Shown: positions 1 through 64,000, counted from the first letter of the stretch. The stretch: 64,000 nucleotides of DNA from Candidatus Limnocylindrales bacterium (GCA_038239115.1 JBBSFD010000013.1:2560-66559), one strand, 5' to 3'. Translations and numbers: made by a program. The notes: generated by a model not told the origin, from the sequence alone.

Positions 1-2
1 AC

Positions 3-374
3 CTGTCCTGCGCCGACTGTGGGCAGGAATTCGTCTTCACTGCCAGCGAGCAGGATTTCTACGCCCAGCGCAACTTCACCGAGCCGCGTCGGTGCAGCAG
101 CTGCCGGGCCAGCCGCAAGGCCGCCCGCAACGCCGCGGACGGTGGTGGCGGCGGCTACGGAGCTGAGAGCAGCTCGTCATCGAGCTACGGTGGCTACGGT
201 GCCGGCGGCTCGTACAGCGCCGGCGGCTACAGCGGAGCCCGCGATCGCGGCCCGCGTGAGATGTTCACGGCCACCTGCAGCAATTGCGGCAAGGATGCCC
301 AGGTCCCATTCCGGCCCACCAGCGGCAAGCCGGTCTACTGCAGCGACTGCTTCCGAACGATGCGGGGCGCCTGA
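3..374 (+). CDS. zinc-ribbon protein with two CxxC...CxxC modules joined by a Gly/Ser/Tyr-rich linker; 5' end cut by window edge
   Basis: Frame 3 reads LSCADCGQEFVFTASEQDFYAQRNFTEPRRCSSCRASRKA..GGYGAESSSSSSYGGYGAGG..FTATCSNCGKDAQVPFRPTSGKPVYCSDCFRTMRGA, then TGA at 372-374. It is absent from the ORF track because there is no Met inside the window. The listed 19..615 ORF is an Ala/Pro/Arg-rich off-frame. Confidence 0.7.
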   Translation: MSCADCGQEFVFTASEQDFYAQRNFTEPRRCSSCRASRKAARNAADGGGGGYGAESSSSSSYGGYGAGGSYSAGGYSGARDRGPREMFTATCSNCGKDAQVPFRPTSGKPVYCSDCFRTMRGA

Positions 375-595
375 ACCGCCTTCGTTCGACCGAGCACCTT
401 CTCATTCGGCCGCCGTCTGGCGGTCCCGCACCAATTCGGCCGGCGCGTCAGTCCGGCGGCCGAACCAGGCCAGCGGGGCACACCAGGCGGCGGTTGTGAT
501 TCCGTCTCGCCCCTGGTCGTCGTTTGCGTCGTTCGGGAACGGGCGCGTACCATCGAGGCCCGCCTTCACCCGTGCTCATGAGGTAGCCCCACCAG

Positions 596-2038
596 ATGGC
601 CGTCGGCTCCAGTAACGACTTCGACCTTGTCGTCCTCGGGGCCGGCACCGGCGGCTACAGCGCGGCGTTCCGGGCCGCCCAGCTCGGGCTCAAGGTCGCC
701 CTGGTCGACGAGGACAAGATCGGCGGGACCTGCCTCCACCGGGGCTGCATCCCGACCAAGGCCCTGCTCGAATCGGCCGAGATGATGAACCGCGCCCGCC
801 ACCTCAAGGACTACGGGGTCGTCCTCGAGGGCGAGCCGGGCGTCGACTACGCCACGATGGCGGCTCGCCGCGATGCCGTGGTAAAGCGGATGTGGACCGG
901 CTTGAAGTCGCTCGTCGACAAGAACAAGGTCAGCTGGATTCCCGGCCGGGGCCGGCTCGACGGGCCTAACCGGATCGTCGTCCGCCAGCCGGCCGAGGAC
1001 GGCACCCCGGGCAAGGGCGGCGAGCGCATCCTCCAGGCAACCGACGTGATCATCGCCACCGGCAGCCGGGTCAAGAGCCTCGCTGGGCTGACGCCCAACG
1101 GCACGACGATCGTGACCAGCGACGAGATCCTGCGCCTGGACAGGCGGCCGGCCAGCATCGTGATCGTGGGCGGCGGCGCCGTGGGCGTCGAGTTCGCCAG
1201 CTTCTACGACGACATCGGCACGACGGTGACCCTCCTGGAGTACCTGCCCGGGATCGTGCCGCTCGAGGATCGCGAGGTCAGCCAGCTGCTCGAGCGGAGC
1301 TTCACCAAGCGCGGCATCAAGGTGGTCACCAACGCCCGCTTCGACGTCGCGGCAGTCAAGTCGACCAAGAAGGGCGTGAGCCTGAGCGTCGGGCCCGAGG
1401 GCAAGCCGGCCGAGGTCATCGAGGCCGAGCTCATGCTCGTGGCGACGGGACGGGCGGCCAACGTGGAGGAGATCGGGCTCGAGACGACCAAGGTCGAGGT
1501 CGACCGGGGCATCATCAAGGTCAACGGCCGGATGCGCACCCGGGAGCCCCACGTCTACGCCATCGGCGACGTCGTTGGCGGCCTATGGCTGGCCCATACG
1601 GCCGCCCACGAGGGCATCGTCGCGGCCCACACGATCGCCGGCGAGAAGGATGTCCACGAGATCGATTACACCGAGCAACCGCGGGCCACCTACTGCCGGC
1701 CCGAGATCGCCTCGGTCGGTCTGACCGAGGCCCAGTGCCAGGAGCGCGGCCTGCCCTACAAGGTGGGCAAGGTGCCCTTCCAGGCCATCGCCAAGGCGAT
1801 CATCGGCGGCGAGTACGAAGGCTTCGCCAAGGTGATCGGCAATTCCGAGACCGGCGACACGCTGGGCGTCCATATCATCGGCCCGCACGCAACGGATCTC
1901 ATCGCCGAGGCCTCCCTGGCCATCTCGCTGGAGGCCACGCCCTGGGAGATCGGGGCGGCGACCCATCCGCATCCGACCCTGTCCGAGGTCATCGGCGAGG
2001 CCGCCCTGGCCGTAGACGGCCGGGCGATCAACTTCTAG
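596..2038 (+). CDS. lpdA: dihydrolipoyl dehydrogenase (E3)
   Basis: 480 aa. Has the FAD fold DLVVLGAGTGGY, the redox disulfide GGTCLHRGCIPTK and the C-terminal HPHPTLSE interface motif. Confidence 0.95.
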   Translation: MAVGSSNDFDLVVLGAGTGGYSAAFRAAQLGLKVALVDEDKIGGTCLHRGCIPTKALLESAEMMNRARHLKDYGVVLEGEPGVDYATMAARRDAVVKRMWTGLKSLVDKNKVSWIPGRGRLDGPNRIVVRQPAEDGTPGKGGERILQATDVIIATGSRVKSLAGLTPNGTTIVTSDEILRLDRRPASIVIVGGGAVGVEFASFYDDIGTTVTLLEYLPGIVPLEDREVSQLLERSFTKRGIKVVTNARFDVAAVKSTKKGVSLSVGPEGKPAEVIEAELMLVATGRAANVEEIGLETTKVEVDRGIIKVNGRMRTREPHVYAIGDVVGGLWLAHTAAHEGIVAAHTIAGEKDVHEIDYTEQPRATYCRPEIASVGLTEAQCQERGLPYKVGKVPFQAIAKAIIGGEYEGFAKVIGNSETGDTLGVHIIGPHATDLIAEASLAISLEATPWEIGAATHPHPTLSEVIGEAALAVDGRAINF

Positions 2039-2087
2039 CCATCAGCCTGAGCCACCATCGAGCAACGTTCCGACCACGGAGGCGGCC

Positions 2088-3221
2088 ATGACCGCGACCG
2101 GGCAACGAAGCAAGACCGCCAGCCGCCTCGGCGCCGACGTCGGGCTGGACGACGAGCAGCTCCTGGCGATGTACCGGATGGTCGCCCTGGCCCGGGCCGT
2201 CGACGAGCGGATGTGGATCCTCAACCGGGCGGGCCGGATCCCGTTCGTGATCAGCGGCCAGGGCCACGAAGGAGCCCAGGTGGGCGTGACCTGGGCCCTG
2301 ACCAAGGGCCTCGACTGGATCGCTCCGTTCTACCGCTCGATCGCGATGTGCATGACCTTCGGGATGTCCGCCCGGGACATCATGCTGGCCCAGTACGCCC
2401 GGGCCAGCGATCCCTCGTCGGGTGGCCGCCAGATGCCCGGCCACTACGGCGATCGCCGGCACAACCTGCTGTCGGTCTCGTCGCCGGTGGCCACCCAGAT
2501 CCTGCATGCCGTTGGGATCGCCCTGGCGGCCAAGATCCGGGGCACCGGCCAGGTGGCCCTGACGGCCATGGGCGAAGGGTCCTCGAACCAGGGCGACGTC
2601 CACGAGGCGCTCAACTTCGCGGCGATCCATCGCCTGCCGTTCATCTTCCTGGTCGAGAACAACGGCTATGCCATCAGCGTGCCGGCGGCGATGGAGATCT
2701 CGGTGCCCGACGTGGCGATGCGGGCGTCGGGCTACGGCATCCCCGGCGTGGTCGTCGACGGGTCGGACGTCCTGGCCTGCTACCGGGTGGCCAAGACGGC
2801 CGTCGAGCGGGCCCGGGCCGGCGAGGGCCCGACCCTGATCGAGGCCAAGGTCACCCGGCTCACCGGCCACTCCTCGGATGACCAGCAGACCAAGTACCGC
2901 AGCGCCGAGGACCTCGAGGCGGGCCAGGGCCGCGACGCGCTGCCGCACTTTCGCGAGCAGCTCCGCGCGGCCGGCGTGCTGACCGAGGCGGTCGAGGAAG
3001 CCCTAATGGCCGAGATCAAGGCGATCGTCGACGACGCGACCGACTTCGCCGAAGCCGAGCCCGATCCCCAGCCATCGACCGCGATGCGCTGGGTCTATGC
3101 CGAGGACTGGCCGTCGGAGACGCCTCCGCCGTGGGGCTTCGGCGATGGCGACGAGTCGGGTGCGGGTGGCGACGAGTCGGGTGCGGGTGGCGACGAGACG
3201 GCCGCCGGTGGGGGCCACTGA
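2088..3221 (+). CDS. 2-oxoacid (pyruvate/branched-chain) dehydrogenase E1 component, alpha subunit, TPP-dependent
   Basis: 377 aa. Motifs GQGHEGAQVG, MGEGSSNQGDVHEALNFAA, ENNGYAIS and RLTGHSSDD are typical of E1 alpha. The tail is acidic and Gly-rich. Confidence 0.9.
   Translation: MTATGQRSKTASRLGADVGLDDEQLLAMYRMVALARAVDERMWILNRAGRIPFVISGQGHEGAQVGVTWALTKGLDWIAPFYRSIAMCMTFGMSARDIMLAQYARASDPSSGGRQMPGHYGDRRHNLLSVSSPVATQILHAVGIALAAKIRGTGQVALTAMGEGSSNQGDVHEALNFAAIHRLPFIFLVENNGYAISVPAAMEISVPDVAMRASGYGIPGVVVDGSDVLACYRVAKTAVERARAGEGPTLIEAKVTRLTGHSSDDQQTKYRSAEDLEAGQGRDALPHFREQLRAAGVLTEAVEEALMAEIKAIVDDATDFAEAEPDPQPSTAMRWVYAEDWPSETPPPWGFGDGDESGAGGDESGAGGDETAAGGGH
3147..3209 (+). repeat. 21-nt tandem repeat (2 perfect units plus 1 degenerate) encoding the GDESGAG heptad tail of E1 alpha
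   Basis: GGCGACGAGTCGGGTGCGGGT occurs at 3147-3167 and 3168-3188, with a degenerate third unit at 3189-3209. Confidence 0.85.
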
Positions 3222-4204
3222 TGCCGATTCGCACGTTCATCGACTCGATCCGGGAGACCCTCGCCGAGGAGATGCGCCGGGACGACACGATCATCGTCCT
3301 GGGCGAGGACGTCGGCAAGAAGGGCGGCGTCTTCCTGGCCACCGACGGGCTGTGGTCGGAGTTCGGGGAGGATCGGGTGATCGATACGCCGTTGACCGAG
3401 TCGATGATCGTCGGGGCTTCGATCGGTGCCGCCGTCAACGGACTCCGGCCGGTGGCCGAGATCCAGTTCGCCGACTTCATCCACCCGGCCTTCAACCAGA
3501 TCGTGTCCGAGGCGGCCCGGATGCGCTACCGCTCGAACAACGCGGTCGGCGTGCCGATGACCATCCGGGCGCCGTATGGCGGCGGCGTCCACGGCGCCCT
3601 TTACCACTCCCAGTCGGTCGAGGCGTTCTTCACCCACGTGCCGGGCCTCAAGATCGTCATCCCGTCGACCCCCTATGACGCTCGTGGCCTGCTTCGGAGC
3701 TCGATCCGGGACGACGACCCGGTCCTCTTCTTCGAGCACAAGAAGATGTACCGGAGCGTGCGCGGCGACGTTCCCGACACCGACTACGTCGTGCCGCTCG
3801 GCCGGGCCGCCGTGACCCGGCCCGGCTCGCAGGTCACGGTCATCGCCTACGGCCTGATGGCCCATTACGCGCTGGAGGCCGCCGACCGGGTCGCGGAGGA
3901 GGGGATCAGCGTCGAGGTGGTCGACCTGCGCACCCTCCGGCCGCTCGACAAGGAAACGGTCATCGGCTCGGTCCGAAAGACCGGCAAGTGCCTGGTGGTC
4001 TACGAGGACAACCGCTTCGGCGGCTACGGCGCCGAGGTCGCGGCCACCGTTGCCGAGGAGGCCTTCGACTACCTCGACGGCCCCGTCACCCGGATCGCCG
4101 GCCCGGACGTGCCCGCTGTGCCCTACAACCACGTCCTCGAGGACTGGTTCATGGTCGACCCGGCCAAGATCGCAGCCGGCATCCGCAAGCTGGCCGCCTA
4201 CTAG
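3221..4204 (+). CDS. 2-oxoacid dehydrogenase E1 component, beta subunit
   Basis: ATG at 3221 overlaps the alpha stop (TGATG). The protein starts MPIRTFIDSIRETLAEEMRRDDTIIVLGEDVG and is transketolase-like. The ORF-track start at 3131 lies inside the alpha gene. Confidence 0.9.
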   Translation: MPIRTFIDSIRETLAEEMRRDDTIIVLGEDVGKKGGVFLATDGLWSEFGEDRVIDTPLTESMIVGASIGAAVNGLRPVAEIQFADFIHPAFNQIVSEAARMRYRSNNAVGVPMTIRAPYGGGVHGALYHSQSVEAFFTHVPGLKIVIPSTPYDARGLLRSSIRDDDPVLFFEHKKMYRSVRGDVPDTDYVVPLGRAAVTRPGSQVTVIAYGLMAHYALEAADRVAEEGISVEVVDLRTLRPLDKETVIGSVRKTGKCLVVYEDNRFGGYGAEVAATVAEEAFDYLDGPVTRIAGPDVPAVPYNHVLEDWFMVDPAKIAAGIRKLAAY

Positions 4205-4271
4205 GGGACGAGGCGGGTCGCCGGGGAGCTGGGCCGGTCGCCTGGCCCCGATTCCAGCCCAGCCCCACCCC

Positions 4272-4480
4272 GGTTTCTTGCGTTTAGCAATCCCCGTGGT
4301 CTTAGGCCGAAAGTGGGCCGGATTTCTGCCCGTCGACCAGGTGACGGCCCCCGGAATCGGCTCGAGTTGTGCTTGAGCCGGCACGAACTCTCGCATGAAC
4401 CGGCCGAATCACTCGATCTGGTCCGCCCAAGGTCCGCCTAACACTACGGTCGTTGATATTCGCCAGAAACCAGCGGCCCC
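4272..4480 (-). repeat. palindromic structured element, copy A (long subfamily, inverted relative to copies B-E)
   Basis: The reverse complement aligns over about 205 nt with 29764-29977. Arms are TTTCTGGCGAATATCAACGACCGTAGTGTTAGGC and GCCTAAGACCACGGGGATTGCTAAACGCAAGAAA. Confidence 0.85.
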
Positions 4481-5163
4481 TGACCGATCCAGCCGGTTCG
4501 ACGAGCCAGTGCCGGATCGCCACGTTCCCAGCGGGGAAGGCCGCATCGAGCACCTCGCGATGGCGCATGACGCGCCTCCTGGCTGCCGCGGTGTCCGGCA
4601 TCACCAGCAGTCGAGAAGTACTGCCGGCGATCCTGCCGAACCGCTCGCGGCCGATTCGATGAGCCAGACGGACCTTCTCATCAAGCCGGCGCAGGGTTTC
4701 CTCGACCGACGTGAGCTCCGTCTTGACCTCGATCACGAGAAGCGATGCCGTCGCTCCATGGAAGGCGAGGATGTCGATCGAGCCACGCTCGCCATACACC
4801 GAGTAGGTGACTTCGAGCTCCGCCTCCCAAACCGAAGCTCGTGAGCAACCGAACAACGAGGCCCACGAGGGCTGCGTGTCGTTCGTCGAGCGTCCGGTCC
4901 AGGCTGCCAGCCCGCCAGCGAACCTCAACATCGGCTCGAGCATCGAGGGCAAGGAGGATCCGCCGGAGTGTCCTGACGGACAACGCGTCGATGTGACCGC
5001 GTTCCACGAGCGATACCGCGGCCTGCGACAAAGCGCATTCCACAGCCAGGTCGGATTGGCGCCAGCCGCGGCGACGACGCAGCGCTCGGATGATGAGGCC
5101 GACGCGTCGATCGTCCACGGGGCCAGCCTGACGCCGCCCGCTCACCGGGCCCGTATTCGGCAC
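4302..5163 (-). pseudogene. frameshifted XRE-type HTH plus PD-(D/E)xK nuclease-like gene, 3' end fused into repeat copy A
   Basis: Two overlapping minus-strand ORFs are out of frame by 1 nt. ORF 4681..5163 carries the HTH (LIIRALRRRRGWRQSDLAVECALSQAAVSLVERG). ORF 4302..4952 carries GERGSIDILAF..LLVIEVKTEL. Removing one T of the TTT run (plus-strand AAA 4829-4831) joins ..LLTSFG to WEAELEVTYS. Length 862 nt = 3n+1. Confidence 0.7.
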
Positions 5164-5276
5164 TCACCCCGGGCTGGCTCGACCGAAGATTGCTCGATGC
5201 GCGACACTGTGCATCGGAGCCGGCGGCCGAACCAGGAATCCGACTCGAAGCGCGAACGTCCAGGAGGACTGATTCT

Positions 5277-6791
5277 GTGGCCAAGGTGACGATGCCCCAG
5301 CTCGGCGAGAGTGTGGCCGAGGGGACGATCGGCAAGTGGCTGAAGAAGCCGGGCGACCACGTCGCCAAGTACGAGCCGCTGCTCGAGGTGATCACCGACA
5401 AGGTCAACGCCGAGGTGCCGTCGCCGGTCGAGGGCACGCTCACGGCGATCCTTGCCGAAGAGGGCGCGACGGTTCCCAACAACGCCGAGATCGCCGAGAT
5501 CGAGACGGCCGACGAGGCCAGCGCCGGCGCCAACGGCAAGTCAGGCAAGACAGCCGCGGCCGCCGCGACGCCGGCGCCGGCTGCCACCGCCTCGGCTCCC
5601 GCCAGCAGCCCGCCCGTGGCCACGCCCGCGCCCGCCACCCCGGCGCCTGCCGCCGCGTCCGCACCCGCTGCTCCCGTCGCCGTCGGGCCAGCCGGCTCGG
5701 ACGAACGCCCGGAGCGAGCCGCCGCCGTCGACACGGCCACCCTGCCCGGCGATGCCGACGCGCGGATGACGCCAGCCGTGCGACGCCTGCTCCGTGAGCA
5801 CGGCCTGACCGCGGCCATGATCATCGGCACCGGCGGAGGCGGCCGGATCACCCGCGACGACGTGTCGAACTACGTCGAGACGCAGCGCACGAACGCCTCG
5901 GTCGGCGGCCAGGTCGTCGGCGGCGCGTCCTCGGCCGGGCCCACGGCCACGCCGTCGGCTGGCACCGCAGCAACGCCCGCCGGTTCGGCCCCGCGCCCGG
6001 CCGCCACTCCCAACGGGCCAAGCGCAGCCAGCCCGGCAACCAAGACCGCCAGCAGCAGTGCGCCGATCAGCTTCCCGGCCGGCGCTGACGAAGTCCTGCT
6101 GCCGATGACCTTGATGCGCAAGGGCATCGCCGCCCAGATGACCCGGGCCCTGAGCATCCCCCATGCCTACGTCCAGATGGAGGTCGATGCGGCGAACCTC
6201 GTCCGCCTGCGCGAGTCGACGAAGGCCGCCTACCAGGCCAGCGAGGGCATCTCCCTGAGCTACGTGCCGTTCGTGGTCAAGGCCGTGGTCGAGGCGCTCA
6301 AGCGCCACGGCACGTTCAACGCCAACTGGACCGACGAGGGCCTGCTGGCCAAGCGCCGGATCAACATCGGCGTGGCCGTCGCCGTCGACGACGGGCTGAT
6401 CGTGCCGGTCATCCGCGACGCCGACGAATTGTCGATCCATGGCCTCAACCAGGCGATCGCCGAAGTGGCCGCCCGCGCCCGGGCCAACAAGCTCCGGCTC
6501 GACGACTTTGGCGGCGGCACGTTCACGATCGACAACACCGGCTGGCTCGGCTCGAACATGACCATGCCGATCATCAACGCGCCCGAGGTCGGCATCCTGA
6601 CCATGGAGGCAATCACCAAGCGGCCGGTCGTGCGCGAGACGGCCGAGGGTGACGTGATTGCCATTCGGCCCGTGATGAACGTGGTCCTCGCCCTGGACCA
6701 TCGAGCCAACGACGGTGCTGGCGGGGCCGCCCTGCTGCGCGACATCAAGGCCTGGCTCGAAGCAGTCGGACCCGACACGGCGATCTACTAG
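5277..6791 (+). CDS. dihydrolipoamide acyltransferase (E2) of the 2-oxoacid dehydrogenase complex
   Basis: GTG at 5277 is preceded by AGGAGG at 5262-5267. Contains a lipoyl domain (MPQLGESVAEGTIGKWLKKPGD), Ala/Pro linkers, a subunit-binding domain (MTPAVRRLLREHGL) and a catalytic domain with DHRANDGAGGA. Confidence 0.9.
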   Translation: MAKVTMPQLGESVAEGTIGKWLKKPGDHVAKYEPLLEVITDKVNAEVPSPVEGTLTAILAEEGATVPNNAEIAEIETADEASAGANGKSGKTAAAAATPAPAATASAPASSPPVATPAPATPAPAAASAPAAPVAVGPAGSDERPERAAAVDTATLPGDADARMTPAVRRLLREHGLTAAMIIGTGGGGRITRDDVSNYVETQRTNASVGGQVVGGASSAGPTATPSAGTAATPAGSAPRPAATPNGPSAASPATKTASSSAPISFPAGADEVLLPMTLMRKGIAAQMTRALSIPHAYVQMEVDAANLVRLRESTKAAYQASEGISLSYVPFVVKAVVEALKRHGTFNANWTDEGLLAKRRINIGVAVAVDDGLIVPVIRDADELSIHGLNQAIAEVAARARANKLRLDDFGGGTFTIDNTGWLGSNMTMPIINAPEVGILTMEAITKRPVVRETAEGDVIAIRPVMNVVLALDHRANDGAGGAALLRDIKAWLEAVGPDTAIY

Positions 6792-6803
6792 AAAGCCAGC
6801 GCG

Positions 6804-7772
6804 ATGCGCGTCGTCGTCACCGGCGCAACCGGGTTCATCGGCGGCGTCGTCGTGCGCCAGCTGCGGGCCCGGGGTGACCAGGTCGTCGCGATCGTCCGCG
6901 ACCCGGCCCAGGCCGAGGACCTCAGGGACCAGGGCGTCGAGCTTGCGACCGGCGACCTTGGCCAGGTCGACCCGATCGTCGAGCAGCTGGCCGGGGCCGA
7001 CGCGCTCATCCACATCGCCGGCCAGTACCGGATCGGCATTCGCGTCTCGGATCGCCCGGACATGCTCGACGCGAACCTGGGCACGACCAGCCGCGTCCTG
7101 GACGCCGCGGCCAAGGCCGGAACACCCCGGATCGTCTACACCTCCACCGCCAATGTCCTGGGCAACACCCATGGTGAGGTGGTCGGCGAGTCCCATGTCC
7201 GCGACCTGGCCGAGGGCTTCTTCAGCTACTACGACCTGACCAAGTACCGGGCCCACGAGCTGGCGGCGGCGCGAATCGCGGGCGGGGCTCCGGTCATGAT
7301 CGCGATGCCCGGCGGGGTCTATGGCCCAGACGACCATTCCGAGGCGGGTGGCCAGCTGGCCCAGGCCCAGGCGGGCAAGCTGCGCTACGTCGCCCTCGGT
7401 GATATCGGCCTCAGCTGGTCGTACGTCGACGACGTCGCCGACGGGATCGTCCGGATCCTCGACCAGGGTCGCCTGGGCGAGTCCTACATCCTCAGCGGTC
7501 CGCCGGGGCTGCTCAAGGACGCGATCCAGGCGGCGGCCATCGCCGGGCGCCGGAGGCCGCCCCGGCTGACCCTGCCGACCGGCGTGCTGCGCCTGTTCAT
7601 CCCGGTCAGTCGCCGCTTCGGGGCCGTAGCCGGCTTGCCCGCCAACCTGGCCGAGACGATCAAGGCCGCCGACGGCGTCACCTACTGGGCGAGCGCGGCA
7701 AGGGCCGAGCGCGAGCTTGGCTTCCGGGCGCGCGACCTGGCCTCCGGCCTGCACGCCATGTTCAACGTCTAG
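6804..7772 (+). CDS. NAD-dependent epimerase/dehydratase (extended SDR) family protein
   Basis: 322 aa. N-terminal Rossmann motif VVVTGATGFIGG; YxxxK present (YDLTKYRAHE). Confidence 0.8.
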   Translation: MRVVVTGATGFIGGVVVRQLRARGDQVVAIVRDPAQAEDLRDQGVELATGDLGQVDPIVEQLAGADALIHIAGQYRIGIRVSDRPDMLDANLGTTSRVLDAAAKAGTPRIVYTSTANVLGNTHGEVVGESHVRDLAEGFFSYYDLTKYRAHELAAARIAGGAPVMIAMPGGVYGPDDHSEAGGQLAQAQAGKLRYVALGDIGLSWSYVDDVADGIVRILDQGRLGESYILSGPPGLLKDAIQAAAIAGRRRPPRLTLPTGVLRLFIPVSRRFGAVAGLPANLAETIKAADGVTYWASAARAERELGFRARDLASGLHAMFNV

Positions 7773-7789
7773 CCCTACACTCAGAAATC

Positions 7790-8896
7790 ATGGGACGCGA
7801 ACTGCCGATCTTCGAGCCGCCGACCGCGAACCCGCATCACGCGGGCACGGCCGGCCTATCGATCGCGCTCGGTGGCGGATTTGACGCCGGGTCGGCAACA
7901 GCACCCGCGCCCGACGGCTCGACGGCCCTGCGTCGGCACCCCGACTGGATCAAGGCCCGGATCCCGTCCGGCGAGAACTACCACGAGCTCAAGGCGCTGA
8001 TGCGCGGGGCCACCCTCAACACGGTGTGCGAGGAGGCCCACTGCCCGAACATCGGCGAGTGCTGGGACCAGCGCACGGCCACGATCATGATCCTGGGCGA
8101 TACCTGCACCCGGGCCTGTGGCTTCTGCGCGGTCAAGACCGGCCGGCCAACCTGGTTCGATGCCGACGAGCCGCGCCGGGTGGCCGAGACGATCGCCAGC
8201 CTCGGCCTCGAGCACGTGGTCGTCACCAGCGTCGCCCGGGACGACCTGCCCGACGGCGGGGCCTCGGTCTTCGCCGAGACGATCCGGCGCCTGCGCGAGA
8301 CGTCGCCGGGCATGGGCGTCGAGGTCCTGATCCCCGACTTCAACGGCACCGACGAGCCGCTCAAGGCCGTGATGGCCGCCCGGCCGGACATCCTCAACCA
8401 CAACCTCGAGACGGTCGAACGGCTCCAGAAGCCGGTCCGCAAGCGGGCCCGCTACGACCGCAGCCTGTCGGTCCTGGAGCGGGCCAAGGAATATGCCCTG
8501 GCCGACGGCTGGACGGTGCACACGAAGTCGAGCCTGATGGTCGGCCTGGGCGAGACCCGGGACGAGCTCAGCCAGGCCTTCCGCGACCTGCGCGCGGTCG
8601 ACTGCGACATCCTCACGATCGGCCAGTACCTGCGCCCCTCGACCGAGCACCTCGAGCTCATCCGCTACTACCACCCCGACGAGTTCGCTGAGATGAAAGT
8701 CGAGGCGCTGGCGCTGGGCTTCCGCCACGTCGAGTCCGGGCCGCTCGTCCGCTCGAGCTACCACGCCCGTGACCAGGTCCCGGGGGCCGAGCTGCGCCGG
8801 TTGCGGCGCCGGGCCACGCTCGACGCCCAGGGCCGAATCGTGCCGGGCGGGCTGATCCCCGGCGGGCTCGGCGAACCCGACAGCCTGGCCGGCTGA
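7790..8896 (+). CDS. lipA: lipoyl synthase
   Basis: 368 aa. Has both cluster motifs, CEEAHCPNIGEC and the radical-SAM CTRACGFC, plus SSYHA near the C-terminus. N- and C-terminal extensions are present. Confidence 0.92.
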   Translation: MGRELPIFEPPTANPHHAGTAGLSIALGGGFDAGSATAPAPDGSTALRRHPDWIKARIPSGENYHELKALMRGATLNTVCEEAHCPNIGECWDQRTATIMILGDTCTRACGFCAVKTGRPTWFDADEPRRVAETIASLGLEHVVVTSVARDDLPDGGASVFAETIRRLRETSPGMGVEVLIPDFNGTDEPLKAVMAARPDILNHNLETVERLQKPVRKRARYDRSLSVLERAKEYALADGWTVHTKSSLMVGLGETRDELSQAFRDLRAVDCDILTIGQYLRPSTEHLELIRYYHPDEFAEMKVEALALGFRHVESGPLVRSSYHARDQVPGAELRRLRRRATLDAQGRIVPGGLIPGGLGEPDSLAG

Positions 8897-8898
8897 GC

Positions 8899-9951
8899 AT
8901 GTCGACCCTCTCGCGCAAGACCGCCCTGGCCGAGCTCCACTGTCACCTCGGCGGGGCCGTCACGCCTTCGATCATGTGGGGCATCGCCCATTCCCAGGGG
9001 ATCAAGCTGCCGACCAAGGACTACTGGGAATTCCGGGACATGATCACCGTCTCGAACCGGCGCAGCCGGAGCTTCGACGGCTATCTCCAGCTGTTCCACT
9101 GGACCGAGCTGATCCAGTCCTCGCCGCTGGCCGTCGAACGCTCGGTCTACGAGGTGATCGGCGGGGCCTATCGCAAGAACAACATCACCACGACCGAGCT
9201 GCGCTTCAACCCGATGAAGCGCAACCGGGGCGGCGAGCAGGACCTCGACCACATCATCGCGGCCGCGGTCCGGGGCATGGACCGGGCCTCGCTCGAGTAT
9301 CCGGTCAAGCCCGGCCTGATCTTCTGCCTCGACCGGGCGTTCCCCTACGAGCTCAACGAGATCATCGTGGAGAAGGCGATCACCTGGCACGATCGGGGCA
9401 TCGTCGGGGTCGACATCGCCGGACCCGAGAGCTCGACCTTCCGGGTGGCCGACTACCGCCGCCTGTTCCGCCGGGCGCGCCAGTTCGGCCTCGGCCTGAC
9501 CGTCCATACCGGCGAATCCGGGCCGGTCGAGGAGGTCGCCCGGGTGATCGAGCTGCTCGAGCCCGACCGAATCGGTCACGGGGTCAAGGCGGCCTACGAC
9601 CCGCGGGCGATGGAGATGCTGCGCGACCGGGGCATCGTCCTCGAGATCTGCCCTGCCTCGAACCTGAACACCCGGGTCGTGGCCAGCTGGGAGGAGTTCC
9701 GCTGGATCTTCGACCAGTTCCGGCGCAACGAGGTCCGCTTCACGATCAACACCGACGGCCCGGAGATGCTCAAGACGTACATCCGGGACGAGCTCCAGAC
9801 CCTCGGCCGGCTGGGCATCCTGTCGCCCGAGGATCAGCGCCAGGCCATCGAGACGGCCCAGGCGGCGTCCTTCGTGCCCAACGTCACCGACGTCATCCCG
9901 TCGGTGCTCGAGCCGGCTCGCCGGGTCGAAGTCGAGCGCGAAGAGGCCTGA
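8899..9951 (+). CDS. adenosine/adenine deaminase family metallohydrolase
   Basis: 350 aa. Motifs ELHCHLGG, VHTGE, IGHG and INTDGP (TDG where canonical ADA has TDD). Confidence 0.8.
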   Translation: MSTLSRKTALAELHCHLGGAVTPSIMWGIAHSQGIKLPTKDYWEFRDMITVSNRRSRSFDGYLQLFHWTELIQSSPLAVERSVYEVIGGAYRKNNITTTELRFNPMKRNRGGEQDLDHIIAAAVRGMDRASLEYPVKPGLIFCLDRAFPYELNEIIVEKAITWHDRGIVGVDIAGPESSTFRVADYRRLFRRARQFGLGLTVHTGESGPVEEVARVIELLEPDRIGHGVKAAYDPRAMEMLRDRGIVLEICPASNLNTRVVASWEEFRWIFDQFRRNEVRFTINTDGPEMLKTYIRDELQTLGRLGILSPEDQRQAIETAQAASFVPNVTDVIPSVLEPARRVEVEREEA

Positions 9952-9956
9952 CGCCA

Positions 9957-9998
9957 GGTCAGTCGGGGCGGGTCAGTCGGGGCGGGTCAGTCGGGGCG
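9957..9998. repeat. perfect 14-nt tandem repeat x3 (GGTCAGTCGGGGCG) at convergent gene ends
   Basis: Units at 9957-9970, 9971-9984 and 9985-9998. The third unit supplies the last codons and the TGA stop of the minus-strand regulator that ends at 9987. Confidence 0.9.
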
Positions 9999-10712
9999 GG
10001 CCGAGATCCGGTAGGTGCAGCAGCGATCGCCCGAGGCGATGTGCGTCTCGCGGGTCACCTCCGCGCCCAGGACATCGCGGAACAGCTCCAGCTCGGCCTC
10101 GCAGGCCGCCGGGTTGCCATTGGCCACGTGGAAGATCGCGCAGTTGTGCTCGCGCAGCCGGATCGAGCCGTCCGGCGACAGCTCGGCCCCGCACAGGTAG
10201 CCCTGCTCGTCCTGGATCACGGCCAGCTCGCGGACTCGCTCCAGGAATGGGGCCTGGTCGCCGACCGCCTCGTCGAGGCGGCGTTTGATTCGTTCGGCGG
10301 TCTGGGTCCGGCGGGCGCTGAAGACCCGGTCGACCAGCTCGCGGCCGCCGATCGAATCGATCGCCGCGATCAGTCCAGCGGCCAGGCCGTCGTAGTTGGC
10401 CGGGAAGAGCTGTTGGGCGCTGGCCGTGACGTCGTACAGGTGGCGCGGCCGGCCAACGCCATGACGCTCGGTCCGGCGCGAGACGAGGCCGTCGGTCTCG
10501 AGCACCCGGAGCTGCTGCAGGACGCCCGTCCGGCTGGCGCCGACCAGGACGGCCAGCTGGTCGGGTGAGCTTGGACCGGCGGTCCGCAGGGCCAGGACGA
10601 GCTCCCGGTGGAGGGTCGGGGCGTGGCCTTCGAGGACGGCGCCGGCAGCGGCGTGGCCATTCGCGCCGCGCGATGCGGCCGGTTGCGGAACGTCGGGCTG
10701 TGGGCCACCCAT
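9987..10712 (-). CDS. winged-helix (ArsR/DeoR-like) regulator with SufR-type C-terminal Cys ligands
   Basis: Only the last 241 codons of ORF 9987..11849 look coding; the rest is antisense to the acyl-CoA dehydrogenase. HTH is LAVLVGASRTGVLQQLRVLETDGLV. Cys pattern is HNC-x12-C-x27-C (CAIFHVANGNPAAC...DRCC). Confidence 0.7.
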   Translation of the reverse strand: MGGPQPDVPQPAASRGANGHAAAGAVLEGHAPTLHRELVLALRTAGPSSPDQLAVLVGASRTGVLQQLRVLETDGLVSRRTERHGVGRPRHLYDVTASAQQLFPANYDGLAAGLIAAIDSIGGRELVDRVFSARRTQTAERIKRRLDEAVGDQAPFLERVRELAVIQDEQGYLCGAELSPDGSIRLREHNCAIFHVANGNPAACEAELELFRDVLGAEVTRETHIASGDRCCTYRISARPD

Positions 10713-10799
10713 TCCGCTGAGGCTAGCAGAGGCCCGCCCGGCCCGCTGTGGAGCGACCGGGGAGCGCCCGGCCAGGACGTGTCGGTGTACCCTCGCCGG

Positions 10800-11987
10800 G
10801 TGGACCTCGACCTTTCGCCCGAGCACGCGCTCCTGCGCGACACGATCCGCGAATTCATGCTGGCTGAGGTCGCGCCGCACGTCGACGAGCACGAGCGGGC
10901 TCGTGAGTTTCCGCGCCCGATCGTGGATCGCCTGGGGGGCATGGGCTGGCTGGGCATCCCGTTTCCCGAGTCCGAAGGAGGGGCGGGCCTCGATACCCTG
11001 GCCTACGCCATCGCGGTCGAGGAGATCGGCCGGGTGTGGGGCTCCCTCGGCCTGATCGTGGCGGCCCACACCAGCCTCGGTTGCGGACCGATCCACAGCT
11101 CCGGCACGGCCGACCAGCAGATGCGCTACCTCGTGCCGATGGCGGAGGGCAAGGTCATCGGGGCCTACGGCCTGACCGAGCCGGGCGCCGGCTCCGATTC
11201 GGGTGGGACCCGGACCACGGCCCGCTTCGAAGACGGCCCGGACGGCGGCTGCTGGGTGCTTGACGGCGGCAAGCGCTTCATCACCAATGCCGGCCAGGCC
11301 GGCACCTACATCATCACGGCCCGAACCGGGACCCGGCCCGCCCGGGCCGGCTCGGACGATGAGGATTCGGCCGAGATCAGCGCATTCATCGTGCCCGCCG
11401 ATACCCCCGGCTTCAGCGTCGGCCGGCTCGAGGAGAAGATGGGCCTGCACGCCTCGGCCACGGGCGAGCTGATCTTCGAGGCGGCCCGAGTGCCCGCGGC
11501 GAACCTCCTGGGCGAGCGCGGCGGTGGCTTCCACATCGCCCTGCAGACGCTCGACGGAGGCCGGATCAGCATCGGCGCCCTGGCCGTGGGCCTGGCCCAG
11601 GCCGCCCTCGACGCGGCAATTCCCTACGCCCAGACGCGCCAGCAGTTCGGCCGGCCGATCGGCTCCTTCCAGGGCGTGGCGTTCATGATCGCCGACATGG
11701 CCACCGAGATCGAAGCCGCCCGGCAGCTCGTCTGGCGGGCGGCCTGGCTCAAGGACCAGGGCCGTGACTACGGCCTGGCCGCGGCCCAGGCCAAGCTGTT
11801 CGCCTCGGAGGTCAGCGCCCGGGCGACGAATGCCGCCATCCAGGTCCACGGTGGCTACGGCTACGTCGAGGAATACAAGGTCGAGCGCTACCTGCGCGAC
11901 GCCAAGCTGACCGAGATCGGCGAAGGCACGAGCCAGATCCAGCGGCTCGTCATCGCCCGGCGGATCCTCGGCCTGCGGGTCGTCTAG
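10800..11987 (+). CDS. acyl-CoA dehydrogenase
   Basis: Family-typical N-terminus VDLDLSPEHALLRDTIREF from GTG at 10800. C-terminal motif QVHGGYGYVEEYKVERYLRDAKLTEIGEGTSQIQ. The track start at 10608 would overlap the divergent regulator. Confidence 0.88.
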   Translation: MDLDLSPEHALLRDTIREFMLAEVAPHVDEHERAREFPRPIVDRLGGMGWLGIPFPESEGGAGLDTLAYAIAVEEIGRVWGSLGLIVAAHTSLGCGPIHSSGTADQQMRYLVPMAEGKVIGAYGLTEPGAGSDSGGTRTTARFEDGPDGGCWVLDGGKRFITNAGQAGTYIITARTGTRPARAGSDDEDSAEISAFIVPADTPGFSVGRLEEKMGLHASATGELIFEAARVPAANLLGERGGGFHIALQTLDGGRISIGALAVGLAQAALDAAIPYAQTRQQFGRPIGSFQGVAFMIADMATEIEAARQLVWRAAWLKDQGRDYGLAAAQAKLFASEVSARATNAAIQVHGGYGYVEEYKVERYLRDAKLTEIGEGTSQIQRLVIARRILGLRVV

Positions 11988-11990
11988 CGG

Positions 11991-12497
11991 CTAGGGATTG
12001 CCCCCGCCGCCGCCATCGCTGCCGTTGCCGCCGTCGCCCGCGGCGGTGGTCAGGACCTGCTGCAGGGCGCTTCGGAACTGGCTGCCCCACGGCCCCTGGC
12101 CCGTAGCCACGTAGGGCGACGGGTCGAGCGACTCGTACGTCGCCGGATCGGTCACGAAGCTCTGGGCACAGGTCGCGACCTCGATGGAAAGGCGGTTCCA
12201 GGTGGCCGAGTCGGCAAAGATGTAGATGTGGATGCGGACCGGCGCGGCCTGGTCCAGGCCACTCGCGGTGAAGCCGATCGCGGTGGGGACCAGCTTCGGA
12301 TCCTTGCACCCGGCATCGCCCGAGACCTGCTGGTTGACGGTGATCCCGGCGTCCGAGAGGGCGGCCACGATGCCCGGGAAGTTGGCCGGACTGGGCGCCG
12401 GCAGGTCGGCCGTCTTCGTGCCGCAAGCAACCACGGCCAGGCTCAGGCCGAGCGACCCGACAAGCAGCGCGACGTGTCGGGCGATCGACCGGGACAT
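11991..12497 (-). CDS. lipoprotein, function unknown
   Basis: Starts at Met 12497 with signal peptide and lipobox MSRSIARHVALLVGSLGLSLAVVAC. Gly-rich tail. The longer track ORF adds an Arg-rich leader that is unlikely to be real. Confidence 0.65.
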   Translation of the reverse strand: MSRSIARHVALLVGSLGLSLAVVACGTKTADLPAPSPANFPGIVAALSDAGITVNQQVSGDAGCKDPKLVPTAIGFTASGLDQAAPVRIHIYIFADSATWNRLSIEVATCAQSFVTDPATYESLDPSPYVATGQGPWGSQFRSALQQVLTTAAGDGGNGSDGGGGGNP

Positions 12498-12666
12498 CGC
12501 CCCGAGGCTACCACCCGACCGCCGTTTCCGCGTCCGGCGGCCAGGCCGTTTGCCGGCCGATCGCCGGCCGGGTCGGCGTATCGTAGGATTGGCGTGCCCC
12601 GGCCACTGCTCGACGTCCGTCGAGGTCGTTCGTCGAGCCCGCCCTTCAGCCCCGATCGAGGACCCG

Positions 12667-13509
12667 TTGCCCGACATCCGACCGTTCCGCGCCCTTCGTT
12701 ACGAGCCGGAGATCGTGGGCGACCTGGCCGCCGTGGTCAGTCCGCCGTACGAGCTGGTCGACGCCCCGGTCGCGGCCGAGCTCCAGGCGCGCCACCCCAA
12801 GAATGCCGTCCGGCTGGACGTGCCCGGCGACGAGCAGGGGGATGGTCCGGACGACCAGTACCGGCGGACCGCTCGAACGTTCGCGGCCTGGCGTTCCGAC
12901 GGCACCCTGCGCAAGGACCCGCGGCCGTCGCTGTACGTCTACGAACAGGCGGCCGGTGGCGCGGCCAGGCTGGGCTTCTTCGGCCGTCTCCGGCTCGAGC
13001 CCCTCGGGCCCGCGGCGGGCGTGATCTCCGATGACCGCGGTCCGACCCCGCCCCGCGATGATCGCTACAAGCTCCTGCGGGCAACCGGCGTGAACACCAG
13101 CCCGATCGTAGGGACCTACGCCGACCCGAGCGGCGAGGCCGCCCGGATCCTGGCCGCGGCCACCCGGACCCACCCGATCATCGACCTGGTCGACGACGCC
13201 GGCATTCGTCACCGAATGTGGTCGCTGGCCGCCGATGGGCCGGACGCGGAGCCCGTCGCCCGGCTGGTCGCGATCGTGGGCGGCGGGCCGCTGAACCTGG
13301 TCGACGGCCGGCGTCGCTACGATGCGGGCCTGCGCTACCGGGACGAGCGGCGGATGAGCCGCTCGTGCGAGGAAGATCCCGCTTTCGACTACATCCTGGC
13401 CCTGTTCTTCGAAGCGCCTGCGCCTGCGGACGCGCCCGCAGGTGAGCCGGCGGGCTCGAGCCTGCCTCGGCCGCCGACGGGCCTCCTGATCAACCCCCTT
13501 GAGTGGTGA
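12667..13509 (+). CDS. DUF1015-like protein, short and divergent (start uncertain, TTG 12667 proposed)
   Basis: LPDIRPFRALRYEP..VVSPPYELV..YVYEQ..DDRYKLLRATGVNTSPIVGTYAD..LVDGRRRYDAGLRY follows the DUF1015 block order. It lacks the usual His residues and the C-terminal half. Confidence 0.6.
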   Translation: MPDIRPFRALRYEPEIVGDLAAVVSPPYELVDAPVAAELQARHPKNAVRLDVPGDEQGDGPDDQYRRTARTFAAWRSDGTLRKDPRPSLYVYEQAAGGAARLGFFGRLRLEPLGPAAGVISDDRGPTPPRDDRYKLLRATGVNTSPIVGTYADPSGEAARILAAATRTHPIIDLVDDAGIRHRMWSLAADGPDAEPVARLVAIVGGGPLNLVDGRRRYDAGLRYRDERRMSRSCEEDPAFDYILALFFEAPAPADAPAGEPAGSSLPRPPTGLLINPLEW

Positions 13510-13513
13510 CCCG

Positions 13514-14383
13514 ATGACCGAGACTTCGACCGGCAGCCGGCCCGTGGCCGCTCCCGTACCCACCCGGCCCGTCCGCAAGGACGAGATCGAGCTGAGCGAG
13601 CGGGGCATCTACGTGGAGTCGTGGCTGCCCGAACGGCGCTCGCGCCGGCGGCCGCTCCTGTTCGTCCATGGCGAGCTGGCCGGCTCGTGGGTCTGGGAGC
13701 GCCATCTCCAGTACTTCGCGGCCCGGGGCTGGGAAGGCCACGCCCTCAACCTGCGCAACCATTTCTGGTCGCAGACGGCCGACCCGACCACCCTGTCCTT
13801 CGACACGTACACGGAGGACGTCCTCGAGGCCATCGACCGGCTGGGCGATTCGGTCGTCGTCGTGGGCCACGGGATGGGCGGCCTGCTGGCCCTCAAGGCG
13901 GTCGAGCGGCGGCCCGTGGGCGGCCTCGTCCTGCTCTCGTCCGAGCTGCCCCGCGAGCTGCGCCAGCCGGCCCACGCCCACGAGCTGCGCGAGGTGCCCG
14001 ACGTCTACGGGCGCGACGTGCTGGGCTGGGAGACGCTGCCCGAGCGCCTCCAGCGCGACCATCGCGACCTGGCCCTGGCCGACATCCTGAGGATCCAGCA
14101 CCTGCTCGGCCAGAAGCCCCATGAATCCGGCGCCGCCCGGCGCCAGGTCATCGCCGGCGTGCCCATCGAGCAGGCCCGCCTGGCCGGCATCCCGACCCTG
14201 GTCATCGGGGCCGGCCTCGATCGCTATGTCCCCGAGCCCTCCAGCGAGCGCCTGGCCGAGTGGCTGGGGGCCGAGTACGAGCCGTTCGGGGCGCACTCCC
14301 ACTTCGGCCTGATCCTGGGCGAAACGAGCCATCTCCAGGTCGCCGAGACGATCCGGGCCTTCCTCGAGGCGAACCGCCTGTAG
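13514..14383 (+). CDS. alpha/beta-fold protein with Gly at the nucleophile position
   Basis: LLFVHGELAGSWVW..VVVVGHGMGGLLALK. The nucleophile elbow reads G-H-G-M-G (GGG codon at 13871-13873) instead of G-H-S-M-G. An alternative TTG start lies at 13499. Confidence 0.75.
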   Translation: MTETSTGSRPVAAPVPTRPVRKDEIELSERGIYVESWLPERRSRRRPLLFVHGELAGSWVWERHLQYFAARGWEGHALNLRNHFWSQTADPTTLSFDTYTEDVLEAIDRLGDSVVVVGHGMGGLLALKAVERRPVGGLVLLSSELPRELRQPAHAHELREVPDVYGRDVLGWETLPERLQRDHRDLALADILRIQHLLGQKPHESGAARRQVIAGVPIEQARLAGIPTLVIGAGLDRYVPEPSSERLAEWLGAEYEPFGAHSHFGLILGETSHLQVAETIRAFLEANRL

Positions 14384-14438
14384 CGCTCGGGCTGGTATCA
14401 TTCCGGCCGGTCCGGCGCTCGACGCCACCGGCCGACCT

Positions 14439-14515
14439 GCCGCATTCGTCTAGAGGCCCAGGACACCGCCCTCTCAAGGCGGAGATCACCGGTTCGAATC
14501 CGGTATGCGGTACCA
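14439..14515 (+). tRNA. tRNA-Glu (anticodon CUC), CCA encoded
   Basis: Hand-folded cloverleaf. Acceptor GCCGCAT/ATGCGGT, anticodon arm CCGCC-CTCTCAA-GGCGG, T arm ACCGG-TTCGAAT-CCGGT, then A-CCA. Confidence 0.9.
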
Positions 14516-14558
14516 GCGACGTTGGTGCTGGGGCTGGGAGACCGTCCAGGGAGGCCCA

Positions 14559-15668
14559 GTGACCGAGTCGCCGACCCGTCGCCTGATCATCCTGGCCGAG
14601 GGTCACTTCGGACCCCATGACGGCAAGACCGCGATGGGCGTCATCCGCTACGGCGAGGACCCGATCGTGGCCGTGATCGATTCGACCAACGCCGGGCGCA
14701 ACGTCCAGGAGTGGTTCGACGATCGAGCCCGCTTCGACATCCCGATCGTGGCCTCGCTCGCGGACGGCCTGGCCCTGGCCCCCAGCCGGGGCGCCGCGAC
14801 GGCCCTCCTGATCGGGATCGCCCCGACGGGCGGCAAGCTGCCGGCGGACTGGCGGCGGACGATCCTCGAGTCGATCGCGGCCGGCCTGGACATCCTTTCG
14901 GGCCTGCACACCCTGATCGGCGACGACCCCGAGTTCGCCGCCGCGGCCAAGGCCGCCGGCGTCCGGATCATCGACTACCGGCGGCCGCCCGCCCGCGAGG
15001 AAACGGCCGTCGGACGCGGCCACGGGCCCGGCAAGCACGTCCTGCTGACGGTCGGCACGGACTGTGCGATCGGCAAGATGAGCGTGGCCCTCGAGCTCCG
15101 GCGGGCCGCCCTCGAGGCCGGCCTGGCGGCCGTCTTCGTGCCCACCGGCCAGACCGGGATGATGATCGACGGCTGGGGCGTGGCGGTCGACCGGGTGATC
15201 AGCGACTTTTCGAACGGGACCTGCGAGTGGCTCGTCGAGCAGGCCGAGGCCAAGGGCGACTGGATCATCGTCGAGGGCCAGGGCTCGCTCGACCACCCCG
15301 CCTACAGCGCGGTCACCCTGGGCCTGATCCACGGCACGACGCCGCAGGCCATGGTCATGGTCCACAAGCCCGGCCTGGCGGAGCACGACTGGGACCACGT
15401 CGCCGGCCGCGAGTTCCCGCTCCAGCCGCTGTCCAGCTTCATCCGCCTGCACGAGCAGGTGGCCGGGATCGTGGCCCCGTCGAAGGTCGTGGCGATCGCC
15501 CTGAACACCTCGCTCTACCCCGACGAGGCCGATGCCCGCCGAATCATCGCCGAGACCGCGGCCGAGACCGGCCTGCCCGTGGACGACCCGGTCCGCTTCG
15601 GCCCGACCCGCCTGTGGGCCGGCATCCAGGCCGGCGTCGAGGCGCTGGCGGCGCCGTCGATCGGATGA
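14559..15668 (+). CDS. DUF1611 family protein (DgcN-like N-acetyltransferase candidate)
   Basis: GTG at 14559 is preceded by GGGAGG. Protein starts RLIILAEGHFGPHDGKTAMGVIRYG and contains a P-loop-like TVGTDCAIGKMS. The track start at 14505 overlaps the tRNA. Confidence 0.8.
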   Translation: MTESPTRRLIILAEGHFGPHDGKTAMGVIRYGEDPIVAVIDSTNAGRNVQEWFDDRARFDIPIVASLADGLALAPSRGAATALLIGIAPTGGKLPADWRRTILESIAAGLDILSGLHTLIGDDPEFAAAAKAAGVRIIDYRRPPAREETAVGRGHGPGKHVLLTVGTDCAIGKMSVALELRRAALEAGLAAVFVPTGQTGMMIDGWGVAVDRVISDFSNGTCEWLVEQAEAKGDWIIVEGQGSLDHPAYSAVTLGLIHGTTPQAMVMVHKPGLAEHDWDHVAGREFPLQPLSSFIRLHEQVAGIVAPSKVVAIALNTSLYPDEADARRIIAETAAETGLPVDDPVRFGPTRLWAGIQAGVEALAAPSIG

Positions 15669-16729
15669 GCCTGGCCCTCTCCAGCGAGATCGTCCGGCTG
15701 CCCTATCGGGAGCCCTTCCGGATCGCACGGGCCCATGGTGGCGAGGGCATGAGCTCGGTCGTGGTCGAGCTCCGCCACGACGCCTGGCCCGGCCTGGTCG
15801 GCCTGGGCGAGGGCTACCCCGACGCCTACTACGGCGAGACGCTGGAAACGATCGCGGTGGTCCTGCCCATGCTCCTGGCCTCGATCGATGCCGGGGACCT
15901 CGAGGTGGTCTCGAGCGAGACGGCCGGTTCGTTCCTGGCTTCGATCGGCGAGGGCTTCAACGCGGTGATCGCCCGCCACGGCGCGGCCAAGTGTGCCCTC
16001 GACACTGCCGTCCACGACCTCGTCGGCAAGCGCCTCGACCTGCCCGTCCACCGTCTCCTCGGCCTGTCGCCGGAGATCGCGCCGACCGATTTCACGATCG
16101 GGCTCGACGAGCCGGCCGTGGTCGCCCAGCGGGCCGCCCGGGCGAGCCACTTCCCGGCGCTCAAGATCAAGGTCGGCGGCCCGGCCGACCTCGAGACGCT
16201 GGAGGCCGTCCGGCGCGTCTTCGCCGGCCCGATCCGGGTCGATGCCAACACGGCCTGGACGCCGGAGCAGGGCGCCGGCCTGATCGCCGACCTCGTCCGG
16301 CTCGGTGTCGAGCTGATCGAGCAGCCCTTCCCGGCGCACCGGCTCGACCAGCTGGGCTGGCTCCAGGAGCGCTCCGAGCTGCCCCTCGTCGCGGACGAGA
16401 GCGCGGTCACGATCGAGGACCTCGAGGGCCTCGTCGGGGTCGTCGACGGGGTCAACGTGAAGCTGGCCAAGTGCGGCGGGCCGGGACCCGCCCAGCGGAT
16501 GCTGGCCCGCGCCCGCGAGCTCGGCTTCAAGACATTCTTGGGCTGCATGGAAGAGACGTCGCTGGGCATCGCGGCCTCGGCCCACGTCGCGGCCCAGGTC
16601 GACTGGATCGATCTCGACGGCTGCCTGCTGATCGCCGGTGACCCGTTCGAAGGGCTCGAGCTCGGCCCGGACTGCCGCTGGCAGCTGACCGCCGAGCCGG
16701 GCCTCGGGATCCGGCGCCGGCCGGCCTGA
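15665..16729 (+). CDS. enolase-superfamily dipeptide epimerase / N-acylamino-acid racemase-like protein
   Basis: ATG at 15665 overlaps the upstream stop (ATGA). Metal and base motifs KIKVGG, RVDANTAW, IEQP and VADES are present. Confidence 0.85.
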   Translation: MSLALSSEIVRLPYREPFRIARAHGGEGMSSVVVELRHDAWPGLVGLGEGYPDAYYGETLETIAVVLPMLLASIDAGDLEVVSSETAGSFLASIGEGFNAVIARHGAAKCALDTAVHDLVGKRLDLPVHRLLGLSPEIAPTDFTIGLDEPAVVAQRAARASHFPALKIKVGGPADLETLEAVRRVFAGPIRVDANTAWTPEQGAGLIADLVRLGVELIEQPFPAHRLDQLGWLQERSELPLVADESAVTIEDLEGLVGVVDGVNVKLAKCGGPGPAQRMLARARELGFKTFLGCMEETSLGIAASAHVAAQVDWIDLDGCLLIAGDPFEGLELGPDCRWQLTAEPGLGIRRRPA

Positions 16730-16746
16730 GCACACGACACAGACGT

Positions 16747-16782
16747 GTGGACAACTTGGTGGACGAGATCGTGGACAAATCC
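16747..16782 (+). promoter_or_regulatory. three GTGGAC direct repeats phased exactly 12 nt apart, preceded by a CACACG-n7-CGTGTG palindrome
   Basis: GTGGAC starts at 16747, 16759 and 16771. The palindrome spans 16731-16749. The array lies about 150 nt upstream of the TTG-start gene at 16931. Confidence 0.4.
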
Positions 16783-16930
16783 CCGTCTCCGGACCGGGCT
16801 TCGGCCTATGATGGCGGGACGGGCTGAGGGACTCCGGGAGGAGGTCCCCGGCACCCAGATTCATGCGGCCAGACCGCCCGCTCCCGCGGTCGAGCGCGCC
16901 CTGTAGACGCGAGAGGAGGAGGGCTCTCCA

Positions 16931-17224
16931 TTGCCTGATACGCGCACGCCCGCCCCGGTTACGTTGCCACCGGAGGCGATCGAATTCGTGCGCTTCTGCT
17001 ACCGCCGACGGCGGGTCGGCTGGCCGGAGCTGTACGACGAAATGTGCGCGGTTGCGAACCAGGGGCTGTACCAGGGTTGGGGCCTGGACGAGCTCTCGGA
17101 GCACGGGATCGGGTTCTCACTATTCGAGACGCCGACCCTGGCTCGAGTCGCAGCGGATGTCGCCCGGGAGGAATCAGGGCGACGCCCAACCGCCGAGATC
17201 CCGGTTCCGGTGGGAGCCCACTGA
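16931..17224 (+). CDS. small conserved-looking hypothetical protein
   Basis: 97 aa. TTG start is preceded by a strong GAGAGGAGGAGGG. Non-repetitive sequence EAIEFVRFCYRRRRVGWPELYDEMCAVANQGLYQGWGLDELSEHGIGF. Confidence 0.6.
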   Translation: MPDTRTPAPVTLPPEAIEFVRFCYRRRRVGWPELYDEMCAVANQGLYQGWGLDELSEHGIGFSLFETPTLARVAADVAREESGRRPTAEIPVPVGAH

Positions 17225-17254
17225 CGGGGGTCCAACCACCGCACGAGCAAACTC

Positions 17255-17283
17255 ACGGCCCCTGTCGACGCGGCAGGGGCCGT
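17255..17283. terminator. GC-rich hairpin between convergent small genes
   Basis: ACGGCCCCTG-TCGACGCGG-CAGGGGCCGT. Only short T tracts on either strand. Confidence 0.45.
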
Positions 17284-17326
17284 TGGATTCCTGGTCGGAT
17301 TGGCCGTCCGTCGGATCGGGCCCGGA

Positions 17327-17554
17327 TCAGGCCCGGATCTTGCGCCGGGCCATCTCGCCCTCGATCTGGCGCTCGGCCTCCACGTACTTGTCGATCTGAT
17401 CGCGCAGGTCGTTGGCCTCGGGTGTGTACAGGTGGGCCTGCTGCTGGAGGACGTAGCTCAGGCGGCGACTGCTCATCCGGACGTGGTCGAGGTTCTTCAT
17501 GAGCACCAGCGGATCCATGGCCGCCAGGTCGGCCGGGTCGTACATCTCCTGCAT
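17327..17554 (-). CDS. small helical hypothetical protein
   Basis: 75 aa, MQEMYDPADLAAMDPLVLMKNLDHVRMSSRRLSYVLQQQAHLYTPEANDLRDQIDKYVEAERQIEGEMARRKIRA. Lies 30 nt downstream of the methyltransferase on the same strand. Confidence 0.6.
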   Translation of the reverse strand: MQEMYDPADLAAMDPLVLMKNLDHVRMSSRRLSYVLQQQAHLYTPEANDLRDQIDKYVEAERQIEGEMARRKIRA

Positions 17555-17584
17555 GCCCGCATTCTAGCGGGCCGCCGGATCGGG

Positions 17585-19006
17585 TCAGAGGGCTCGCAGG
17601 CGACGCGGCGGCCAGTCCCAGTCGACCGGCGTGGCCGCCCCCGCAAGGGCCCGGCGCCGGCCGGCTTCGGTCGCCCCGAGGACGAGGATTCGGTCGAGCT
17701 TGGTCGCCCGGCCGGCCTCGCTGCCCCACAGCTTGGTCATCTTGCGGCCGGCCGCCACGTCGTCGAGGGCGACCCCGGCCAGGCGGTAGCCAGCCGGCAG
17801 GGCCGCCTCCGCCCAGACCTTCTCGGCCAGCCCGACGCCGCCGGACAGGGCCCGGCCCCGGTCGCGCTCGACGTCGCCGATCACCAGCACGACGACAGCG
17901 TCGTCGGCCAGGGCCGGCCGCAGGCCGTCGAGGACCTCGCGCAGGAACTGGAGGTAGGCCGTCCGATGATGGGCATCGTCGAGGGTCGCGTCGATCTCGG
18001 CCGGGTCCTCGCCCAGCAGCCAGGCGCGCATCCAGTTGTAGTAGCCGTACTTGACCACCCGCAGGTACGGTGGCGAGGTGACGACCAGCCGGGCTCGATC
18101 GGGCAGCGCCCGCGCCCGGAGGGCAGACCTCGCCCGGATCCCCGCGTCCCGAGCGTCACCGAGCAGGGCGATCCCGGTCGATGCCGGGGTAGGCTGGCGG
18201 TACAGCCGGGTGAGCTTTCGGTCGAGGCCGGCAAACACGTCCCGCTTGGGTGAATGGAAGTCGGTCCGGGCCACGAAGTCGCGGACGTAGCCGCGGGCCA
18301 TGCTGAACGTGTTGGGCATGACCTCGGACAGGTAGCTGGCCGACTTGCCGTGCAGGATGCCGGTCAGGCCGGCGGCCAGGAAGCGATCGACCCGATCGTC
18401 GAGCCGCAGGTTCGTGCGTACGAACAGGAGCTGGGCGAACGTGCGCGGATGGAAGGCCAGGGCCACCTCGACCGGGACGGTTTCCGTGCCGTCAGCGGGC
18501 CCGGCGAGCGAGCCCGCGGCCGGGACCAGGCCACCGCCGGGGCCGGGTGCCGCCAGCAGGCGCAGCGACAGGGCCAGCCAGGCCGAGCCCTCGTTGGCCC
18601 AGCGCAGCCGGAGGGCGGTCAGCCGGGTCCGGGCCTCGGCCGGGCTGGCCGGCTCGACCTTGGCCGCGGTCAGGAGGTAGGCGAACGGATTCAGGTCGTT
18701 GCCGACCCCGATCCGGCCCTCGGCGCAGGCCTGGAGGGGCGTCGTACCGCGCCCGCTGAACGGGTCGAAGACGACGTCGCCCGGCCGCGACCAGCGGGCG
18801 ATGAAGGCGTGGGCCAGGCTGGCCGGGAAGCTCGCCAGGTACGAGCACATCGGATGGAGGCTGTGTCCCCACAGGCGCTGCTGGTCCTTCCACTCCGGCG
18901 CGATCGCCAGGCGGGGCAGCTCGGCCGGCAGCTCGAGGGCCAGCTGGGCCGTGGTCGCGACCGGGAGCGTGGTCAAGCGATCACTGGCGCGTTGGGCGCG
19001 CGGCAC
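17585..19006 (-). CDS. DNA methyltransferase, alpha-class order (motif I, then motif IV SPPY); N4-C or N6-A specificity
   Basis: 473 aa. AdoMet motif VVFDPFSGRGTT sits near the N-terminus and the catalytic VVTSPPYLRVVKYGYYNW about 220 aa later. No restriction gene is adjacent. Confidence 0.75.
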   Translation of the reverse strand: MPRAQRASDRLTTLPVATTAQLALELPAELPRLAIAPEWKDQQRLWGHSLHPMCSYLASFPASLAHAFIARWSRPGDVVFDPFSGRGTTPLQACAEGRIGVGNDLNPFAYLLTAAKVEPASPAEARTRLTALRLRWANEGSAWLALSLRLLAAPGPGGGLVPAAGSLAGPADGTETVPVEVALAFHPRTFAQLLFVRTNLRLDDRVDRFLAAGLTGILHGKSASYLSEVMPNTFSMARGYVRDFVARTDFHSPKRDVFAGLDRKLTRLYRQPTPASTGIALLGDARDAGIRARSALRARALPDRARLVVTSPPYLRVVKYGYYNWMRAWLLGEDPAEIDATLDDAHHRTAYLQFLREVLDGLRPALADDAVVVLVIGDVERDRGRALSGGVGLAEKVWAEAALPAGYRLAGVALDDVAAGRKMTKLWGSEAGRATKLDRILVLGATEAGRRRALAGAATPVDWDWPPRRLRAL

Positions 19007-19146
19007 GGTCGAGCAGTACCTCCGCGGGGCGTTGCCGCGATTCCAGCGCGGCGGAGGCGGAGTGTAGCATGCCGATTCGAGCCTCCTGGGGCTGTCGCCC
19101 GCGCTCGCGCGGCCGAGCCCACTCGGTAGACTGGGCCCCGCGCCGC

Positions 19147-19222
19147 GTCCCCGTAGCTCAGCGGACAGAGCAACCGCCTTCTAAGCGGTAGGTCGAAGGT
19201 TCGAACCCTTCCGGGGACGCCA
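19147..19222 (+). tRNA. tRNA-Arg (anticodon UCU), CCA encoded
   Basis: Acceptor GTCCCCG/CGGGGAC, D stem GCTC/GAGC, anticodon arm ACCGC-CTTCTAA-GCGGT, T arm GAAGG-TTCGAAC-CCTTC. Confidence 0.9.
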
Positions 19223-19322
19223 CTCGCGCTGTGCCCAGTCGGCGGACAGCAGCGAGCGCCCGCCGAAGGCGAGCGCTCGAAGACGTTCAGTTCGAGGCTG
19301 GCGGCCGCTGCCGCCGCCTGGA

Positions 19323-19535
19323 TTAGCGGTTTCGGGCGAGAAATGCCATCACGTCGTCAAGGCGGAAGCGTCGATCGCCTCGCTTGCAGACGCGATAGAA
19401 AGGAAGCTCTCCGCGGTCTCCGAGTCGCTTCACCGTGTTCACGTGCAGGTGGAGCATCTCGGCAACTTCGCTCGCGGTGAGCATCGGTCCCAGGTCGGTG
19501 GCGGCCATGGATGCCATCGTTCGAGTTTGCCTCAC
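19323..19535 (-). CDS. excisionase/MerR-like helix-turn-helix DNA-binding protein
   Basis: MLTASEVAEMLHLHVNTVKRLGDRGELPFYRVCKRGDRRFRLDDVMAFL is a typical Xis-type HTH. The true start may be an internal Met (for example 19484). Confidence 0.7.
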   Translation of the reverse strand: MRQTRTMASMAATDLGPMLTASEVAEMLHLHVNTVKRLGDRGELPFYRVCKRGDRRFRLDDVMAFLARNR

Positions 19536-19719
19536 GTCGGTGCGTCTTCGGCCGTTCCGGGCCCGTCCGGTTGTGACGGGTAGAGTGCGGCCTGCTGCTG
19601 GGCGGAGCGTAGGGGTTGGGCCTGCTCACCGCCAAGCCGTACATTCGTCCCGTCCGGAGGTACCACAGGCCCGGGCTTGCTCCCCGTGAACGAGCATGGC
19701 GCGCTGCTTGCCGGGCGCG

Positions 19720-19761
19720 AAAACGCCCCCGTTGGCCGGCCATACGACCGGGACGGGGGCG
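19720..19761 (-). terminator. rho-independent terminator downstream of flp
   Basis: On the minus strand: CGCCCCCGT, a 20-nt loop, ACGGGGGCG, then TTTT (plus-strand AAAA 19720-19723). Confidence 0.6.
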
Positions 19762-19785
19762 CTTGGTGCACGAAGTGCGAGTCGA

Positions 19786-19959
19786 TCAGACCGAATGCCC
19801 GATCGTGCTGAGCAGGTGGCTGAGGTTACCGCCGAGGAAAGCCAGGGAGAGGATTGCGACAATCGCCACGAGAGAAAGGATAAGTCCGTATTCAACGAGA
19901 CCCTGGCCCGCATCCCGACGCTGGCCCAGTTCGGCCAGAGTGAATTTCCAGATGTTCAT
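19786..19959 (-). CDS. flp: Flp family type IVb pilin (57 aa)
   Basis: Hand translation gives MNIWKFTLAELGQRRDAGQGLVEYGLILSLVAIVAILSLAFLGGNLSHLLSTIGHSV. This has the Flp G/xxxxEY processing motif and a hydrophobic helix. GGAGG lies upstream. The gene falls below the ORF-track length cutoff. Confidence 0.8.
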   Translation of the reverse strand: MNIWKFTLAELGQRRDAGQGLVEYGLILSLVAIVAILSLAFLGGNLSHLLSTIGHSV

Positions 19960-20430
19960 CGCCCCTATTTAGGCCTCCAGCTTCGGTGGTCACTGATCCA
20001 CGTCCTGGTCACATGTGCCAGGCATCAAACCTAGATCGTGGTCACTGGCCGTCAAGGGACCCAACTGGGCATGCGGTGCCATGTTGCATCAGCCGATGGT
20101 CCTACCCGGACGAGGGTGCGTGGCCGGCCTGACCGCGCGGGCTCCGGCTTTCCGTCAGGTCCCTCGAGCGCCCGTTTGACACGAACCGGGCCGAGCGCCA
20201 GTCAGATCCTTGCTGGAGAAAGGCTTATGGCGACTCGCGGGTCGCTGGGACGCCCAAGGCGCCTCCGACGGACGCTGCCGGACCTGGATCTGAGCACGAA
20301 CCGACACGGCACGTCGCACCGAGGCCCTGGATTCCGCCGTCCGGGCGGCGCGAACCGGCGTAAGCCTTGCTCCAGGAGGTATTTGACCGAAGGTCGGGCC
20401 TGAGCCGCCGGCGGCGCACGAGGGATGCGG

Positions 20431-21735
20431 CTAGGCCGGAATCGCGGCCAGGGTTCGGTCGATGATCCCGAGCGCTTCGCCAACCTCGGCCGGGGTCACG
20501 TCGAGGGGCGGGATGAGCCGGACGACGTTGTGATCGCGCCCGCACGACAGGACGAGCAGGCCGGCATCGGCACAGCCCGCGACGAGGGCCTCGACCAGCT
20601 CGCCGTCGGGCTCCCGGGACTGGCGGTCCTTGACGAACTCGATCCCGATCATCAGGCCCGGACCCCGGATGTCGCCGATTCGATGGTCCTCGGCGGCGAT
20701 CGCGGCCAGGCCCCGGCTGAGCTCGGAGCCGCGCTCGGCGGCGTTGGCCACGAGGTCCTCGGACTTGATCGTGGCCAGGACGGCCAGGGCGGCCGCGCAG
20801 GCCACCGGGTTGCCGCCGTAGGTGCTGCCGTGGGCGCTCTTGCCCCAGCGCTCGTGCAGCTCGCGCCGGCTGACGATCGCGGACAGGGGCAGGCCGTTGG
20901 CGATCGCCTTGGCCACGCAGACCACGTCGGGCACGATCCCGGCGGCCTCGAACGCCCACATTCGACCGGTCCGGCCGTAGCCGGTCTGGACCTCGTCGGC
21001 GATCAGCACAATGCCGTGCTCGTCGCTGAAACGGCGCAGGCCGGCCAGGAAGGCCGGCGGGGCGGGGTGGTAGCCGCCTTCGCCCTGGACTGGCTCGATC
21101 AGGATCGAGGCGATCTCGTCCGCCGGGATGACGGTCCGGACCAGGTCCTCGAGCGCGGCCAGGCAGACGGCCGTGGCTCGCTCGTCGTCGCCCGCGAAGT
21201 CGCGATAGGCGGCCGGGAAGGGCAGCAGGTGCACGCCGGGCAGGAGTGGCTCATAGCCGGCGCGGTAGTTGAGGGCTGAGCTGGTGACCGAGGCGGCGCC
21301 AAACGTTCGGCCGTGGAAGCCGCCCTTGAAGGCCACGATCCCAGCCCGGCCGGTCGCCCGCCGGGCGAGCTTGAGCGCGGCCTCGATGGCCTCCGAGCCC
21401 GAGTTCAGGAACATGACTGTGTCGAGCGGGGCCGGGAACGTGGCCGCCAGCTCGCTGGCCAGGCGCACGACCGGCTCGGCGTAGCCGATCGCCCCGGTTG
21501 GCACGATCAGGCGATCGACCTGCTGGTGGATCGCCCGGTTGACGGCCGGGTGGCTGTGGCCGAGGGCCGAAACGGCGATCCCGTTGGCAAAGTCGAGATA
21601 GGCCTTGCCGTCCGTGTCGAACAGGCGATGGCCGACGCCGTGGCTCCAGCTGCGCTCGAAGTAGCGGCCGAGGACGGGCGTCAGGTTGGCCTGGGCAAGG
21701 GCCTTGTAGTCGGCTCCGGAGGCGGCAACATCCAT
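20431..21735 (-). CDS. class III (omega/GABA-type) PLP-dependent aminotransferase
   Basis: Start MDVAASGADYK at 21735. Motifs FLNSGSEAIEAALKLAR, IADEVQTGYGRTG and CVAKAIANG (PLP lysine). Confidence 0.9.
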   Translation of the reverse strand: MDVAASGADYKALAQANLTPVLGRYFERSWSHGVGHRLFDTDGKAYLDFANGIAVSALGHSHPAVNRAIHQQVDRLIVPTGAIGYAEPVVRLASELAATFPAPLDTVMFLNSGSEAIEAALKLARRATGRAGIVAFKGGFHGRTFGAASVTSSALNYRAGYEPLLPGVHLLPFPAAYRDFAGDDERATAVCLAALEDLVRTVIPADEIASILIEPVQGEGGYHPAPPAFLAGLRRFSDEHGIVLIADEVQTGYGRTGRMWAFEAAGIVPDVVCVAKAIANGLPLSAIVSRRELHERWGKSAHGSTYGGNPVACAAALAVLATIKSEDLVANAAERGSELSRGLAAIAAEDHRIGDIRGPGLMIGIEFVKDRQSREPDGELVEALVAGCADAGLLVLSCGRDHNVVRLIPPLDVTPAEVGEALGIIDRTLAAIPA

Positions 21736-21785
21736 CGGGCGAGGATACCGGAACGGCGGTCGAGCCTGCCGCAGGCGATGGCACA

Positions 21786-23039
21786 ATGGCCTCGCTCTGC
21801 AGCTCGAGCTCCACCCTGAGGTTCGCCCCGACCGTGATCGACTTCCGCCTGAGCGACGAGAACCGGCTGGTCCAGCACAGCGCCCGGGCCTTCGCCGAGA
21901 CCGAGATCCTGCCCCATATTCGGGACTGGGACAGCGCCGGCGAGGTCCATCCCGAGGTCTTCGCCAAGATGGCCGGGCTGGGCTTCCTCGGCGCCCCGAT
22001 TCCCGAGCAATACGGCGGCTCGGGCATGGACTACATCAGCTTTGCCCTCCTGTGCGAGGAGCTCGAGCGGGCCGACACGGCCTTCCGGGTGGTCCAGAGC
22101 GTCCACGTCGGCCTGAACTCGCTGACCCTCCTCCAATGGGGAACCGAGGCCCAGCGCCAGCACTACCTCGTGCCCCAGGCCAGGGGCGAAAAGCTGGCCA
22201 GCTTCTGCCTGACCGAGCCGGGTGTCGGGACCGACGCGGGAGCGCTCCAGACCACGGCCAGGCGCGAAGGCGACCGGTACATCCTCAATGGCCAGAAAAC
22301 CTGGATCAGCCTGGCCGACCTGGCCGACCACTTCCTGGTCTTCGCCACGGTCGACCGCTCGAAGAAGCACAGGGGCGTCACCGCGTTCATCGTGGAGCGC
22401 AGCTTCAAGGGCCTCTCCACGTCCACCCTCCACGGCAAGCTCGGGATCCATGCCGGCAACACCGGCATCGTCAACCTCGAGAACTGCGAGGTCCCGGCCG
22501 AGAACCGGCTGGGCGAGGAGGGCGAGGGCTTCCTGATCGCGATGAGCGCGATCGACCAGGGCCGCTTCACCGTCGCCGCGGGCAGTGTCGGCCTGGCCCA
22601 GGCATGCCTGGACGCAAGCGTCAAGTACGCCCACGAGCGGCAGACCTTTGGCGAGGAGATCGGCCGACACCAGCTGGTCAAGCAGATGATCGCCAAGATG
22701 GCCGCCGGCACGGAGATCGGGCGGCTGCTCGTGTGGCGCGCCGGCTGGCTCAAGAACCAGGGCCTGCGCAACACCCGCGAGACGAGCCTGGCCAAGTGGC
22801 ATGCCACCGACCACGCGGTCCAATCCGCCCTCGATGCCATCCAGGTCCACGGCGCCAACGGCTACTCCAACGAGTTCCCGGTCGAGCGCTACCTGCGCAA
22901 CTCCAAGGCCGCCGTCATCTACGAGGGCACGAGCCAGCTCCACACCATGATCCAGGCCGACTACGCCCTCGGCTATCGCGAGGACCGGCCGCTGCGCTGC
23001 GAGCCGTGGCCCGCCCAGGGCTTCGAGCGGCCGGCCTGA
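21786..23039 (+). CDS. acyl-CoA dehydrogenase
   Basis: 417 aa. Motifs FCLTEPGVGTDAGAL and QVHGANGYSNEFPVERYLRNSKAAVIYEGTSQLH. An alternative GTG start at 21834 gives VIDFRLSDEN. Confidence 0.88.
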   Translation: MASLCSSSSTLRFAPTVIDFRLSDENRLVQHSARAFAETEILPHIRDWDSAGEVHPEVFAKMAGLGFLGAPIPEQYGGSGMDYISFALLCEELERADTAFRVVQSVHVGLNSLTLLQWGTEAQRQHYLVPQARGEKLASFCLTEPGVGTDAGALQTTARREGDRYILNGQKTWISLADLADHFLVFATVDRSKKHRGVTAFIVERSFKGLSTSTLHGKLGIHAGNTGIVNLENCEVPAENRLGEEGEGFLIAMSAIDQGRFTVAAGSVGLAQACLDASVKYAHERQTFGEEIGRHQLVKQMIAKMAAGTEIGRLLVWRAGWLKNQGLRNTRETSLAKWHATDHAVQSALDAIQVHGANGYSNEFPVERYLRNSKAAVIYEGTSQLHTMIQADYALGYREDRPLRCEPWPAQGFERPA

Positions 23040-23057
23040 GGCCGGCGCTGGCCGTTC

Positions 23058-24179
23058 TCAGCGAGGGCTGAGCTCGCGCTCCCGCTCCAGCCGGTCGGCC
23101 ACCCCGGCCGGAGTCGGCTCCGCGGGGGTCACCCCGGCCGCAGCCGGCTCGGCATGATCGGCGGGAGTCGCTTGGAGTCGGCCACGGGCGGTCACGATCA
23201 GGGCCACGCCGGCCACGATGATCGCCCCGGCCAGGGCCGTCCGCGGCTCGATCGGCTCGCCCAGGATCAGCCCGGCCAGGATGACCGCGACGATCGGGTT
23301 GATGTACGCGTACGTAGCGACCTTGGCCAGCGGCGCGACCCGCAGCAGCCAGACGTACGTGGTGAAGCCGACCAGGCTGCCGACCGTGGTCAGGTACAGC
23401 TGGCCCAGGGCGGATCGGCCGGTAACCGCGGCCAGGTCGAAGCCGCCGAGCTCGCCGGTGAGCACGGCGGCGATCATCAGGATCGCTCCGCCGCAGATCA
23501 TCTGGAGGCCGGTCGCGGTCAGCGGCCGGCGGGGCAGGACGGCCCGGTGGCTGGAGTAGAGCGAGCCGGCCGCCCAGGCGATGGGGGAGCACAACAGGAC
23601 GACCAGGCCGAACGGATCGAAGCTCGGGCCGCCGGCCGTGCCGGCCGGTCCGACCAGGACCGCCACGCCGACCAGGCCGACCACGACCCCCACGATCGCC
23701 GCCCGCGGCAGGCGCTCGCTGAAGAACAGGCGGCCGAGGACGGCGACCCAGACCGGCAGCATCGCGATCAGGAAGGCGGCGATCCCGGCGGGCACCGTCC
23801 GCTCGCCGAGGGCGACCAGGCCCATCCCGCCGCCGAGCAGGGCCCCGCCCACGATCGCCGAGTCGCGCCACTGACGGAGGGTCGGCCGGGTTGGTTGATC
23901 GGCCGGCGCGACGGTCGGGTCGCGCTGGATCCGGCGGACGGCGAGCCATTCCCAGGCCAGGAGCAGGGCCCCTGCGATCAGGAACCGGACGCCGGCCATG
24001 AGGAATGGCGGGATCGACTCCACGGCCAGGCGGATGCCGATATAGGTCGAGCCCCACACGAAATAGAGCACGACCATGCCGGCCCAGATCGCCAGTGGTC
24101 CGGCGTTGCTCCGGACTCGCTGGTCGAGCGGGTTGGTCAAACTTGGCTGAGTTGGCTGGTCCAAGTGCTGAGCATACAT
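23058..24179 (-). CDS. EamA/DMT-family transporter
   Basis: Two EamA repeats with about 10 hydrophobic segments (VWGSTYIGIRLAVESIPPFLMAGVRFLIAG). The start is set at MYAQHL. The Pro/Ala-rich upstream extension of the track ORF was rejected. Confidence 0.8.
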   Translation of the reverse strand: MYAQHLDQPTQPSLTNPLDQRVRSNAGPLAIWAGMVVLYFVWGSTYIGIRLAVESIPPFLMAGVRFLIAGALLLAWEWLAVRRIQRDPTVAPADQPTRPTLRQWRDSAIVGGALLGGGMGLVALGERTVPAGIAAFLIAMLPVWVAVLGRLFFSERLPRAAIVGVVVGLVGVAVLVGPAGTAGGPSFDPFGLVVLLCSPIAWAAGSLYSSHRAVLPRRPLTATGLQMICGGAILMIAAVLTGELGGFDLAAVTGRSALGQLYLTTVGSLVGFTTYVWLLRVAPLAKVATYAYINPIVAVILAGLILGEPIEPRTALAGAIIVAGVALIVTARGRLQATPADHAEPAAAGVTPAEPTPAGVADRLERERELSPR

Positions 24180-24259
24180 CAGCCCGCCGGCGGATCGCCG
24201 GGTCATTCGTCCTGGGAGGGACCTGGCCCGATTGGCGAGGGGGACCGGCGTGCCCGAGG

Positions 24260-25072
24260 TCAGGCGGCCACGGCCGGCCGGCACGCTCCGCAGGCCCGGT
24301 AGCCGGCGCTGGCCGCCGCGGCCGCCGACCGGAACGGACTCCGGTGCCGGGCGGTGATCCGTTTCGCGTTGTGGCAGGTGGGCAGGCAATAGATCCGGGT
24401 GGTATCCGAGCCGATGTAGCGGATCCCGGACCGGGCCAGGCCCTCCAGCCCGTCCGGATCGAGGCCTTCGGAGGCAAGCAGGGCCCGCTTGTTGGCCGGT
24501 CCACCGAGCGAGTACTGGCCGAGCATGCCGTCCGTCCGCACGACCCGATGGCAGGGCACCACCAGCGGCACCGGGTTGTGCCCGAGGGCCGTGCCGACGG
24601 CCCGGACCGCCTTCGGCCGGCCGATCTCGGCGGCGATCCAGCCGTACGGCCGGACTTCGCCGCGGGGGATCTCGAGGGCCTTCAGCCAGACGTCCTTCTC
24701 GAACGCGCTGTGCCCGCGCAGGTCGAGCGGGATCGATACCCGGCGGTCGCCGTCGAGCCGGCGCCGGATGGCGGAGGTCAGGCGGGGCGGCAGCTCGTCC
24801 AGGCGATGGACCGGCCGGCCGTGGGTGGCCCGGAAGCGGGCCTCGAAGGCAGGGCCCGACTCGGCCGACTCGATCGCGCTGACGCCGAGGCCGTTGAAGG
24901 CGACCCAGGTCGGGCCGATGACCGTGTCGAGCGGGGCGTAGGCATCGGCCAGGCCCACCGCCACCAGGGTTCGATCGGCCAGGCCGGCCGGGGCGGGCAC
25001 GGCCAGCTCGTCCAGGGCGGCCTCGATGGCCGGGTCGATCGCGGATTCGTTGGTTGGCAGGGATCGGTTCAT
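24260..25072 (-). CDS. methylated-DNA-protein-cysteine methyltransferase (MGMT) with C-terminal Ada-type zinc domain
   Basis: 270 aa. Active site VVPCHRVV, then IRYIGSDTTRIYCLPTCHNAKR..AGYRACGACRP (a four-Cys Ada_Zn-like module) at the C-terminus. The start ATG overlaps the sigma-factor stop (ATGA). Confidence 0.8.
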   Translation of the reverse strand: MNRSLPTNESAIDPAIEAALDELAVPAPAGLADRTLVAVGLADAYAPLDTVIGPTWVAFNGLGVSAIESAESGPAFEARFRATHGRPVHRLDELPPRLTSAIRRRLDGDRRVSIPLDLRGHSAFEKDVWLKALEIPRGEVRPYGWIAAEIGRPKAVRAVGTALGHNPVPLVVPCHRVVRTDGMLGQYSLGGPANKRALLASEGLDPDGLEGLARSGIRYIGSDTTRIYCLPTCHNAKRITARHRSPFRSAAAAASAGYRACGACRPAVAA

Positions 25073-25716
25073 GGGGCCACCTCCAGTGGTCGGCGCGATT
25101 GGTGCTCGTCGCGAGTGGAGTGATTCAGGTGGGCGCCGTCCGGATCGGCGAGGATGGCCGCCCGGAGCTGGGCAATCCCGCGGTGGACCTGGGCCTTGAC
25201 CGTGCCTGCCGGGCGGCCGAGCGCCTCGCCGATCTCCTCGTAAGACAGGCCGTCGACGTGACGCAGGACGAGCGGCGCGCGATAGCGCTCGGGCAGGGCC
25301 AGCAGGCGGGCCGCCCAGGCCTCGGCCTCAGCTCGCCGCTCGAGGCGGCCGTGGGGCGTATCGGCGACCGGGATTCGAGGATGGGCGAGCTCATCGAGGA
25401 GGCTGACCGTGGCCGGCCGGCTGGTCGCTGCACGGGCCCGATTCCGGGCCAGGTTGACCAGGATGCTGGCCAGCCAAGGCCGGATCGCAAGCTCGCGAAT
25501 GCGCTCCGGTTCCCAGCCGGCGAGCGCCCGATAGGCTCGGACCAGGGCGTCCTGGGCCAGGTCCTCGGCGTCGGCCGGTCGCCCGGTCAGGCGCAGGCCC
25601 ATGCCGTAGAGGCGGCCGGACTCGGCCTCGACCAGCGCCGGGAAGGCTGCATCGAGGTCCGCGGCCAGGGCCAGTCGGACATCGACGGAAGGTGCTGATC
25701 CGGTCATTCGGTCCAT
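25069..25716 (-). CDS. ECF-type RNA polymerase sigma factor
   Basis: Region 2 (DAEDLAQDALVRAYRAL) and region 4.2 HTH (LSYEEIGEALGRPAGTVKAQVHRGIAQLR). Start uncertain: 25716, 25707 or GTG 25755. Confidence 0.85.
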   Translation of the reverse strand: MDRMTGSAPSVDVRLALAADLDAAFPALVEAESGRLYGMGLRLTGRPADAEDLAQDALVRAYRALAGWEPERIRELAIRPWLASILVNLARNRARAATSRPATVSLLDELAHPRIPVADTPHGRLERRAEAEAWAARLLALPERYRAPLVLRHVDGLSYEEIGEALGRPAGTVKAQVHRGIAQLRAAILADPDGAHLNHSTRDEHQSRRPLEVAP

Positions 25717-25780
25717 CACCCGTTCATAACACGGCGCCTGCCGGTTCGGTTGCACCAGCCGGGGCGGTGTATGGGTGCGT

Positions 25781-26494
25781 CTAGGCCGGGGCGAGCCCGA
25801 GGTTGAGCCGCCTGACCCGGCCCGAGCCGTCGATCGCCTCGATCTCGCCGGTCGGCTGGACGAGGAAGATCCACACGTCCCAGGTGGTATGGCTCACGAT
25901 CAGGGCTCCCAGGGGAACGCCGGCCGCGTACAGGGCGCACCAGTGCGCACCGGCCACGCTGGCCGCGCCCATCAGGGTGAAGTTGCCGGTCACGACGTGG
26001 ACGCCGCCATAGGCGATGGCCGCCAGGGCTGCCCCGCGCCAGCGGCCGAAGCGGCGCATCAGGGCCGACTGGACCAGGCCCCGCCAGAAGATCTCCTCGG
26101 CGGGTCCGATGATGAGGGCAAGCCGGGTTGCGATCTCGCCCTGGGGCCGGAGCGTCCGCAACGTGTAGATGTCGCGGATCTGGGCGTCACCGCCGGGCAC
26201 GAACCGCCGGGCAAAGCGGTCGCCGGCCTGGAAGGTCAGGTACAGCACGCCGGCCGAGGCCAGCCCCACGGGCAGGTGCCACCACGCCAGGCGCAGCTGG
26301 CGCGAGCGGCTGGAGCTGAGCAGGGCCCAGCTGCCCAGGCCGAGCCCGGTCAGCGTCATCCGCTGCCAGAAGCGCGCCCGCGGCCCGTTGAATGTGGCGG
26401 TGAAGGCCGCCGCTGCCCCGGCGAGCCCGACCGCCAGCGGCAGGATCCCAGGCCCCGGGTCCGGCAGGCCGGTCGAGGCCGGGCGATCAGCCAT
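25781..26494 (-). CDS. CPBP-family intramembrane glutamic endopeptidase (CAAX protease-like)
   Basis: 237 aa membrane protein with motifs EEIFWRG and GGVH..N, plus a C-terminal H in SHTTWD. Confidence 0.75.
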   Translation of the reverse strand: MADRPASTGLPDPGPGILPLAVGLAGAAAAFTATFNGPRARFWQRMTLTGLGLGSWALLSSSRSRQLRLAWWHLPVGLASAGVLYLTFQAGDRFARRFVPGGDAQIRDIYTLRTLRPQGEIATRLALIIGPAEEIFWRGLVQSALMRRFGRWRGAALAAIAYGGVHVVTGNFTLMGAASVAGAHWCALYAAGVPLGALIVSHTTWDVWIFLVQPTGEIEAIDGSGRVRRLNLGLAPA

Positions 26495-28571
26495 TCAGGT
26501 GGACGGTCGAGAGGAGCAGGCCCAGCACGAGCAGCGAACCGAAGGTCAGGTGGAGCCGGGCGGTCTGGACATCGATCATCGCGATCGCTCGCTGCTGGCC
26601 CGTTGCGCCCAGCTCGGCCGATCGGATGACCTGCGCCAGGAAGGGCAGGGAGACGATGGCCAGCAACGTCTGGGGCGGCAGCCACCCGATCGCCACGCTC
26701 AGGCCGAGGGCCATGTAGGCGCCCAGGACCAGGGCGACGTAGAAGTAATGGGCGCGTTCACGACCGATCCGGGCCGACAGGGTCGAGATCCCGGCCCGGC
26801 TGTCCTCGCTGATGTCGCGCCACTCGTTGCCGTCCAGGATCGCCGCGACGAGCAGCCCCACAGGTACCGAGGCGGCCAGCGCAGTCGAGCTCCACGTCCC
26901 GGTGATCGCGAAGTACGTCCCGACAACCATCAAGGGCCCCATCAGCAGGAACACGATCGGCACGCCCATGGCGCGGTACTTGTACTCGAACGGCGGCGCT
27001 GTGTAGAAGTAGCCGCCCAGCAGCCCGAGGGCACCCAGGCCGATGATCGCCGGACCGCGCAGGGCGATCAGGTAGACCCCGACGAGCACGGCCAGGGCGA
27101 AGGCGACGAACGCAGCTACGAACGCCTGGCGCTCGGTCAGGCGGGCCTTGAGCAGGGCATGGCTGGCTCGCGGCGAGACGATCGTGTCGATGCCCTTCCG
27201 GACGTCGTAGATCTCGTTGATGATGTTCGTGCCTGAGTGCAGGAGCACGCCGCCGAGCATCGCTGCCAGGAACGGCAGCCAGCTGAAGTGCTGGTCGACG
27301 ACTGCGATCGCGCCGCCGGTCAGGACCGGGATGACCGAGGCGGTGTAGGCGAACGGCCGCAGGATCTCCCACAGTGCGCCGAGCCGCCGGCCCGCTCGAT
27401 CGCCCAGGCCCAGCCGGCGGTCGTCCGCCAGGCCGACCGGAGCCGTGGGGGACTCGTCTGAACCGGGGCCCGAAGCGGCGGCCACCTGCGGGACCGGGTC
27501 GAGTCGGACGCCAGTCCGCTCCCCAACGGGAGCCGGCAAGTCGGCGTACAGCCGGGCGGCCGCAATGAGCTCGTCGATCTGGCGGTCCTCCTGGAGGACC
27601 GGCTGGAGCAGCGGCAGGCCCAGGCCCGCCTCGCGGTGGAAGGCCATCGCCTTGGCCGCCACGTCCTCGCGCGTGCCACACAGCATGTAGGCGTCGAGCA
27701 GTTCGTCCGGGATCAGGGCGCCGGCTCCGTGGAAGTCCTCGGCTCGCCAGGCTGCGGCGATTCGATCGCGCAGCTCGGGCTCGAAGCCGGCCCGCTTGAG
27801 CGAGACGTCGCCCAGCACCGACATCATGTAGATCACGAACGGCTCACGCTTGGCCCGGTTGAGGGCTTCGCGCCGTGTCGAGTCGACGAGCGACAAGAGA
27901 TAGCCGGCGGTCTCGATCTCGCCCGGCTCCCGTCCCGCCTCGAGCGCCGCGGCCGAGAGCCGCTCGAGGATGCCCCGCAGCGAGGCGATTGACTCGGCCG
28001 GCCGGGCCAGGTAGCCATCGGCCTTCTGGCCGGCCAGGGTCACGAACTCGCGCCGGTAGGCCGCGATGTGGATCGGGATCCTGTGGGTCGGCGCGAACAT
28101 CGGCTGGATCGGCGGCAGGCCGGGGGTCGCCGATGGCAGGCGCTCGCCTCGCCAGAGCAGACGGATCTGGTCGATCGCGGTCGAGACCCGCTCGAGGGCA
28201 GCATCCGGCTCGTAGGGGATGCCCATCTGCTTAAGTCGGAGGGGCAGGCCGGTGCCCAGGGCCATCACGATCCGGCCCGGCAGGATCTCGTCCAGGGCCG
28301 ATCCGGTCATGGCCAGGACGACCGGGTGGCGGGTATTGGGGTTGACCGCGCCAAGGGCGACCCGGAATCCGCCTTCGGCCGTGTCGCCCTCGACTTCGAA
28401 CGCCCGGGCAATCGCGGTGGCGTAGGAGATCGCGTCGCGCTCGAAGTACGAGTCGTGGATCCAGACCGAATCCAGGCCGGCGTCACGGGCCTCGCGGGCC
28501 CAGCCAACGACATCGCCCACATCGTTGCGAGCGGCAAGCCCGAGTCCGATCGGGCGGGCGAGGCTGGTCAT
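26487..28571 (-). CDS. fusion protein: luciferase-like (LLM) flavin/F420 oxidoreductase N-domain plus MenA/UbiA-type prenyltransferase C-domain
   Basis: Start 28571 is preceded by GAAGGAAG. The N-terminal roughly 330 aa are LLM-like (DSVWIHDSYFERD). The C-terminal roughly 300 aa have UbiA motifs NIINEIYDVRKGID and NEWRDISEDSRAGISTL and the MenA-like FYTAPPFEYKY. It overlaps the CPBP gene by 8 nt. Confidence 0.8.
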   Translation of the reverse strand: MTSLARPIGLGLAARNDVGDVVGWAREARDAGLDSVWIHDSYFERDAISYATAIARAFEVEGDTAEGGFRVALGAVNPNTRHPVVLAMTGSALDEILPGRIVMALGTGLPLRLKQMGIPYEPDAALERVSTAIDQIRLLWRGERLPSATPGLPPIQPMFAPTHRIPIHIAAYRREFVTLAGQKADGYLARPAESIASLRGILERLSAAALEAGREPGEIETAGYLLSLVDSTRREALNRAKREPFVIYMMSVLGDVSLKRAGFEPELRDRIAAAWRAEDFHGAGALIPDELLDAYMLCGTREDVAAKAMAFHREAGLGLPLLQPVLQEDRQIDELIAAARLYADLPAPVGERTGVRLDPVPQVAAASGPGSDESPTAPVGLADDRRLGLGDRAGRRLGALWEILRPFAYTASVIPVLTGGAIAVVDQHFSWLPFLAAMLGGVLLHSGTNIINEIYDVRKGIDTIVSPRASHALLKARLTERQAFVAAFVAFALAVLVGVYLIALRGPAIIGLGALGLLGGYFYTAPPFEYKYRAMGVPIVFLLMGPLMVVGTYFAITGTWSSTALAASVPVGLLVAAILDGNEWRDISEDSRAGISTLSARIGRERAHYFYVALVLGAYMALGLSVAIGWLPPQTLLAIVSLPFLAQVIRSAELGATGQQRAIAMIDVQTARLHLTFGSLLVLGLLLSTVHLNG

Positions 28572-28718
28572 GGGTGCGCTTCCTTCGAGAGCTGCGGTTG
28601 GCTGGATTCTAGCCGTTTCCGGCCCCATTGGCTACTTCGCGCTAGCCAGTATTTTGGATTGCCTGGTCGCAACCCAAACCAGGGCTGGACCGAAGGCCGG
28701 CGTGCGACAATCCGGCCC

Positions 28719-29729
28719 ATGTCGATGGACGACCGCTTCGACGACCTGGCCGCCAGCCTCGGCGGCTTCTACCGGACCTGGGCGGCCTACCTCGGGATCG
28801 AGCTCGGCCTGTTCCGCCGGATCCGGGCCGCCGCGCCGTCGGGCCTGACCGCCGCCGGGCTGGCGGCCCAGGCCAGCTGCCAGGTCGACGTGGTCGACGC
28901 CTGGCTTCACCTGGCCCATGCCGTGGACCTGGTCGACTTCGACGGCGAGCGGGCCACCGTGGACGAGCACATCGCGGTGATCCTGCTCGATGACCAGCGC
29001 CCCGAATACCTCGGTGGCCAGTTCGTGTCGACCGTGGTCAGCAGCCTGGACCACGACGGGCTGGTCGAGTTCGCCCGGACCGGCCGCCCGATGGACACCC
29101 GCCCGGCCCGCTATCACCGGGCGATCGAGGCGCTCACCGCGCAGGACATCGCGGTCTTCTTCCAGGAAGGGCTGGCCGCCCTGCCCGACCTTGCCGCGAG
29201 CCTGTCCGGCGGCGGCCGAATCCTGGACGTCCACTGTGGTGGCGGCCGCTGGCTGATCGCGATGGCCACCAGGTTCCCGGAGACGACCTTGGTGGGCGTC
29301 GAGCTCGAGCCGGATTCGCTGGGCCGGGCCACCCGCCACGTCCAGGAGGCCGGACTGACCGGGCGGATCGCGATCGAGGGCCGGACGAGCGAGGACCTGC
29401 CCTGGCCGGCGAGCTTCGACCTGGTCTACTTCCAGGACGCGATCCACGATCAGGCCGATCCGGTCGCCTCGCTGCGCACGGCCTGGGCCTGCGTCCGGCC
29501 CGGCGGCCGCCTGATCGTGCTCGACTGGTGCCTGCCCGACTCGGCCGAGGAATCCCGCTCGATTCACGGCGCGATCACCTGGGGCATCCAGCTCGACCAG
29601 CTCTTCCAGGGCACCCGGCTGTGGAATCACGCCGGCTTTGCCAACCTGTTCGTGAGCGCCGGCATCGGCGAGCCTGGCGTGGTCGACCTGCCCTCCGGGG
29701 CCACCTTGTTCGTCGCCCAGCGCGACTGA
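28719..29729 (+). CDS. class I SAM-dependent methyltransferase with N-terminal winged-helix/dimerisation-like domain
   Basis: Start MSMDDRFDDLAASLGGFYRTW at 28719. SAM motif ILDVHCGGGRWL. The track start at 28068 is antisense to the LLM-UbiA gene. Confidence 0.8.
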   Translation: MSMDDRFDDLAASLGGFYRTWAAYLGIELGLFRRIRAAAPSGLTAAGLAAQASCQVDVVDAWLHLAHAVDLVDFDGERATVDEHIAVILLDDQRPEYLGGQFVSTVVSSLDHDGLVEFARTGRPMDTRPARYHRAIEALTAQDIAVFFQEGLAALPDLAASLSGGGRILDVHCGGGRWLIAMATRFPETTLVGVELEPDSLGRATRHVQEAGLTGRIAIEGRTSEDLPWPASFDLVYFQDAIHDQADPVASLRTAWACVRPGGRLIVLDWCLPDSAEESRSIHGAITWGIQLDQLFQGTRLWNHAGFANLFVSAGIGEPGVVDLPSGATLFVAQRD

Positions 29730-29763
29730 GCCGGCTCTGGCCCGCGACTGCGGCCCAGCATCC

Positions 29764-29977
29764 GGGGCCGCTGGCCGCTGGTTTCTGCCGAATATCAACG
29801 ACCGTAGTGTTAGGCGGACCTTGGGCGGACCGGACCTGGTGATTCGCCGGTTCAGGCGAGGGTTCGTGCCGGCTCAAGCACACCTCGAGCCGGTTCCGAG
29901 CCCCGTGGCCTGGCCGACGGGCAGAAAGCCGGCCCACGCTCGGCCTAAGACTACGGGGATTGCTAAACGCCAGAAAC
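29764..29977 (+). repeat. palindromic structured element, copy B (long subfamily)
   Basis: GGGGCCGCTGG(CCGCTGG)TTTCTGCCGAATATCAACGACCGTAGTGTTAGGC ... GCCTAAGACTACGGGGATTGCTAAACGCCAGAAAC. About 85% identical by eye to the reverse complement of copy A. Confidence 0.85.
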
Positions 29978-30317
29978 GAAGCCACGAACAGCGCGGTTCG
30001 CGGTCGAGTCGTGCTTGGCTCGGTCGAAGGCGGCGTCGAAGCCGAGGCCGGCGGCTCGGGTCGGCGGCCGGGCCCAGTCCGACCCCTATCCGATTCGAAT
30101 CCGGGTGCATGGTCACTGCCGGCGCAAGGCGCCGCCAAAGGCTCTTCACCTTGGCGCGAAGGCCCGCGATCGACGTGCCGTGCAGCCCGATTCACGCTCG
30201 GGGGTCGGTTGGAGGTCAGGCCCGTGGCGGCCCTCCGGCGATCGACCGAGGCCTTGGGCCCGATCCTCCGCCCATGGTGTCCATGCACGCGGAATCGAAG
30301 GCCACTAGCCCGGAGGC

Positions 30318-30860
30318 TTGCCTCGAGGGCCGTATCCTTCGAGGCCCATGACCTACGATCGACCCCAGATCGACTGGACGGATCTTCGCCTCCGCGGGCT
30401 CCTCGATGCATTGGGCCTCGAGGCGGGAATCTACGACATCGCGGCGATCGGCTGGGCGACCGTTGAGCTCGATCGAGCCGAGACGAGCCTGGCTGCGGAC
30501 TTCCAGACGACCTTCGAGCCGGCCGACCGGGACACGCTCCTCGGGGCTACCGTCCGCCGCTCGACGGGCAAAGAGCCGCGGATCCTCCTCCTGGAGCCCG
30601 ATACCGAGGGCCGCCTGGCGGGGGCGCTCGCCCGGCATGGCGAGGGGCCGCTCGCGCTCTACCTGCGAGGCGCAAGTGGAGCCCAGAAAGAGCCGCCGAA
30701 TACCCGCCTGGGCAGTGGCCCGTTCGGGCCGGAGCGCCTCGTCCTCGATGGCTCCCCGGCCGGCCCGTTCCTGATCCTGGTCGAGCCCGCCGAGCCCGCC
30801 ACCGACCCTGCCACCGGGCCCGCCCCCGAAAACACTGACCGGGTACCATCGGAGCCATGA
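30318..30860 (+). CDS. glyoxalase/VOC-like domain protein
   Basis: IAAIGWATVELDRAETSL..RILLLEPDTEGRLAGALARHGEGPLALYL. Pro-rich tail. Alternative start at 30348. Confidence 0.6.
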   Translation: MPRGPYPSRPMTYDRPQIDWTDLRLRGLLDALGLEAGIYDIAAIGWATVELDRAETSLAADFQTTFEPADRDTLLGATVRRSTGKEPRILLLEPDTEGRLAGALARHGEGPLALYLRGASGAQKEPPNTRLGSGPFGPERLVLDGSPAGPFLILVEPAEPATDPATGPAPENTDRVPSEP

Positions 30861-31303
30861 TCGACACCGACATCGCCCTGCGCCCGGCGACGATCGCCGA
30901 TGCCGAGCGAATTGCCGCCCTGTTCACCGACGAGGGCTATCCCGTCGGCGCGTCGGTCATCGAGAACCGCCTGGACCGATTCAGCACCGAAGATTCGACG
31001 GTCATCGTGGCCGACAACGGCGGCGAGATCCTGGGCTTCATCGCCCTCCACGAGGTGCCCCGTTTCGAGCACGACGAGTCGATCATCCGGATCGTCGCCC
31101 TCGTCGTCGACTCGACGGTCCGCGAGCGCGGGATCGGCCGGATCCTGATGGCCGAGGCGGAGCGGCTTGGCGAAGCCCGCCAGGCCGCGTTCGTCGAGGT
31201 CACCGCCGGTCACCACCGCCCGGCGGCCCGCCACCTGTACGAATCGCTGGGCTACGACGCCGGCTTGACCGGCTACCTGAGGAAGCGACTCCCTGGTCGC
31301 TGA
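30857..31303 (+). CDS. GNAT family N-acetyltransferase
   Basis: 148 aa. Acetyl-CoA motif VVDSTVRERGIGRILMAEAE. A 4-nt overlap with the upstream gene. Confidence 0.85.
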   Translation: MIDTDIALRPATIADAERIAALFTDEGYPVGASVIENRLDRFSTEDSTVIVADNGGEILGFIALHEVPRFEHDESIIRIVALVVDSTVRERGIGRILMAEAERLGEARQAAFVEVTAGHHRPAARHLYESLGYDAGLTGYLRKRLPGR

Positions 31304-31364
31304 GGAGTTTCCGTATCTCCGGCTGCGCAGTGCATCGCCGGCCCTGATCGGCCTGCCCTGGGAG

Positions 31365-32564
31365 ATGCCCCTCGAGGCCTGGACCGCCGGCCGGGCCGAC
31401 CTGCGCGAGCTGCCCATTGGCCCGTCCCGCCACCTCGTCCGCTTCGTCCAGGACGAGAGCCGCCTGATCGCCCTCAAGGAGGAGCCGATCGAGGTCGCCC
31501 GGCGCGAATATGAGGTCCTGCGCCGGCTCGAGAACCTGCAGCTGCCGGCCGTCCTGCCCCTCGGCCTGGCCGAGGTGCCCGGCCGGGCCACGGCGATCCT
31601 GGTCACCGAGTTCCTGGAGCACTCGCTCCAGTACCGGCGCTTGCTCATGCGCCTGCCGGCCGGGCCGTCGAGCGGGCGCGACCGGCTCCTCGACGCGATG
31701 GCCTCGCTCCTCGTCGACCTGCACCGGGGCGGGGTCTACTGGGGCGACTGCTCGCTGGCCAACACCCTGTTCCGGCGCGACGGCGACCTCATCCAGGCCT
31801 ATCTCGTGGACGCCGAGACGAGCGAGGTCCACGACCAGCTGTCGGACGGCCAGCGCGACTACGACCTCGAGGTCCTGGTCGAGAACGTTGCCTTCGGCCT
31901 GGCCGACCTGGCCGCCTACGGCGGCCGCGACCTGCCGGATGGCGGCGCCGAGGACCAGGCCATCAGCGAAGCGGAGAGCGTCCAGATCCGCTACCGGCAG
32001 TTGTGGGCCGAGCTGCACGCCGAAGTAGAGCTTGCGCCGGGCGACCGATTTGCCGTGGCCGCCCGGGTCCGGCGCCTGAACGACCTCGGCTTTGCCATCG
32101 ATGAGCTCGAGCTCGAGCCGGGCGGCAGCGGCGGCCGGCTGCGCTTCCGGATCGCGGTGGCGACCCGGCGCTTCCATGCCCGCGAGCTCGAGCGCCGGAC
32201 GGGCCTGGTCGCGCTCGAGGGCCAGGCCCGGATCCTGATGAACGACGTGCGCGAGTACCGCAGCTGGCTGCAGTGGTTCGAGCATCGCCGGATCGAGCGT
32301 CCCGAGGCCGCCCGGCGCTGGCTCGACGACGTCTATCGGCCGACAACCGCCCGGCTGGCGGTGGCGGTCGGCCCGGACCGCGACATCAGCCAGGCCTACT
32401 GCGATGTCCTCGAGCACAAGTGGCTGCTCTCGGAGCGGGCCGGCCGCGACGTCGGCCTGGAGGCTGCCCTGCAGTCCTACCTGGCCCTCGGCGCGCCGGC
32501 TCCGGAGATCGGCGCCGACCCGGCGGTCGACTCCGGATTCGAGGGCCTCGGCTCCCCATCCTGA
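31365..32564 (+). CDS. DUF4032 / lipopolysaccharide-kinase-like domain protein
   Basis: LVTEFLEHSLQYRRL and LHRGGVYWGDCSLANTLFRRDGDLIQAYLVDAETSE. The in-frame upstream peptide LRLRSASPALIGLPWE also looks family-like but has only CTG codons as candidate starts. Confidence 0.8.
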   Translation: MPLEAWTAGRADLRELPIGPSRHLVRFVQDESRLIALKEEPIEVARREYEVLRRLENLQLPAVLPLGLAEVPGRATAILVTEFLEHSLQYRRLLMRLPAGPSSGRDRLLDAMASLLVDLHRGGVYWGDCSLANTLFRRDGDLIQAYLVDAETSEVHDQLSDGQRDYDLEVLVENVAFGLADLAAYGGRDLPDGGAEDQAISEAESVQIRYRQLWAELHAEVELAPGDRFAVAARVRRLNDLGFAIDELELEPGGSGGRLRFRIAVATRRFHARELERRTGLVALEGQARILMNDVREYRSWLQWFEHRRIERPEAARRWLDDVYRPTTARLAVAVGPDRDISQAYCDVLEHKWLLSERAGRDVGLEAALQSYLALGAPAPEIGADPAVDSGFEGLGSPS

Positions 32565-32585
32565 GGGTCATGCGAGAATGAGGGC

Positions 32586-33548
32586 ATGACCACGACCGAG
32601 CCTGGCCCGGCCCCCGCGAGCCAGCCCGCCGCCGGTCCGGCGATTCGCGTCGTCGACGTGTTCAAGGCCTACGGCTCGGTCAAGGCCGTCAACGGTGTCT
32701 CGTTCGAGGTCGGCAAAGGCGAGGTCTTCGGCCTGCTGGGACCCAACGGCGCGGGCAAGACGACCACGGTCGAGATGCTCGAGGGCCTGCGCGCGCCCGA
32801 CTCGGGCCGGCTGGAGGTCCTGGGGATTGATGCCGCGCGCAACCCGGACGAGCTCAAGCAGCGGGTCGGGGTCACCCTCCAGACCGCCGAGCTCTACCCC
32901 AAGCTGACCGTGGTCGAGGTGCTCGACCTGTTCCGCAGCTTCTACCAGCGCTCGCTGCCGACCGAGCAGCTGATCGAGTTCCTGGACCTGGGCGAGCGCA
33001 AGAACGCCCAGACCCGCCAGCTCTCGGGCGGCCAGCGCCAGCGCCTGGCCGTGGCCCTGGCCCTGGTCAACGATCCCGAGGTGGTCTTCCTCGACGAGCC
33101 GACGACCGGCCTCGACCCGGCCGCCCGGCGCTCCCTGTGGGACCTGGTGCAGCGGCTCCAGGCCCAGGCCAAGACGATCCTGCTGACCACCCATTACATG
33201 GAAGAGGCGGAGGTCCTGTGCGACCGGCTGGCGATCATGGACCACGGCAACATCCTGGCCCTGGGCACGGTCCATGACCTGGTCTCGAACCGGTTCAAGG
33301 ACCGCTCCGTCCGGTTCGACCGGATCGAGGCGCTGGGGGACGCCCAGCTCGAAGGGCTGGCGGGCGTCCAGTCGGTCAAGCAGGACGACGGCGAGACGAT
33401 CCTCTACACCCAGGATGTGTCGGGCACGATCGCCGGCCTGCTGGCCGCGACCGAGGCCCTGGGCGTAGAGCCGGGCAACCTCGGAATCCGGCGGCCGACC
33501 CTCGAAGACCTGTTCCTGGACCTGACCGGCCGGGCGCTCCGGGACTAG
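32586..33548 (+). CDS. ABC transporter ATP-binding protein (ABC-2 exporter type)
   Basis: Walker A GPNGAGKTT, signature LSGGQRQRL, Walker B VVFLDEPTTGLD. Confidence 0.9.
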   Translation: MTTTEPGPAPASQPAAGPAIRVVDVFKAYGSVKAVNGVSFEVGKGEVFGLLGPNGAGKTTTVEMLEGLRAPDSGRLEVLGIDAARNPDELKQRVGVTLQTAELYPKLTVVEVLDLFRSFYQRSLPTEQLIEFLDLGERKNAQTRQLSGGQRQRLAVALALVNDPEVVFLDEPTTGLDPAARRSLWDLVQRLQAQAKTILLTTHYMEEAEVLCDRLAIMDHGNILALGTVHDLVSNRFKDRSVRFDRIEALGDAQLEGLAGVQSVKQDDGETILYTQDVSGTIAGLLAATEALGVEPGNLGIRRPTLEDLFLDLTGRALRD

Positions 33549-33551
33549 CCC

Positions 33552-34658
33552 ATGCAGGCCCTGATCGCCCTGAGCATCGCCAATATCCGGAGCTTCATCC
33601 GTGACCGGGCGGCCCTGTTCTGGACCTTCGCGTTCCCCCTGATCTTCGTGGTCCTGTTCGGGCTGATCTTCCAGGGCGGTGGCCAGACCCTCAAGCTGGC
33701 CTGGGTCGACCTCGACCAGTCCCGCGGCCCGACCGGGTCGATCTCGCTGCGCGCGGCGTTCGCCTCGATCGATGGCGTGGACCTGACCGATGAGGACCTG
33801 ACCGCGGCGATGGACGGGATGAAGACCGGCAAGTTCGACGGGATCCTCGAGGTTCCCCAGGGCTATGGCGCCACGGTCGCGGCCGCCGCCGCGCCGGGTG
33901 CCACGCCGGCCGCGCCGACCAGGATCACGGTCTACACCGACCCGACCCAGGCCTCGACCGCGGGCATCGTCCAGCAAGTCGTCGGCAGCGTGCTGGGTGC
34001 GGTCAACCTCGGTGGCCGGCCCCCGGTCGTGGAGGCCAACGTGACCACGATCCAGACCCAGAACCTGACGATCATGAGCTACCTGGTGCCGAGCATCCTG
34101 GGCATGGCCTTGATGCAGCTGGGTGTGTTCGCGGCGATCCCGCTCGTTGCCGACCGCCAGAAGATGATCCTCAAGCGCCTCAACGCCACGCCCCTCCATC
34201 GCTGGCAGCTGGTCGGCAGCAACATCGTGATGCGCCTGCTCATCGGGATCATCCAGACGGTCATCATCGTCGCGGTGGGGACCGCCCTGTTTGGACTGCA
34301 GGTGACCGGCAGCCTGTTCCTGCTGTCGATCCTGGTCGTGCTGGGCGCCCTGGCGTTCATCTCGCTGGGCTACGTCATCGCCTCGTTCGCGCCCACCGAG
34401 GACGCCGCCAACAGCATGACCAGCGTCGTCCAGTTCCCCCTGATGTTCCTGTCGGGCACGTTCTTCGTGATCGACCAGATGCCCCAGCCGCTCCAGGTCG
34501 TGGCCCGCTTCCTGCCGCTCACGTACCTGTCCGACGCGCTGCGCCAGGTGATGGTCAACGGCTCCGCGTTCTCGCCGCTGTGGTTCTGCTTCGCCGTGCT
34601 GATCGGCTGGACGGTCGTCTGCTTCGGGATCTCGGCCCGCTTCTTCAAGTGGCAGTGA
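33552..34658 (+). CDS. ABC-2 family transporter permease
   Basis: 368 aa. An N-terminal TM segment, a large loop and a C-terminal cluster of TM helices. Immediately follows the ATPase. Confidence 0.85.
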   Translation: MQALIALSIANIRSFIRDRAALFWTFAFPLIFVVLFGLIFQGGGQTLKLAWVDLDQSRGPTGSISLRAAFASIDGVDLTDEDLTAAMDGMKTGKFDGILEVPQGYGATVAAAAAPGATPAAPTRITVYTDPTQASTAGIVQQVVGSVLGAVNLGGRPPVVEANVTTIQTQNLTIMSYLVPSILGMALMQLGVFAAIPLVADRQKMILKRLNATPLHRWQLVGSNIVMRLLIGIIQTVIIVAVGTALFGLQVTGSLFLLSILVVLGALAFISLGYVIASFAPTEDAANSMTSVVQFPLMFLSGTFFVIDQMPQPLQVVARFLPLTYLSDALRQVMVNGSAFSPLWFCFAVLIGWTVVCFGISARFFKWQ

Positions 34659-34680
34659 CAGCGGACTGATTTCGGACCGG

Positions 34681-35212
34681 CTACCAGCGTTCCTCGTGGA
34701 CGATCTCGCTGGCCGGGCGCCGGCCGCCGGCCCGGAGCGGGCGGTCGAGATCGTCCGGACTGGCCGGATAGCCGAACGACAGCAGGAACTCGCAATGCTG
34801 CCCGGCCGGGTAGCCCAGCAGCTCCTGGCAGAGGGCGTGCTCGTAGACGGTTGCGGGCACGCTGCCGATGCCCAGCTCCCAGGCCACCAGCATCATCGCC
34901 GCCGCGGCCTGGCCCAGGTCGAACAGGATCGACGGGGGCGCATCCGGGCCGGACGGGTCGGGCGTGACCAGGGCGATCGCCAGGGCCGCCCCGGCCAGGT
35001 GACCGGCAAACGGCCCGACCTTCGAGAGCTGGGCCAGGTGCGCCCGGTCGCGGCAGACGATGAACGACCAGCGCTGGAGGTTCTTGGAGCTGCCGCTGCG
35101 CCCCGGCCTCGAGGATCCGCTCGAGGTGAGCCGGCTCGAGCGGCCGGTCCGCGAAGGCACGGATCGCCCGTTTCGCCCGAACCGCCTGCCAGACCGCGTC
35201 GGTCGATGTCAC
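34681..35212 (-). pseudogene. nitroreductase-family gene with an apparent +1 frameshift in a C4/G4 run
   Basis: The N-terminus (GTG 35212, TSTDAVWQAVRAKRAIRAFADRPLEPAHLERILEAG) is in one frame. The rest (SGSSKNLQRWSFIVCRD...EIVHEERW, ending 34681) is in another. Deleting one C of CCCC 35101-35104 gives ILEAGRSGSSKNLQRW. Length 532 = 3n+1. Confidence 0.7.
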
Positions 35213-36300
35213 GATTCGCCCGCTCCGCCGACCGAGCTCAGGCCATCGTCGGGCGGGCCGGCGCCCACGAAGATGGCGCTGGCCAGGCGATCGGCCCGGT
35301 TGCCCACCAGCGAGCCCTCCGGCTCGGGTAGACGGGTGACCGCGACGGCACCAGCCGAGTCGGCCGCGGCCGCCGGATCGAGCGAGCCGCCCAGGGCCCG
35401 AGCCAGGAATGCCGCGATCGTGCGCCGGTAGGCCTCGTTCTCGTACAGCCAGGTGTGGCCGCCCTCGGACACGACGAACAGCTCCACTGCCGGGTCGTCA
35501 GCGGACCGTCCGGCAGTGGCGGCGGCCAGCAGGCGCCGAGCGTGGTCGACCGGGATGACCGTGTCCAGCTCACCGTGGACGAGCAGGATCGGACCGCGAT
35601 AGTGGGCGATGGCCGCGCCGGCGCTGATCTGGTCGACGCGGTGCCCGCGGGGTCGGACGAACTCGCGCGTCGTGAGCCAGCTCAGCGGCCCGGCCACCTG
35701 AGCCGGGAAGGGCAGGTGGGCCAGCCGGAAGGTCTCGCTCACCAGACGGCGCGGATCAGACGGCGCGGACGAGCTGACGAGAGCCGCCACCCGGGGGTCC
35801 GCGGCGGCCGCCAGGATCGCCCCGGCCGCGCCCATCGAGTGGCCCAGGATCGCGCCGGTCGTGACCTCGGGGCGAGCCACCAAGGTCGCGAACGCAGCCG
35901 CGGCATCCGCTCCGAACTCGCCGGCGCTGACCGGCAGCGTCTCGGCGTCATTGGCCCCGTGCCCGCGGATGTCGAAGGCCAGGCAATGGAAGCCAGCGGC
36001 GTTCAGGAACTGGATATTGCCGAGCATCCGGTCGCGGGCCGAATCCCAGCCGTGGACAAGGGCCACACCGGGACCTGGCCGGCCACCGTTGGCCGGGACG
36101 AACCAGGCCGGCAGGTCGCCGCTGGGCGAGCGTACGACGGTGTCCTCGAACGGCAGCCCGAAGTCCGCCGGGTCGAACCGGGGTGGCCGGCGCTGGGGAA
36201 AGCCGGCCCTGACGCGGTAGATCTGGCTGAAGCGCCAGGCGAGGGCCAGCGGCAGGGCAGCGGCGGTCGCCACGATGCCGGCGCGGCGAACCTTGGACAT
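35209..36300 (-). CDS. alpha/beta hydrolase (membrane-anchored, canonical GHSMG nucleophile)
   Basis: Start MSKVRRAGIVATAAALPLALAW at 36300. Motifs VALVHGWDS and ILGHSMGAAG. The stop overlaps the nitroreductase GTG (GTGA). Confidence 0.8.
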   Translation of the reverse strand: MSKVRRAGIVATAAALPLALAWRFSQIYRVRAGFPQRRPPRFDPADFGLPFEDTVVRSPSGDLPAWFVPANGGRPGPGVALVHGWDSARDRMLGNIQFLNAAGFHCLAFDIRGHGANDAETLPVSAGEFGADAAAAFATLVARPEVTTGAILGHSMGAAGAILAAAADPRVAALVSSSAPSDPRRLVSETFRLAHLPFPAQVAGPLSWLTTREFVRPRGHRVDQISAGAAIAHYRGPILLVHGELDTVIPVDHARRLLAAATAGRSADDPAVELFVVSEGGHTWLYENEAYRRTIAAFLARALGGSLDPAAAADSAGAVAVTRLPEPEGSLVGNRADRLASAIFVGAGPPDDGLSSVGGAGES

Positions 36301-36416
36301 GGGCCAATGGGACGCCGGGCGAGAGCTCCTGTCAAGCGTGGCCCGATCGGCGGGCGCCACCGGTCCCGGCATCGGGCTGGCATCGGGCTTGGCCGGGCGG
36401 ACGCTAGACTCGGGCG

Positions 36417-37187
36417 GTGAAGAAACGCGATCCGCACGTCGTCCTGGGTGTCGAGGCCGGGGCTTCGGTGGCCACGGTCAAGGCGGCATGGCGCCGACTC
36501 GCCCGGGCCAATCACCCCGATCTCAACGCCGGCGACCCGGCCGCCGCCCGAGCCGCCACGGCCCGGATGGTCGAGATCAACGCGGCGTACGAGCAGCTCC
36601 GCGAAGGGGGCACGGCGGAGCGGGAAGCCCGGGCGGCCGGCAAGGCCCCGCGCTCGACGGCCGATGCGGCCGCCTTTGACGCCTCCGGCACTAGGCGCGG
36701 CACGGGCGGCGTTCCACCGCCCCGGCCGACTCGCCCGGTGACCGCCCATCTCGACACAAGCGAGGTCCTCCACGCCCGCAACCGGACGATCGATCCGGCG
36801 GGCGCGGCCGTTCGAAATGGCTCATTCGGCCGGCACGGCTCGCTCGACCAGCCGGCTCGCCGGTCACGGGCCAGCGACCTCGGCCCACGGCGTGCCTCCG
36901 AGCCGACGGGCCCAACCCGGTTCGGCCGGGTGCGCAACTTCCAGGCACCCGTGCCGCCTCCGCTCGACCTGGCCCTGGCGACCGAGATGACCTTTGGCAA
37001 GTTCCACGGCCACACCCTGGGCCAGATCGCGGCCTTCGAGCCGAGCTACATCGACTGGGTGTCGGGCACGATCACCCGCGATCCCGAGCTGGTGGCCGCG
37101 GCCCGCGTCGTGCGTGCCGAGCTGGACCGGCGAGGCGTGGTCCGGCGGGTGCGCGAGACCCACGAGATGCGCTCGCCGCTCGACTGA
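36417..37187 (+). CDS. J-domain (DnaJ-like) protein with C-terminal DUF3820-like module
   Basis: GTG start. J domain DPHVVLGVEAGASVATVKAAWRRLARANHPDLN. C-terminus FGKFHGHTLGQIAAFEPSYIDWV. Confidence 0.8.
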   Translation: MKKRDPHVVLGVEAGASVATVKAAWRRLARANHPDLNAGDPAAARAATARMVEINAAYEQLREGGTAEREARAAGKAPRSTADAAAFDASGTRRGTGGVPPPRPTRPVTAHLDTSEVLHARNRTIDPAGAAVRNGSFGRHGSLDQPARRSRASDLGPRRASEPTGPTRFGRVRNFQAPVPPPLDLALATEMTFGKFHGHTLGQIAAFEPSYIDWVSGTITRDPELVAAARVVRAELDRRGVVRRVRETHEMRSPLD

Positions 37188-37214
37188 GGCGGCTCACTCC
37201 CGGGCCACAAGCGA

Positions 37215-37242
37215 AACGCCTCCGAGTGCCCTCGGAGGCGTT
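37215..37242. terminator. perfect 12-bp hairpin, likely bidirectional terminator
   Basis: AACGCCTCCGAG-TGCC-CTCGGAGGCGTT, flanked by GCGAAA upstream and TCGTT downstream. Confidence 0.6.
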
Positions 37243-37244
37243 CG

Positions 37245-37508
37245 TTAGATGTTCAGATGAAGGTGGCGATAAGGCCTGCCGTCATGTACGAGTCCCGGGC
37301 CCGCTGGCCGATTGATCATGGTTGCTCGGCTCGTGACCCGGAGTGGCTGGGCCTCATCGACGGTTCCCTGGGATACCCCTGAACCGTCCTGTAGCAGAGA
37401 CTCGACCGGTTCCAGATCCGTGACCGACGCCCCGGGTTCCTCCCCGGATGGCTCGCTCGACGGCGTTGCCAAACGGTACGCCCGGGCCGGTCCGGACACC
37501 ATGGCCAT
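37245..37508 (-). CDS. possible small acidic protein (87 aa), weak call
   Basis: MAMVSGPARAYRLATPSSEPSGEEPGASVTDLEPVESLLQDGSGVSQGTVDEAQPLRV... It ends 2 nt before the hairpin at 37215-37242. It fills an otherwise empty 350-nt stretch downstream of the oxidoreductase. No family recognised. Confidence 0.25.
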   Translation of the reverse strand: MAMVSGPARAYRLATPSSEPSGEEPGASVTDLEPVESLLQDGSGVSQGTVDEAQPLRVTSRATMINRPAGPGLVHDGRPYRHLHLNI

Positions 37509-37588
37509 TCCGTCGGATTCGGGCAGATCCCTTGGTCGGGCGCACCGACGCACCACCCCGTGGACGGAGGTACTGGTGCGCGCACCGG

Positions 37589-38905
37589 CTAGAGGACGTC
37601 GCGCTCGCGTTCCTCGAACCTGCGGTCCGCTCGGAAAGGCGATCGGCCGTCGGCGTCCGCGGTCAGGCCACCGGGCGGTGCCGTCGAGCGACCGCCGATC
37701 AGGTCGACGAGCAGGCGGCTGCCGCCGGCGGAGCCCATCACCCCGTGGCCGCTGTAGCCGCCGTTGAGCCACAGGCCGTCGATGGCGGTCGGCGAGATGT
37801 ACGGCCGGTGATCCGGGGTCACCTCGTACTGGCCGGCCTGGACCGAGAACGGTGCCCCGCCGGATCGCCAGGTTTCGGCCCAGAACGGACTGATCCGGGC
37901 GACCGACACCGGCGAAGCCGGATCGAGCAGGCGGAATGCGGCCTCGGCCGTGCCGCTGGGTGCCCAGGCGGGCTCCCCGGGCTCAGTCGTCGGGTCAGTA
38001 TGGAGGACAAGCGCCCCTCGCAGCCACGGCCGCCAGTGGGCGGCCGTCTCGTCGTCGATCGTCATCGGCGCTTCGGCCGGCACGGCCGGCAGGTCGGGGA
38101 TCGACACCCGCTGGCGGAGGGTCGGGGCCAGGGCGATGGACACGCCGGCCAGGGCCGCGGTCTGGGCCAGGAATGGGCCGCTGGCCAGGATCACGAGCGG
38201 GGCGGAGATCGAGCCGCCGGCCGTCGACACCCCCGCGACCCGGCCCGCCACGACGTCCACGCCCATCACCGCGTTGTCCAGGCAGAACGTCGCCTCGGCG
38301 GTGCCGGTCGGCCGCTCCACGCCCGGCCCGTTCGAGGCCGCCAGGGCGTAACCGACCGCCACCCGGACCTGGTCGATGAAGCCATCCGCAGCCCGGAAGC
38401 GGGCGCTCAGGACATCGCCCGAGACGTACGGAAAGCGGGCCCGGGTCTCGTCGCCGCTGAGCAGCTCGACGTCGGCCAGGCCGAGCCCGCGCTGGCGCTC
38501 GACCATCCGGCGCTGGCGCTCGACGCCGGCCGGCTCGGTCGTGCAGAAGAGGTAGCCCTGGGGCCGCAGCCGGATGTCATAGCCGGGCAGGCCCACCCGG
38601 GCCGGGTAGTCGAACAGCAGGTCGACCCCCTCCCGCACGAGGGCCAGCTCCTCGGCGTTGTCATGCTGGAGCCGATAGGCCCCGGTGGCCGCAGCCGTGG
38701 TAAGGGTGGCCAGGGCCGGCCGGGCATCGACGACCACGGTCCGGAGGCCGGCGGCGGTTGTGTAGAAGGCCGTCGCGCAGCCGACCACGCCGCCGCCGAC
38801 GATGACGACATCGGCCGTCTTCGGGAGCGAGCCCCGGCGCAGCCGGAACGGGAGGTCCGAGAGCGGTCCCGGACGGGCTGGACCTGGCGCGGGCGGAGGG
38901 GCCAT
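37589..38905 (-). CDS. FAD-dependent oxidoreductase (DAO / sarcosine-oxidase-beta-like)
   Basis: Start MAPPPAPGP at 38905. Dinucleotide fold ADVVIVGGGVVGCATAFY. About 439 aa. Confidence 0.8.
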   Translation of the reverse strand: MAPPPAPGPARPGPLSDLPFRLRRGSLPKTADVVIVGGGVVGCATAFYTTAAGLRTVVVDARPALATLTTAAATGAYRLQHDNAEELALVREGVDLLFDYPARVGLPGYDIRLRPQGYLFCTTEPAGVERQRRMVERQRGLGLADVELLSGDETRARFPYVSGDVLSARFRAADGFIDQVRVAVGYALAASNGPGVERPTGTAEATFCLDNAVMGVDVVAGRVAGVSTAGGSISAPLVILASGPFLAQTAALAGVSIALAPTLRQRVSIPDLPAVPAEAPMTIDDETAAHWRPWLRGALVLHTDPTTEPGEPAWAPSGTAEAAFRLLDPASPVSVARISPFWAETWRSGGAPFSVQAGQYEVTPDHRPYISPTAIDGLWLNGGYSGHGVMGSAGGSRLLVDLIGGRSTAPPGGLTADADGRSPFRADRRFEERERDVL

Positions 38906-38963
38906 CGGACCGGACGATAGCGCCTTGGGGCAGCATCCGACGGCCCGACGTATCCTCGGGCCC

Positions 38964-39581
38964 GTGCCAGCCATCGCAACCCGGAGCCGGGTCCGAGCCC
39001 GACGCGCGCTTCCGCTCCTGGCGATCGCCATGGCCGCCGGCCTGGTCGCCGGCTGCATGTCCGATCCGGACGCTCCCGCCTCGTTCGACCCATCGGCCGC
39101 CTGCAACGGCGCCGACAGCCAGGTCATGGCCGGGAGTTACCCGGAGCTCGAGGTGCTCCTGCCGACGAGCCTCGCCGGGGTCAAGCCGACCAGCCTGGTG
39201 TCGGGCCGGTTGTGCTCGGCCAACACGCTCGGAACGCTGTACGACGACGGCATCCGTGAGAGCCACTTCGGCAGCGCCGTGTGGGACCGGGGCGGCGGTT
39301 CAGGGATCCAGATGACGGTCATGGAGGCTGCCGGACTGACCGTGGCCAACGCCATCAAGTCCTACGACAACGGGGCCGCCAACGCGCCCAAGGTGCACGC
39401 CCTGACGACCACCAACGTGACGGTCAACGGGCTGGCCGGCATGCGCCTGGACATCGAGAACGACGATTTCCAGCAGGAGGTGGTGATCTGGCCGACCGGC
39501 ACGGCCGGCCGGCTTCGGGTCCTGATCGCCTCGAACATCCACGAACCAGACCTCCAGGCCGCCCTCGCCACGTTTCGCTGA
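38964..39581 (+). CDS. lipoprotein, function unknown
   Basis: GTG at 38964. Signal peptide and lipobox RRALPLLAIAMAAGLVAGC. Confidence 0.6.
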   Translation: MPAIATRSRVRARRALPLLAIAMAAGLVAGCMSDPDAPASFDPSAACNGADSQVMAGSYPELEVLLPTSLAGVKPTSLVSGRLCSANTLGTLYDDGIRESHFGSAVWDRGGGSGIQMTVMEAAGLTVANAIKSYDNGAANAPKVHALTTTNVTVNGLAGMRLDIENDDFQQEVVIWPTGTAGRLRVLIASNIHEPDLQAALATFR

Positions 39582-39626
39582 TTCGGCTCGGCGGATCGAG
39601 CCGGAGCTCGTGCTAGAGTCGCGGCC

Positions 39627-41411
39627 ATGACCTGGTCAGCCAAGCGCCGCGCCTGGGAGAAGGAGCGCCTGCAGGCCGCCCTCGAGCGGGCGCCCGAGCG
39701 GAGGACCGGCTTCAGCACGATCAGCGACGTCGAGGTCGAGCGGCTGTACGGACCGTGGGACTGGACGGCCGATCCGGCCGCCGGCCAGGCTGGTGGCCCG
39801 GCCGCGGAACCGACCGGGCCGGGTGGACCGACGGCCGTCGATCACCTGGGCGAGCCGCTCAATGCTGGCCGCTGGCAGGACTTCGACCCGCTCCGCGATA
39901 TCGGCCTGCCCGGCGAGCCGCCGTTCACCCGGGGGATCCACCCGACCGCCTACCGCAGCCGGCTGTGGACGATGCGCATGTTCGCCGGATTCGGGGCGGC
40001 CGAGGATACGAACGCCCGGTTCCGGCAGCTCCTGGCCGCCGGCCAGACCGGGCTGTCGGTGGCCTTCGACATGCCCACCCTGTACGGCTACGACACGGAC
40101 GATCCCGAGGCCGAGGGCGAGTTCGGCACGTGCGGGGTGGCCGTCTGCAGCCTGGCCGACATGGAGGTCCTGCTGGCCGACCTGCCCCTCGAGCGGATCA
40201 GCACGTCGATGACGATCAACTCGCCGGCAGCGCCGATCTGGGCGATGTATATCGCAGCGGCGGAGAAGCGCGGTGTGCCTCGCTCGGTCCTGGAAGGGAC
40301 CCTCCAGAACGACATCCTCAAGGAGTTCGTGGCCCAGAAGGAGTTCCTGTTTCCGCCGGAGCAGTCGATCCGGCTGGTGACCGACACGATCGAGTTCGGC
40401 ACGCGCGAGCTGCCCCGCTGGAACACGATCTCGATCAGCGGCTATCACATTCGAGAAGCCGGCTCGACCGCCGTCCAGGAGCTGGCCTTCACCATCGCCG
40501 ACGGCATGGCCTACGTCGAGGAATGCCTCCGCCGGGGCCTGCGGGTCGACGAGTTCGCACCGCGCCTGAGCTTCTTTTTCAATAGCCACAGCGATTTCTT
40601 CGAGGAGATCGCCAAGTTCCGGGCGGCCCGCCGGATCTGGTATCGGCTGATGACCGAGCGCTATCGCGCCGAGAACGAGCGCTCGACCTGGCTGCGCTTC
40701 CACACCCAGACGGCGGGTGTCAGCCTGACCGCCCAGCAGCCCCTCAACAACCTGACCCGGGTGGCGATCCAGGCCCTGGCGGCCGTGCTGGGCGGCACCC
40801 AGTCCCTCCATACCGATGCCTACGACGAGGCCTGGGCAGTGCCGTCGGCCGAGGCCGCCCTGCTGGCCCTCCGCCAGCAGCAGGTGATCGCCGAGGAGAC
40901 CGGCGTGGCCTCGACCGTGGATCCGCTGGGCGGGAGCTGGTTCGTCGAGTCGCTCACGAACGAGACGGAGCGCGCCGTCTGGCGCTACCTCGACGAGATC
41001 GACCGGCGGGGCGGCATGGTCAAGGCGATCGCCGAGGGCTACCCCCAGCGCGAGATCGCCGATGCCGCCTACCGCTTCCAGCGCGAGCTCGACGCCGGTG
41101 AGCGCACGATCGTGGGGGTCAACAGCCAGGTCGATTCCGAGGAGCGATTGTCGATCCCGCTCCTCGCGGTCTCCGAGGAGTCAAAGCGACGCCACCTCGA
41201 CCGTCTGGCCCGCACCCGGCGCGAACGTGATCCCGAGGCAGTCGCCGCGGCCTTGGCGGGCCTGCACGCAGCCGCCGCCCGGGCTGGCTCTTCCGAGACG
41301 AACCTGATGCCCCATTTCCTGCGCTGCGCCGAGGCCTACGCGACCCTCGGCGAGCAATGTGGGGTGCTCCGCCAGGTGTTCGGCGAATACCGCGAGCCGG
41401 TCGCCGTCTGA
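39627..41411 (+). CDS. acyl-CoA (methylmalonyl/isobutyryl-CoA) mutase, large catalytic subunit without B12 domain
   Basis: 594 aa. Motifs [53 protein letters not shown] and RFHTQTAG. Confidence 0.92.
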
Positions 41412-41433
41412 TCCCGGCGAGTACCATCCCGGC

Positions 41434-41922
41434 ATGTACCTTGACGCCCTCGAATTCCTTGAAGACGAGCGAGCCGCCTGGCGCCCATTCGAGGCGCTCC
41501 TCGAGCTTAGCGATGCCGACCTGTCGCTTCCGCTCGAGACCGTCCACGGCTGGTCCGGGCGCGACCTGATGAGCCACCTGTCCCACTGGCAGGGCGTCGC
41601 CCTCACCGTGGCCCAGGAGCTGGCCCTGCGCGAGACGAGCCAGACCAAGGTCCGGTCCGATGTCGAGTGGGACGCCCGCGGTGACGAGCTCAACGAGGCG
41701 ATCCGGCTGGCCGACCTGGCCCTGACGATGGACGAGCTCCGAGCGCGCTTCGTCGCGACCCCGGGCGAGCTGCGCGGCTACCTGACGGTCGTGCCCGAGA
41801 CGCGCTGGCTGAAGAACACCGAATACGAGAACTTCTTCCTCGACGAGACGACCGACCACTACGCGGCTCACATGGCCGACCTGACCGCCGTCCTGGCCTC
41901 CGCGGCGGCCGCTCCGGCCTGA
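41434..41922 (+). CDS. ClbS/DfsB (DUF1706) or DinB-superfamily four-helix-bundle protein
   Basis: WSGRDLMSHLSHWQ..LNEAI..ETTDHYAAHMADL pattern. Confidence 0.6.
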   Translation: MYLDALEFLEDERAAWRPFEALLELSDADLSLPLETVHGWSGRDLMSHLSHWQGVALTVAQELALRETSQTKVRSDVEWDARGDELNEAIRLADLALTMDELRARFVATPGELRGYLTVVPETRWLKNTEYENFFLDETTDHYAAHMADLTAVLASAAAAPA

Positions 41923-41960
41923 CCGGCTGCGCGGCGCCGCTCGGGCGTGGCCCAGGCCTC

Positions 41961-42138
41961 GGGTTCTTCCGGAATATCAGCCCGTGGAGTAGTACGAAAG
42001 GAATCAGCCTGCAAGCGGCCGCCTGCGGCGCGGATCGGGCCGAGCCAAGCGTGGAATCCGGGCCAGCCGCCGCAAGTGGCTCAAAGAGTGGCTCGAGTCC
42101 TTCCGTTGCACTACCCGGGTTGATAATCCGGAAGGAAC
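41961..42138 (+). repeat. palindromic structured element, copy C (short subfamily, divergent apex)
   Basis: GGGTTCTTCCGGAATATCAGCCCGTGGAGTAGTACG ... CGTTGCACTACCCGGGTTGATAATCCGGAAGGAAC. Confidence 0.8.
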
Positions 42139-42171
42139 GGCCGGATCGCCCGACCCAACGTGCCGTGCGCC

Positions 42172-42203
42172 AAAAGACCCCGTTCGATCGATCGAACGGG
42201 GTC
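42172..42203 (-). terminator. rho-independent terminator of the ArsR-trxA operon
   Basis: Palindrome GACCCCGTTCGATC|GATCGAACGGGGTC (42176-42203), followed on the minus strand by TTTT (plus-strand AAAA 42172-42175). Confidence 0.6.
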
Positions 42204-42252
42204 TCGATGCGCGCAGTGCGAGCCGCCGCGAGGGCGGCCTCGGAGCGAGTGG

Positions 42253-42633
42253 TTACTCCGCGGCGGTCTCGGTGGCGACCGGCTCAGCTGCGGGCGCGGC
42301 CGGCTGGGAGAAGCTGGCCAGGCTGAACTGCTGCTCGAGCTGCTCCATCGGCCGGAAGCCGACCACGCCCATCGGCTGCTCGCCGGGGCGGAAGAAGGCG
42401 ATCGTGGGGATGCTCATGATTCCGTACTTCTGGGACAGGCTGGGGTTGGCGTCGACGTCGACCTTGACCACGCTCACGGTGCCGTCGTACTTGGCGGCGA
42501 TCTTCTCCATCTCGGGCGCGACCATCTTGCACGGCCCACACCAGGTGGCCCAGAAGTCGACGAGGACGGGGCGATCGCTGTTGATCACCATCTCTTCGAA
42601 TGTTGCGTCGGTTACTGCCTTGATCTCGGCCAT
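42253..42633 (-). CDS. trxA: thioredoxin
   Basis: 126 aa. Active site WATWCGPCK. Confidence 0.92.
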   Translation of the reverse strand: MAEIKAVTDATFEEMVINSDRPVLVDFWATWCGPCKMVAPEMEKIAAKYDGTVSVVKVDVDANPSLSQKYGIMSIPTIAFFRPGEQPMGVVGFRPMEQLEQQFSLASFSQPAAPAAEPVATETAAE

Positions 42634-42660
42634 TGCGGGCCCCGATCCTTTCTCCCGCCG

Positions 42661-42957
42661 TTAGCGGGCAAACGTCTGAATGAGCTGATAGGCCTCAAGG
42701 ACACGCGGGTCCGAAAGGCGGTAATAGATAGTGGTGCCCTCTCGTCGGGTCGTGACCAACCCGGCGCTGCGGAGGACGGACAGATGCTGGCTCATGTTGG
42801 GGACCTGGCAGCCGACCTGACTGGACAGATCACCGACCGATTGCTCCCCGCGGGCGAGGCACTCGAGGACGCACAACCGCTTGGGATCGGCTAGGGCCCG
42901 CCCGACTGCGGCAAATCGCTGCCGCTCGAGCTCCGATGACGGTTGTACCTGTTCCAT
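42661..42957 (-). CDS. ArsR/SmtB family transcriptional regulator
   Basis: Last 98 codons of the 970-aa track ORF: ALADPKRLCVLECLARGEQSVGDLSSQVGCQVPNMSQHLSVLRSAGLV. Confidence 0.85.
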   Translation of the reverse strand: MEQVQPSSELERQRFAAVGRALADPKRLCVLECLARGEQSVGDLSSQVGCQVPNMSQHLSVLRSAGLVTTRREGTTIYYRLSDPRVLEAYQLIQTFAR

Positions 42958-43352
42958 TACCGCTACTATATCACCTTGTTGCGCAAGCGCGCAAGCACCT
43001 GGAGGGGGACGATGCGAACCCGTCGGACGATACGGCTCCTGAAGCTCTCGCGATCGGGAAGGACTACGCCGCCACGATCGCCGGATACAGCCCGGTCGAT
43101 AGTCGGACTCTCCTCGTCGAAGCCGTCGGCGGTCACGAGTCCTGGTGCCGAATCGGGGGTGTGACGGAGGGCAGCGCCGAGGTCCAGGTACGTGCGATCT
43201 GCCTCGATTGGCTGTCGCTGCCAGGCACGGCCGACGGCGTCTTCTACGGCCTGACCGTCCAATTGGCTGAACCCCTCGGCAGTCGTCGAGTCGTCGATTG
43301 CAGCAGCGGCAGCTGCCTGACAGTCCCGGACAGGGCGGTGCCAGCAGCGTAG
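42936..43352 (+). CDS. hypothetical protein (weak call)
   Basis: 138-aa ORF with a non-repetitive sequence (LLVEAVGGHESWCRIGGVTEGSAEVQVRAICLDWLSLPG). It fills a 420-nt gap. No family recognised, and a competing minus-strand ORF exists. Confidence 0.3.
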   Translation: MTVVPVPLPLLYHLVAQARKHLEGDDANPSDDTAPEALAIGKDYAATIAGYSPVDSRTLLVEAVGGHESWCRIGGVTEGSAEVQVRAICLDWLSLPGTADGVFYGLTVQLAEPLGSRRVVDCSSGSCLTVPDRAVPAA

Positions 43353-43380
43353 CCAGAGGCGCGCCCGGTACCCTTAGGCA

Positions 43381-45057
<1,677 letters not shown>

Positions 45058-45069
45058 CATACTCCGGCG

Positions 45070-46101
45070 ATGCCGGACCATATCGTGACGCTCGCCCAGA
45101 TCCAGGAAGCCCGGCTGCTGGTTGCCAGCCGGGTTCATCGGACGCCGCTGCTCAGCTCGGAGACGGCAGCCCGCTTCGCCGAATCGGCGACCGGCGCCGA
45201 GCCGGCCGGGGGACGCATCTACCTGAAGGCCGAGCACCTCCAGAAGACGGGTTCGTTCAAGCCGCGCGGGATGACCTGGAAGATGGCCTCGCTGACGCCC
45301 GACGAGCGAACCCGCGGGATCATCACCCTGTCGGCCGGCAACGCCGCCCAGGCCTACGCGTGGGCCGGTCGAGCTGCCGGCGTGCCGGTCACCGTGGTCA
45401 TGCCGGCCGGAGCGGTCCGATCGAAGGTTGACGCCTGCCTGGGCTATGGCGCCGAGGTGATCCTCCATGGAGTCGATGTCGGGGAAGCGCTGGCCGAGAT
45501 GGAACGGGTCCGGGACGCGCGTGGGTTGACCTACTGCCACCCATTCGACGATCCGTTCGTGATCGCTGGCCATGGTTCGATCGGCCTCGAGATCATTGAG
45601 GACCTGCCCGACGTCGACGTCGTCGTCGTCGGCGTGGGCGGCGGCGGGCTCATCTCGGGCGTGGCCGCCGCCCTCAAGGAGTCGCGGCCCGGCGTCCGCG
45701 TGTACGGGGTGGAGCCCGAGCGTTCGAACGCGGTATCGCTCGGCCTGGAGCGGGGCGAGGTCGTCCAGATCCAGCCGGTCAGCATCGCCGACGGGCTCGG
45801 CGCGCCGTTTGCCGGCAAGTGGACGCTGGCCATGGTCCGCAATTACGTGGACGACATCGTCCTGCTCGACGATCCAACGATCATGGCCGGCATGCGCTTC
45901 GCCGCCGAGCGGATGAAGCAGCTCCTCGAGCCGGCCGGCGCCGCCGCGCTGGCCGCCCTGCTGGCGGGCCGGATCCCGCTCCGCCCGGGAGATCGGGTCA
46001 CGGTCGTGGCCTCGGGCGGGAACGTCGACCCCAGCCGGGTCGGCGAATTCTTCGCCGGGGCGAGCGCACTGCCGGGGGCCAGCACGCTGCCCGAGGCCTA
46101 G
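45070..46101 (+). CDS. PLP-dependent threonine/serine dehydratase
   Basis: PLP lysine motif HLQKTGSFKPRG; glycine loop VGVGGGGLISG. Confidence 0.88.
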   Translation: MPDHIVTLAQIQEARLLVASRVHRTPLLSSETAARFAESATGAEPAGGRIYLKAEHLQKTGSFKPRGMTWKMASLTPDERTRGIITLSAGNAAQAYAWAGRAAGVPVTVVMPAGAVRSKVDACLGYGAEVILHGVDVGEALAEMERVRDARGLTYCHPFDDPFVIAGHGSIGLEIIEDLPDVDVVVVGVGGGGLISGVAAALKESRPGVRVYGVEPERSNAVSLGLERGEVVQIQPVSIADGLGAPFAGKWTLAMVRNYVDDIVLLDDPTIMAGMRFAAERMKQLLEPAGAAALAALLAGRIPLRPGDRVTVVASGGNVDPSRVGEFFAGASALPGASTLPEA

Positions 46102-46538
46102 CCGATCCCGAGCTCGTCCAGCCGATCGTCGTCGATGCCGACGTGGTGGGCGAGCTCGTGGACCACCGTCCGGCGGACCTCGATCTCGAGCTGACCCGGA
46201 TCGGGAAAGTCAGCCTCGAGGGGCAGCCGGAACAGGCTGATCTTGCTCGGCACGGCCGCCGCGTCGGCGCCCCACACGGTCCGCGGCACCCCTTCGTACA
46301 GGCCGTACAGGTCGCTGCCCGGCCGGACCCCGGCCGAGCTGAGCTGCTCGTCAGAGGCCGCGTCCTCGATCACGATGGCCACCTGGCCCAGGGCCGGCTG
46401 GAAGCGCTCGGGAATGCCATCGAGCGCGCGCGCCACGAGGGCCTCGAATGATGACGGGCGGAGGCCCGCCGGCAGGTGCTCGGGCGGGGTAGCGGTCGGT
46501 GGCCGCCCGGCGCGGCTGCCTCGACGTCGGATCGGCAT
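46098..46538 (-). CDS. zinicin-like metallopeptidase family protein (DUF1025-like)
   Basis: HELAHHVG zinc motif near the C-terminus. A 4-nt overlap with the convergent dehydratase gene. Confidence 0.7.
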   Translation of the reverse strand: MPIRRRGSRAGRPPTATPPEHLPAGLRPSSFEALVARALDGIPERFQPALGQVAIVIEDAASDEQLSSAGVRPGSDLYGLYEGVPRTVWGADAAAVPSKISLFRLPLEADFPDPGQLEIEVRRTVVHELAHHVGIDDDRLDELGIG

Positions 46539-46559
46539 CAGGTCCGTATCCTAGGACGC

Positions 46560-47567
46560 ATGGACCCAGAGGCCGGCCGTCTCCCGGTTCCGGAGCCCGA
46601 CCTCTCGGCCGCGCCCGAGGGGTTCCTGGTCGAGATCGGGCCCGGGGAGCGGATCCACTTCCTCGATTGGGGCGGTCCGGCCGCGAGCGGTGCGCCGGAC
46701 CTTGGGCCGGTCCTGGAGCAGCACGGCCGGATCGGGGTCCTGCTGGTCCATGGCCTGAACGCGACGGCCTGGGCCTGGACGCCCGTCGCTCGTCGGATCC
46801 GGCGGGTGAGCCGGACCGTGGCGGTCGACCTGCGCGGCCACGGCCTCTCCGATGCCCCGACGACAGGCTACACGGAGCACCAGCTGGCCGACGACGTGGT
46901 CGCCGTGGCCGAAGGCTCGGGGCTGCTCAGTGAGCCATCGGATCGAGTCGTCCTCGTTGGGCACGGCTTCGGTGCAATGGTGGCCGGCTGGGCCGCCGGC
47001 CGCCTGGGCAGCCGGTGTGCCGGGCTCGTCCTGGTCGACGGTGGCTGGCAGGACGTGGCGACGGAAACGGGCATGACTCCCGCCGAGTGGCTGCGTGGCC
47101 TGGACGAGCCGCCCGAAGTCCTGCGCTCGATGAGCGCCTTCCTGGCCGATCGGCGTGAGTTCGACCCAACGACCTGGGACGCCGACCAGGAGCAGGCCGC
47201 CCGGAGCACGGTGGTCGAGGTGCCGGCCGGCAAGGTGGTCCCAGGCGTGCGCCCGCACGCCTGGGCGGGCTCGGTCGAGGCGATGTTCAGCTACGACCCG
47301 TTCGCGGCCCTGGCCGATCTCGAGCTGCCGGTCGTCGCGGTCGTGGCCGGCGGCGAGGATGCCGCGGACAAGCGCGACGCCCTCGCCCGCCTCCAGCTCG
47401 AGCGCCGCCGCCGCGGCCATGCTCCGATCCGCGTCGTTGACCTGGGCGACGTCGGCCACACCTTGATGCGCTATCGGCCCGTCGACGTCGCGGCGGCGAT
47501 CCTCAGGGCGCTCGGGCGGGCGGCGGTGGCGGCCGAACCGAGCGCAGGGAACCAGCCCGCTCGCTAG
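46560..47567 (+). CDS. alpha/beta-fold protein with Gly at the nucleophile position
   Basis: Start MDPEAGRLPV at 46560. VLLVHGLNATAWAW..VVLVGHGFGAMVAG. The elbow reads G-H-G-F-G. Confidence 0.75.
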   Translation: MDPEAGRLPVPEPDLSAAPEGFLVEIGPGERIHFLDWGGPAASGAPDLGPVLEQHGRIGVLLVHGLNATAWAWTPVARRIRRVSRTVAVDLRGHGLSDAPTTGYTEHQLADDVVAVAEGSGLLSEPSDRVVLVGHGFGAMVAGWAAGRLGSRCAGLVLVDGGWQDVATETGMTPAEWLRGLDEPPEVLRSMSAFLADRREFDPTTWDADQEQAARSTVVEVPAGKVVPGVRPHAWAGSVEAMFSYDPFAALADLELPVVAVVAGGEDAADKRDALARLQLERRRRGHAPIRVVDLGDVGHTLMRYRPVDVAAAILRALGRAAVAAEPSAGNQPAR

Positions 47568-47618
47568 CGCGTCTGTGCTCCGGCCGCTCCTCCGGACCGG
47601 CGACATGGGGAGGTTCCG

Positions 47619-48638
47619 ATGCGCACTCCAACCCAGCCTCGAAGTCGATTCTCCCTGGCGGTCCTGGCGGTGGCGAGCCTGCTCGCCCTGGCCGCCTGCT
47701 CCGGCGCCGCGACAGCCGGCCCGGCCGGCCTGACCTCGACCGACACGAACGGCGGCGCCCCGGCCGCCTTCGGCGGAGCCGTCGACCAGGCCGGCGCCGC
47801 GTCGATCGCCGCCCCCGCCCCGGATCAGCCTGCGGCCAGTGAGGGCGCCGGCCAGGCTCCTGATCCAGGCACGGCAGGCACTCCGGAGACGGACATCGTG
47901 CGCACCGGCTCGATCTCGATCGAGGTGCCCAAGATCGATCCCGCCCTGGACGCGGTCCGCAGCGCGATCACTGGTATGGGTGGCTACGTGAGCGACTCGG
48001 ACCAGTCCAACAGCGCCGACCAGGCCTCGGCCTCGGTGACCTATCGCATCCCCGTCGCGCGCTGGCAGGACGCCCTCGACGCGGTCGAGAAGATCGCGAC
48101 CAAGGTCGACGTGGCTAAATCGAACGCGGTCGAGGTCACCGGCCAGGTCCTCGACCTGGGTGCCCGGATCGACAACCTCCAGACGACCGAGCGGGCCCTC
48201 CAGACGATCATGGGCCAGGCCACCAAGATCGCCGACATCCTGGCCGTCGAGGGCCAGCTGAGCGACGTCCAGGGCCAGATCGAACAGCTCTCGACCCAGC
48301 AGGCGCACCTCAAGGACCAGGCGGCCCTGGCGACGTTGAGCGTCAGCTTTGCCCTGCCGCCGACCGAGGCCGTGGTCCAGACCTCGCGCGGCTGGGATCC
48401 TGGGGCGCAGCTCGACCAGGCCAGCGCCGCGCTGCTTGGCCTGGGCCAGGCGGTCGCCTCGGCCGGGATCTGGCTGGTCGTCGTCGGCATCCCGGTCGCC
48501 CTCGTGGTCCTGCTCGTGGGCGGCCTGGCCTGGTTCGTGGCCCGGCGGGTTCGTCGAGCAGCCCCGGCCGGCCCCATCGGCAGTCCGCCGGCAAGCCCGC
48601 CAGCTTTACCGCCCGCCTTGCCGCCCGCCGTGAGCTGA
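47619..48638 (+). CDS. DUF4349 domain lipoprotein
   Basis: Lipobox LLALAAC. Coiled-coil core (QVLDLGARIDNLQTTERALQTIMGQATKIADILAVEGQLSDVQGQIEQL). C-terminal TM helices. Confidence 0.8.
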   Translation: MRTPTQPRSRFSLAVLAVASLLALAACSGAATAGPAGLTSTDTNGGAPAAFGGAVDQAGAASIAAPAPDQPAASEGAGQAPDPGTAGTPETDIVRTGSISIEVPKIDPALDAVRSAITGMGGYVSDSDQSNSADQASASVTYRIPVARWQDALDAVEKIATKVDVAKSNAVEVTGQVLDLGARIDNLQTTERALQTIMGQATKIADILAVEGQLSDVQGQIEQLSTQQAHLKDQAALATLSVSFALPPTEAVVQTSRGWDPGAQLDQASAALLGLGQAVASAGIWLVVVGIPVALVVLLVGGLAWFVARRVRRAAPAGPIGSPPASPPALPPALPPAVS

Positions 48639-48662
48639 GTCGGACGCCAACGATCGGGGTAC

Positions 48663-48692
48663 GATCGCGGCCCACGTTCAGGAGCCGCGATC
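48663..48692 (+). promoter_or_regulatory. hairpin presenting an AGGAG in its loop immediately upstream of a 15-codon ORF that is in frame with folE
   Basis: GATCGCGG-CCCACGTTCAGGAG-CCGCGATC, then ATG at 48693. TAG at 48738. The folE GTG at 48786 is in the same frame. Confidence 0.4.
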
Positions 48693-48785
48693 ATGCCCAG
48701 CCTGCCCCAAAACGTTCGCGCGATCGTCAGCGAGATCTAGAGCGACCAGGTCGATGACCTGGCCGCCGGCTCGCCCGACGGCCGC

Positions 48786-49346
48786 GTGCTCGAGGCGGCC
48801 GTCCGGGACATCCTCTCCGAGATCGGCGAGGACCCCCATCGGGAGGGCCTGCGCCGGACACCCGGCCGGGTCGACCGGATGTACCGCGAGCTGACCGCCG
48901 GCTATCACGTCGATCCCGAGCGGCTGATCAACGGCGCAATCTTCGCGGTCGACTACAACGAGATGGTCGTGGTCAAGGGCATCGAGTTCTACTCGCTGTG
49001 TGAGCATCATCTCCTGCCCTTCTTCGGGACGGTGGCAGTCGGCTACCTGCCCCACGAGCGGGTCATCGGCCTTTCGAAGATCCCCCGGATCGTCGAGATG
49101 TATGCCCGCCGGCTGCAGGTCCAGGAGCGCCTCACCCAGGAGATCGCCGAGTTCCTGATGGACCGGATCGAGCCGTACGGGGTGGGCGTGGTGATCGAGG
49201 CCCAGCACATGTGCACGGCCATGCGCGGCGTGCGCAAGGGCGGGGCGACGATGGTGACGAGCGCCGTCCTGGGCCAGTTCCGGCGGAGCCAGCGGACCCG
49301 CGAGGAGTTCCTGGCCCACCTCGAGCGAGGCGACAACCGGCACTGA
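48786..49346 (+). CDS. folE: GTP cyclohydrolase I
   Basis: 186 aa. Motifs [25 protein letters not shown] and QERLTQEIA. Confidence 0.92.
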
Positions 49347-49380
49347 GGGCCGCGCCGGGTTGCCGAACCCGGATCCCGGA

Positions 49381-49546
49381 GCTATCTCCTGGCGAGATCA
49401 AATCGGCCGAATCCGTCGGGGCCGACGGTCTGCGAGCGATCGATTTCGCCGAATCGATCTCCCCAGGAGATCAGGACGGCCAATTCGCTCGAGCAGGGGG
49501 CCGGCAGATCCAATGAATCGGCCGATTTGACCCCTGGGGAGATACC
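49381..49546. repeat. composite inverted-repeat element with nested hairpins in a convergent intergenic region
   Basis: Left arm TATCTCC..TCAAATCGGCCGAATC (49384-49413). Right arm GAATCGGCCGATTTGA..GGAGATA (49515-49544). Internal hairpins at 49413-49428 and 49438-49459. A related central unit lies at 49457-49486. Confidence 0.6.
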
Positions 49547-49610
49547 GCGCCCTGCAGCCATAGGGGCGGCCCCGGGACCCGAGCACCGCGCCTCGGCCGG
49601 CCGTCGGCGC

Positions 49611-50783
49611 CTAGCGGGTATCGATCGTCAGCCGGTTCGCTCCGCCGCTCAGGTCGATCTCGTAGCGGTTGGTCGAGGCAGTGAAGCCCTTCGTCTCGAA
49701 CGCGACCTCGCCACGCTGCGCCGGACCGGTCTGGTCGAAGGTCACGTCGCCCCGGCCATGGACCTGCTTGCCATCGACGCTGACCTTGTTGGCTCCGCCT
49801 CGGATCCGCAGGCGGATGCTCGTTCCGGCGGGGCGGTGGAGGGCGAGGTCGTTGGCCCCGCCGCTGACCCGGATGGGCACGACAGCCCGGGGCCGGGGCA
49901 GGCTGAGGTCCACCTTGCTGACGCCGCCGGTCGCTTCGAGGCCGGCCAGCTCGAGCTCGGCCAGGTCGCCGGTCAGGCGCGACACGCCGCCGCGCAGCTC
50001 GACCGACCAGGGGACCGCCGCGTTCAGGGCGATATCGGCCCGGTCATCGCGCCAGTGGGCGGACGCCTCGAGGAGCTGCCCCCCGATCTGGGTCCGCCAC
50101 TCGAACCATGACAGCCGCCCGTAGCGGATCGTGACCATGCCGTCGCGCACCCGGACCTTGGGGATCGCCCCCTTGAACTGCGCCCGATAGAGCGATTCGA
50201 GCGTGCGATCGCCGCGCAGCGTCACGTACGGCGCCCCGGACACGAACACCAGCCGGCCGCTGGTCGTCGCTCCGAGCGGCGCGACCGACGACGCGTCCCG
50301 GCCGGACCCGGCGACCTGCTCGGTCACGCCCGAGGTGGCTGCCCGGCCGGCGGCCAGTGACTCCTCGAGGTAGCCCCGGACGAGCTCGAGGTCGTGGTCG
50401 GAGTAGTGCTCGATCGCCCCCTGGGTGGCGCTGCGCAGGGCCGCGTAGTGCTCCTCGACGGCGCGAATCCGCTCGGCGATCGGCTCGACGATGACCCGCC
50501 GGCGATCGGCCGGATCGGGCGTCCGCCGGACGAAGCCGGACTGCTCGAGGCGATCGATCATGCGGGTCGCCGCGCCCGTGGTCAGCCCGGTCAGCTCGGC
50601 GATCTGGCCAGCCGTGGCCCGGCCCAGCGTCGACAGCTGCTCGAGGGCCTCGACGTCGGTCAGGGCCAGGCCCAGCCGATCGGCCACGGCCTGGCTGAAC
50701 AGGATCCCCTGGCCGGTCATCTTGCGCGTGGCCAGTAGGACCGCGCCGAGCAGCTCGGCTCGGCTGGATTTCCCGGTTGACAT
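49611..50783 (-). CDS. MarR-family HTH fused to a C-terminal beta-rich repeat domain (DUF4097/LiaG-like)
   Basis: Last 390 codons of the 738-aa track ORF. MarR core is LSTLGRATAGQIAELTGLTTGAATRMIDRLEQSGFVRR. The C-terminal half carries repeated GGxxxxxxD/GGAN strands (RGGVSRLTGD, SGGANDLALH, RGGANKVSVD, SGGANRLTID). Confidence 0.75.
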   Translation of the reverse strand: MSTGKSSRAELLGAVLLATRKMTGQGILFSQAVADRLGLALTDVEALEQLSTLGRATAGQIAELTGLTTGAATRMIDRLEQSGFVRRTPDPADRRRVIVEPIAERIRAVEEHYAALRSATQGAIEHYSDHDLELVRGYLEESLAAGRAATSGVTEQVAGSGRDASSVAPLGATTSGRLVFVSGAPYVTLRGDRTLESLYRAQFKGAIPKVRVRDGMVTIRYGRLSWFEWRTQIGGQLLEASAHWRDDRADIALNAAVPWSVELRGGVSRLTGDLAELELAGLEATGGVSKVDLSLPRPRAVVPIRVSGGANDLALHRPAGTSIRLRIRGGANKVSVDGKQVHGRGDVTFDQTGPAQRGEVAFETKGFTASTNRYEIDLSGGANRLTIDTR

Positions 50784-50804
50784 GCGATTGCTCCTCTGAC
50801 TATT

Positions 50805-50821
50805 ATCTGCACAGTGCAGAT
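50805..50821. promoter_or_regulatory. perfect 8-1-8 palindrome, candidate MarR operator in divergent promoter region
   Basis: ATCTGCAC-A-GTGCAGAT lies in the AT-rich 90-nt gap between the MarR-fusion gene and the ABC ATPase gene. Confidence 0.5.
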
Positions 50822-50873
50822 GTATAGTAGCGCAACAAGCAAACGATAGCAGGCCCAAGGATCGGAGGATCGA

Positions 50874-51872
50874 GTGACGAGCAAGACGAACGCCGGCGAA
50901 AGTCCCAGGGAGGTCGCCATTGAGGCGGTCGACCTCGTGAAGACCTATCCCAACGATATCCGCGCGTTGGACGGCATCAGCCTGGCCGTGGAGGCCGGCA
51001 CGATCTTCGGTCTGCTCGGCCCCAACGGGGCGGGGAAGTCGACGACGGTCAAGATCCTGACCACGCTGTCGCGGGCCGACAGTGGCCGGGCTGCTGTCAT
51101 GGGCATCGATGTCGACCGGCAGCCGGACCGAGTCCGACGGATGATCGGCCTCGTTGGGCAGCACGGTGCCGTTGATTCGGAGGCCACGGGACGCGAGAAC
51201 CTCGTCCTCGAGGGCCGCTTGTTCGGGATGTCCGGGGCTTCGCTCAAGCGACGAGTCGACGAATTGCTCGATCGGTTCGGCGTGGCCGAGGCGGCCGACC
51301 GGATCGTCAAGACCTGGTCGGGCGGGATGCAGCGCAAGCTCGACGTCGCCTCCGGCCTCGTCCATCAGCCGCGTGTCCTGTTCCTCGACGAGCCGACCAC
51401 CGGCCTCGATCCAGAGGCCCGGGCCGACCTGTGGGCAGAGGTTCTGCGGTTGTCGGATGAGGGCCTGACGATCCTGCTTACGACCCACTACCTCGAGGAG
51501 GCCGATCGGCTGGCCGGCCAGGTCGCGATCATCGACCGCGGCCGGATCGTTGCCCGGGGAACGCCCGAGGCGCTGAAGTCCGAGCTGCGCGGCGACGCGA
51601 TCGTGGTCGAGCTGAGCGACTCGGTCCGGAACGGCCACGCGGCGGCCGTCCTCGAGCTGCTCGACGGTGTGCATGAGCCGTCGATCGCCGGGCGGACCCT
51701 GCGCGCCCGGGCCGACGACGGCGCCCGTTCGGTCCCGGCCGTCCTGGCGGCGCTCGACGCCGCGGGCGTTGGGGTCGCCTCCGTCACTGTCGCCCGTCCA
51801 TCCCTCGACGACGTCTATCTCCGACACACCGGCCGGGCCTATCGCCCGGAGAACCAGGAGGCAACCCGATGA
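50874..51872 (+). CDS. ABC transporter ATP-binding protein (DrrA-like)
   Basis: GPNGAGKST, WSGGMQRKL, LFLDEPTTGLD. Confidence 0.9.
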   Translation: MTSKTNAGESPREVAIEAVDLVKTYPNDIRALDGISLAVEAGTIFGLLGPNGAGKSTTVKILTTLSRADSGRAAVMGIDVDRQPDRVRRMIGLVGQHGAVDSEATGRENLVLEGRLFGMSGASLKRRVDELLDRFGVAEAADRIVKTWSGGMQRKLDVASGLVHQPRVLFLDEPTTGLDPEARADLWAEVLRLSDEGLTILLTTHYLEEADRLAGQVAIIDRGRIVARGTPEALKSELRGDAIVVELSDSVRNGHAAAVLELLDGVHEPSIAGRTLRARADDGARSVPAVLAALDAAGVGVASVTVARPSLDDVYLRHTGRAYRPENQEATR

Positions 51873-52645
51873 CCGTGCTCGCCCAATCCGCTTACCTGAC
51901 CGGCCGCCACCTGCGCTTCTTCCTGCGCCAGCCGTGGTTCATCGGGATCAGCCTGGTCCAGCCGGTGATCTGGTTGCTTCTCTTCGGGGCACTTTTCCAG
52001 AACGTCGTCCAGATCCCTGGCTTCACGGTCGGCACCAGCTACATCGACTACATCGTGCCGGGCGTGCTCGTGATGACCGCCCTGTTCTCGTGCGGCTGGA
52101 GCGGCATGTCGATCATCGAGGACCTCGATCGCTCGATCATGGACCGGCTCCTGGCGACGCCGATCCACCGCAGCGCGATCATCGTCGGCCTCAACCTGTA
52201 CTCCCTCGTCTCGTTCGGGATCCAGGCCCTGATCATCGGCGGCCTGGCGCTCATCCTGGGAGCACGTTTCCCGGGCGGCCTGCTCGGTTACGCCGTCCTG
52301 ACCGTGTGCGCGATGCTGGTCGGGGCAACGGTCGCCGCGTTCTCCGACGCGATGGCCCTCCTTCTTCGCCAGCGCGAATCGGTCATCGGGATCAATACCC
52401 TGCTGACCCTGCCCCTGACGTTCCTGTCGGGCGCATTCATGCCCCTCGCGCTCGTTCCGGCCTGGATCGGGACGGTCGCGACGTTCAACCCCGTGAACTG
52501 GGCCGTCGCCGCCGGCCGCGAGGCGCTCACTGCCAGCCCCGACTGGTCGTTTGTGCTGATCCGGATGGCGCTCCTAGTCGGCCTGGCCGCGCTGGCCACC
52601 GCCTGGGCCACCCGGACCTTCCGGGCCTACCAGCGCTCGATCTAG
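51869..52645 (+). CDS. ABC-2 family transporter permease (DrrB-like)
   Basis: 258 aa, six hydrophobic segments. A 4-nt overlap with the ATPase gene. Confidence 0.85.
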   Translation: MTVLAQSAYLTGRHLRFFLRQPWFIGISLVQPVIWLLLFGALFQNVVQIPGFTVGTSYIDYIVPGVLVMTALFSCGWSGMSIIEDLDRSIMDRLLATPIHRSAIIVGLNLYSLVSFGIQALIIGGLALILGARFPGGLLGYAVLTVCAMLVGATVAAFSDAMALLLRQRESVIGINTLLTLPLTFLSGAFMPLALVPAWIGTVATFNPVNWAVAAGREALTASPDWSFVLIRMALLVGLAALATAWATRTFRAYQRSI

Positions 52646-52693
52646 TCGAGCGGGCCCGAGATCGGCCGGAAGCGGGCAGCCTACAATCGGGGC

Positions 52694-53098
52694 ATGACCG
52701 ATCGGCCGATCAAGGTGCTCATCGCCAAGCCGGGCCTCGACGGCCACGATCGCGGCGCGAAGGTCCTCGCCCGGGGCCTGCGCGACGAGGGCTTCGAGGT
52801 CGTCTACACGGGCCTCCGCCAGACGCCCGAGATGGTCGCCACGGCGGCCCTCCAGGAGGACGTCGACATCGTCGGCCTGTCGATCCTGTCCGGGGCGCAC
52901 ATGACCCTGGTACCGCGGATCTGCCAGCTGCTCCGTGACGAGGGCCTGACCGACGTGCTGGTATCGGTCGGCGGGATCATCCCCGACGACGACATCCCGG
53001 CCCTCAAGGCGGCCGGGGTGAGCGCCGTCTTCGGGCCGGGCACCACGATCGGCGAGGTGGCCACGTTCTTCCGGGCGAACGCCCGACCGCGCGACTAG
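52694..53098 (+). CDS. cobalamin-binding small subunit of acyl-CoA mutase
   Basis: 134 aa. B12-binding DxHxxG motif ([10 protein letters not shown]). Confidence 0.9.
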
Positions 53099-53099
53099 C

Positions 53100-54104
53100 G
53101 TGGCGGCGCCGGCCGGCGGTCCGGCCAGGGCAACCGCTTCAGCCCGCGCGGAGGAGCTCTCGGTTGCCGCGCTGGCCGGGGACCGGCACTCCCTGGCTCA
53201 GCTCCTGACCGCAGTCGAGAATCGAACGGCCGTGGCCGAGGCCGCCCTGCGCCGGCTCTATCCGATTGCCGGCCGGGCCCACCTTGTGGGCATCACCGGG
53301 CCGCCCGGCGCCGGCAAGAGCACGCTCGTGGCGGCCCTCGTCGGCGAGCTGCGTCGGAACGGTCGGACGGTCGCGGTTGTGGCCGTCGACCCTTCCAGCC
53401 CGATCACTGGCGGGGCGATCCTGGGCGACCGGGTCCGAATGCAGGCGTATGCCGGCGACCGTGACGTGTTCATTCGCTCGATGGCCGCCCGCGGCCACGC
53501 CGGCGGCCTGGCCTCGACGACCGGCGCGGCCTGCGCCGTGTTCGACGCGGTCGGCTTCGAGATCGTCCTGATCGAGACCGTCGGCACGGGCCAGAGCGAG
53601 GTCGAGGTGGCCGCGGCGGCCGACACGACGGTCGTCCTCGAGGCGCCCGAGATGGGCGACGAGGTCCAGGCGATCAAGGCCGGCCTGCTCGAAGTGGCCG
53701 ACCTGGTCGTGGTCAACAAGGGCGACCGGCCCGGGGCGCAGCGGACCGCCAGCCAGCTCCGGGCGATGCTCGGTGGCGGCCGGCGCGGCGTGCACGGTCC
53801 GCCCGTCCTGATCACGACCGCTGCGACTGGCGCCGGGATCCCCGAGCTCCTGGTCGCGATCGACCGCCGGCGCGAGAGCGGCGCGCTGGCCGATGACGGC
53901 GAAGCCCGCCTGGCCCGGGCCGATGCCGAGGTCCGGGGTGCCCTGGCCGACCGGCTCGGTCGGCTCATGCGCGAGCCTGGCTCGGCGGCCGCAACCCAAG
54001 CGGCGGTCCGGGCGGTGGCCGCCCACGAGATCGATCCCTACACCGCCGCCGACGACCTGCTCGGATCAATCGCCGCCGGACTCGGCGGCCGCCCGCCGCG
54101 CTAG
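53100..54104 (+). CDS. meaB: methylmalonyl-CoA mutase-associated G-protein chaperone
   Basis: P-loop GPPGAGKST, then ETVGTGQSE and NKGD. Confidence 0.9.
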   Translation: MAAPAGGPARATASARAEELSVAALAGDRHSLAQLLTAVENRTAVAEAALRRLYPIAGRAHLVGITGPPGAGKSTLVAALVGELRRNGRTVAVVAVDPSSPITGGAILGDRVRMQAYAGDRDVFIRSMAARGHAGGLASTTGAACAVFDAVGFEIVLIETVGTGQSEVEVAAAADTTVVLEAPEMGDEVQAIKAGLLEVADLVVVNKGDRPGAQRTASQLRAMLGGGRRGVHGPPVLITTAATGAGIPELLVAIDRRRESGALADDGEARLARADAEVRGALADRLGRLMREPGSAAATQAAVRAVAAHEIDPYTAADDLLGSIAAGLGGRPPR

Positions 54105-54113
54105 GCTGTCCCG

Positions 54114-55007
54114 ATGAGCATCGAGAGAGTCTTCGTGGCCGGGGCGGGGTTGATGGGCCATGGCATCGCCCAGGTCCAGGCCGTGATCGGCAAGCGGGTG
54201 ATGCTGTACGAGCCGGACCTGGCCCGGGCGGTTGCCGGCCGCGATCGAATCGCGGGCAACCTCGATCGATCTGTGGCCAAGGGCCAGCTCGACGCCGCCG
54301 CTCGGGATGCCGCCCTGGCCCTGATCGAGCCCACCGACCGGCTGGCCGACGTGGCCGCCGCCGACCTCGTGATCGAGGCGGTCTTCGAGGATCTCGGGGT
54401 CAAGCAGGCGCTGTGGGGCGAGATCGATCGGCACGCCCGGCCCCAAGCGATCTTCGCGTCGAACACGAGCTCGATCGCGATCGCGACGCTGGCGGAGGCG
54501 GTCTCCGCCGCGCGCCGGCCGCGGTTCGTGGGGATGCATTTCTTCAGCCCTGTGCCGGTCATGCGGCTGGTCGAGCTGATCCGGAGCTCCGAGACGTCGG
54601 ACGCCACGGAGGCCTCGATCCGCGGGCTTGTGGCCGAGCTGGAAGCCCACGGCCGCGATCGCGACGGGGCCAAGCCGTGGGTGATGATCGTCTCGGCCGA
54701 TCGGCCGGGCTTCATCGTCAACCGGATCCTGATGCCGTTCCTGGCCGAGGCGATCCGCGCCCTCGAGGAAGGGCTGGGCACGGCCGAGGACATCGACACG
54801 GGTGCGAAGCGCGGCTTGAACCACCCGATGGGGCCGCTCGAGCTGGCCGACTTCATCGGCCTCGATGTCTGCCTGGGCGTCATGCGAGTGCTCCACGCCG
54901 GCCTCGGCGACGAGCGCTTTGCCCCGCCGCGCACGCTCGACGAGCTCGTGGCAGCGGGTCACCTCGGCCAGAAGACGGGCCGCGGCTTCTACACCTACCC
55001 GCGCTGA
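54114..55007 (+). CDS. 3-hydroxyacyl/3-hydroxybutyryl-CoA dehydrogenase
   Basis: VFVAGAGLMGHGIAQ, SNTSS, PGFIVNRIL, and the C-terminal domain NHPMGPLELADFIGLD. Confidence 0.9.
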   Translation: MSIERVFVAGAGLMGHGIAQVQAVIGKRVMLYEPDLARAVAGRDRIAGNLDRSVAKGQLDAAARDAALALIEPTDRLADVAAADLVIEAVFEDLGVKQALWGEIDRHARPQAIFASNTSSIAIATLAEAVSAARRPRFVGMHFFSPVPVMRLVELIRSSETSDATEASIRGLVAELEAHGRDRDGAKPWVMIVSADRPGFIVNRILMPFLAEAIRALEEGLGTAEDIDTGAKRGLNHPMGPLELADFIGLDVCLGVMRVLHAGLGDERFAPPRTLDELVAAGHLGQKTGRGFYTYPR

Positions 55008-55054
55008 TCGGCGCACCGCGGGGGCCTGAGCACGGGCCGGTGTAGATTCGAGGC

Positions 55055-56305
55055 ATGCCCGAAGTCCCTGCCAGCCCCAACGGCCATGTCTATATCGTCA
55101 GCGCCCAGCGCACCCCCATCGGCAAGTTCGGCGGCGCCCTGAGCGGCGTTACCGCGACCGAGCTCGGCGGGGTCGCGATCCGGGCCGCGGTCGAACGGGC
55201 CGGGCTGCCGGCCGGAACGCCGATCGACGAGGTCCTGATGGGGCAGGTCCTCCAGGGCGGTGCGGGCCAGGCGCCGGCTCGCCAGGCTGCCCTGGCCGGT
55301 GGCTTGCCCGACACGACCAGCGCAACCACGATCAACCGGGTCTGCGGCTCGGGCCTCAAATCAATCATGCTGGCCGCCGCCGAGATCACGGCCGGTGACG
55401 CCCGGGTGGCCGTCGGGGGCGGCATGGAGAGCATGAACCGCGCGCCCTACCTGCTGAACGGCGCTCGCTTCGGCTACCGCCTCGGTGACGGGACCTTGGT
55501 CGACTCGACGATCCACGACGGACTGTGGTGCGCCTTCGAGAACTGCCACATGGGCACCCACGCCGAGCGGGTCGCGATCCACGATGCGGTCAGCCGCGAG
55601 GACCAGGACGCCTTCGCTCTGCGCAGCCACGAGCGGGCTATCGCGGCCATCGATGGCGGCCGGTTTGATGCCGAGATGGCCCCGGTCACGGTGCGCGACG
55701 CCAAGGGCCGAGAGACCGTGATCTCGGTTGACGAGGGCCCTCGGCGCGATTCGTCGCTGGAGGTGCTCGCTCGGCTCAAGCCCGTCTTCCCGCTGCCGGA
55801 CGGCCCGGACCGGGGCTCGGCCACGGATGGGACCGTGACCGCCGGCAATGCCCCGGGGATCACCGACGGCGCGGCGGCCACGGTCGTGGCCAGCGAGCGC
55901 GCGGTCGAGCAGCTCGGGCTCAAGCCGCTGGCCCGGATCATCGGCTACAGCCAGGCCGAGGTCGCCCCGAAGTGGCTGTTCCTGGCGCCGGTCACCGGCG
56001 TACGCCGCTTGCTCGAGCGGATCGAGATGCCGATCGAGGCGTTCGACCTGATCGAGATCAACGAGGCCTTCGCGGCCCAGACCCTGGCCGATGGCCGCGA
56101 GCTGGGCTTCGACTGGTCGAAGGTCAACGTCAATGGCGGTGCGATCGCGCTGGGCCATCCAATCGGCGCCAGCGGTGCCCGGATCGTGGCCACGCTCCTG
56201 CACGAGCTCGAACGGCGCGCCGGCCGTTACGGCCTGGCCACCCTGTGCCTGGGCGGCGGTGGCTCGGTCGCCGTGGCCTTCGAGCGGATGCCGTCGAATG
56301 GCTGA
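55055..56305 (+). CDS. acetyl-CoA C-acetyltransferase (thiolase II)
   Basis: Active-site Cys in INRVCGSGL; [17 protein letters not shown]; CLGGGGSVA. Confidence 0.92.
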
Positions 56306-57806
56306 GGCCGCCGTCGAGACCCGGACGTTCCAGCTGTTCATCGCTGGCGAGTGGGTCGATTCGGTCAGCGGCCAGACATTCGAGAGTCGCAACCCGGCCG
56401 ACACCCGCGACCTGGTCGGGGAGTTCCAGACGGGCACGGCCGCCGATGTCGCCCGGGCGATTCGCGCCGCCGAGATCGCCGGCGTCGCCTGGCGCCGCAC
56501 GCCGGCCCCCAAGCGGGGCGAGATCCTGTACCGCTTCGGGGCGCTGCTGGCCGAGCACAAGGAGCGCCTGGCCCGGGCGATGACCCGCGAGATGGGCAAG
56601 GTCCTGGCCGAGGCCCGGGGCGACGTCCAGGAGGGCATCGATATCGCCTTCCTGATGGCCGGCGAGGGCCGCCGGCTGTTCGGCGACACGACCCCGTCCG
56701 AGCTGCCCGACAAGTGGGCGATGTCGATCCGCGAGCCGATCGGCGTGGCCGGAATCATCACCCCCTGGAACTTCCCGATGGCGATCCCGTGCTGGAAGAT
56801 GATGCCGGCGCTGGTCAGCGGCAATACCGTCGTGTTCAAGCCGTCGAGCGACACGCCTCACTGCGCCACGCTCCTGGTCGAGCTCATGGCCGAGGCCGGC
56901 TTCCCGCCGGGGACCGTCAACCTGGTCACCGGGCCGGGGGCCGAGGTCGGCGATGCGATCGTGGGCAGTCCCGATGTCCCGGTGATCAGCTTCACCGGCA
57001 ACACGGAGACCGGCCGGCGACTGGCGACCCAGGCGGCTACCCGGCTCAAGCGGGTCAGCCTCGAGCTGGGTGGCAAGAACGGGATCGTGGTCATGGCCGA
57101 CGCGGATCTCGACCTGGCCACCGACGGGATCCTGTGGTCGGCCTTCGGAACCACCGGCCAGCGTTGCACCGCGGCCAGCCGGGTGATCGTCGAGCGGCCG
57201 GTCGTCGACGCCCTGCTCGAACGGCTCGAACGCCGGGCCAATGGACTCCGGCTCGGTTCGGGCCTCGAGCCATCGACCGACGTCGGGCCGTTGATCAACG
57301 CGGCGGCCCTCGACAAGGTGTCGGGCTACATCGAGGTCGGCCGGCGCGACGGCGAGCTCGTGACCGGCGGCGGACAAGGGAGCGGCGCCGCCCTCGACCA
57401 CGGCCACTTCTTCGAGCCGACGATCTTCGCCGGCGTGGCCCCGATGGCCCGGATCGCCCAGGAGGAGATCTTCGGGCCGGTCCTGTCGGTCATCCCGGTC
57501 GACGACTACGACGCGGCCGTCACGGCCCTCAACCAGATCCGCTATGGCCTGTCGTCCTCGATCTTCACCCGCGACGCGAACACGGCCTTCCGGGCGATGC
57601 GCGATTTCGAGACCGGCATCGTGTACATCAACGCCGGCACGATCGGCGCGGAGACGCACCTGCCCTTCGGCGGGACGAAGGAGACCGGCAACGGCCATCG
57701 CGAGGCCGGCCACGCCGCGCTCGATACGTACACCGAGTGGAAGTCGATCTACGTCGATTTCTCGGGCCGACTCCAGAAGGCCCAGATCGACAACCAGCCG
57801 GGCTGA
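56298..57806 (+). CDS. NAD(P)-dependent aldehyde dehydrogenase
   Basis: Start [20 protein letters not shown] overlaps the thiolase end by 8 nt. Motifs [16 protein letters not shown] and EEIFGPV. Confidence 0.9.
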
Positions 57807-57827
57807 GCGTGCCCGAGGCTGTGTGAT

Positions 57828-59261
57828 TCAGCTGGGCACGAACTCGGCCTCACTCTCGACACGCCGGTCCCGGCCAGTGCGCCGGCTGGCCCGATCCTTG
57901 CGCCGGCTCATCTCCTCGTCCGCCACCTTCATGAAGCCGTCCAGCTCGTCCTTGCCGGCTTCCTCCTTTGACCAGAGCCGGCCGACGTCGTCCTTCGCGG
58001 GCCTGAGCTCCTTGAGGGCCGGCAGGAGGCAGGCGCCCGCCGTCGCCGAGACGCGCAGTGGGCCGCGCACAGGGTGCAGGATCGTCGGGTCGATCAGCCG
58101 GCGCAGTCGATCGATGACCTCCTCGGCGGCTGCTTCGTCGCTGATGCCTGTCGCGAGCGCGAGGAACTCGTCGCCGTGCAGGTGCGCGATGAAGAGGTCT
58201 GGGCCGCTGGCCATCTGGAGGCGACGTCCGACCTCGAAGAGGACGTCGTCGCCCACGTTGTGGCCGTTGTCGTCATTGACGCGCTTGAAACCGTCGAGGT
58301 CGAGGTAGATGAGGCATCTGCTTGGCTGGGTCGCATCGCCGCGCCGCAGGTCGCGCCAAACCTGATCGAACATGTGGCGCGTCGGAAGGCCGGTCTTCTC
58401 GCTATACCGCAGCCGCCAGCTCGACTGGTGGTGGGCCATAGACCGGCTGGCGGCCAAGTCCGCGACGACGATCAGGACCGGGGCCCACCAGAGGCCTTGG
58501 ACGTACACGAGGGCTGCCAACCACGCGATGCACGCCTCGGCGCCCCCCGCGACTGCCCAGTCGACCCTGCTGACGATGGCAAAGGCCCCGTTCAGATGGC
58601 GGCCCTGCCGGGCGTACCAGAGAGCGAAGCCGAGGCCTTGTTCGATCGTGACCGCCACCGCGGTGCCGATGAGGATCGCGCCGAGATCGCGCACCTGGAT
58701 CGGATCGATGGGCGCGAGGCGGACGCCGAGCATCACCACGGCCCCCACGGTCGCGGCGACGCAGCGCACAGCGTGGCCTCCGAGCAGGTCGAACCGTGGG
58801 GTTCCTTCGCGAAATGCCCGGATCGGAACGGTGCCGAGGAGCGCGACCCAGGCCGCGGCGGCAGGACCTCCGAGCAGTCCGGCCGCCATGACCGGGGCGA
58901 TCGAGTAGACGAATGGGACCTGCCCGGTCCCTCGGGTGCCCTGGGTGGCGGTCGCGACACAGATGGCGACCCACAAGGTGCACCCGGTCAGGGCCGGATT
59001 GAGGCCGAACGGCGCATACGGGAGCTGCATCGCCCCGAAGAACGGGTAGAACACCACGGTCGCGGCAATGACGACCGCGATGCCGACGGCGCAGTACACG
59101 GCCACCAAGGCGGCCAACAGCCGAGGATTCGCATCAGCCGCAGATGTTGCGTGCAGGAGATGCCCATCCCGCCGGAGCAGCGCGATCATCCGAGGCATGA
59201 CGGCCAACGCCTGTCGTCCCGCCGACCGGAAGGTCGAGGACAACCCGGACGCCGAGCTCAT
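57828..59261 (-). CDS. membrane-anchored GGDEF-domain protein with variant HGDEF motif
   Basis: The N-terminal roughly 270 aa are polytopic. The C-terminus reads YLDLDGFKRVNDDNGHNVGDDVL..FIAHLHGDEFLAL. Confidence 0.8.
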   Translation of the reverse strand: MSSASGLSSTFRSAGRQALAVMPRMIALLRRDGHLLHATSAADANPRLLAALVAVYCAVGIAVVIAATVVFYPFFGAMQLPYAPFGLNPALTGCTLWVAICVATATQGTRGTGQVPFVYSIAPVMAAGLLGGPAAAAWVALLGTVPIRAFREGTPRFDLLGGHAVRCVAATVGAVVMLGVRLAPIDPIQVRDLGAILIGTAVAVTIEQGLGFALWYARQGRHLNGAFAIVSRVDWAVAGGAEACIAWLAALVYVQGLWWAPVLIVVADLAASRSMAHHQSSWRLRYSEKTGLPTRHMFDQVWRDLRRGDATQPSRCLIYLDLDGFKRVNDDNGHNVGDDVLFEVGRRLQMASGPDLFIAHLHGDEFLALATGISDEAAAEEVIDRLRRLIDPTILHPVRGPLRVSATAGACLLPALKELRPAKDDVGRLWSKEEAGKDELDGFMKVADEEMSRRKDRASRRTGRDRRVESEAEFVPS

Positions 59262-59394
59262 GCCCGGACCCCACCTGGCGATATGCAGGCGTCTATCACC
59301 CGCATGGAACGCGCCTGACTACCGGGCGGACACGAAACGGCGAGCCACCCCCCAGAGCACGAAGGCGACGAGCCGATGAAGAGCCCGATGGGCG

Positions 59395-60177
59395 TCACTT
59401 GACCCCATCGGTAGGTGGCGGCACGAGGCCGCAATCGGGCGTCGTACAGAGGTCCAGCCCAAGTTCGGCGAGACCCTCGGCCAGCGGTGTGAAACCAAGG
59501 TTGCCGCCAAAGGTCCGAGAGGTCACGCCGGCCGGGATGCCGCGCACCAGGACAACGCTACCCGAGTCGCCACCGCCGACCTGGAGGGTCGACACGATCA
59601 TGCACGGGAAGTAGGAGCCGTCCTCGGCCGGCGGCTGGAGGTTCTCGCCTTTCCCGGTCACGGTTCCGGTCCGGTAGAGGTTGCGCCCGTCCATCTCGAT
59701 CGGGTCTCCGACCGTGATCTCGGAGCAGGTCAGTGACTTCGCGCCGGGTTCGAGGATCCGGTAGCCGCCGACGCCCAGGTCGATGACGTTGAGGTGGCCC
59801 CACGGGATGCGGTCAACGGCGACCACGACGTAGTTCATGTCCGATGCATGGCAGGTGTGACCGGCGTACGGGCAGGTTGCGTCCTGTGCCCATGGCCCGG
59901 CGACCCCCTGCTCGCCTTCGACCGTGCCCTCGTCGCCGCAGTGCGGGGACGAAGTCAGGACGATGGTGTCGCCGTGGCGGGCGTAGACGCCAGCCGAACA
60001 GTAGCCCGGGATCTGCTGGCCTGCGAGGACCGGCGGATCGTAGAGCGGCGTGGTCCGCCGCGGGGTCGTGACAGTCGAGACGCCCCAGAACAGGCCGATC
60101 CCGAGCAGCACGCCGACGAGCGCGACAATGAGGAGTCGACGAGTGCGGACTAGCGGACTCGTCCTCGTGGCTGGCAT
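59395..60177 (-). CDS. secreted/anchored S1 (chymotrypsin/alpha-lytic-type) serine peptidase
   Basis: Start MPATRTSPLVRTRRLLIVALVGVLLGIGLFWG at 60177. Catalytic Ser in GGGDSGS. Multiple Cys pairs. Confidence 0.7.
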   Translation of the reverse strand: MPATRTSPLVRTRRLLIVALVGVLLGIGLFWGVSTVTTPRRTTPLYDPPVLAGQQIPGYCSAGVYARHGDTIVLTSSPHCGDEGTVEGEQGVAGPWAQDATCPYAGHTCHASDMNYVVVAVDRIPWGHLNVIDLGVGGYRILEPGAKSLTCSEITVGDPIEMDGRNLYRTGTVTGKGENLQPPAEDGSYFPCMIVSTLQVGGGDSGSVVLVRGIPAGVTSRTFGGNLGFTPLAEGLAELGLDLCTTPDCGLVPPPTDGVK

Positions 60178-60394
60178 CGGCGGTGGTCCTCGCGTGCGGA
60201 CGGTTTGGCAGAAGTGTTCGCGCTGATTGATACAAGCAGCACGAGCCGCCCTCGCCAATCCACTGGATGTCCTGCCCCACTCCCGAGACCATGGAGCGGG
60301 CTGTGGCCCGGGAAGCCTCTTCGGTCGACCGGATTCGGGTGAACGAACGGCTGCTTCGGGGTGACCGGAGCCCCCGATGGGGTATCCTTCGCCC

Positions 60395-60469
60395 GGGCCG
60401 GTAGCTCAACGGCAGAGCAACTGACTCTTAATCAGTTGGTTGGGGGTTCGAATCCCCCCCGGCTCACCA
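60395..60469 (+). tRNA. tRNA-Lys (anticodon CUU), CCA encoded
   Basis: Acceptor GGGCCGG/CCGGCTC, anticodon arm ACTGA-CTCTTAA-TCAGT, T arm GGGGG-TTCGAAT-CCCCC. Confidence 0.9.
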
Positions 60470-60541
60470 CCCCGCCGCGCACGAAATGAGGCCCCCGGCA
60501 TTGCGCCGAGGGCCTCTCGTTTTCGGCCGTACCCCCTCGGG

Positions 60542-60928
60542 TCAGGAGGCCGGCGGTGCCATGCCGAGGAGCTGCCCGAGATCAGGCCTCGTGAACGGGT
60601 CGTCTTCTACGATCTTGCCGTTCGCGAGACGGTAGAAGGTCAGACCCTCAGCCGTGACTTTCTCCCCACTGGGACGGGTGATCTCGCTAGTGAAGCGAGC
60701 GACCACCACATCCCCGTCGGCCACGAGGTCCCGGATGGTGAAGTGCATGCCCGAGACCGCAGCAGCCATCGCGCCGAGGATCCCCTTGAAGCCGGCGAGA
60801 TCGGCACCGCCCATCGCGGTGTTCACGTAGTTCGTGGCCGCCAGCTCGTCGAGCACGGCCAGGTTCTGTCCGTCCAGGACCTCGGTCATGAACTGGCGGA
60901 CGACGGCCTTGTTCTCTTCAGTCGACAT
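60542..60928 (-). CDS. SnoaL-like ester cyclase family protein
   Basis: 128 aa from Met 60928 (AGGAG upstream). MSTEENKAVVRQFMTEVLDGQNLAVLDELAATNYV..FYRLANGKIVE. Confidence 0.8.
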   Translation of the reverse strand: MSTEENKAVVRQFMTEVLDGQNLAVLDELAATNYVNTAMGGADLAGFKGILGAMAAAVSGMHFTIRDLVADGDVVVARFTSEITRPSGEKVTAEGLTFYRLANGKIVEDDPFTRPDLGQLLGMAPPAS

Positions 60929-61071
60929 GACGGGACGCTCCTTGGGAGAGTTGCTGGGCGCCGAGTATGGGCCGGTTGACGACCCGGCACCGGCCGGAGT
61001 TGACGTCGTCGGGGCGCGAGCATCTGCTCGTGATTCAGGTCGAGCGACGACCTGTCCGTTGGCCCGATCCT

Positions 61072-61236
61072 CCGGAATATCAGCGGGTGGAGTAGTACGG
61101 ATCGAATCTGGCCCCGGGAGGCCGGGTCCGCCCGGATCAGGGCTCGGGCCACGCACGAGTGAGTTCACGCAGCGGGCCTCGGACGCCAAAAGGGGACCCG
61201 ACTTCTTCCGTAGTACTCCGTGGATTGATAATCCGG
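61072..61236 (+). repeat. palindromic structured element, copy D (short subfamily)
   Basis: CCGGAATATCAGCGGGTGGAGTAGTACGG ... CCGTAGTACTCCGTGGATTGATAATCCGG. Differs from copy E at 6 positions by my alignment. Confidence 0.85.
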
Positions 61237-61283
61237 AACAACCGAGCCGGCCAGGGGCTCCCGGAACAACCGAGCCGGCCAGG
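61233..61283 (+). repeat. 28-nt-period tandem duplication at the 3' edge of copy D
   Basis: CCGGAACAACCGAGCCGGCCAGG occurs at 61233-61255 and 61261-61283, separated by GGCTC. It is single-copy at the equivalent place after copy E. Confidence 0.85.
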
Positions 61284-61396
61284 AACCGGATCAGATTAAT
61301 GCCTAGCCGAGCGCCCTGGAACGCCGGCTACAGTCAGCCTATGCTCGGTGACGCCCAGCGGCGGCAAGCCGCTCGCCACTCATCGGAGGGACGCTG

Positions 61397-62282
61397 ATGG
61401 CTCGACAGCTGCTTCTCATTTGCGCGGTCGTTGGCCTGCTCGCCGGGTGCTCGTCCGCGGCGACTCCCGCCGGAGGTCAGCCGTCGAGTTCGGTGTCGGC
61501 CACGTCGCCCGCTCTTTCGCCAGGCACCAGCCCGTCACCCGCGACGTCTTGATCAGCTCCAAGCGTCGGTGACGCGTGGCATCTCGTGGCTGTCGGAGAC
61601 TCGATTCAGTTCAACAGCCCAGCCGACTGTCCCGGCTGCACGGGCCTCGTGGATCGCTATGCCAAGGCGATCAACGCCAAAACCGGTCACGGTGTCAATG
61701 TCTCCAATGACTCAGAACACAGTGGCCTGCAGGTCGATGATCTCCTGACAGAGTTGTCGAACGCCTCGGAGAAGAACACGCTCGCCCACGCGGACATCAT
61801 CGTGGTCGGGATCGCCCACAACGACGTGCCCATGAACCGCGACGACGATCCCTGTGATGGGGCCGGCGGCGACAATCCGGACTGGTCCAAATACACCGCA
61901 GCGTGTGTCAAGGCTGACGTCGCGATCTTCCAGCCCAAGTACGAGAGTGTCTTCAAGCAGATCGCGGCGCTGCGGGCCGGAAAGCCAACGATTCTCCGGG
62001 CCCTGAACCGCTACAACGACTGGAACGACGGGGCCACTCTCTCGCCCGCGGGCGTCGCCGCCACGAAACTCGTGATCGACGCCTGGAGCAAGATGACCTG
62101 CGGGGCAGCCAAGGCGAACGGCTTCCTGTGCGCCAACATCTACCGCGTTCAATGGCCACGACGGACTGAAGCCGTCCGGCAACCTTCTCGCTGCCGACTA
62201 CACCCACCCGCCCGACAAGGGCAACGAGGTGATTGCTCAGACCCTCATCGACCTCGGACTTGCACCGTTGGCTACCCCGTAG
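61397..62282 (+). pseudogene. SGNH/GDSL hydrolase lipoprotein gene with an in-frame TGA and a frameshift
   Basis: ATG at 61397 (GGAGGG upstream) encodes the lipobox signal MARQLLLICAVVGLLAGC. An in-frame TGA lies at 61550-61552, verified codon by codon. The same frame continues into VAVGDSIQF (block I). Near 62145-62148 the frame shifts by 1. The shifted frame reads FNGHDGLKPSGNLLAADYTHPPDKGNEVIAQ (block V DxxH) to TAG at 62280-62282. Confidence 0.8.
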
Positions 62283-62385
62283 AACCGTTGGTCACCCTGT
62301 AGAATCCTGGCGTCGATCCCGCGCAAGCGGCCCACCTAACCGGTTCGCCGGCTCCCCACGCTGACTGCAGGCGCCAGCCGATCTT

Positions 62386-62550
62386 CCGGAATATCAGTGG
62401 GTTGAGTAGTACGGAACGAATCTGGCCCCGGGAGGCCGCGTCCGCCCGGATCAGGGCTCGGGCCACGCACGAGTGAGTTCACGCAGCGGGCCTCGGACGC
62501 CAAAAGGGGACCCGACTTCTTCCGTAGTACTCCGTGGATTAATAAGCCGG
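62386..62550 (+). repeat. palindromic structured element, copy E (short subfamily)
   Basis: CCGGAATATCAGTGGGTTGAGTAGTACGG ... CCGTAGTACTCCGTGGATTAATAAGCCGG. The shared flank AACAACCGAGCCGGCCAGGAACC.GATCAG continues for about 50 nt, as it does after copy D. Confidence 0.85.
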
Positions 62551-62588
62551 AACAACCGAGCCGGCCAGGAACCCGATCAGGTCAGCGC

Positions 62589-62771
62589 CTAGCCGAGCGA
62601 CCGTCGGACCGTGAAGGCTCGCCACAGGCCGAGCACGATGATCGAGCCCAGGACCGCGATCACGATGCTCTCAAGGTTGAGGCCGGTCACGTCGCCCTTG
62701 TCGAACAGGGCGGCCGAGATCGCGCCGCCCACGAGGGCGCCGACGATGCCCAGGACGATCGTGGCAACCAC
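62589..62771 (-). CDS. GlsB/YeaQ/YmgE-family small membrane protein, N-terminus apparently disrupted
   Basis: The track ORF (GTG 62771) covers only TM2-TM3 (VATIVLGIVGALVGGAI..IVIAVLGSIIVLGLW). The same frame is open upstream (RVLGAIAGFIATVALIGTEG) with no ATG, GTG or TTG. The family-typical IGIISW lies in a different frame at 62833-62850. Confidence 0.6.
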   Translation of the reverse strand: MVATIVLGIVGALVGGAISAALFDKGDVTGLNLESIVIAVLGSIIVLGLWRAFTVRRSLG

Positions 62772-62863
62772 CCCTTCGGTTCCGATCAGGGCGACCGTGG
62801 CGATGAATCCGGCGATCGCACCGAGGACGCGTCCAGCTGATGATGCCGATGGTGTCGATGCCC

Positions 62864-63196
62864 TCAGTTCGTTCGGCCGCTGTCCGTGGCGTCGATCAGG
62901 CCCTGCAGCCAGCCGGACATGCCGGCCAGGTGCATCCGGGCGTTCTTCGAAATCCCGGCACCGTCGAGCCGAACGCGCGCTGGGGCCGCGTTTGGCCCGG
63001 AACCCGTCGGTGGCAGGGGGAAGAGCACCCGGAACTCGGCCGAGAGCGGATCGTCTTCGCCCAGCAGTTCCGTGATGGCAGTCCGGAATCGCCGGTCGGC
63101 TTCTACCAGGCCTTCGGCAAAGGTCGGGTACGAGCCTTGCTCGCGCAGGGTTGCTTCGATGGCGGCCCTGACCCGGATGGCGACGTCACGATCCAC
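62864..63196 (-). CDS. hypothetical protein (faint resemblance to DUF2587/proteasome-activator-like helical proteins)
   Basis: 110 aa, MDRDVAIRVRAAIEATLREQ..LSAEFRVLFPLP..HLAGMSGWLQGLIDA. The family assignment is from memory only and is weak. Confidence 0.5.
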   Translation of the reverse strand: MDRDVAIRVRAAIEATLREQGSYPTFAEGLVEADRRFRTAITELLGEDDPLSAEFRVLFPLPPTGSGPNAAPARVRLDGAGISKNARMHLAGMSGWLQGLIDATDSGRTN

Positions 63197-63280
63197 CGCG
63201 CCACTATAGGGTCAACTCCCGCTGGGCTTCGGGCCGGCCGTTCGTTTGCCGCCGGCTGCCGGTCGGCTGATGATGGCCGC

Positions 63281-64000
63281 ATGAAGATCACGACAGGCGT
63301 CCATCGGATCGGCTCCGGGCTCGTCAACGCGTACCTGGTCGAGGAGGGCGGCGAGGTCACGATCATCGACGCCGGCATGCCCGGCAACTGGGGCGAGCTG
63401 CCGGCCGAGCTCGGGGCGATGGGCCGCTCATTGGCCGACGTGCGCGCCGTCGTCCTGACCCACGGCCACTCCGACCACATCGGCTTTGCCGAGCAGGCCC
63501 GCGTCGAGCTGAAGGTGCCGGTCTCGGTCCACGAGCTGGACGCGGCCCTGGCCCGCGGCGAGACGCCCAACCCGGCCAAGGGCGCAGGCCGCATCCGGAT
63601 TGGACCGCTCCTTCGATTCATGCTCCTCGGACTGCGCAACGGCGCCTTCCGGACGAAGAACCCGGTCGAGGTGTCAACCTTCGGCGACGGTGCGACCCTC
63701 GACGTGCCCGGGGCGCCGCGAGTCATTCTCGTGCCCGGCCATACCCCGGGCAGCGCGGCGCTCCATATCCCGAGCCTCGGGGCGCTGTTTGTGGGCGATG
63801 CCATGGCCACGGTCTCGGTCGCATCGGGCGAAACGGGGCCGATGATCGCCCCGTGGAGTGCTGATCGGGCGACCGCAGTTGCCTCGCTGGCCCGACTCGA
63901 CGGCATCGAGGCCGCCTGGCTACTGCCCGGCCACGGTCAGCCCTGGACCGGGGGCGTGGCGGCCGCCGTCGGGAAGATCCGCGACGACGCAAGGAACGCG
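63281..64000 (+). CDS. MBL-fold metallo-hydrolase, 3' end cut by window edge
   Basis: ATG at 63281. MKITTGVHRIGSGLVNAYLVEEGGEVTIIDAG..VVLTHGHSDHIGF..VPGHTPGS..LLPGHGQPW. Open to the last base, so it is absent from the ORF track. Track ORF 63103..63906 is its antisense. Confidence 0.85.
   Translation, partial: MKITTGVHRIGSGLVNAYLVEEGGEVTIIDAGMPGNWGELPAELGAMGRSLADVRAVVLTHGHSDHIGFAEQARVELKVPVSVHELDAALARGETPNPAKGAGRIRIGPLLRFMLLGLRNGAFRTKNPVEVSTFGDGATLDVPGAPRVILVPGHTPGSAALHIPSLGALFVGDAMATVSVASGETGPMIAPWSADRATAVASLARLDGIEAAWLLPGHGQPWTGGVAAAVGKIRDDARNA

Follow-up and report, generated by a model that had tools for sequence, protein, structure and literature searches.

Palindromic repeats in Limnocylindria and their association with the 3' end of a predicted XRE-HTH/PD-(D/E)XK nuclease gene

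REPINs are hairpin elements composed of two inverted REP sequences and dispersed by RAYT, a single-copy, vertically inherited transposase of the Y1/HUH type (PMC3116915, PMC3337134). We analysed a window, i.e., a 64,000-nt stretch of Candidatus Limnocylindrales DNA, using a family profile (HMM) search, folding and pairwise comparison, and found a repeat family which resembles the REPIN-RAYT system in several respects. Its members are hairpin-forming, apparently non-autonomous palindromes dispersed in intergenic DNA, one repeat copy is linked to a nuclease-type gene which is apparently single-copy and mostly vertically inherited, and the repeat subfamilies follow gene lineages. In contrast to RAYT, the protein is predicted to combine an XRE-type HTH with a PD-(D/E)XK domain (there is no Pfam match to Y1_Tnp in its gene), and the linked copy overlaps the reading frame rather than flanking the gene. 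The elements have about twice the length of REPINs and a non-palindromic centre of 60-100 nt, their copy number is apparently far lower and their mobilisation is presumed. Their arms, complementary over 50-60 nt each, are longer than the 20-40 nt REP units, and a GTAG tetramer lies inside the stem (CCGTAGTG) and not in a GTAG/CGTC head tag as in REPs.

MITEs, such as the Rickettsia palindromic elements (RPEs), Correia and ERIC, share with this family the terminal inverted repeats with long arms, a size below about 300 bp, the occurrence as several diverged copies and the lack of a transposase of their own; as in RPEs, one arm is readable as protein. Unlike in MITEs, no target-site duplication was seen here, no parent IS was found at the loci examined, and derivation is apparently outward from the 3' end of a cellular gene.

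Integron attC sites (including Vibrio VCR) are also similar: imperfect palindromes at gene 3' ends with conserved basal boxes, a fixed-position mismatch in several copies and a variable centre. Two of our copies even bracket a single foreign-looking gene in a cassette-like manner. However, the basal stems read TTCTTCCGG...CCGGAAGAA or TTTCTGGCG...CGCCAGAAA and contain no RYYYAAC/GTTRRRY core sites, no tyrosine-recombinase integrase (intI) was found among the flanking genes scanned, and the copies lie tens of kb apart instead of forming a cassette array. In the OMEGA systems (TnpB/IscB with omega RNA) the nuclease gene shares its 3' end with a conserved structured module that can also be found gene-free, as here. 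The differences are the absence of a RuvC/HNH nuclease and of a strand-specific signal, no Rfam match at either gathering or permissive threshold, and a sequence-specific HTH domain predicted in the protein itself.

The repeat family and its gene-linked copy

The family HMM has exactly five matches in the window (E 1e-41 to 1e-49). These are the five imperfect palindromes proposed by a sequence-only reading, with ends shifted by a few bases and lengths of about 175-215 nt. They are listed below together with the gene adjoining copy A.

4302-5163, minus strand: gene with XRE-type HTH and PD-(D/E)XK-like domain, frameshifted, ends in copy A
4273-4478, minus strand: copy A, gene-linked ("home") palindrome; the 5' arm codes the protein tail, the 3' arm is its inverted complement
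29762-29977, plus strand: copy B, solo of A; palindrome 29773-29977 plus about 11 nt of upstream former coding sequence
41961-42138, plus strand: copy C, solo of the second subfamily (TTCTTCCGGAATATCAGC...)
61064-61313, plus strand: copy D, second subfamily; palindrome 61064-61255 plus a right flank of about 58 nt common to E
62378-62599, plus strand: copy E, second subfamily; palindrome 62378-62569 plus the right flank common to D

Copies A and B are 89-93% identical (89.8% across 206 nt), D and E are 96% identical, and C shares 69-76% identity with D/E. The second subfamily is represented here by three solo copies, C, D and E; its gene-linked counterparts are found in other lineages. Conserved boxes are present in both arms; two features are retained in spite of the 70% GC content of the genome, namely the AT-rich boxes (GAATATCA / TGATAAT) and, in the centre, a motif resembling GTGCACGA. 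So far the family has been found only in Limnocylindria-type Chloroflexota. A scan of 185,579 species genomes with a general 5'-arm pattern gave matches in only 5 of them, at about 9 loci in total and with few copies per genome, which suggests a low copy number. Another family of MITE-like appearance, whose conserved termini measure 17-22 nt, is located nearby.

The sequence-only reading reported no transposase, reverse transcriptase, TnpB/IscB or Cas gene in the window. This holds for transposases, but the frameshifted gene beside copy A had been overlooked. Its neighbours, E1beta (3131-4204) on one side and E2 (about 5277-6791) on the other, belong to a 2-oxoacid dehydrogenase operon. The gene carries a 1-nt frameshift near 4830, with the N-terminal part in frame at 4681-5163 and the C-terminal part at 4302-4952. 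Searching with family proteins (tblastn) gave two HSPs, 5058-4831 and 4829-4305, with 78-87% identity to P0010.

Pfam assigns the N-terminal domain to HTH_3/HTH_31/HTH_37, and this XRE HTH is nearest to restriction-modification controller proteins and HipB. All 34 sequences share four residues, E102, D115, E130 and K132, which form an E...D...ExK pattern; there are weak, sub-threshold Pfam matches to six PD-(D/E)XK families, including HSDR_N_2, MTES_1575, PDDEXK_11 and UPF0102. In the AF2 model (mean pLDDT 82) the order of secondary structure elements fits an alpha-beta-beta-beta-alpha-beta core, and the last strand, formed by WFL, is followed by a disordered tail. Foldseek aligns the model with R2 retrotransposon proteins over 122-239 columns, beyond the HTH domain; presumably, given the known architecture of R2, these alignments fall on its restriction-like endonuclease domain. 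By sequence pattern and model, the protein has the features of the PD-(D/E)XK superfamily and is a predicted nuclease.

The 5' arm of copy A (minus strand, from about 4478 downward) codes G-R-W-F-L-A-N-I-N-D-R-S-V-R-R-T-L-G-G-P-D-R-V-I-R-P, so the earlier statement that all copies are intergenic does not apply to A. This arm comprises the last 20-60 or so codons of the XRE-nuclease gene, beginning at the last beta-strand (G-x-W-F-L) and continuing into a disordered basic tail (..GGxxRVRRP), and the 3' arm is the inverted complement of these codons. Copy A is the home form of the element, and its gene is frameshifted. The same gene was found at about 17 genome/contig loci, most of which have a lineage-specific hairpin of about 160-205 nt starting from the WFL codons, while a few fold less clearly. 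In 10 of 13 cases the 5' arm pairs with its own 3' arm better than with those of other lineages (mean 26.2 vs 16.6 +/- 3.0). Of 48 metagenome genes that could be tested, 27, situated in housekeeping contexts of various kinds, have a significant inverted complement of the tail, and no palindrome was detected at the other 21; L183 is a family gene that has kept the tail and has no palindrome. A palindrome at the gene end is shared by protein lineages of only 40-60% identity, and there is hardly any constraint at the protein level on the codons that form the stem (entropies by codon position 1.54, 1.45 and 1.65).

The protein family, a predicted DNA-binding nuclease of soil Chloroflexota not characterised before, comprises about 877 clusters (E <= 1e-30) across Limnocylindria, named in the database only as "XRE family transcriptional regulator". 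Long assemblies that were checked contain a single family gene among the 120 matches listed, mostly at one syntenic site, the E1beta/E2 junction. At the loci examined this is the sole gene attached to the element, with the palindrome at one end only. No transposase was seen beside any of about 100 gene-linked or solo loci (immediate neighbours were annotated at 15 gene-linked loci).

Solo copies and their sites

Copy B starts 44 nt past the stop codon of a methyltransferase gene. It matches only residues 208-241 of the protein tail and nothing farther upstream (tblastn, HMM), and its approximately 11 nt upstream of the palindrome (GGGGCCGCTGG) contain a 7-nt tandem duplication. A and B are 90% identical, compared with 74% for A and its L098 ortholog, and none of the 80 orthologous methyltransferase loci has a hairpin match in its 3 kb flanks. 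Copy B arose recently from A, in the same genome, as a solo copy. Solos contain codons of the last structural beta-strand, with three additional codons beyond these in B, which suggests that copying proceeded from the gene to the solo. The solos have a sharp starting boundary close to the base of the palindrome and carry no gene remnants.

An HMM based on solos matches the gene-linked hairpins of L098, L179, L273 and L307, and each solo subfamily matches a different gene lineage. L084 and L047, within one MAG, are 83% identical, and solos of other MAGs are non-syntenic with the window. Visual inspection of A-E and of relatives revealed no direct repeats at the flanks, and comparison of loci yielded neither a base-precise empty site nor a defined terminal cleavage motif.

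Copy C is located 39 nt past the stop codon of a DinB-like gene which is convergent with a thioredoxin gene. L269, whose DinB is 97% identical, has the same element at the same site, and the DinB-thioredoxin spacers of L267, L268, L270 and L271 hold diverged palindromes, which could reflect long vertical persistence rather than repeated insertion. Copy D lies between the divergent SnoaL-like gene (minus) and SGNH pseudogene (plus), and copy E between the end of the SGNH pseudogene and a convergent Transgly_assoc gene. The D/E duplication runs about 58 nt past the palindrome (in D this flank includes a 28-nt tandem duplication) and flanks the low-GC, foreign-looking pseudogene; the doubling may be due to insertion of the SGNH gene with a long target duplication and not to mobility of the element. 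Four of the five copies had been placed at gene 3' ends, and this is roughly right: A, B, C and E follow the stop codon of a same-strand gene by 0-76 nt, with the coding-like arm oriented like that gene, while the genes around D are divergently oriented.

Base pairing and strand symmetry

Each copy folds into a single extended, imperfect hairpin (z = -3.1 to -5.9 relative to dinucleotide shuffles). Pairing was counted on a 14-copy alignment which includes relatives from other genomes. Pairing cells amount to 83.7%; in shuffles the value is 73.8 +/- 1.5, with none of 500 attaining the observed one, and after sliding of the partners it is 33-49%. Of the 26 pairs, 12 are changed on both sides. 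This alignment bears out most of the structure described from the window alone: the conserved basal stem, the TATCA/TGATA helix, the compensatory changes in upper and basal stems and, generally, stem variation that preserves the structure. The A.A mismatch beside the TATCA/TGATA helix is found in C and D as claimed but not in E, where the 3' arm differs (TTAATAAG).

Compensatory pairing is equally expected of a DNA palindrome, so covariation alone does not separate RNA from DNA. Folding energies are alike for both strands. G.U-type mismatches number 85 in sense and 87 in antisense orientation across the family, and 33 and 50, respectively, in the gene-linked copies. Nor do the plus-strand G-U pairs noted for D and E hold up as a strand signal: D folds with three G-U pairs in the forward and seven in the reverse orientation. 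With equal folding of the strands and no G.U-type strand bias, there is no support for a strand-specific RNA. Mismatches in the stem include transversions at least as frequently as either class of transitions.

The sequence-only reading could not place the motif in an RNA family, and the Rfam 15 scan agrees: at the gathering threshold it gave three tRNAs only, and in permissive mode the best element match was ybhL with 18 bits (cut-off 50, E = 6). Neither a sigma-70-type promoter nor a U-tract terminator was found in either of the regions scanned, one around C and the other around D-E.

A cis-acting RNA is nevertheless an alternative to be weighed: a hairpin at the mRNA 3' end or in the 3' UTR could serve as a stabiliser, processing site or atypical terminator, with solos conferring the same property on other genes. 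It would account for the position of A, B, C and E (and of the L267 element, 30 nt after the DinB stop) behind same-strand genes, for the long stable hairpin in each copy and for the persistence of palindromes in the DinB-thioredoxin spacer of relatives, and the large non-complementary centre fits RNA or single-strand folding better than a cruciform. We consider it unlikely, as neither folding energy nor G.U-type mismatches distinguish the sense strand, transversions are as common as transitions among mismatches, D sits between divergent genes, Rfam gave no match to the elements, and no terminator was found around C or D-E. Of the initial proposal of a structured RNA or a novel MITE-like repeat, strand symmetry and the missing promoter and terminator signals around C and D-E speak against the RNA half, while dispersal and in-genome copying lend some support to the MITE half. 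For RNA-motif discovery the lesson is that a strand-symmetry test can speak against RNA in spite of compensatory stem changes.

A proposed nuclease-palindrome partnership and its alternatives

Overall, the family resembles a structured RNA less than a new partnership of gene and repeat. The explanation we tentatively favour is that of REPIN/MITE-like DNA palindromes tied to a dedicated gene for a predicted nuclease. By analogy with REPINs and their single-copy RAYT, solos would be non-autonomous DNA elements, not strand-specific structured RNAs, copied or kept palindromic via hairpin or fold-back DNA which the nuclease may recognise or cut. Cruciform extrusion from duplex DNA is unlikely given the non-complementary centre, so any hairpin form would need single-stranded DNA. 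A bolder version, possible though doubtful, is an undescribed partnership widespread in Limnocylindria, in which the single-copy XRE-HTH/PD-(D/E)XK gene would carry its own substrate in its last codons and would seed and maintain solos by hairpin-DNA processing, as a REPIN-RAYT-like "replicator within the genome" with a wholly different enzyme.

Several observations count against the favoured explanation. No PD-(D/E)XK hydrolase is known to perform strand transfer by itself. The low copy number, the syntenic position of the gene and the family genes that have no palindrome, L183 among them, point the same way, as do the persistence at the C site, the cruciform-unfriendly centre and the failure to find a base-precise empty site, target-site duplication or terminal cleavage motif at the loci compared. 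Template switching at quasi-palindromes could also keep the arms complementary without any function.

The latter process is central to another explanation, which we also regard as improbable: the palindromes would be functionless by-products of a single fold-back inverted duplication of a gene 3' end, with solos arising by segmental duplication or recombination and with template-switch correction preserving the arms, so that neither selection nor a dedicated enzyme is required. The apparently unconstrained stem mismatches, in which transversions are not under-represented, agree with this, as do the low copy number, the many genes that have no palindrome, the small tandem duplications in B and D, and the D/E duplication that exceeds the palindrome and brackets a pseudogene. 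A mere by-product would, however, hardly be expected to recur at the gene end in such divergent lineages and different contexts, to give solos with a discrete boundary near the palindrome base, or to retain AT-rich boxes and a central motif in a GC-rich genome.

An ordinary MITE of a known IS family, with its transposase elsewhere in the genome and the gene link being an old chance insertion (compare the Rickettsia palindromic elements), is quite improbable. Small size, dispersal and long inverted arms at the termini, as well as the second MITE-like family nearby, are in keeping with it; the beta-strand codons in solos point from gene to solo, solo subfamilies match separate gene lineages, and neither a neighbouring transposase nor a target-site duplication was seen at the loci examined. 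Finally, it is very improbable that the arms are inverted half-sites (operators) through which a dimeric or tetrameric XRE protein regulates neighbouring genes: the relationship of the HTH to controller proteins and HipB and the boxes in both arms fit, but the arms are complementary far beyond the need of an operator, unrelated boxes of A/B and C/D/E type occur in one genome with one gene type seen, and most copies are at gene ends, not promoters.

To our knowledge, REPIN-RAYT is so far the sole well-studied case of repeats tied to a dedicated host nuclease gene. If the nuclease-palindrome partnership is true, it would be a second, mechanistically independent case of long-lived, non-autonomous palindromic repeats tied to a host-resident nuclease gene. 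A palindrome with one coding arm is also an unusual constraint on gene evolution. For the 877-cluster family known by name only as an XRE regulator, the partnership would provide a lead at the level of function.

Palindromes of the window and their stem structure

The five imperfect palindromes of the window (copies A to E, about 175-215 nt, with A on the minus strand) lie where the sequence-only reading had placed them, and MAFFT aligns all five over their full length. A repeat search of the window paired A with B in inverted orientation (89-93% complementary) and D with E in direct orientation (192 nt, 96%); both arms of C were 71-76% similar to D and E. An HMM constructed from the five copies matched these five and nothing else in the 64 kb of the window, at E values of 1e-41 to 1e-49. 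Every copy forms one long imperfect hairpin (fold z from -3.1 to -5.9 across all five). Since the G+C content of the window is 70.4%, the AT-rich boxes conserved among the copies, GAATATCA and TGATAAT, are conspicuous. The sequence-only reading had placed the motif in no RNA family, and Rfam agrees: at the gathering threshold only three tRNAs were found, and the permissive mode gave no credible match.

The copies were analysed with nhmmer, by counting pairs, and by scoring arms against their own and foreign partners. The previously described stem anatomy is real, because a 14-copy alignment backs three helices (the basal stem, TATCA/TGATA, and GTAGT/ACTAC with its extension), its pairing cells reach 83.7% compared to 73.8 ± 1.5 after shuffling (0 of 500 shuffles reach the observed value), and both sides have changed in 12 of 26 pairs. 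When the partners are slid along the same alignment, pairing falls to 33-49%.

A 213-nt imperfect palindrome is also located at 20188-20400, 31 nt past the stop of a minus-strand class-III aminotransferase gene. Its 52-nt arms show 73% complementarity (z = -2.4 for the DNA fold). By eye it resembles the family, with about 71% identity over 34 nt to the hairpin arm of the L267 type (L267 is a locus of a related genome) and a common GATCTGAGCACGAA centre, and could be a sixth member that has diverged very far; neither BLAST nor nhmmer supported counting it as such. The 88-nt palindrome at 49384-49471 (35-nt arms, 80% complementary), situated in the spacer after the ORF 48786-49346, is unrelated in sequence to the family of A-E.

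The XRE-nuclease gene and its 3' palindrome

E1beta and E2, two genes of a 2-oxoacid dehydrogenase operon, enclose copy A, which adjoins an ORF on the minus strand that encodes an XRE-type HTH domain. Copy A is the end of this XRE-HTH gene, so the earlier description of all copies as intergenic does not hold. The same minus-strand gene is found between E1beta and E2 in many other related genomes, and at most of these loci it carries its own hairpin of about 160-205 nt at the 3' end; the sequences of these gene-linked hairpins differ greatly between lineages. In some related genomes E2 directly follows E1beta; the gap is 17 nt for L149 and, on tblastn coordinates, about 15 nt for L128.

This junction is highly variable among Limnocylindria (loci L098-L149): it can be empty, as in L149, or it can hold the XRE-nuclease gene (in either orientation) or different inserts, the longest of about 3 kb, and many Limnocylindria genomes have no E2 within 4 kb of E1beta. 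In L098, the closest relative, a GC-rich tandem array of GGGCGTGGCCGCCGGG-like units (5000-5100) separates the E1beta stop from the gene-linked hairpin; the window has no equivalent of it at that place.

Full-length orthologs have 250-290 aa. The N-terminal XRE HTH domain is nearest to the controller proteins of R-M systems and to HipB. The C-terminal domain, which matched no Pfam family, has invariant E102, D115, E130 and K132 (pattern E...D...ExK), a conserved motif of putatively catalytic type. Sub-threshold matches to PD-(D/E)XK families were obtained repeatedly (HSDR_N_2, MTES_1575, PDDEXK_11, UPF0102, YhcG_C, Mrr_cat), and the strand and helix order predicted by the AF2 model (mean pLDDT 82) fits this fold. 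Between the model and R2 retrotransposon proteins, Foldseek aligned 122-239 columns; judging from the known architecture of R2, these alignments presumably cover its restriction-like endonuclease domain. In the window, the gene is broken by a 1-nt frameshift near 4830, which falls in a CCCAAACC run (4826-4832); this may reflect either a pseudogene in real decay or an assembly error in the run.

An exhaustive profile search found 877 protein clusters at E <= 1e-30, and XRE regulator is the sole name that the sources give to family members. Among the best 120 matches there is one member per long chromosome or contig, which suggests a single copy per genome. Phage origin and defence-system membership were both considered and rejected, as viral contigs in the first case and PADLOC and PHROGs in the second matched the HTH domain only.

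The palindrome overlaps the reading frame. Its 5' arm starts at the G-R-W-F-L codons, predicted by the AF2 model to form the last beta-strand of the domain, and runs on through a tail that is disordered and has the pattern WFL-(about 12 variable residues)-GGxxRVRRP. The 3' arm, located around or downstream of the stop codon, repeats this whole coding stretch as its inverted complement. The arms co-vary within each lineage: in 10 of 13 gene-linked hairpins the 5' arm scored best with its own downstream sequence as opposed to that of any other lineage (mean own-arm score 26.2 vs 16.6 ± 3.0). Among 80 further family genes from metagenomes 48 were testable, and 27 of these had a significant inverted complement of the tail (z >= 3, within 200 nt). 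The neighbourhoods of these palindrome-bearing genes are quite varied and include FeS assembly, xanthine dehydrogenase, GGDEF-EAL, ArsA, LOG and DnaK genes; no transposase or integrase was found beside them. Variability of the stem-coding codons is 1.54, 1.45 and 1.65 bits by position, nearly without periodicity, and therefore the constraint is on the nucleic acid and not on the protein. The gene-palindrome pairing is frequent but not universal, since in L183, where the gene is in another context, the tail is kept without a palindrome.

Solo copies and their dispersal

The solo copies, i.e., palindromes without the gene (B, which is A-like, and C, D and E in the window), are on sequence comparison homologous to the gene's 3' palindrome. 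Over 206 nt, B and A share 89.8% identity, compared to only 74% between A and its positional ortholog in L098, and a hairpin is present at 0 of 80 orthologous methyltransferase loci, whose spacers are too diverged for base-level junctions. Within the lineage of the window, B was therefore copied from A or A from B. Of the gene, B retains nothing beyond the final codons of the tail (HMM positions 208-241) and about 11 nt ahead of the palindrome. The reading of solos as decayed full-length gene copies was rejected, since gene remnants are located upstream of none of them. A 7-nt tandem duplication (GCCGCTG twice) is seen at the 5' edge of B (29766-29779).

A general 5'-arm pattern, run against one genome per species, gave chiefly chance matches yet exposed related MAGs; true relatives, picked by BLAST and nhmmer, are present in five uncultured 'Chloroflexia' or Limnocylindrales MAGs, and a tighter 5'-arm pattern added no further ones. 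The window itself was assigned to Limnocylindria via its E1beta protein (nearest genome OY970185.1, 96% E1beta identity), and its source population is also present in the Logan assembly of SRR24807096. Solos of the other MAGs occupy non-syntenic places, so the elements have dispersed. Intragenomic copying has also been recent; L084 and L047, for example, form a recent solo pair with 83% identity.

C, D and E constitute a second subfamily (TTCTTCCGGAATATCAGC...), which has gene-linked counterparts in other lineages: the L273 gene, with the tail LFFRITSPGG, has a 5' arm nearly identical to the solo L025b, and L179 matches D with its 3' arm at 92% identity over 39 nt. The DinB-thioredoxin spacer that holds C contains the same element in L269, a 97% relative; in relatives of 88-92% identity it has elements that have diverged strongly yet remain palindromic. 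No empty C site was found among DinB orthologs, which all had the same element, a diverged palindrome or one of another type. Long-term persistence or replacement at one site is thus seen for some solos. In the empty-site search, an exact-protein match for the thioredoxin returned the window's own source contig only. After the thioredoxin gene there is a perfect 30-nt palindrome (AAAAGACCCCGTTCGATCGATCGAACGGGGTC..., 42175-42204), kept in L266 and L267, which is probably the terminator of this gene.

The sequence common to D and E extends about 58 nt past the palindrome. The two copies flank a frameshifted SGNH/GDSL lipoprotein gene of low GC (61-64% vs 70% for the window), about 1 kb from tRNA-Lys (60395-60469) and without relatives in JGI metagenome contigs. 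This gene looks like a decaying foreign insertion, and the D/E pair may be a long target duplication produced by it and not by transposition of the element. A cassette made up of D, the SGNH gene and E was considered and not retained as a reading. At the 3' edge of D (61232-61287) there is a tandem duplication of about 28 nt (GGAACAACCGAGCCGGCCAGG...). We also observed a second MITE-like family of about 180-195 nt, with inverted termini of 17-22 nt, (A/T)TTCCGGGTGCATGG(T/A)CAC, and unrelated interiors.

Features beside the solo copies (window coordinates unless a locus is named)
30100-30293: second MITE-like family, just downstream of copy B
L266 3589-3768: second MITE-like family, fills the DinB-thioredoxin spacer of OY970185.1 exactly at the place of C in the window
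61398-62302: SGNH/GDSL gene region (signal peptide 61398-61553, main frame 61586-62302)

Nature of the family and the possible role of the nuclease

Overall, the behaviour of the family is that of a DNA palindrome. Covariation is no discriminator here because any palindrome kept at the DNA level also covaries. An RNA element acting at gene 3' ends gains support from the position of A, B, C and E just past a co-oriented stop codon (the sequence-only reading had put four of the five at gene 3' ends); D is not so placed. The fold is equally good on either strand, and a simple scan of the regions around C and D-E found neither a U-tract terminator nor a sigma-70-type promoter. The plus-strand G-U pairs taken as a hint of RNA constraint did not bear out either: G.U-type transition mismatches are not enriched in the sense strand, with 85 sense vs 87 antisense in 30 hairpins and 33 vs 50 in the 22 strong gene-linked ones. 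Transversion mismatches are as frequent as transitions. We consider an RNA role unlikely.

We tentatively propose, at somewhat less than an even chance, that the nuclease and the palindrome are partners. The nuclease would recognise or cut the element in a hairpin or fold-back form, and this could copy or maintain it in a manner similar to REPIN-RAYT. Against this partnership weighs the apparently low copy number; neither a target-site duplication nor an empty site nor a cleavage motif came to light, and a hydrolytic PD-(D/E)XK enzyme is not known to join DNA unaided. Quasi-palindrome template switching could hold the arms complementary without any function, and it is improbable, though no more so than an RNA role, that the palindromes are such a passive by-product. 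Size and inverted arms match those of MITEs but no parent IS was found at the loci examined, and we give little credence to an ordinary MITE of an unseen IS; that the palindromes are operator sites is very hard to credit.

Among known systems, attC sites differ from the family in core sites and integrase, and the idea of a 3' overlap is the sole likeness to OMEGA-type systems. REPIN-RAYT is the closest working analogy, but the family does not belong to it, as it has neither a Y1 transposase nor short tagged REP units. We found neither such elements in Chloroflexota nor the gene-palindrome pairing anywhere in the searchable literature. Overall, the repeat family is real and not ordinary, and fits best as a new form among those interspersed palindromic repeats that have a nuclease gene dedicated to them.
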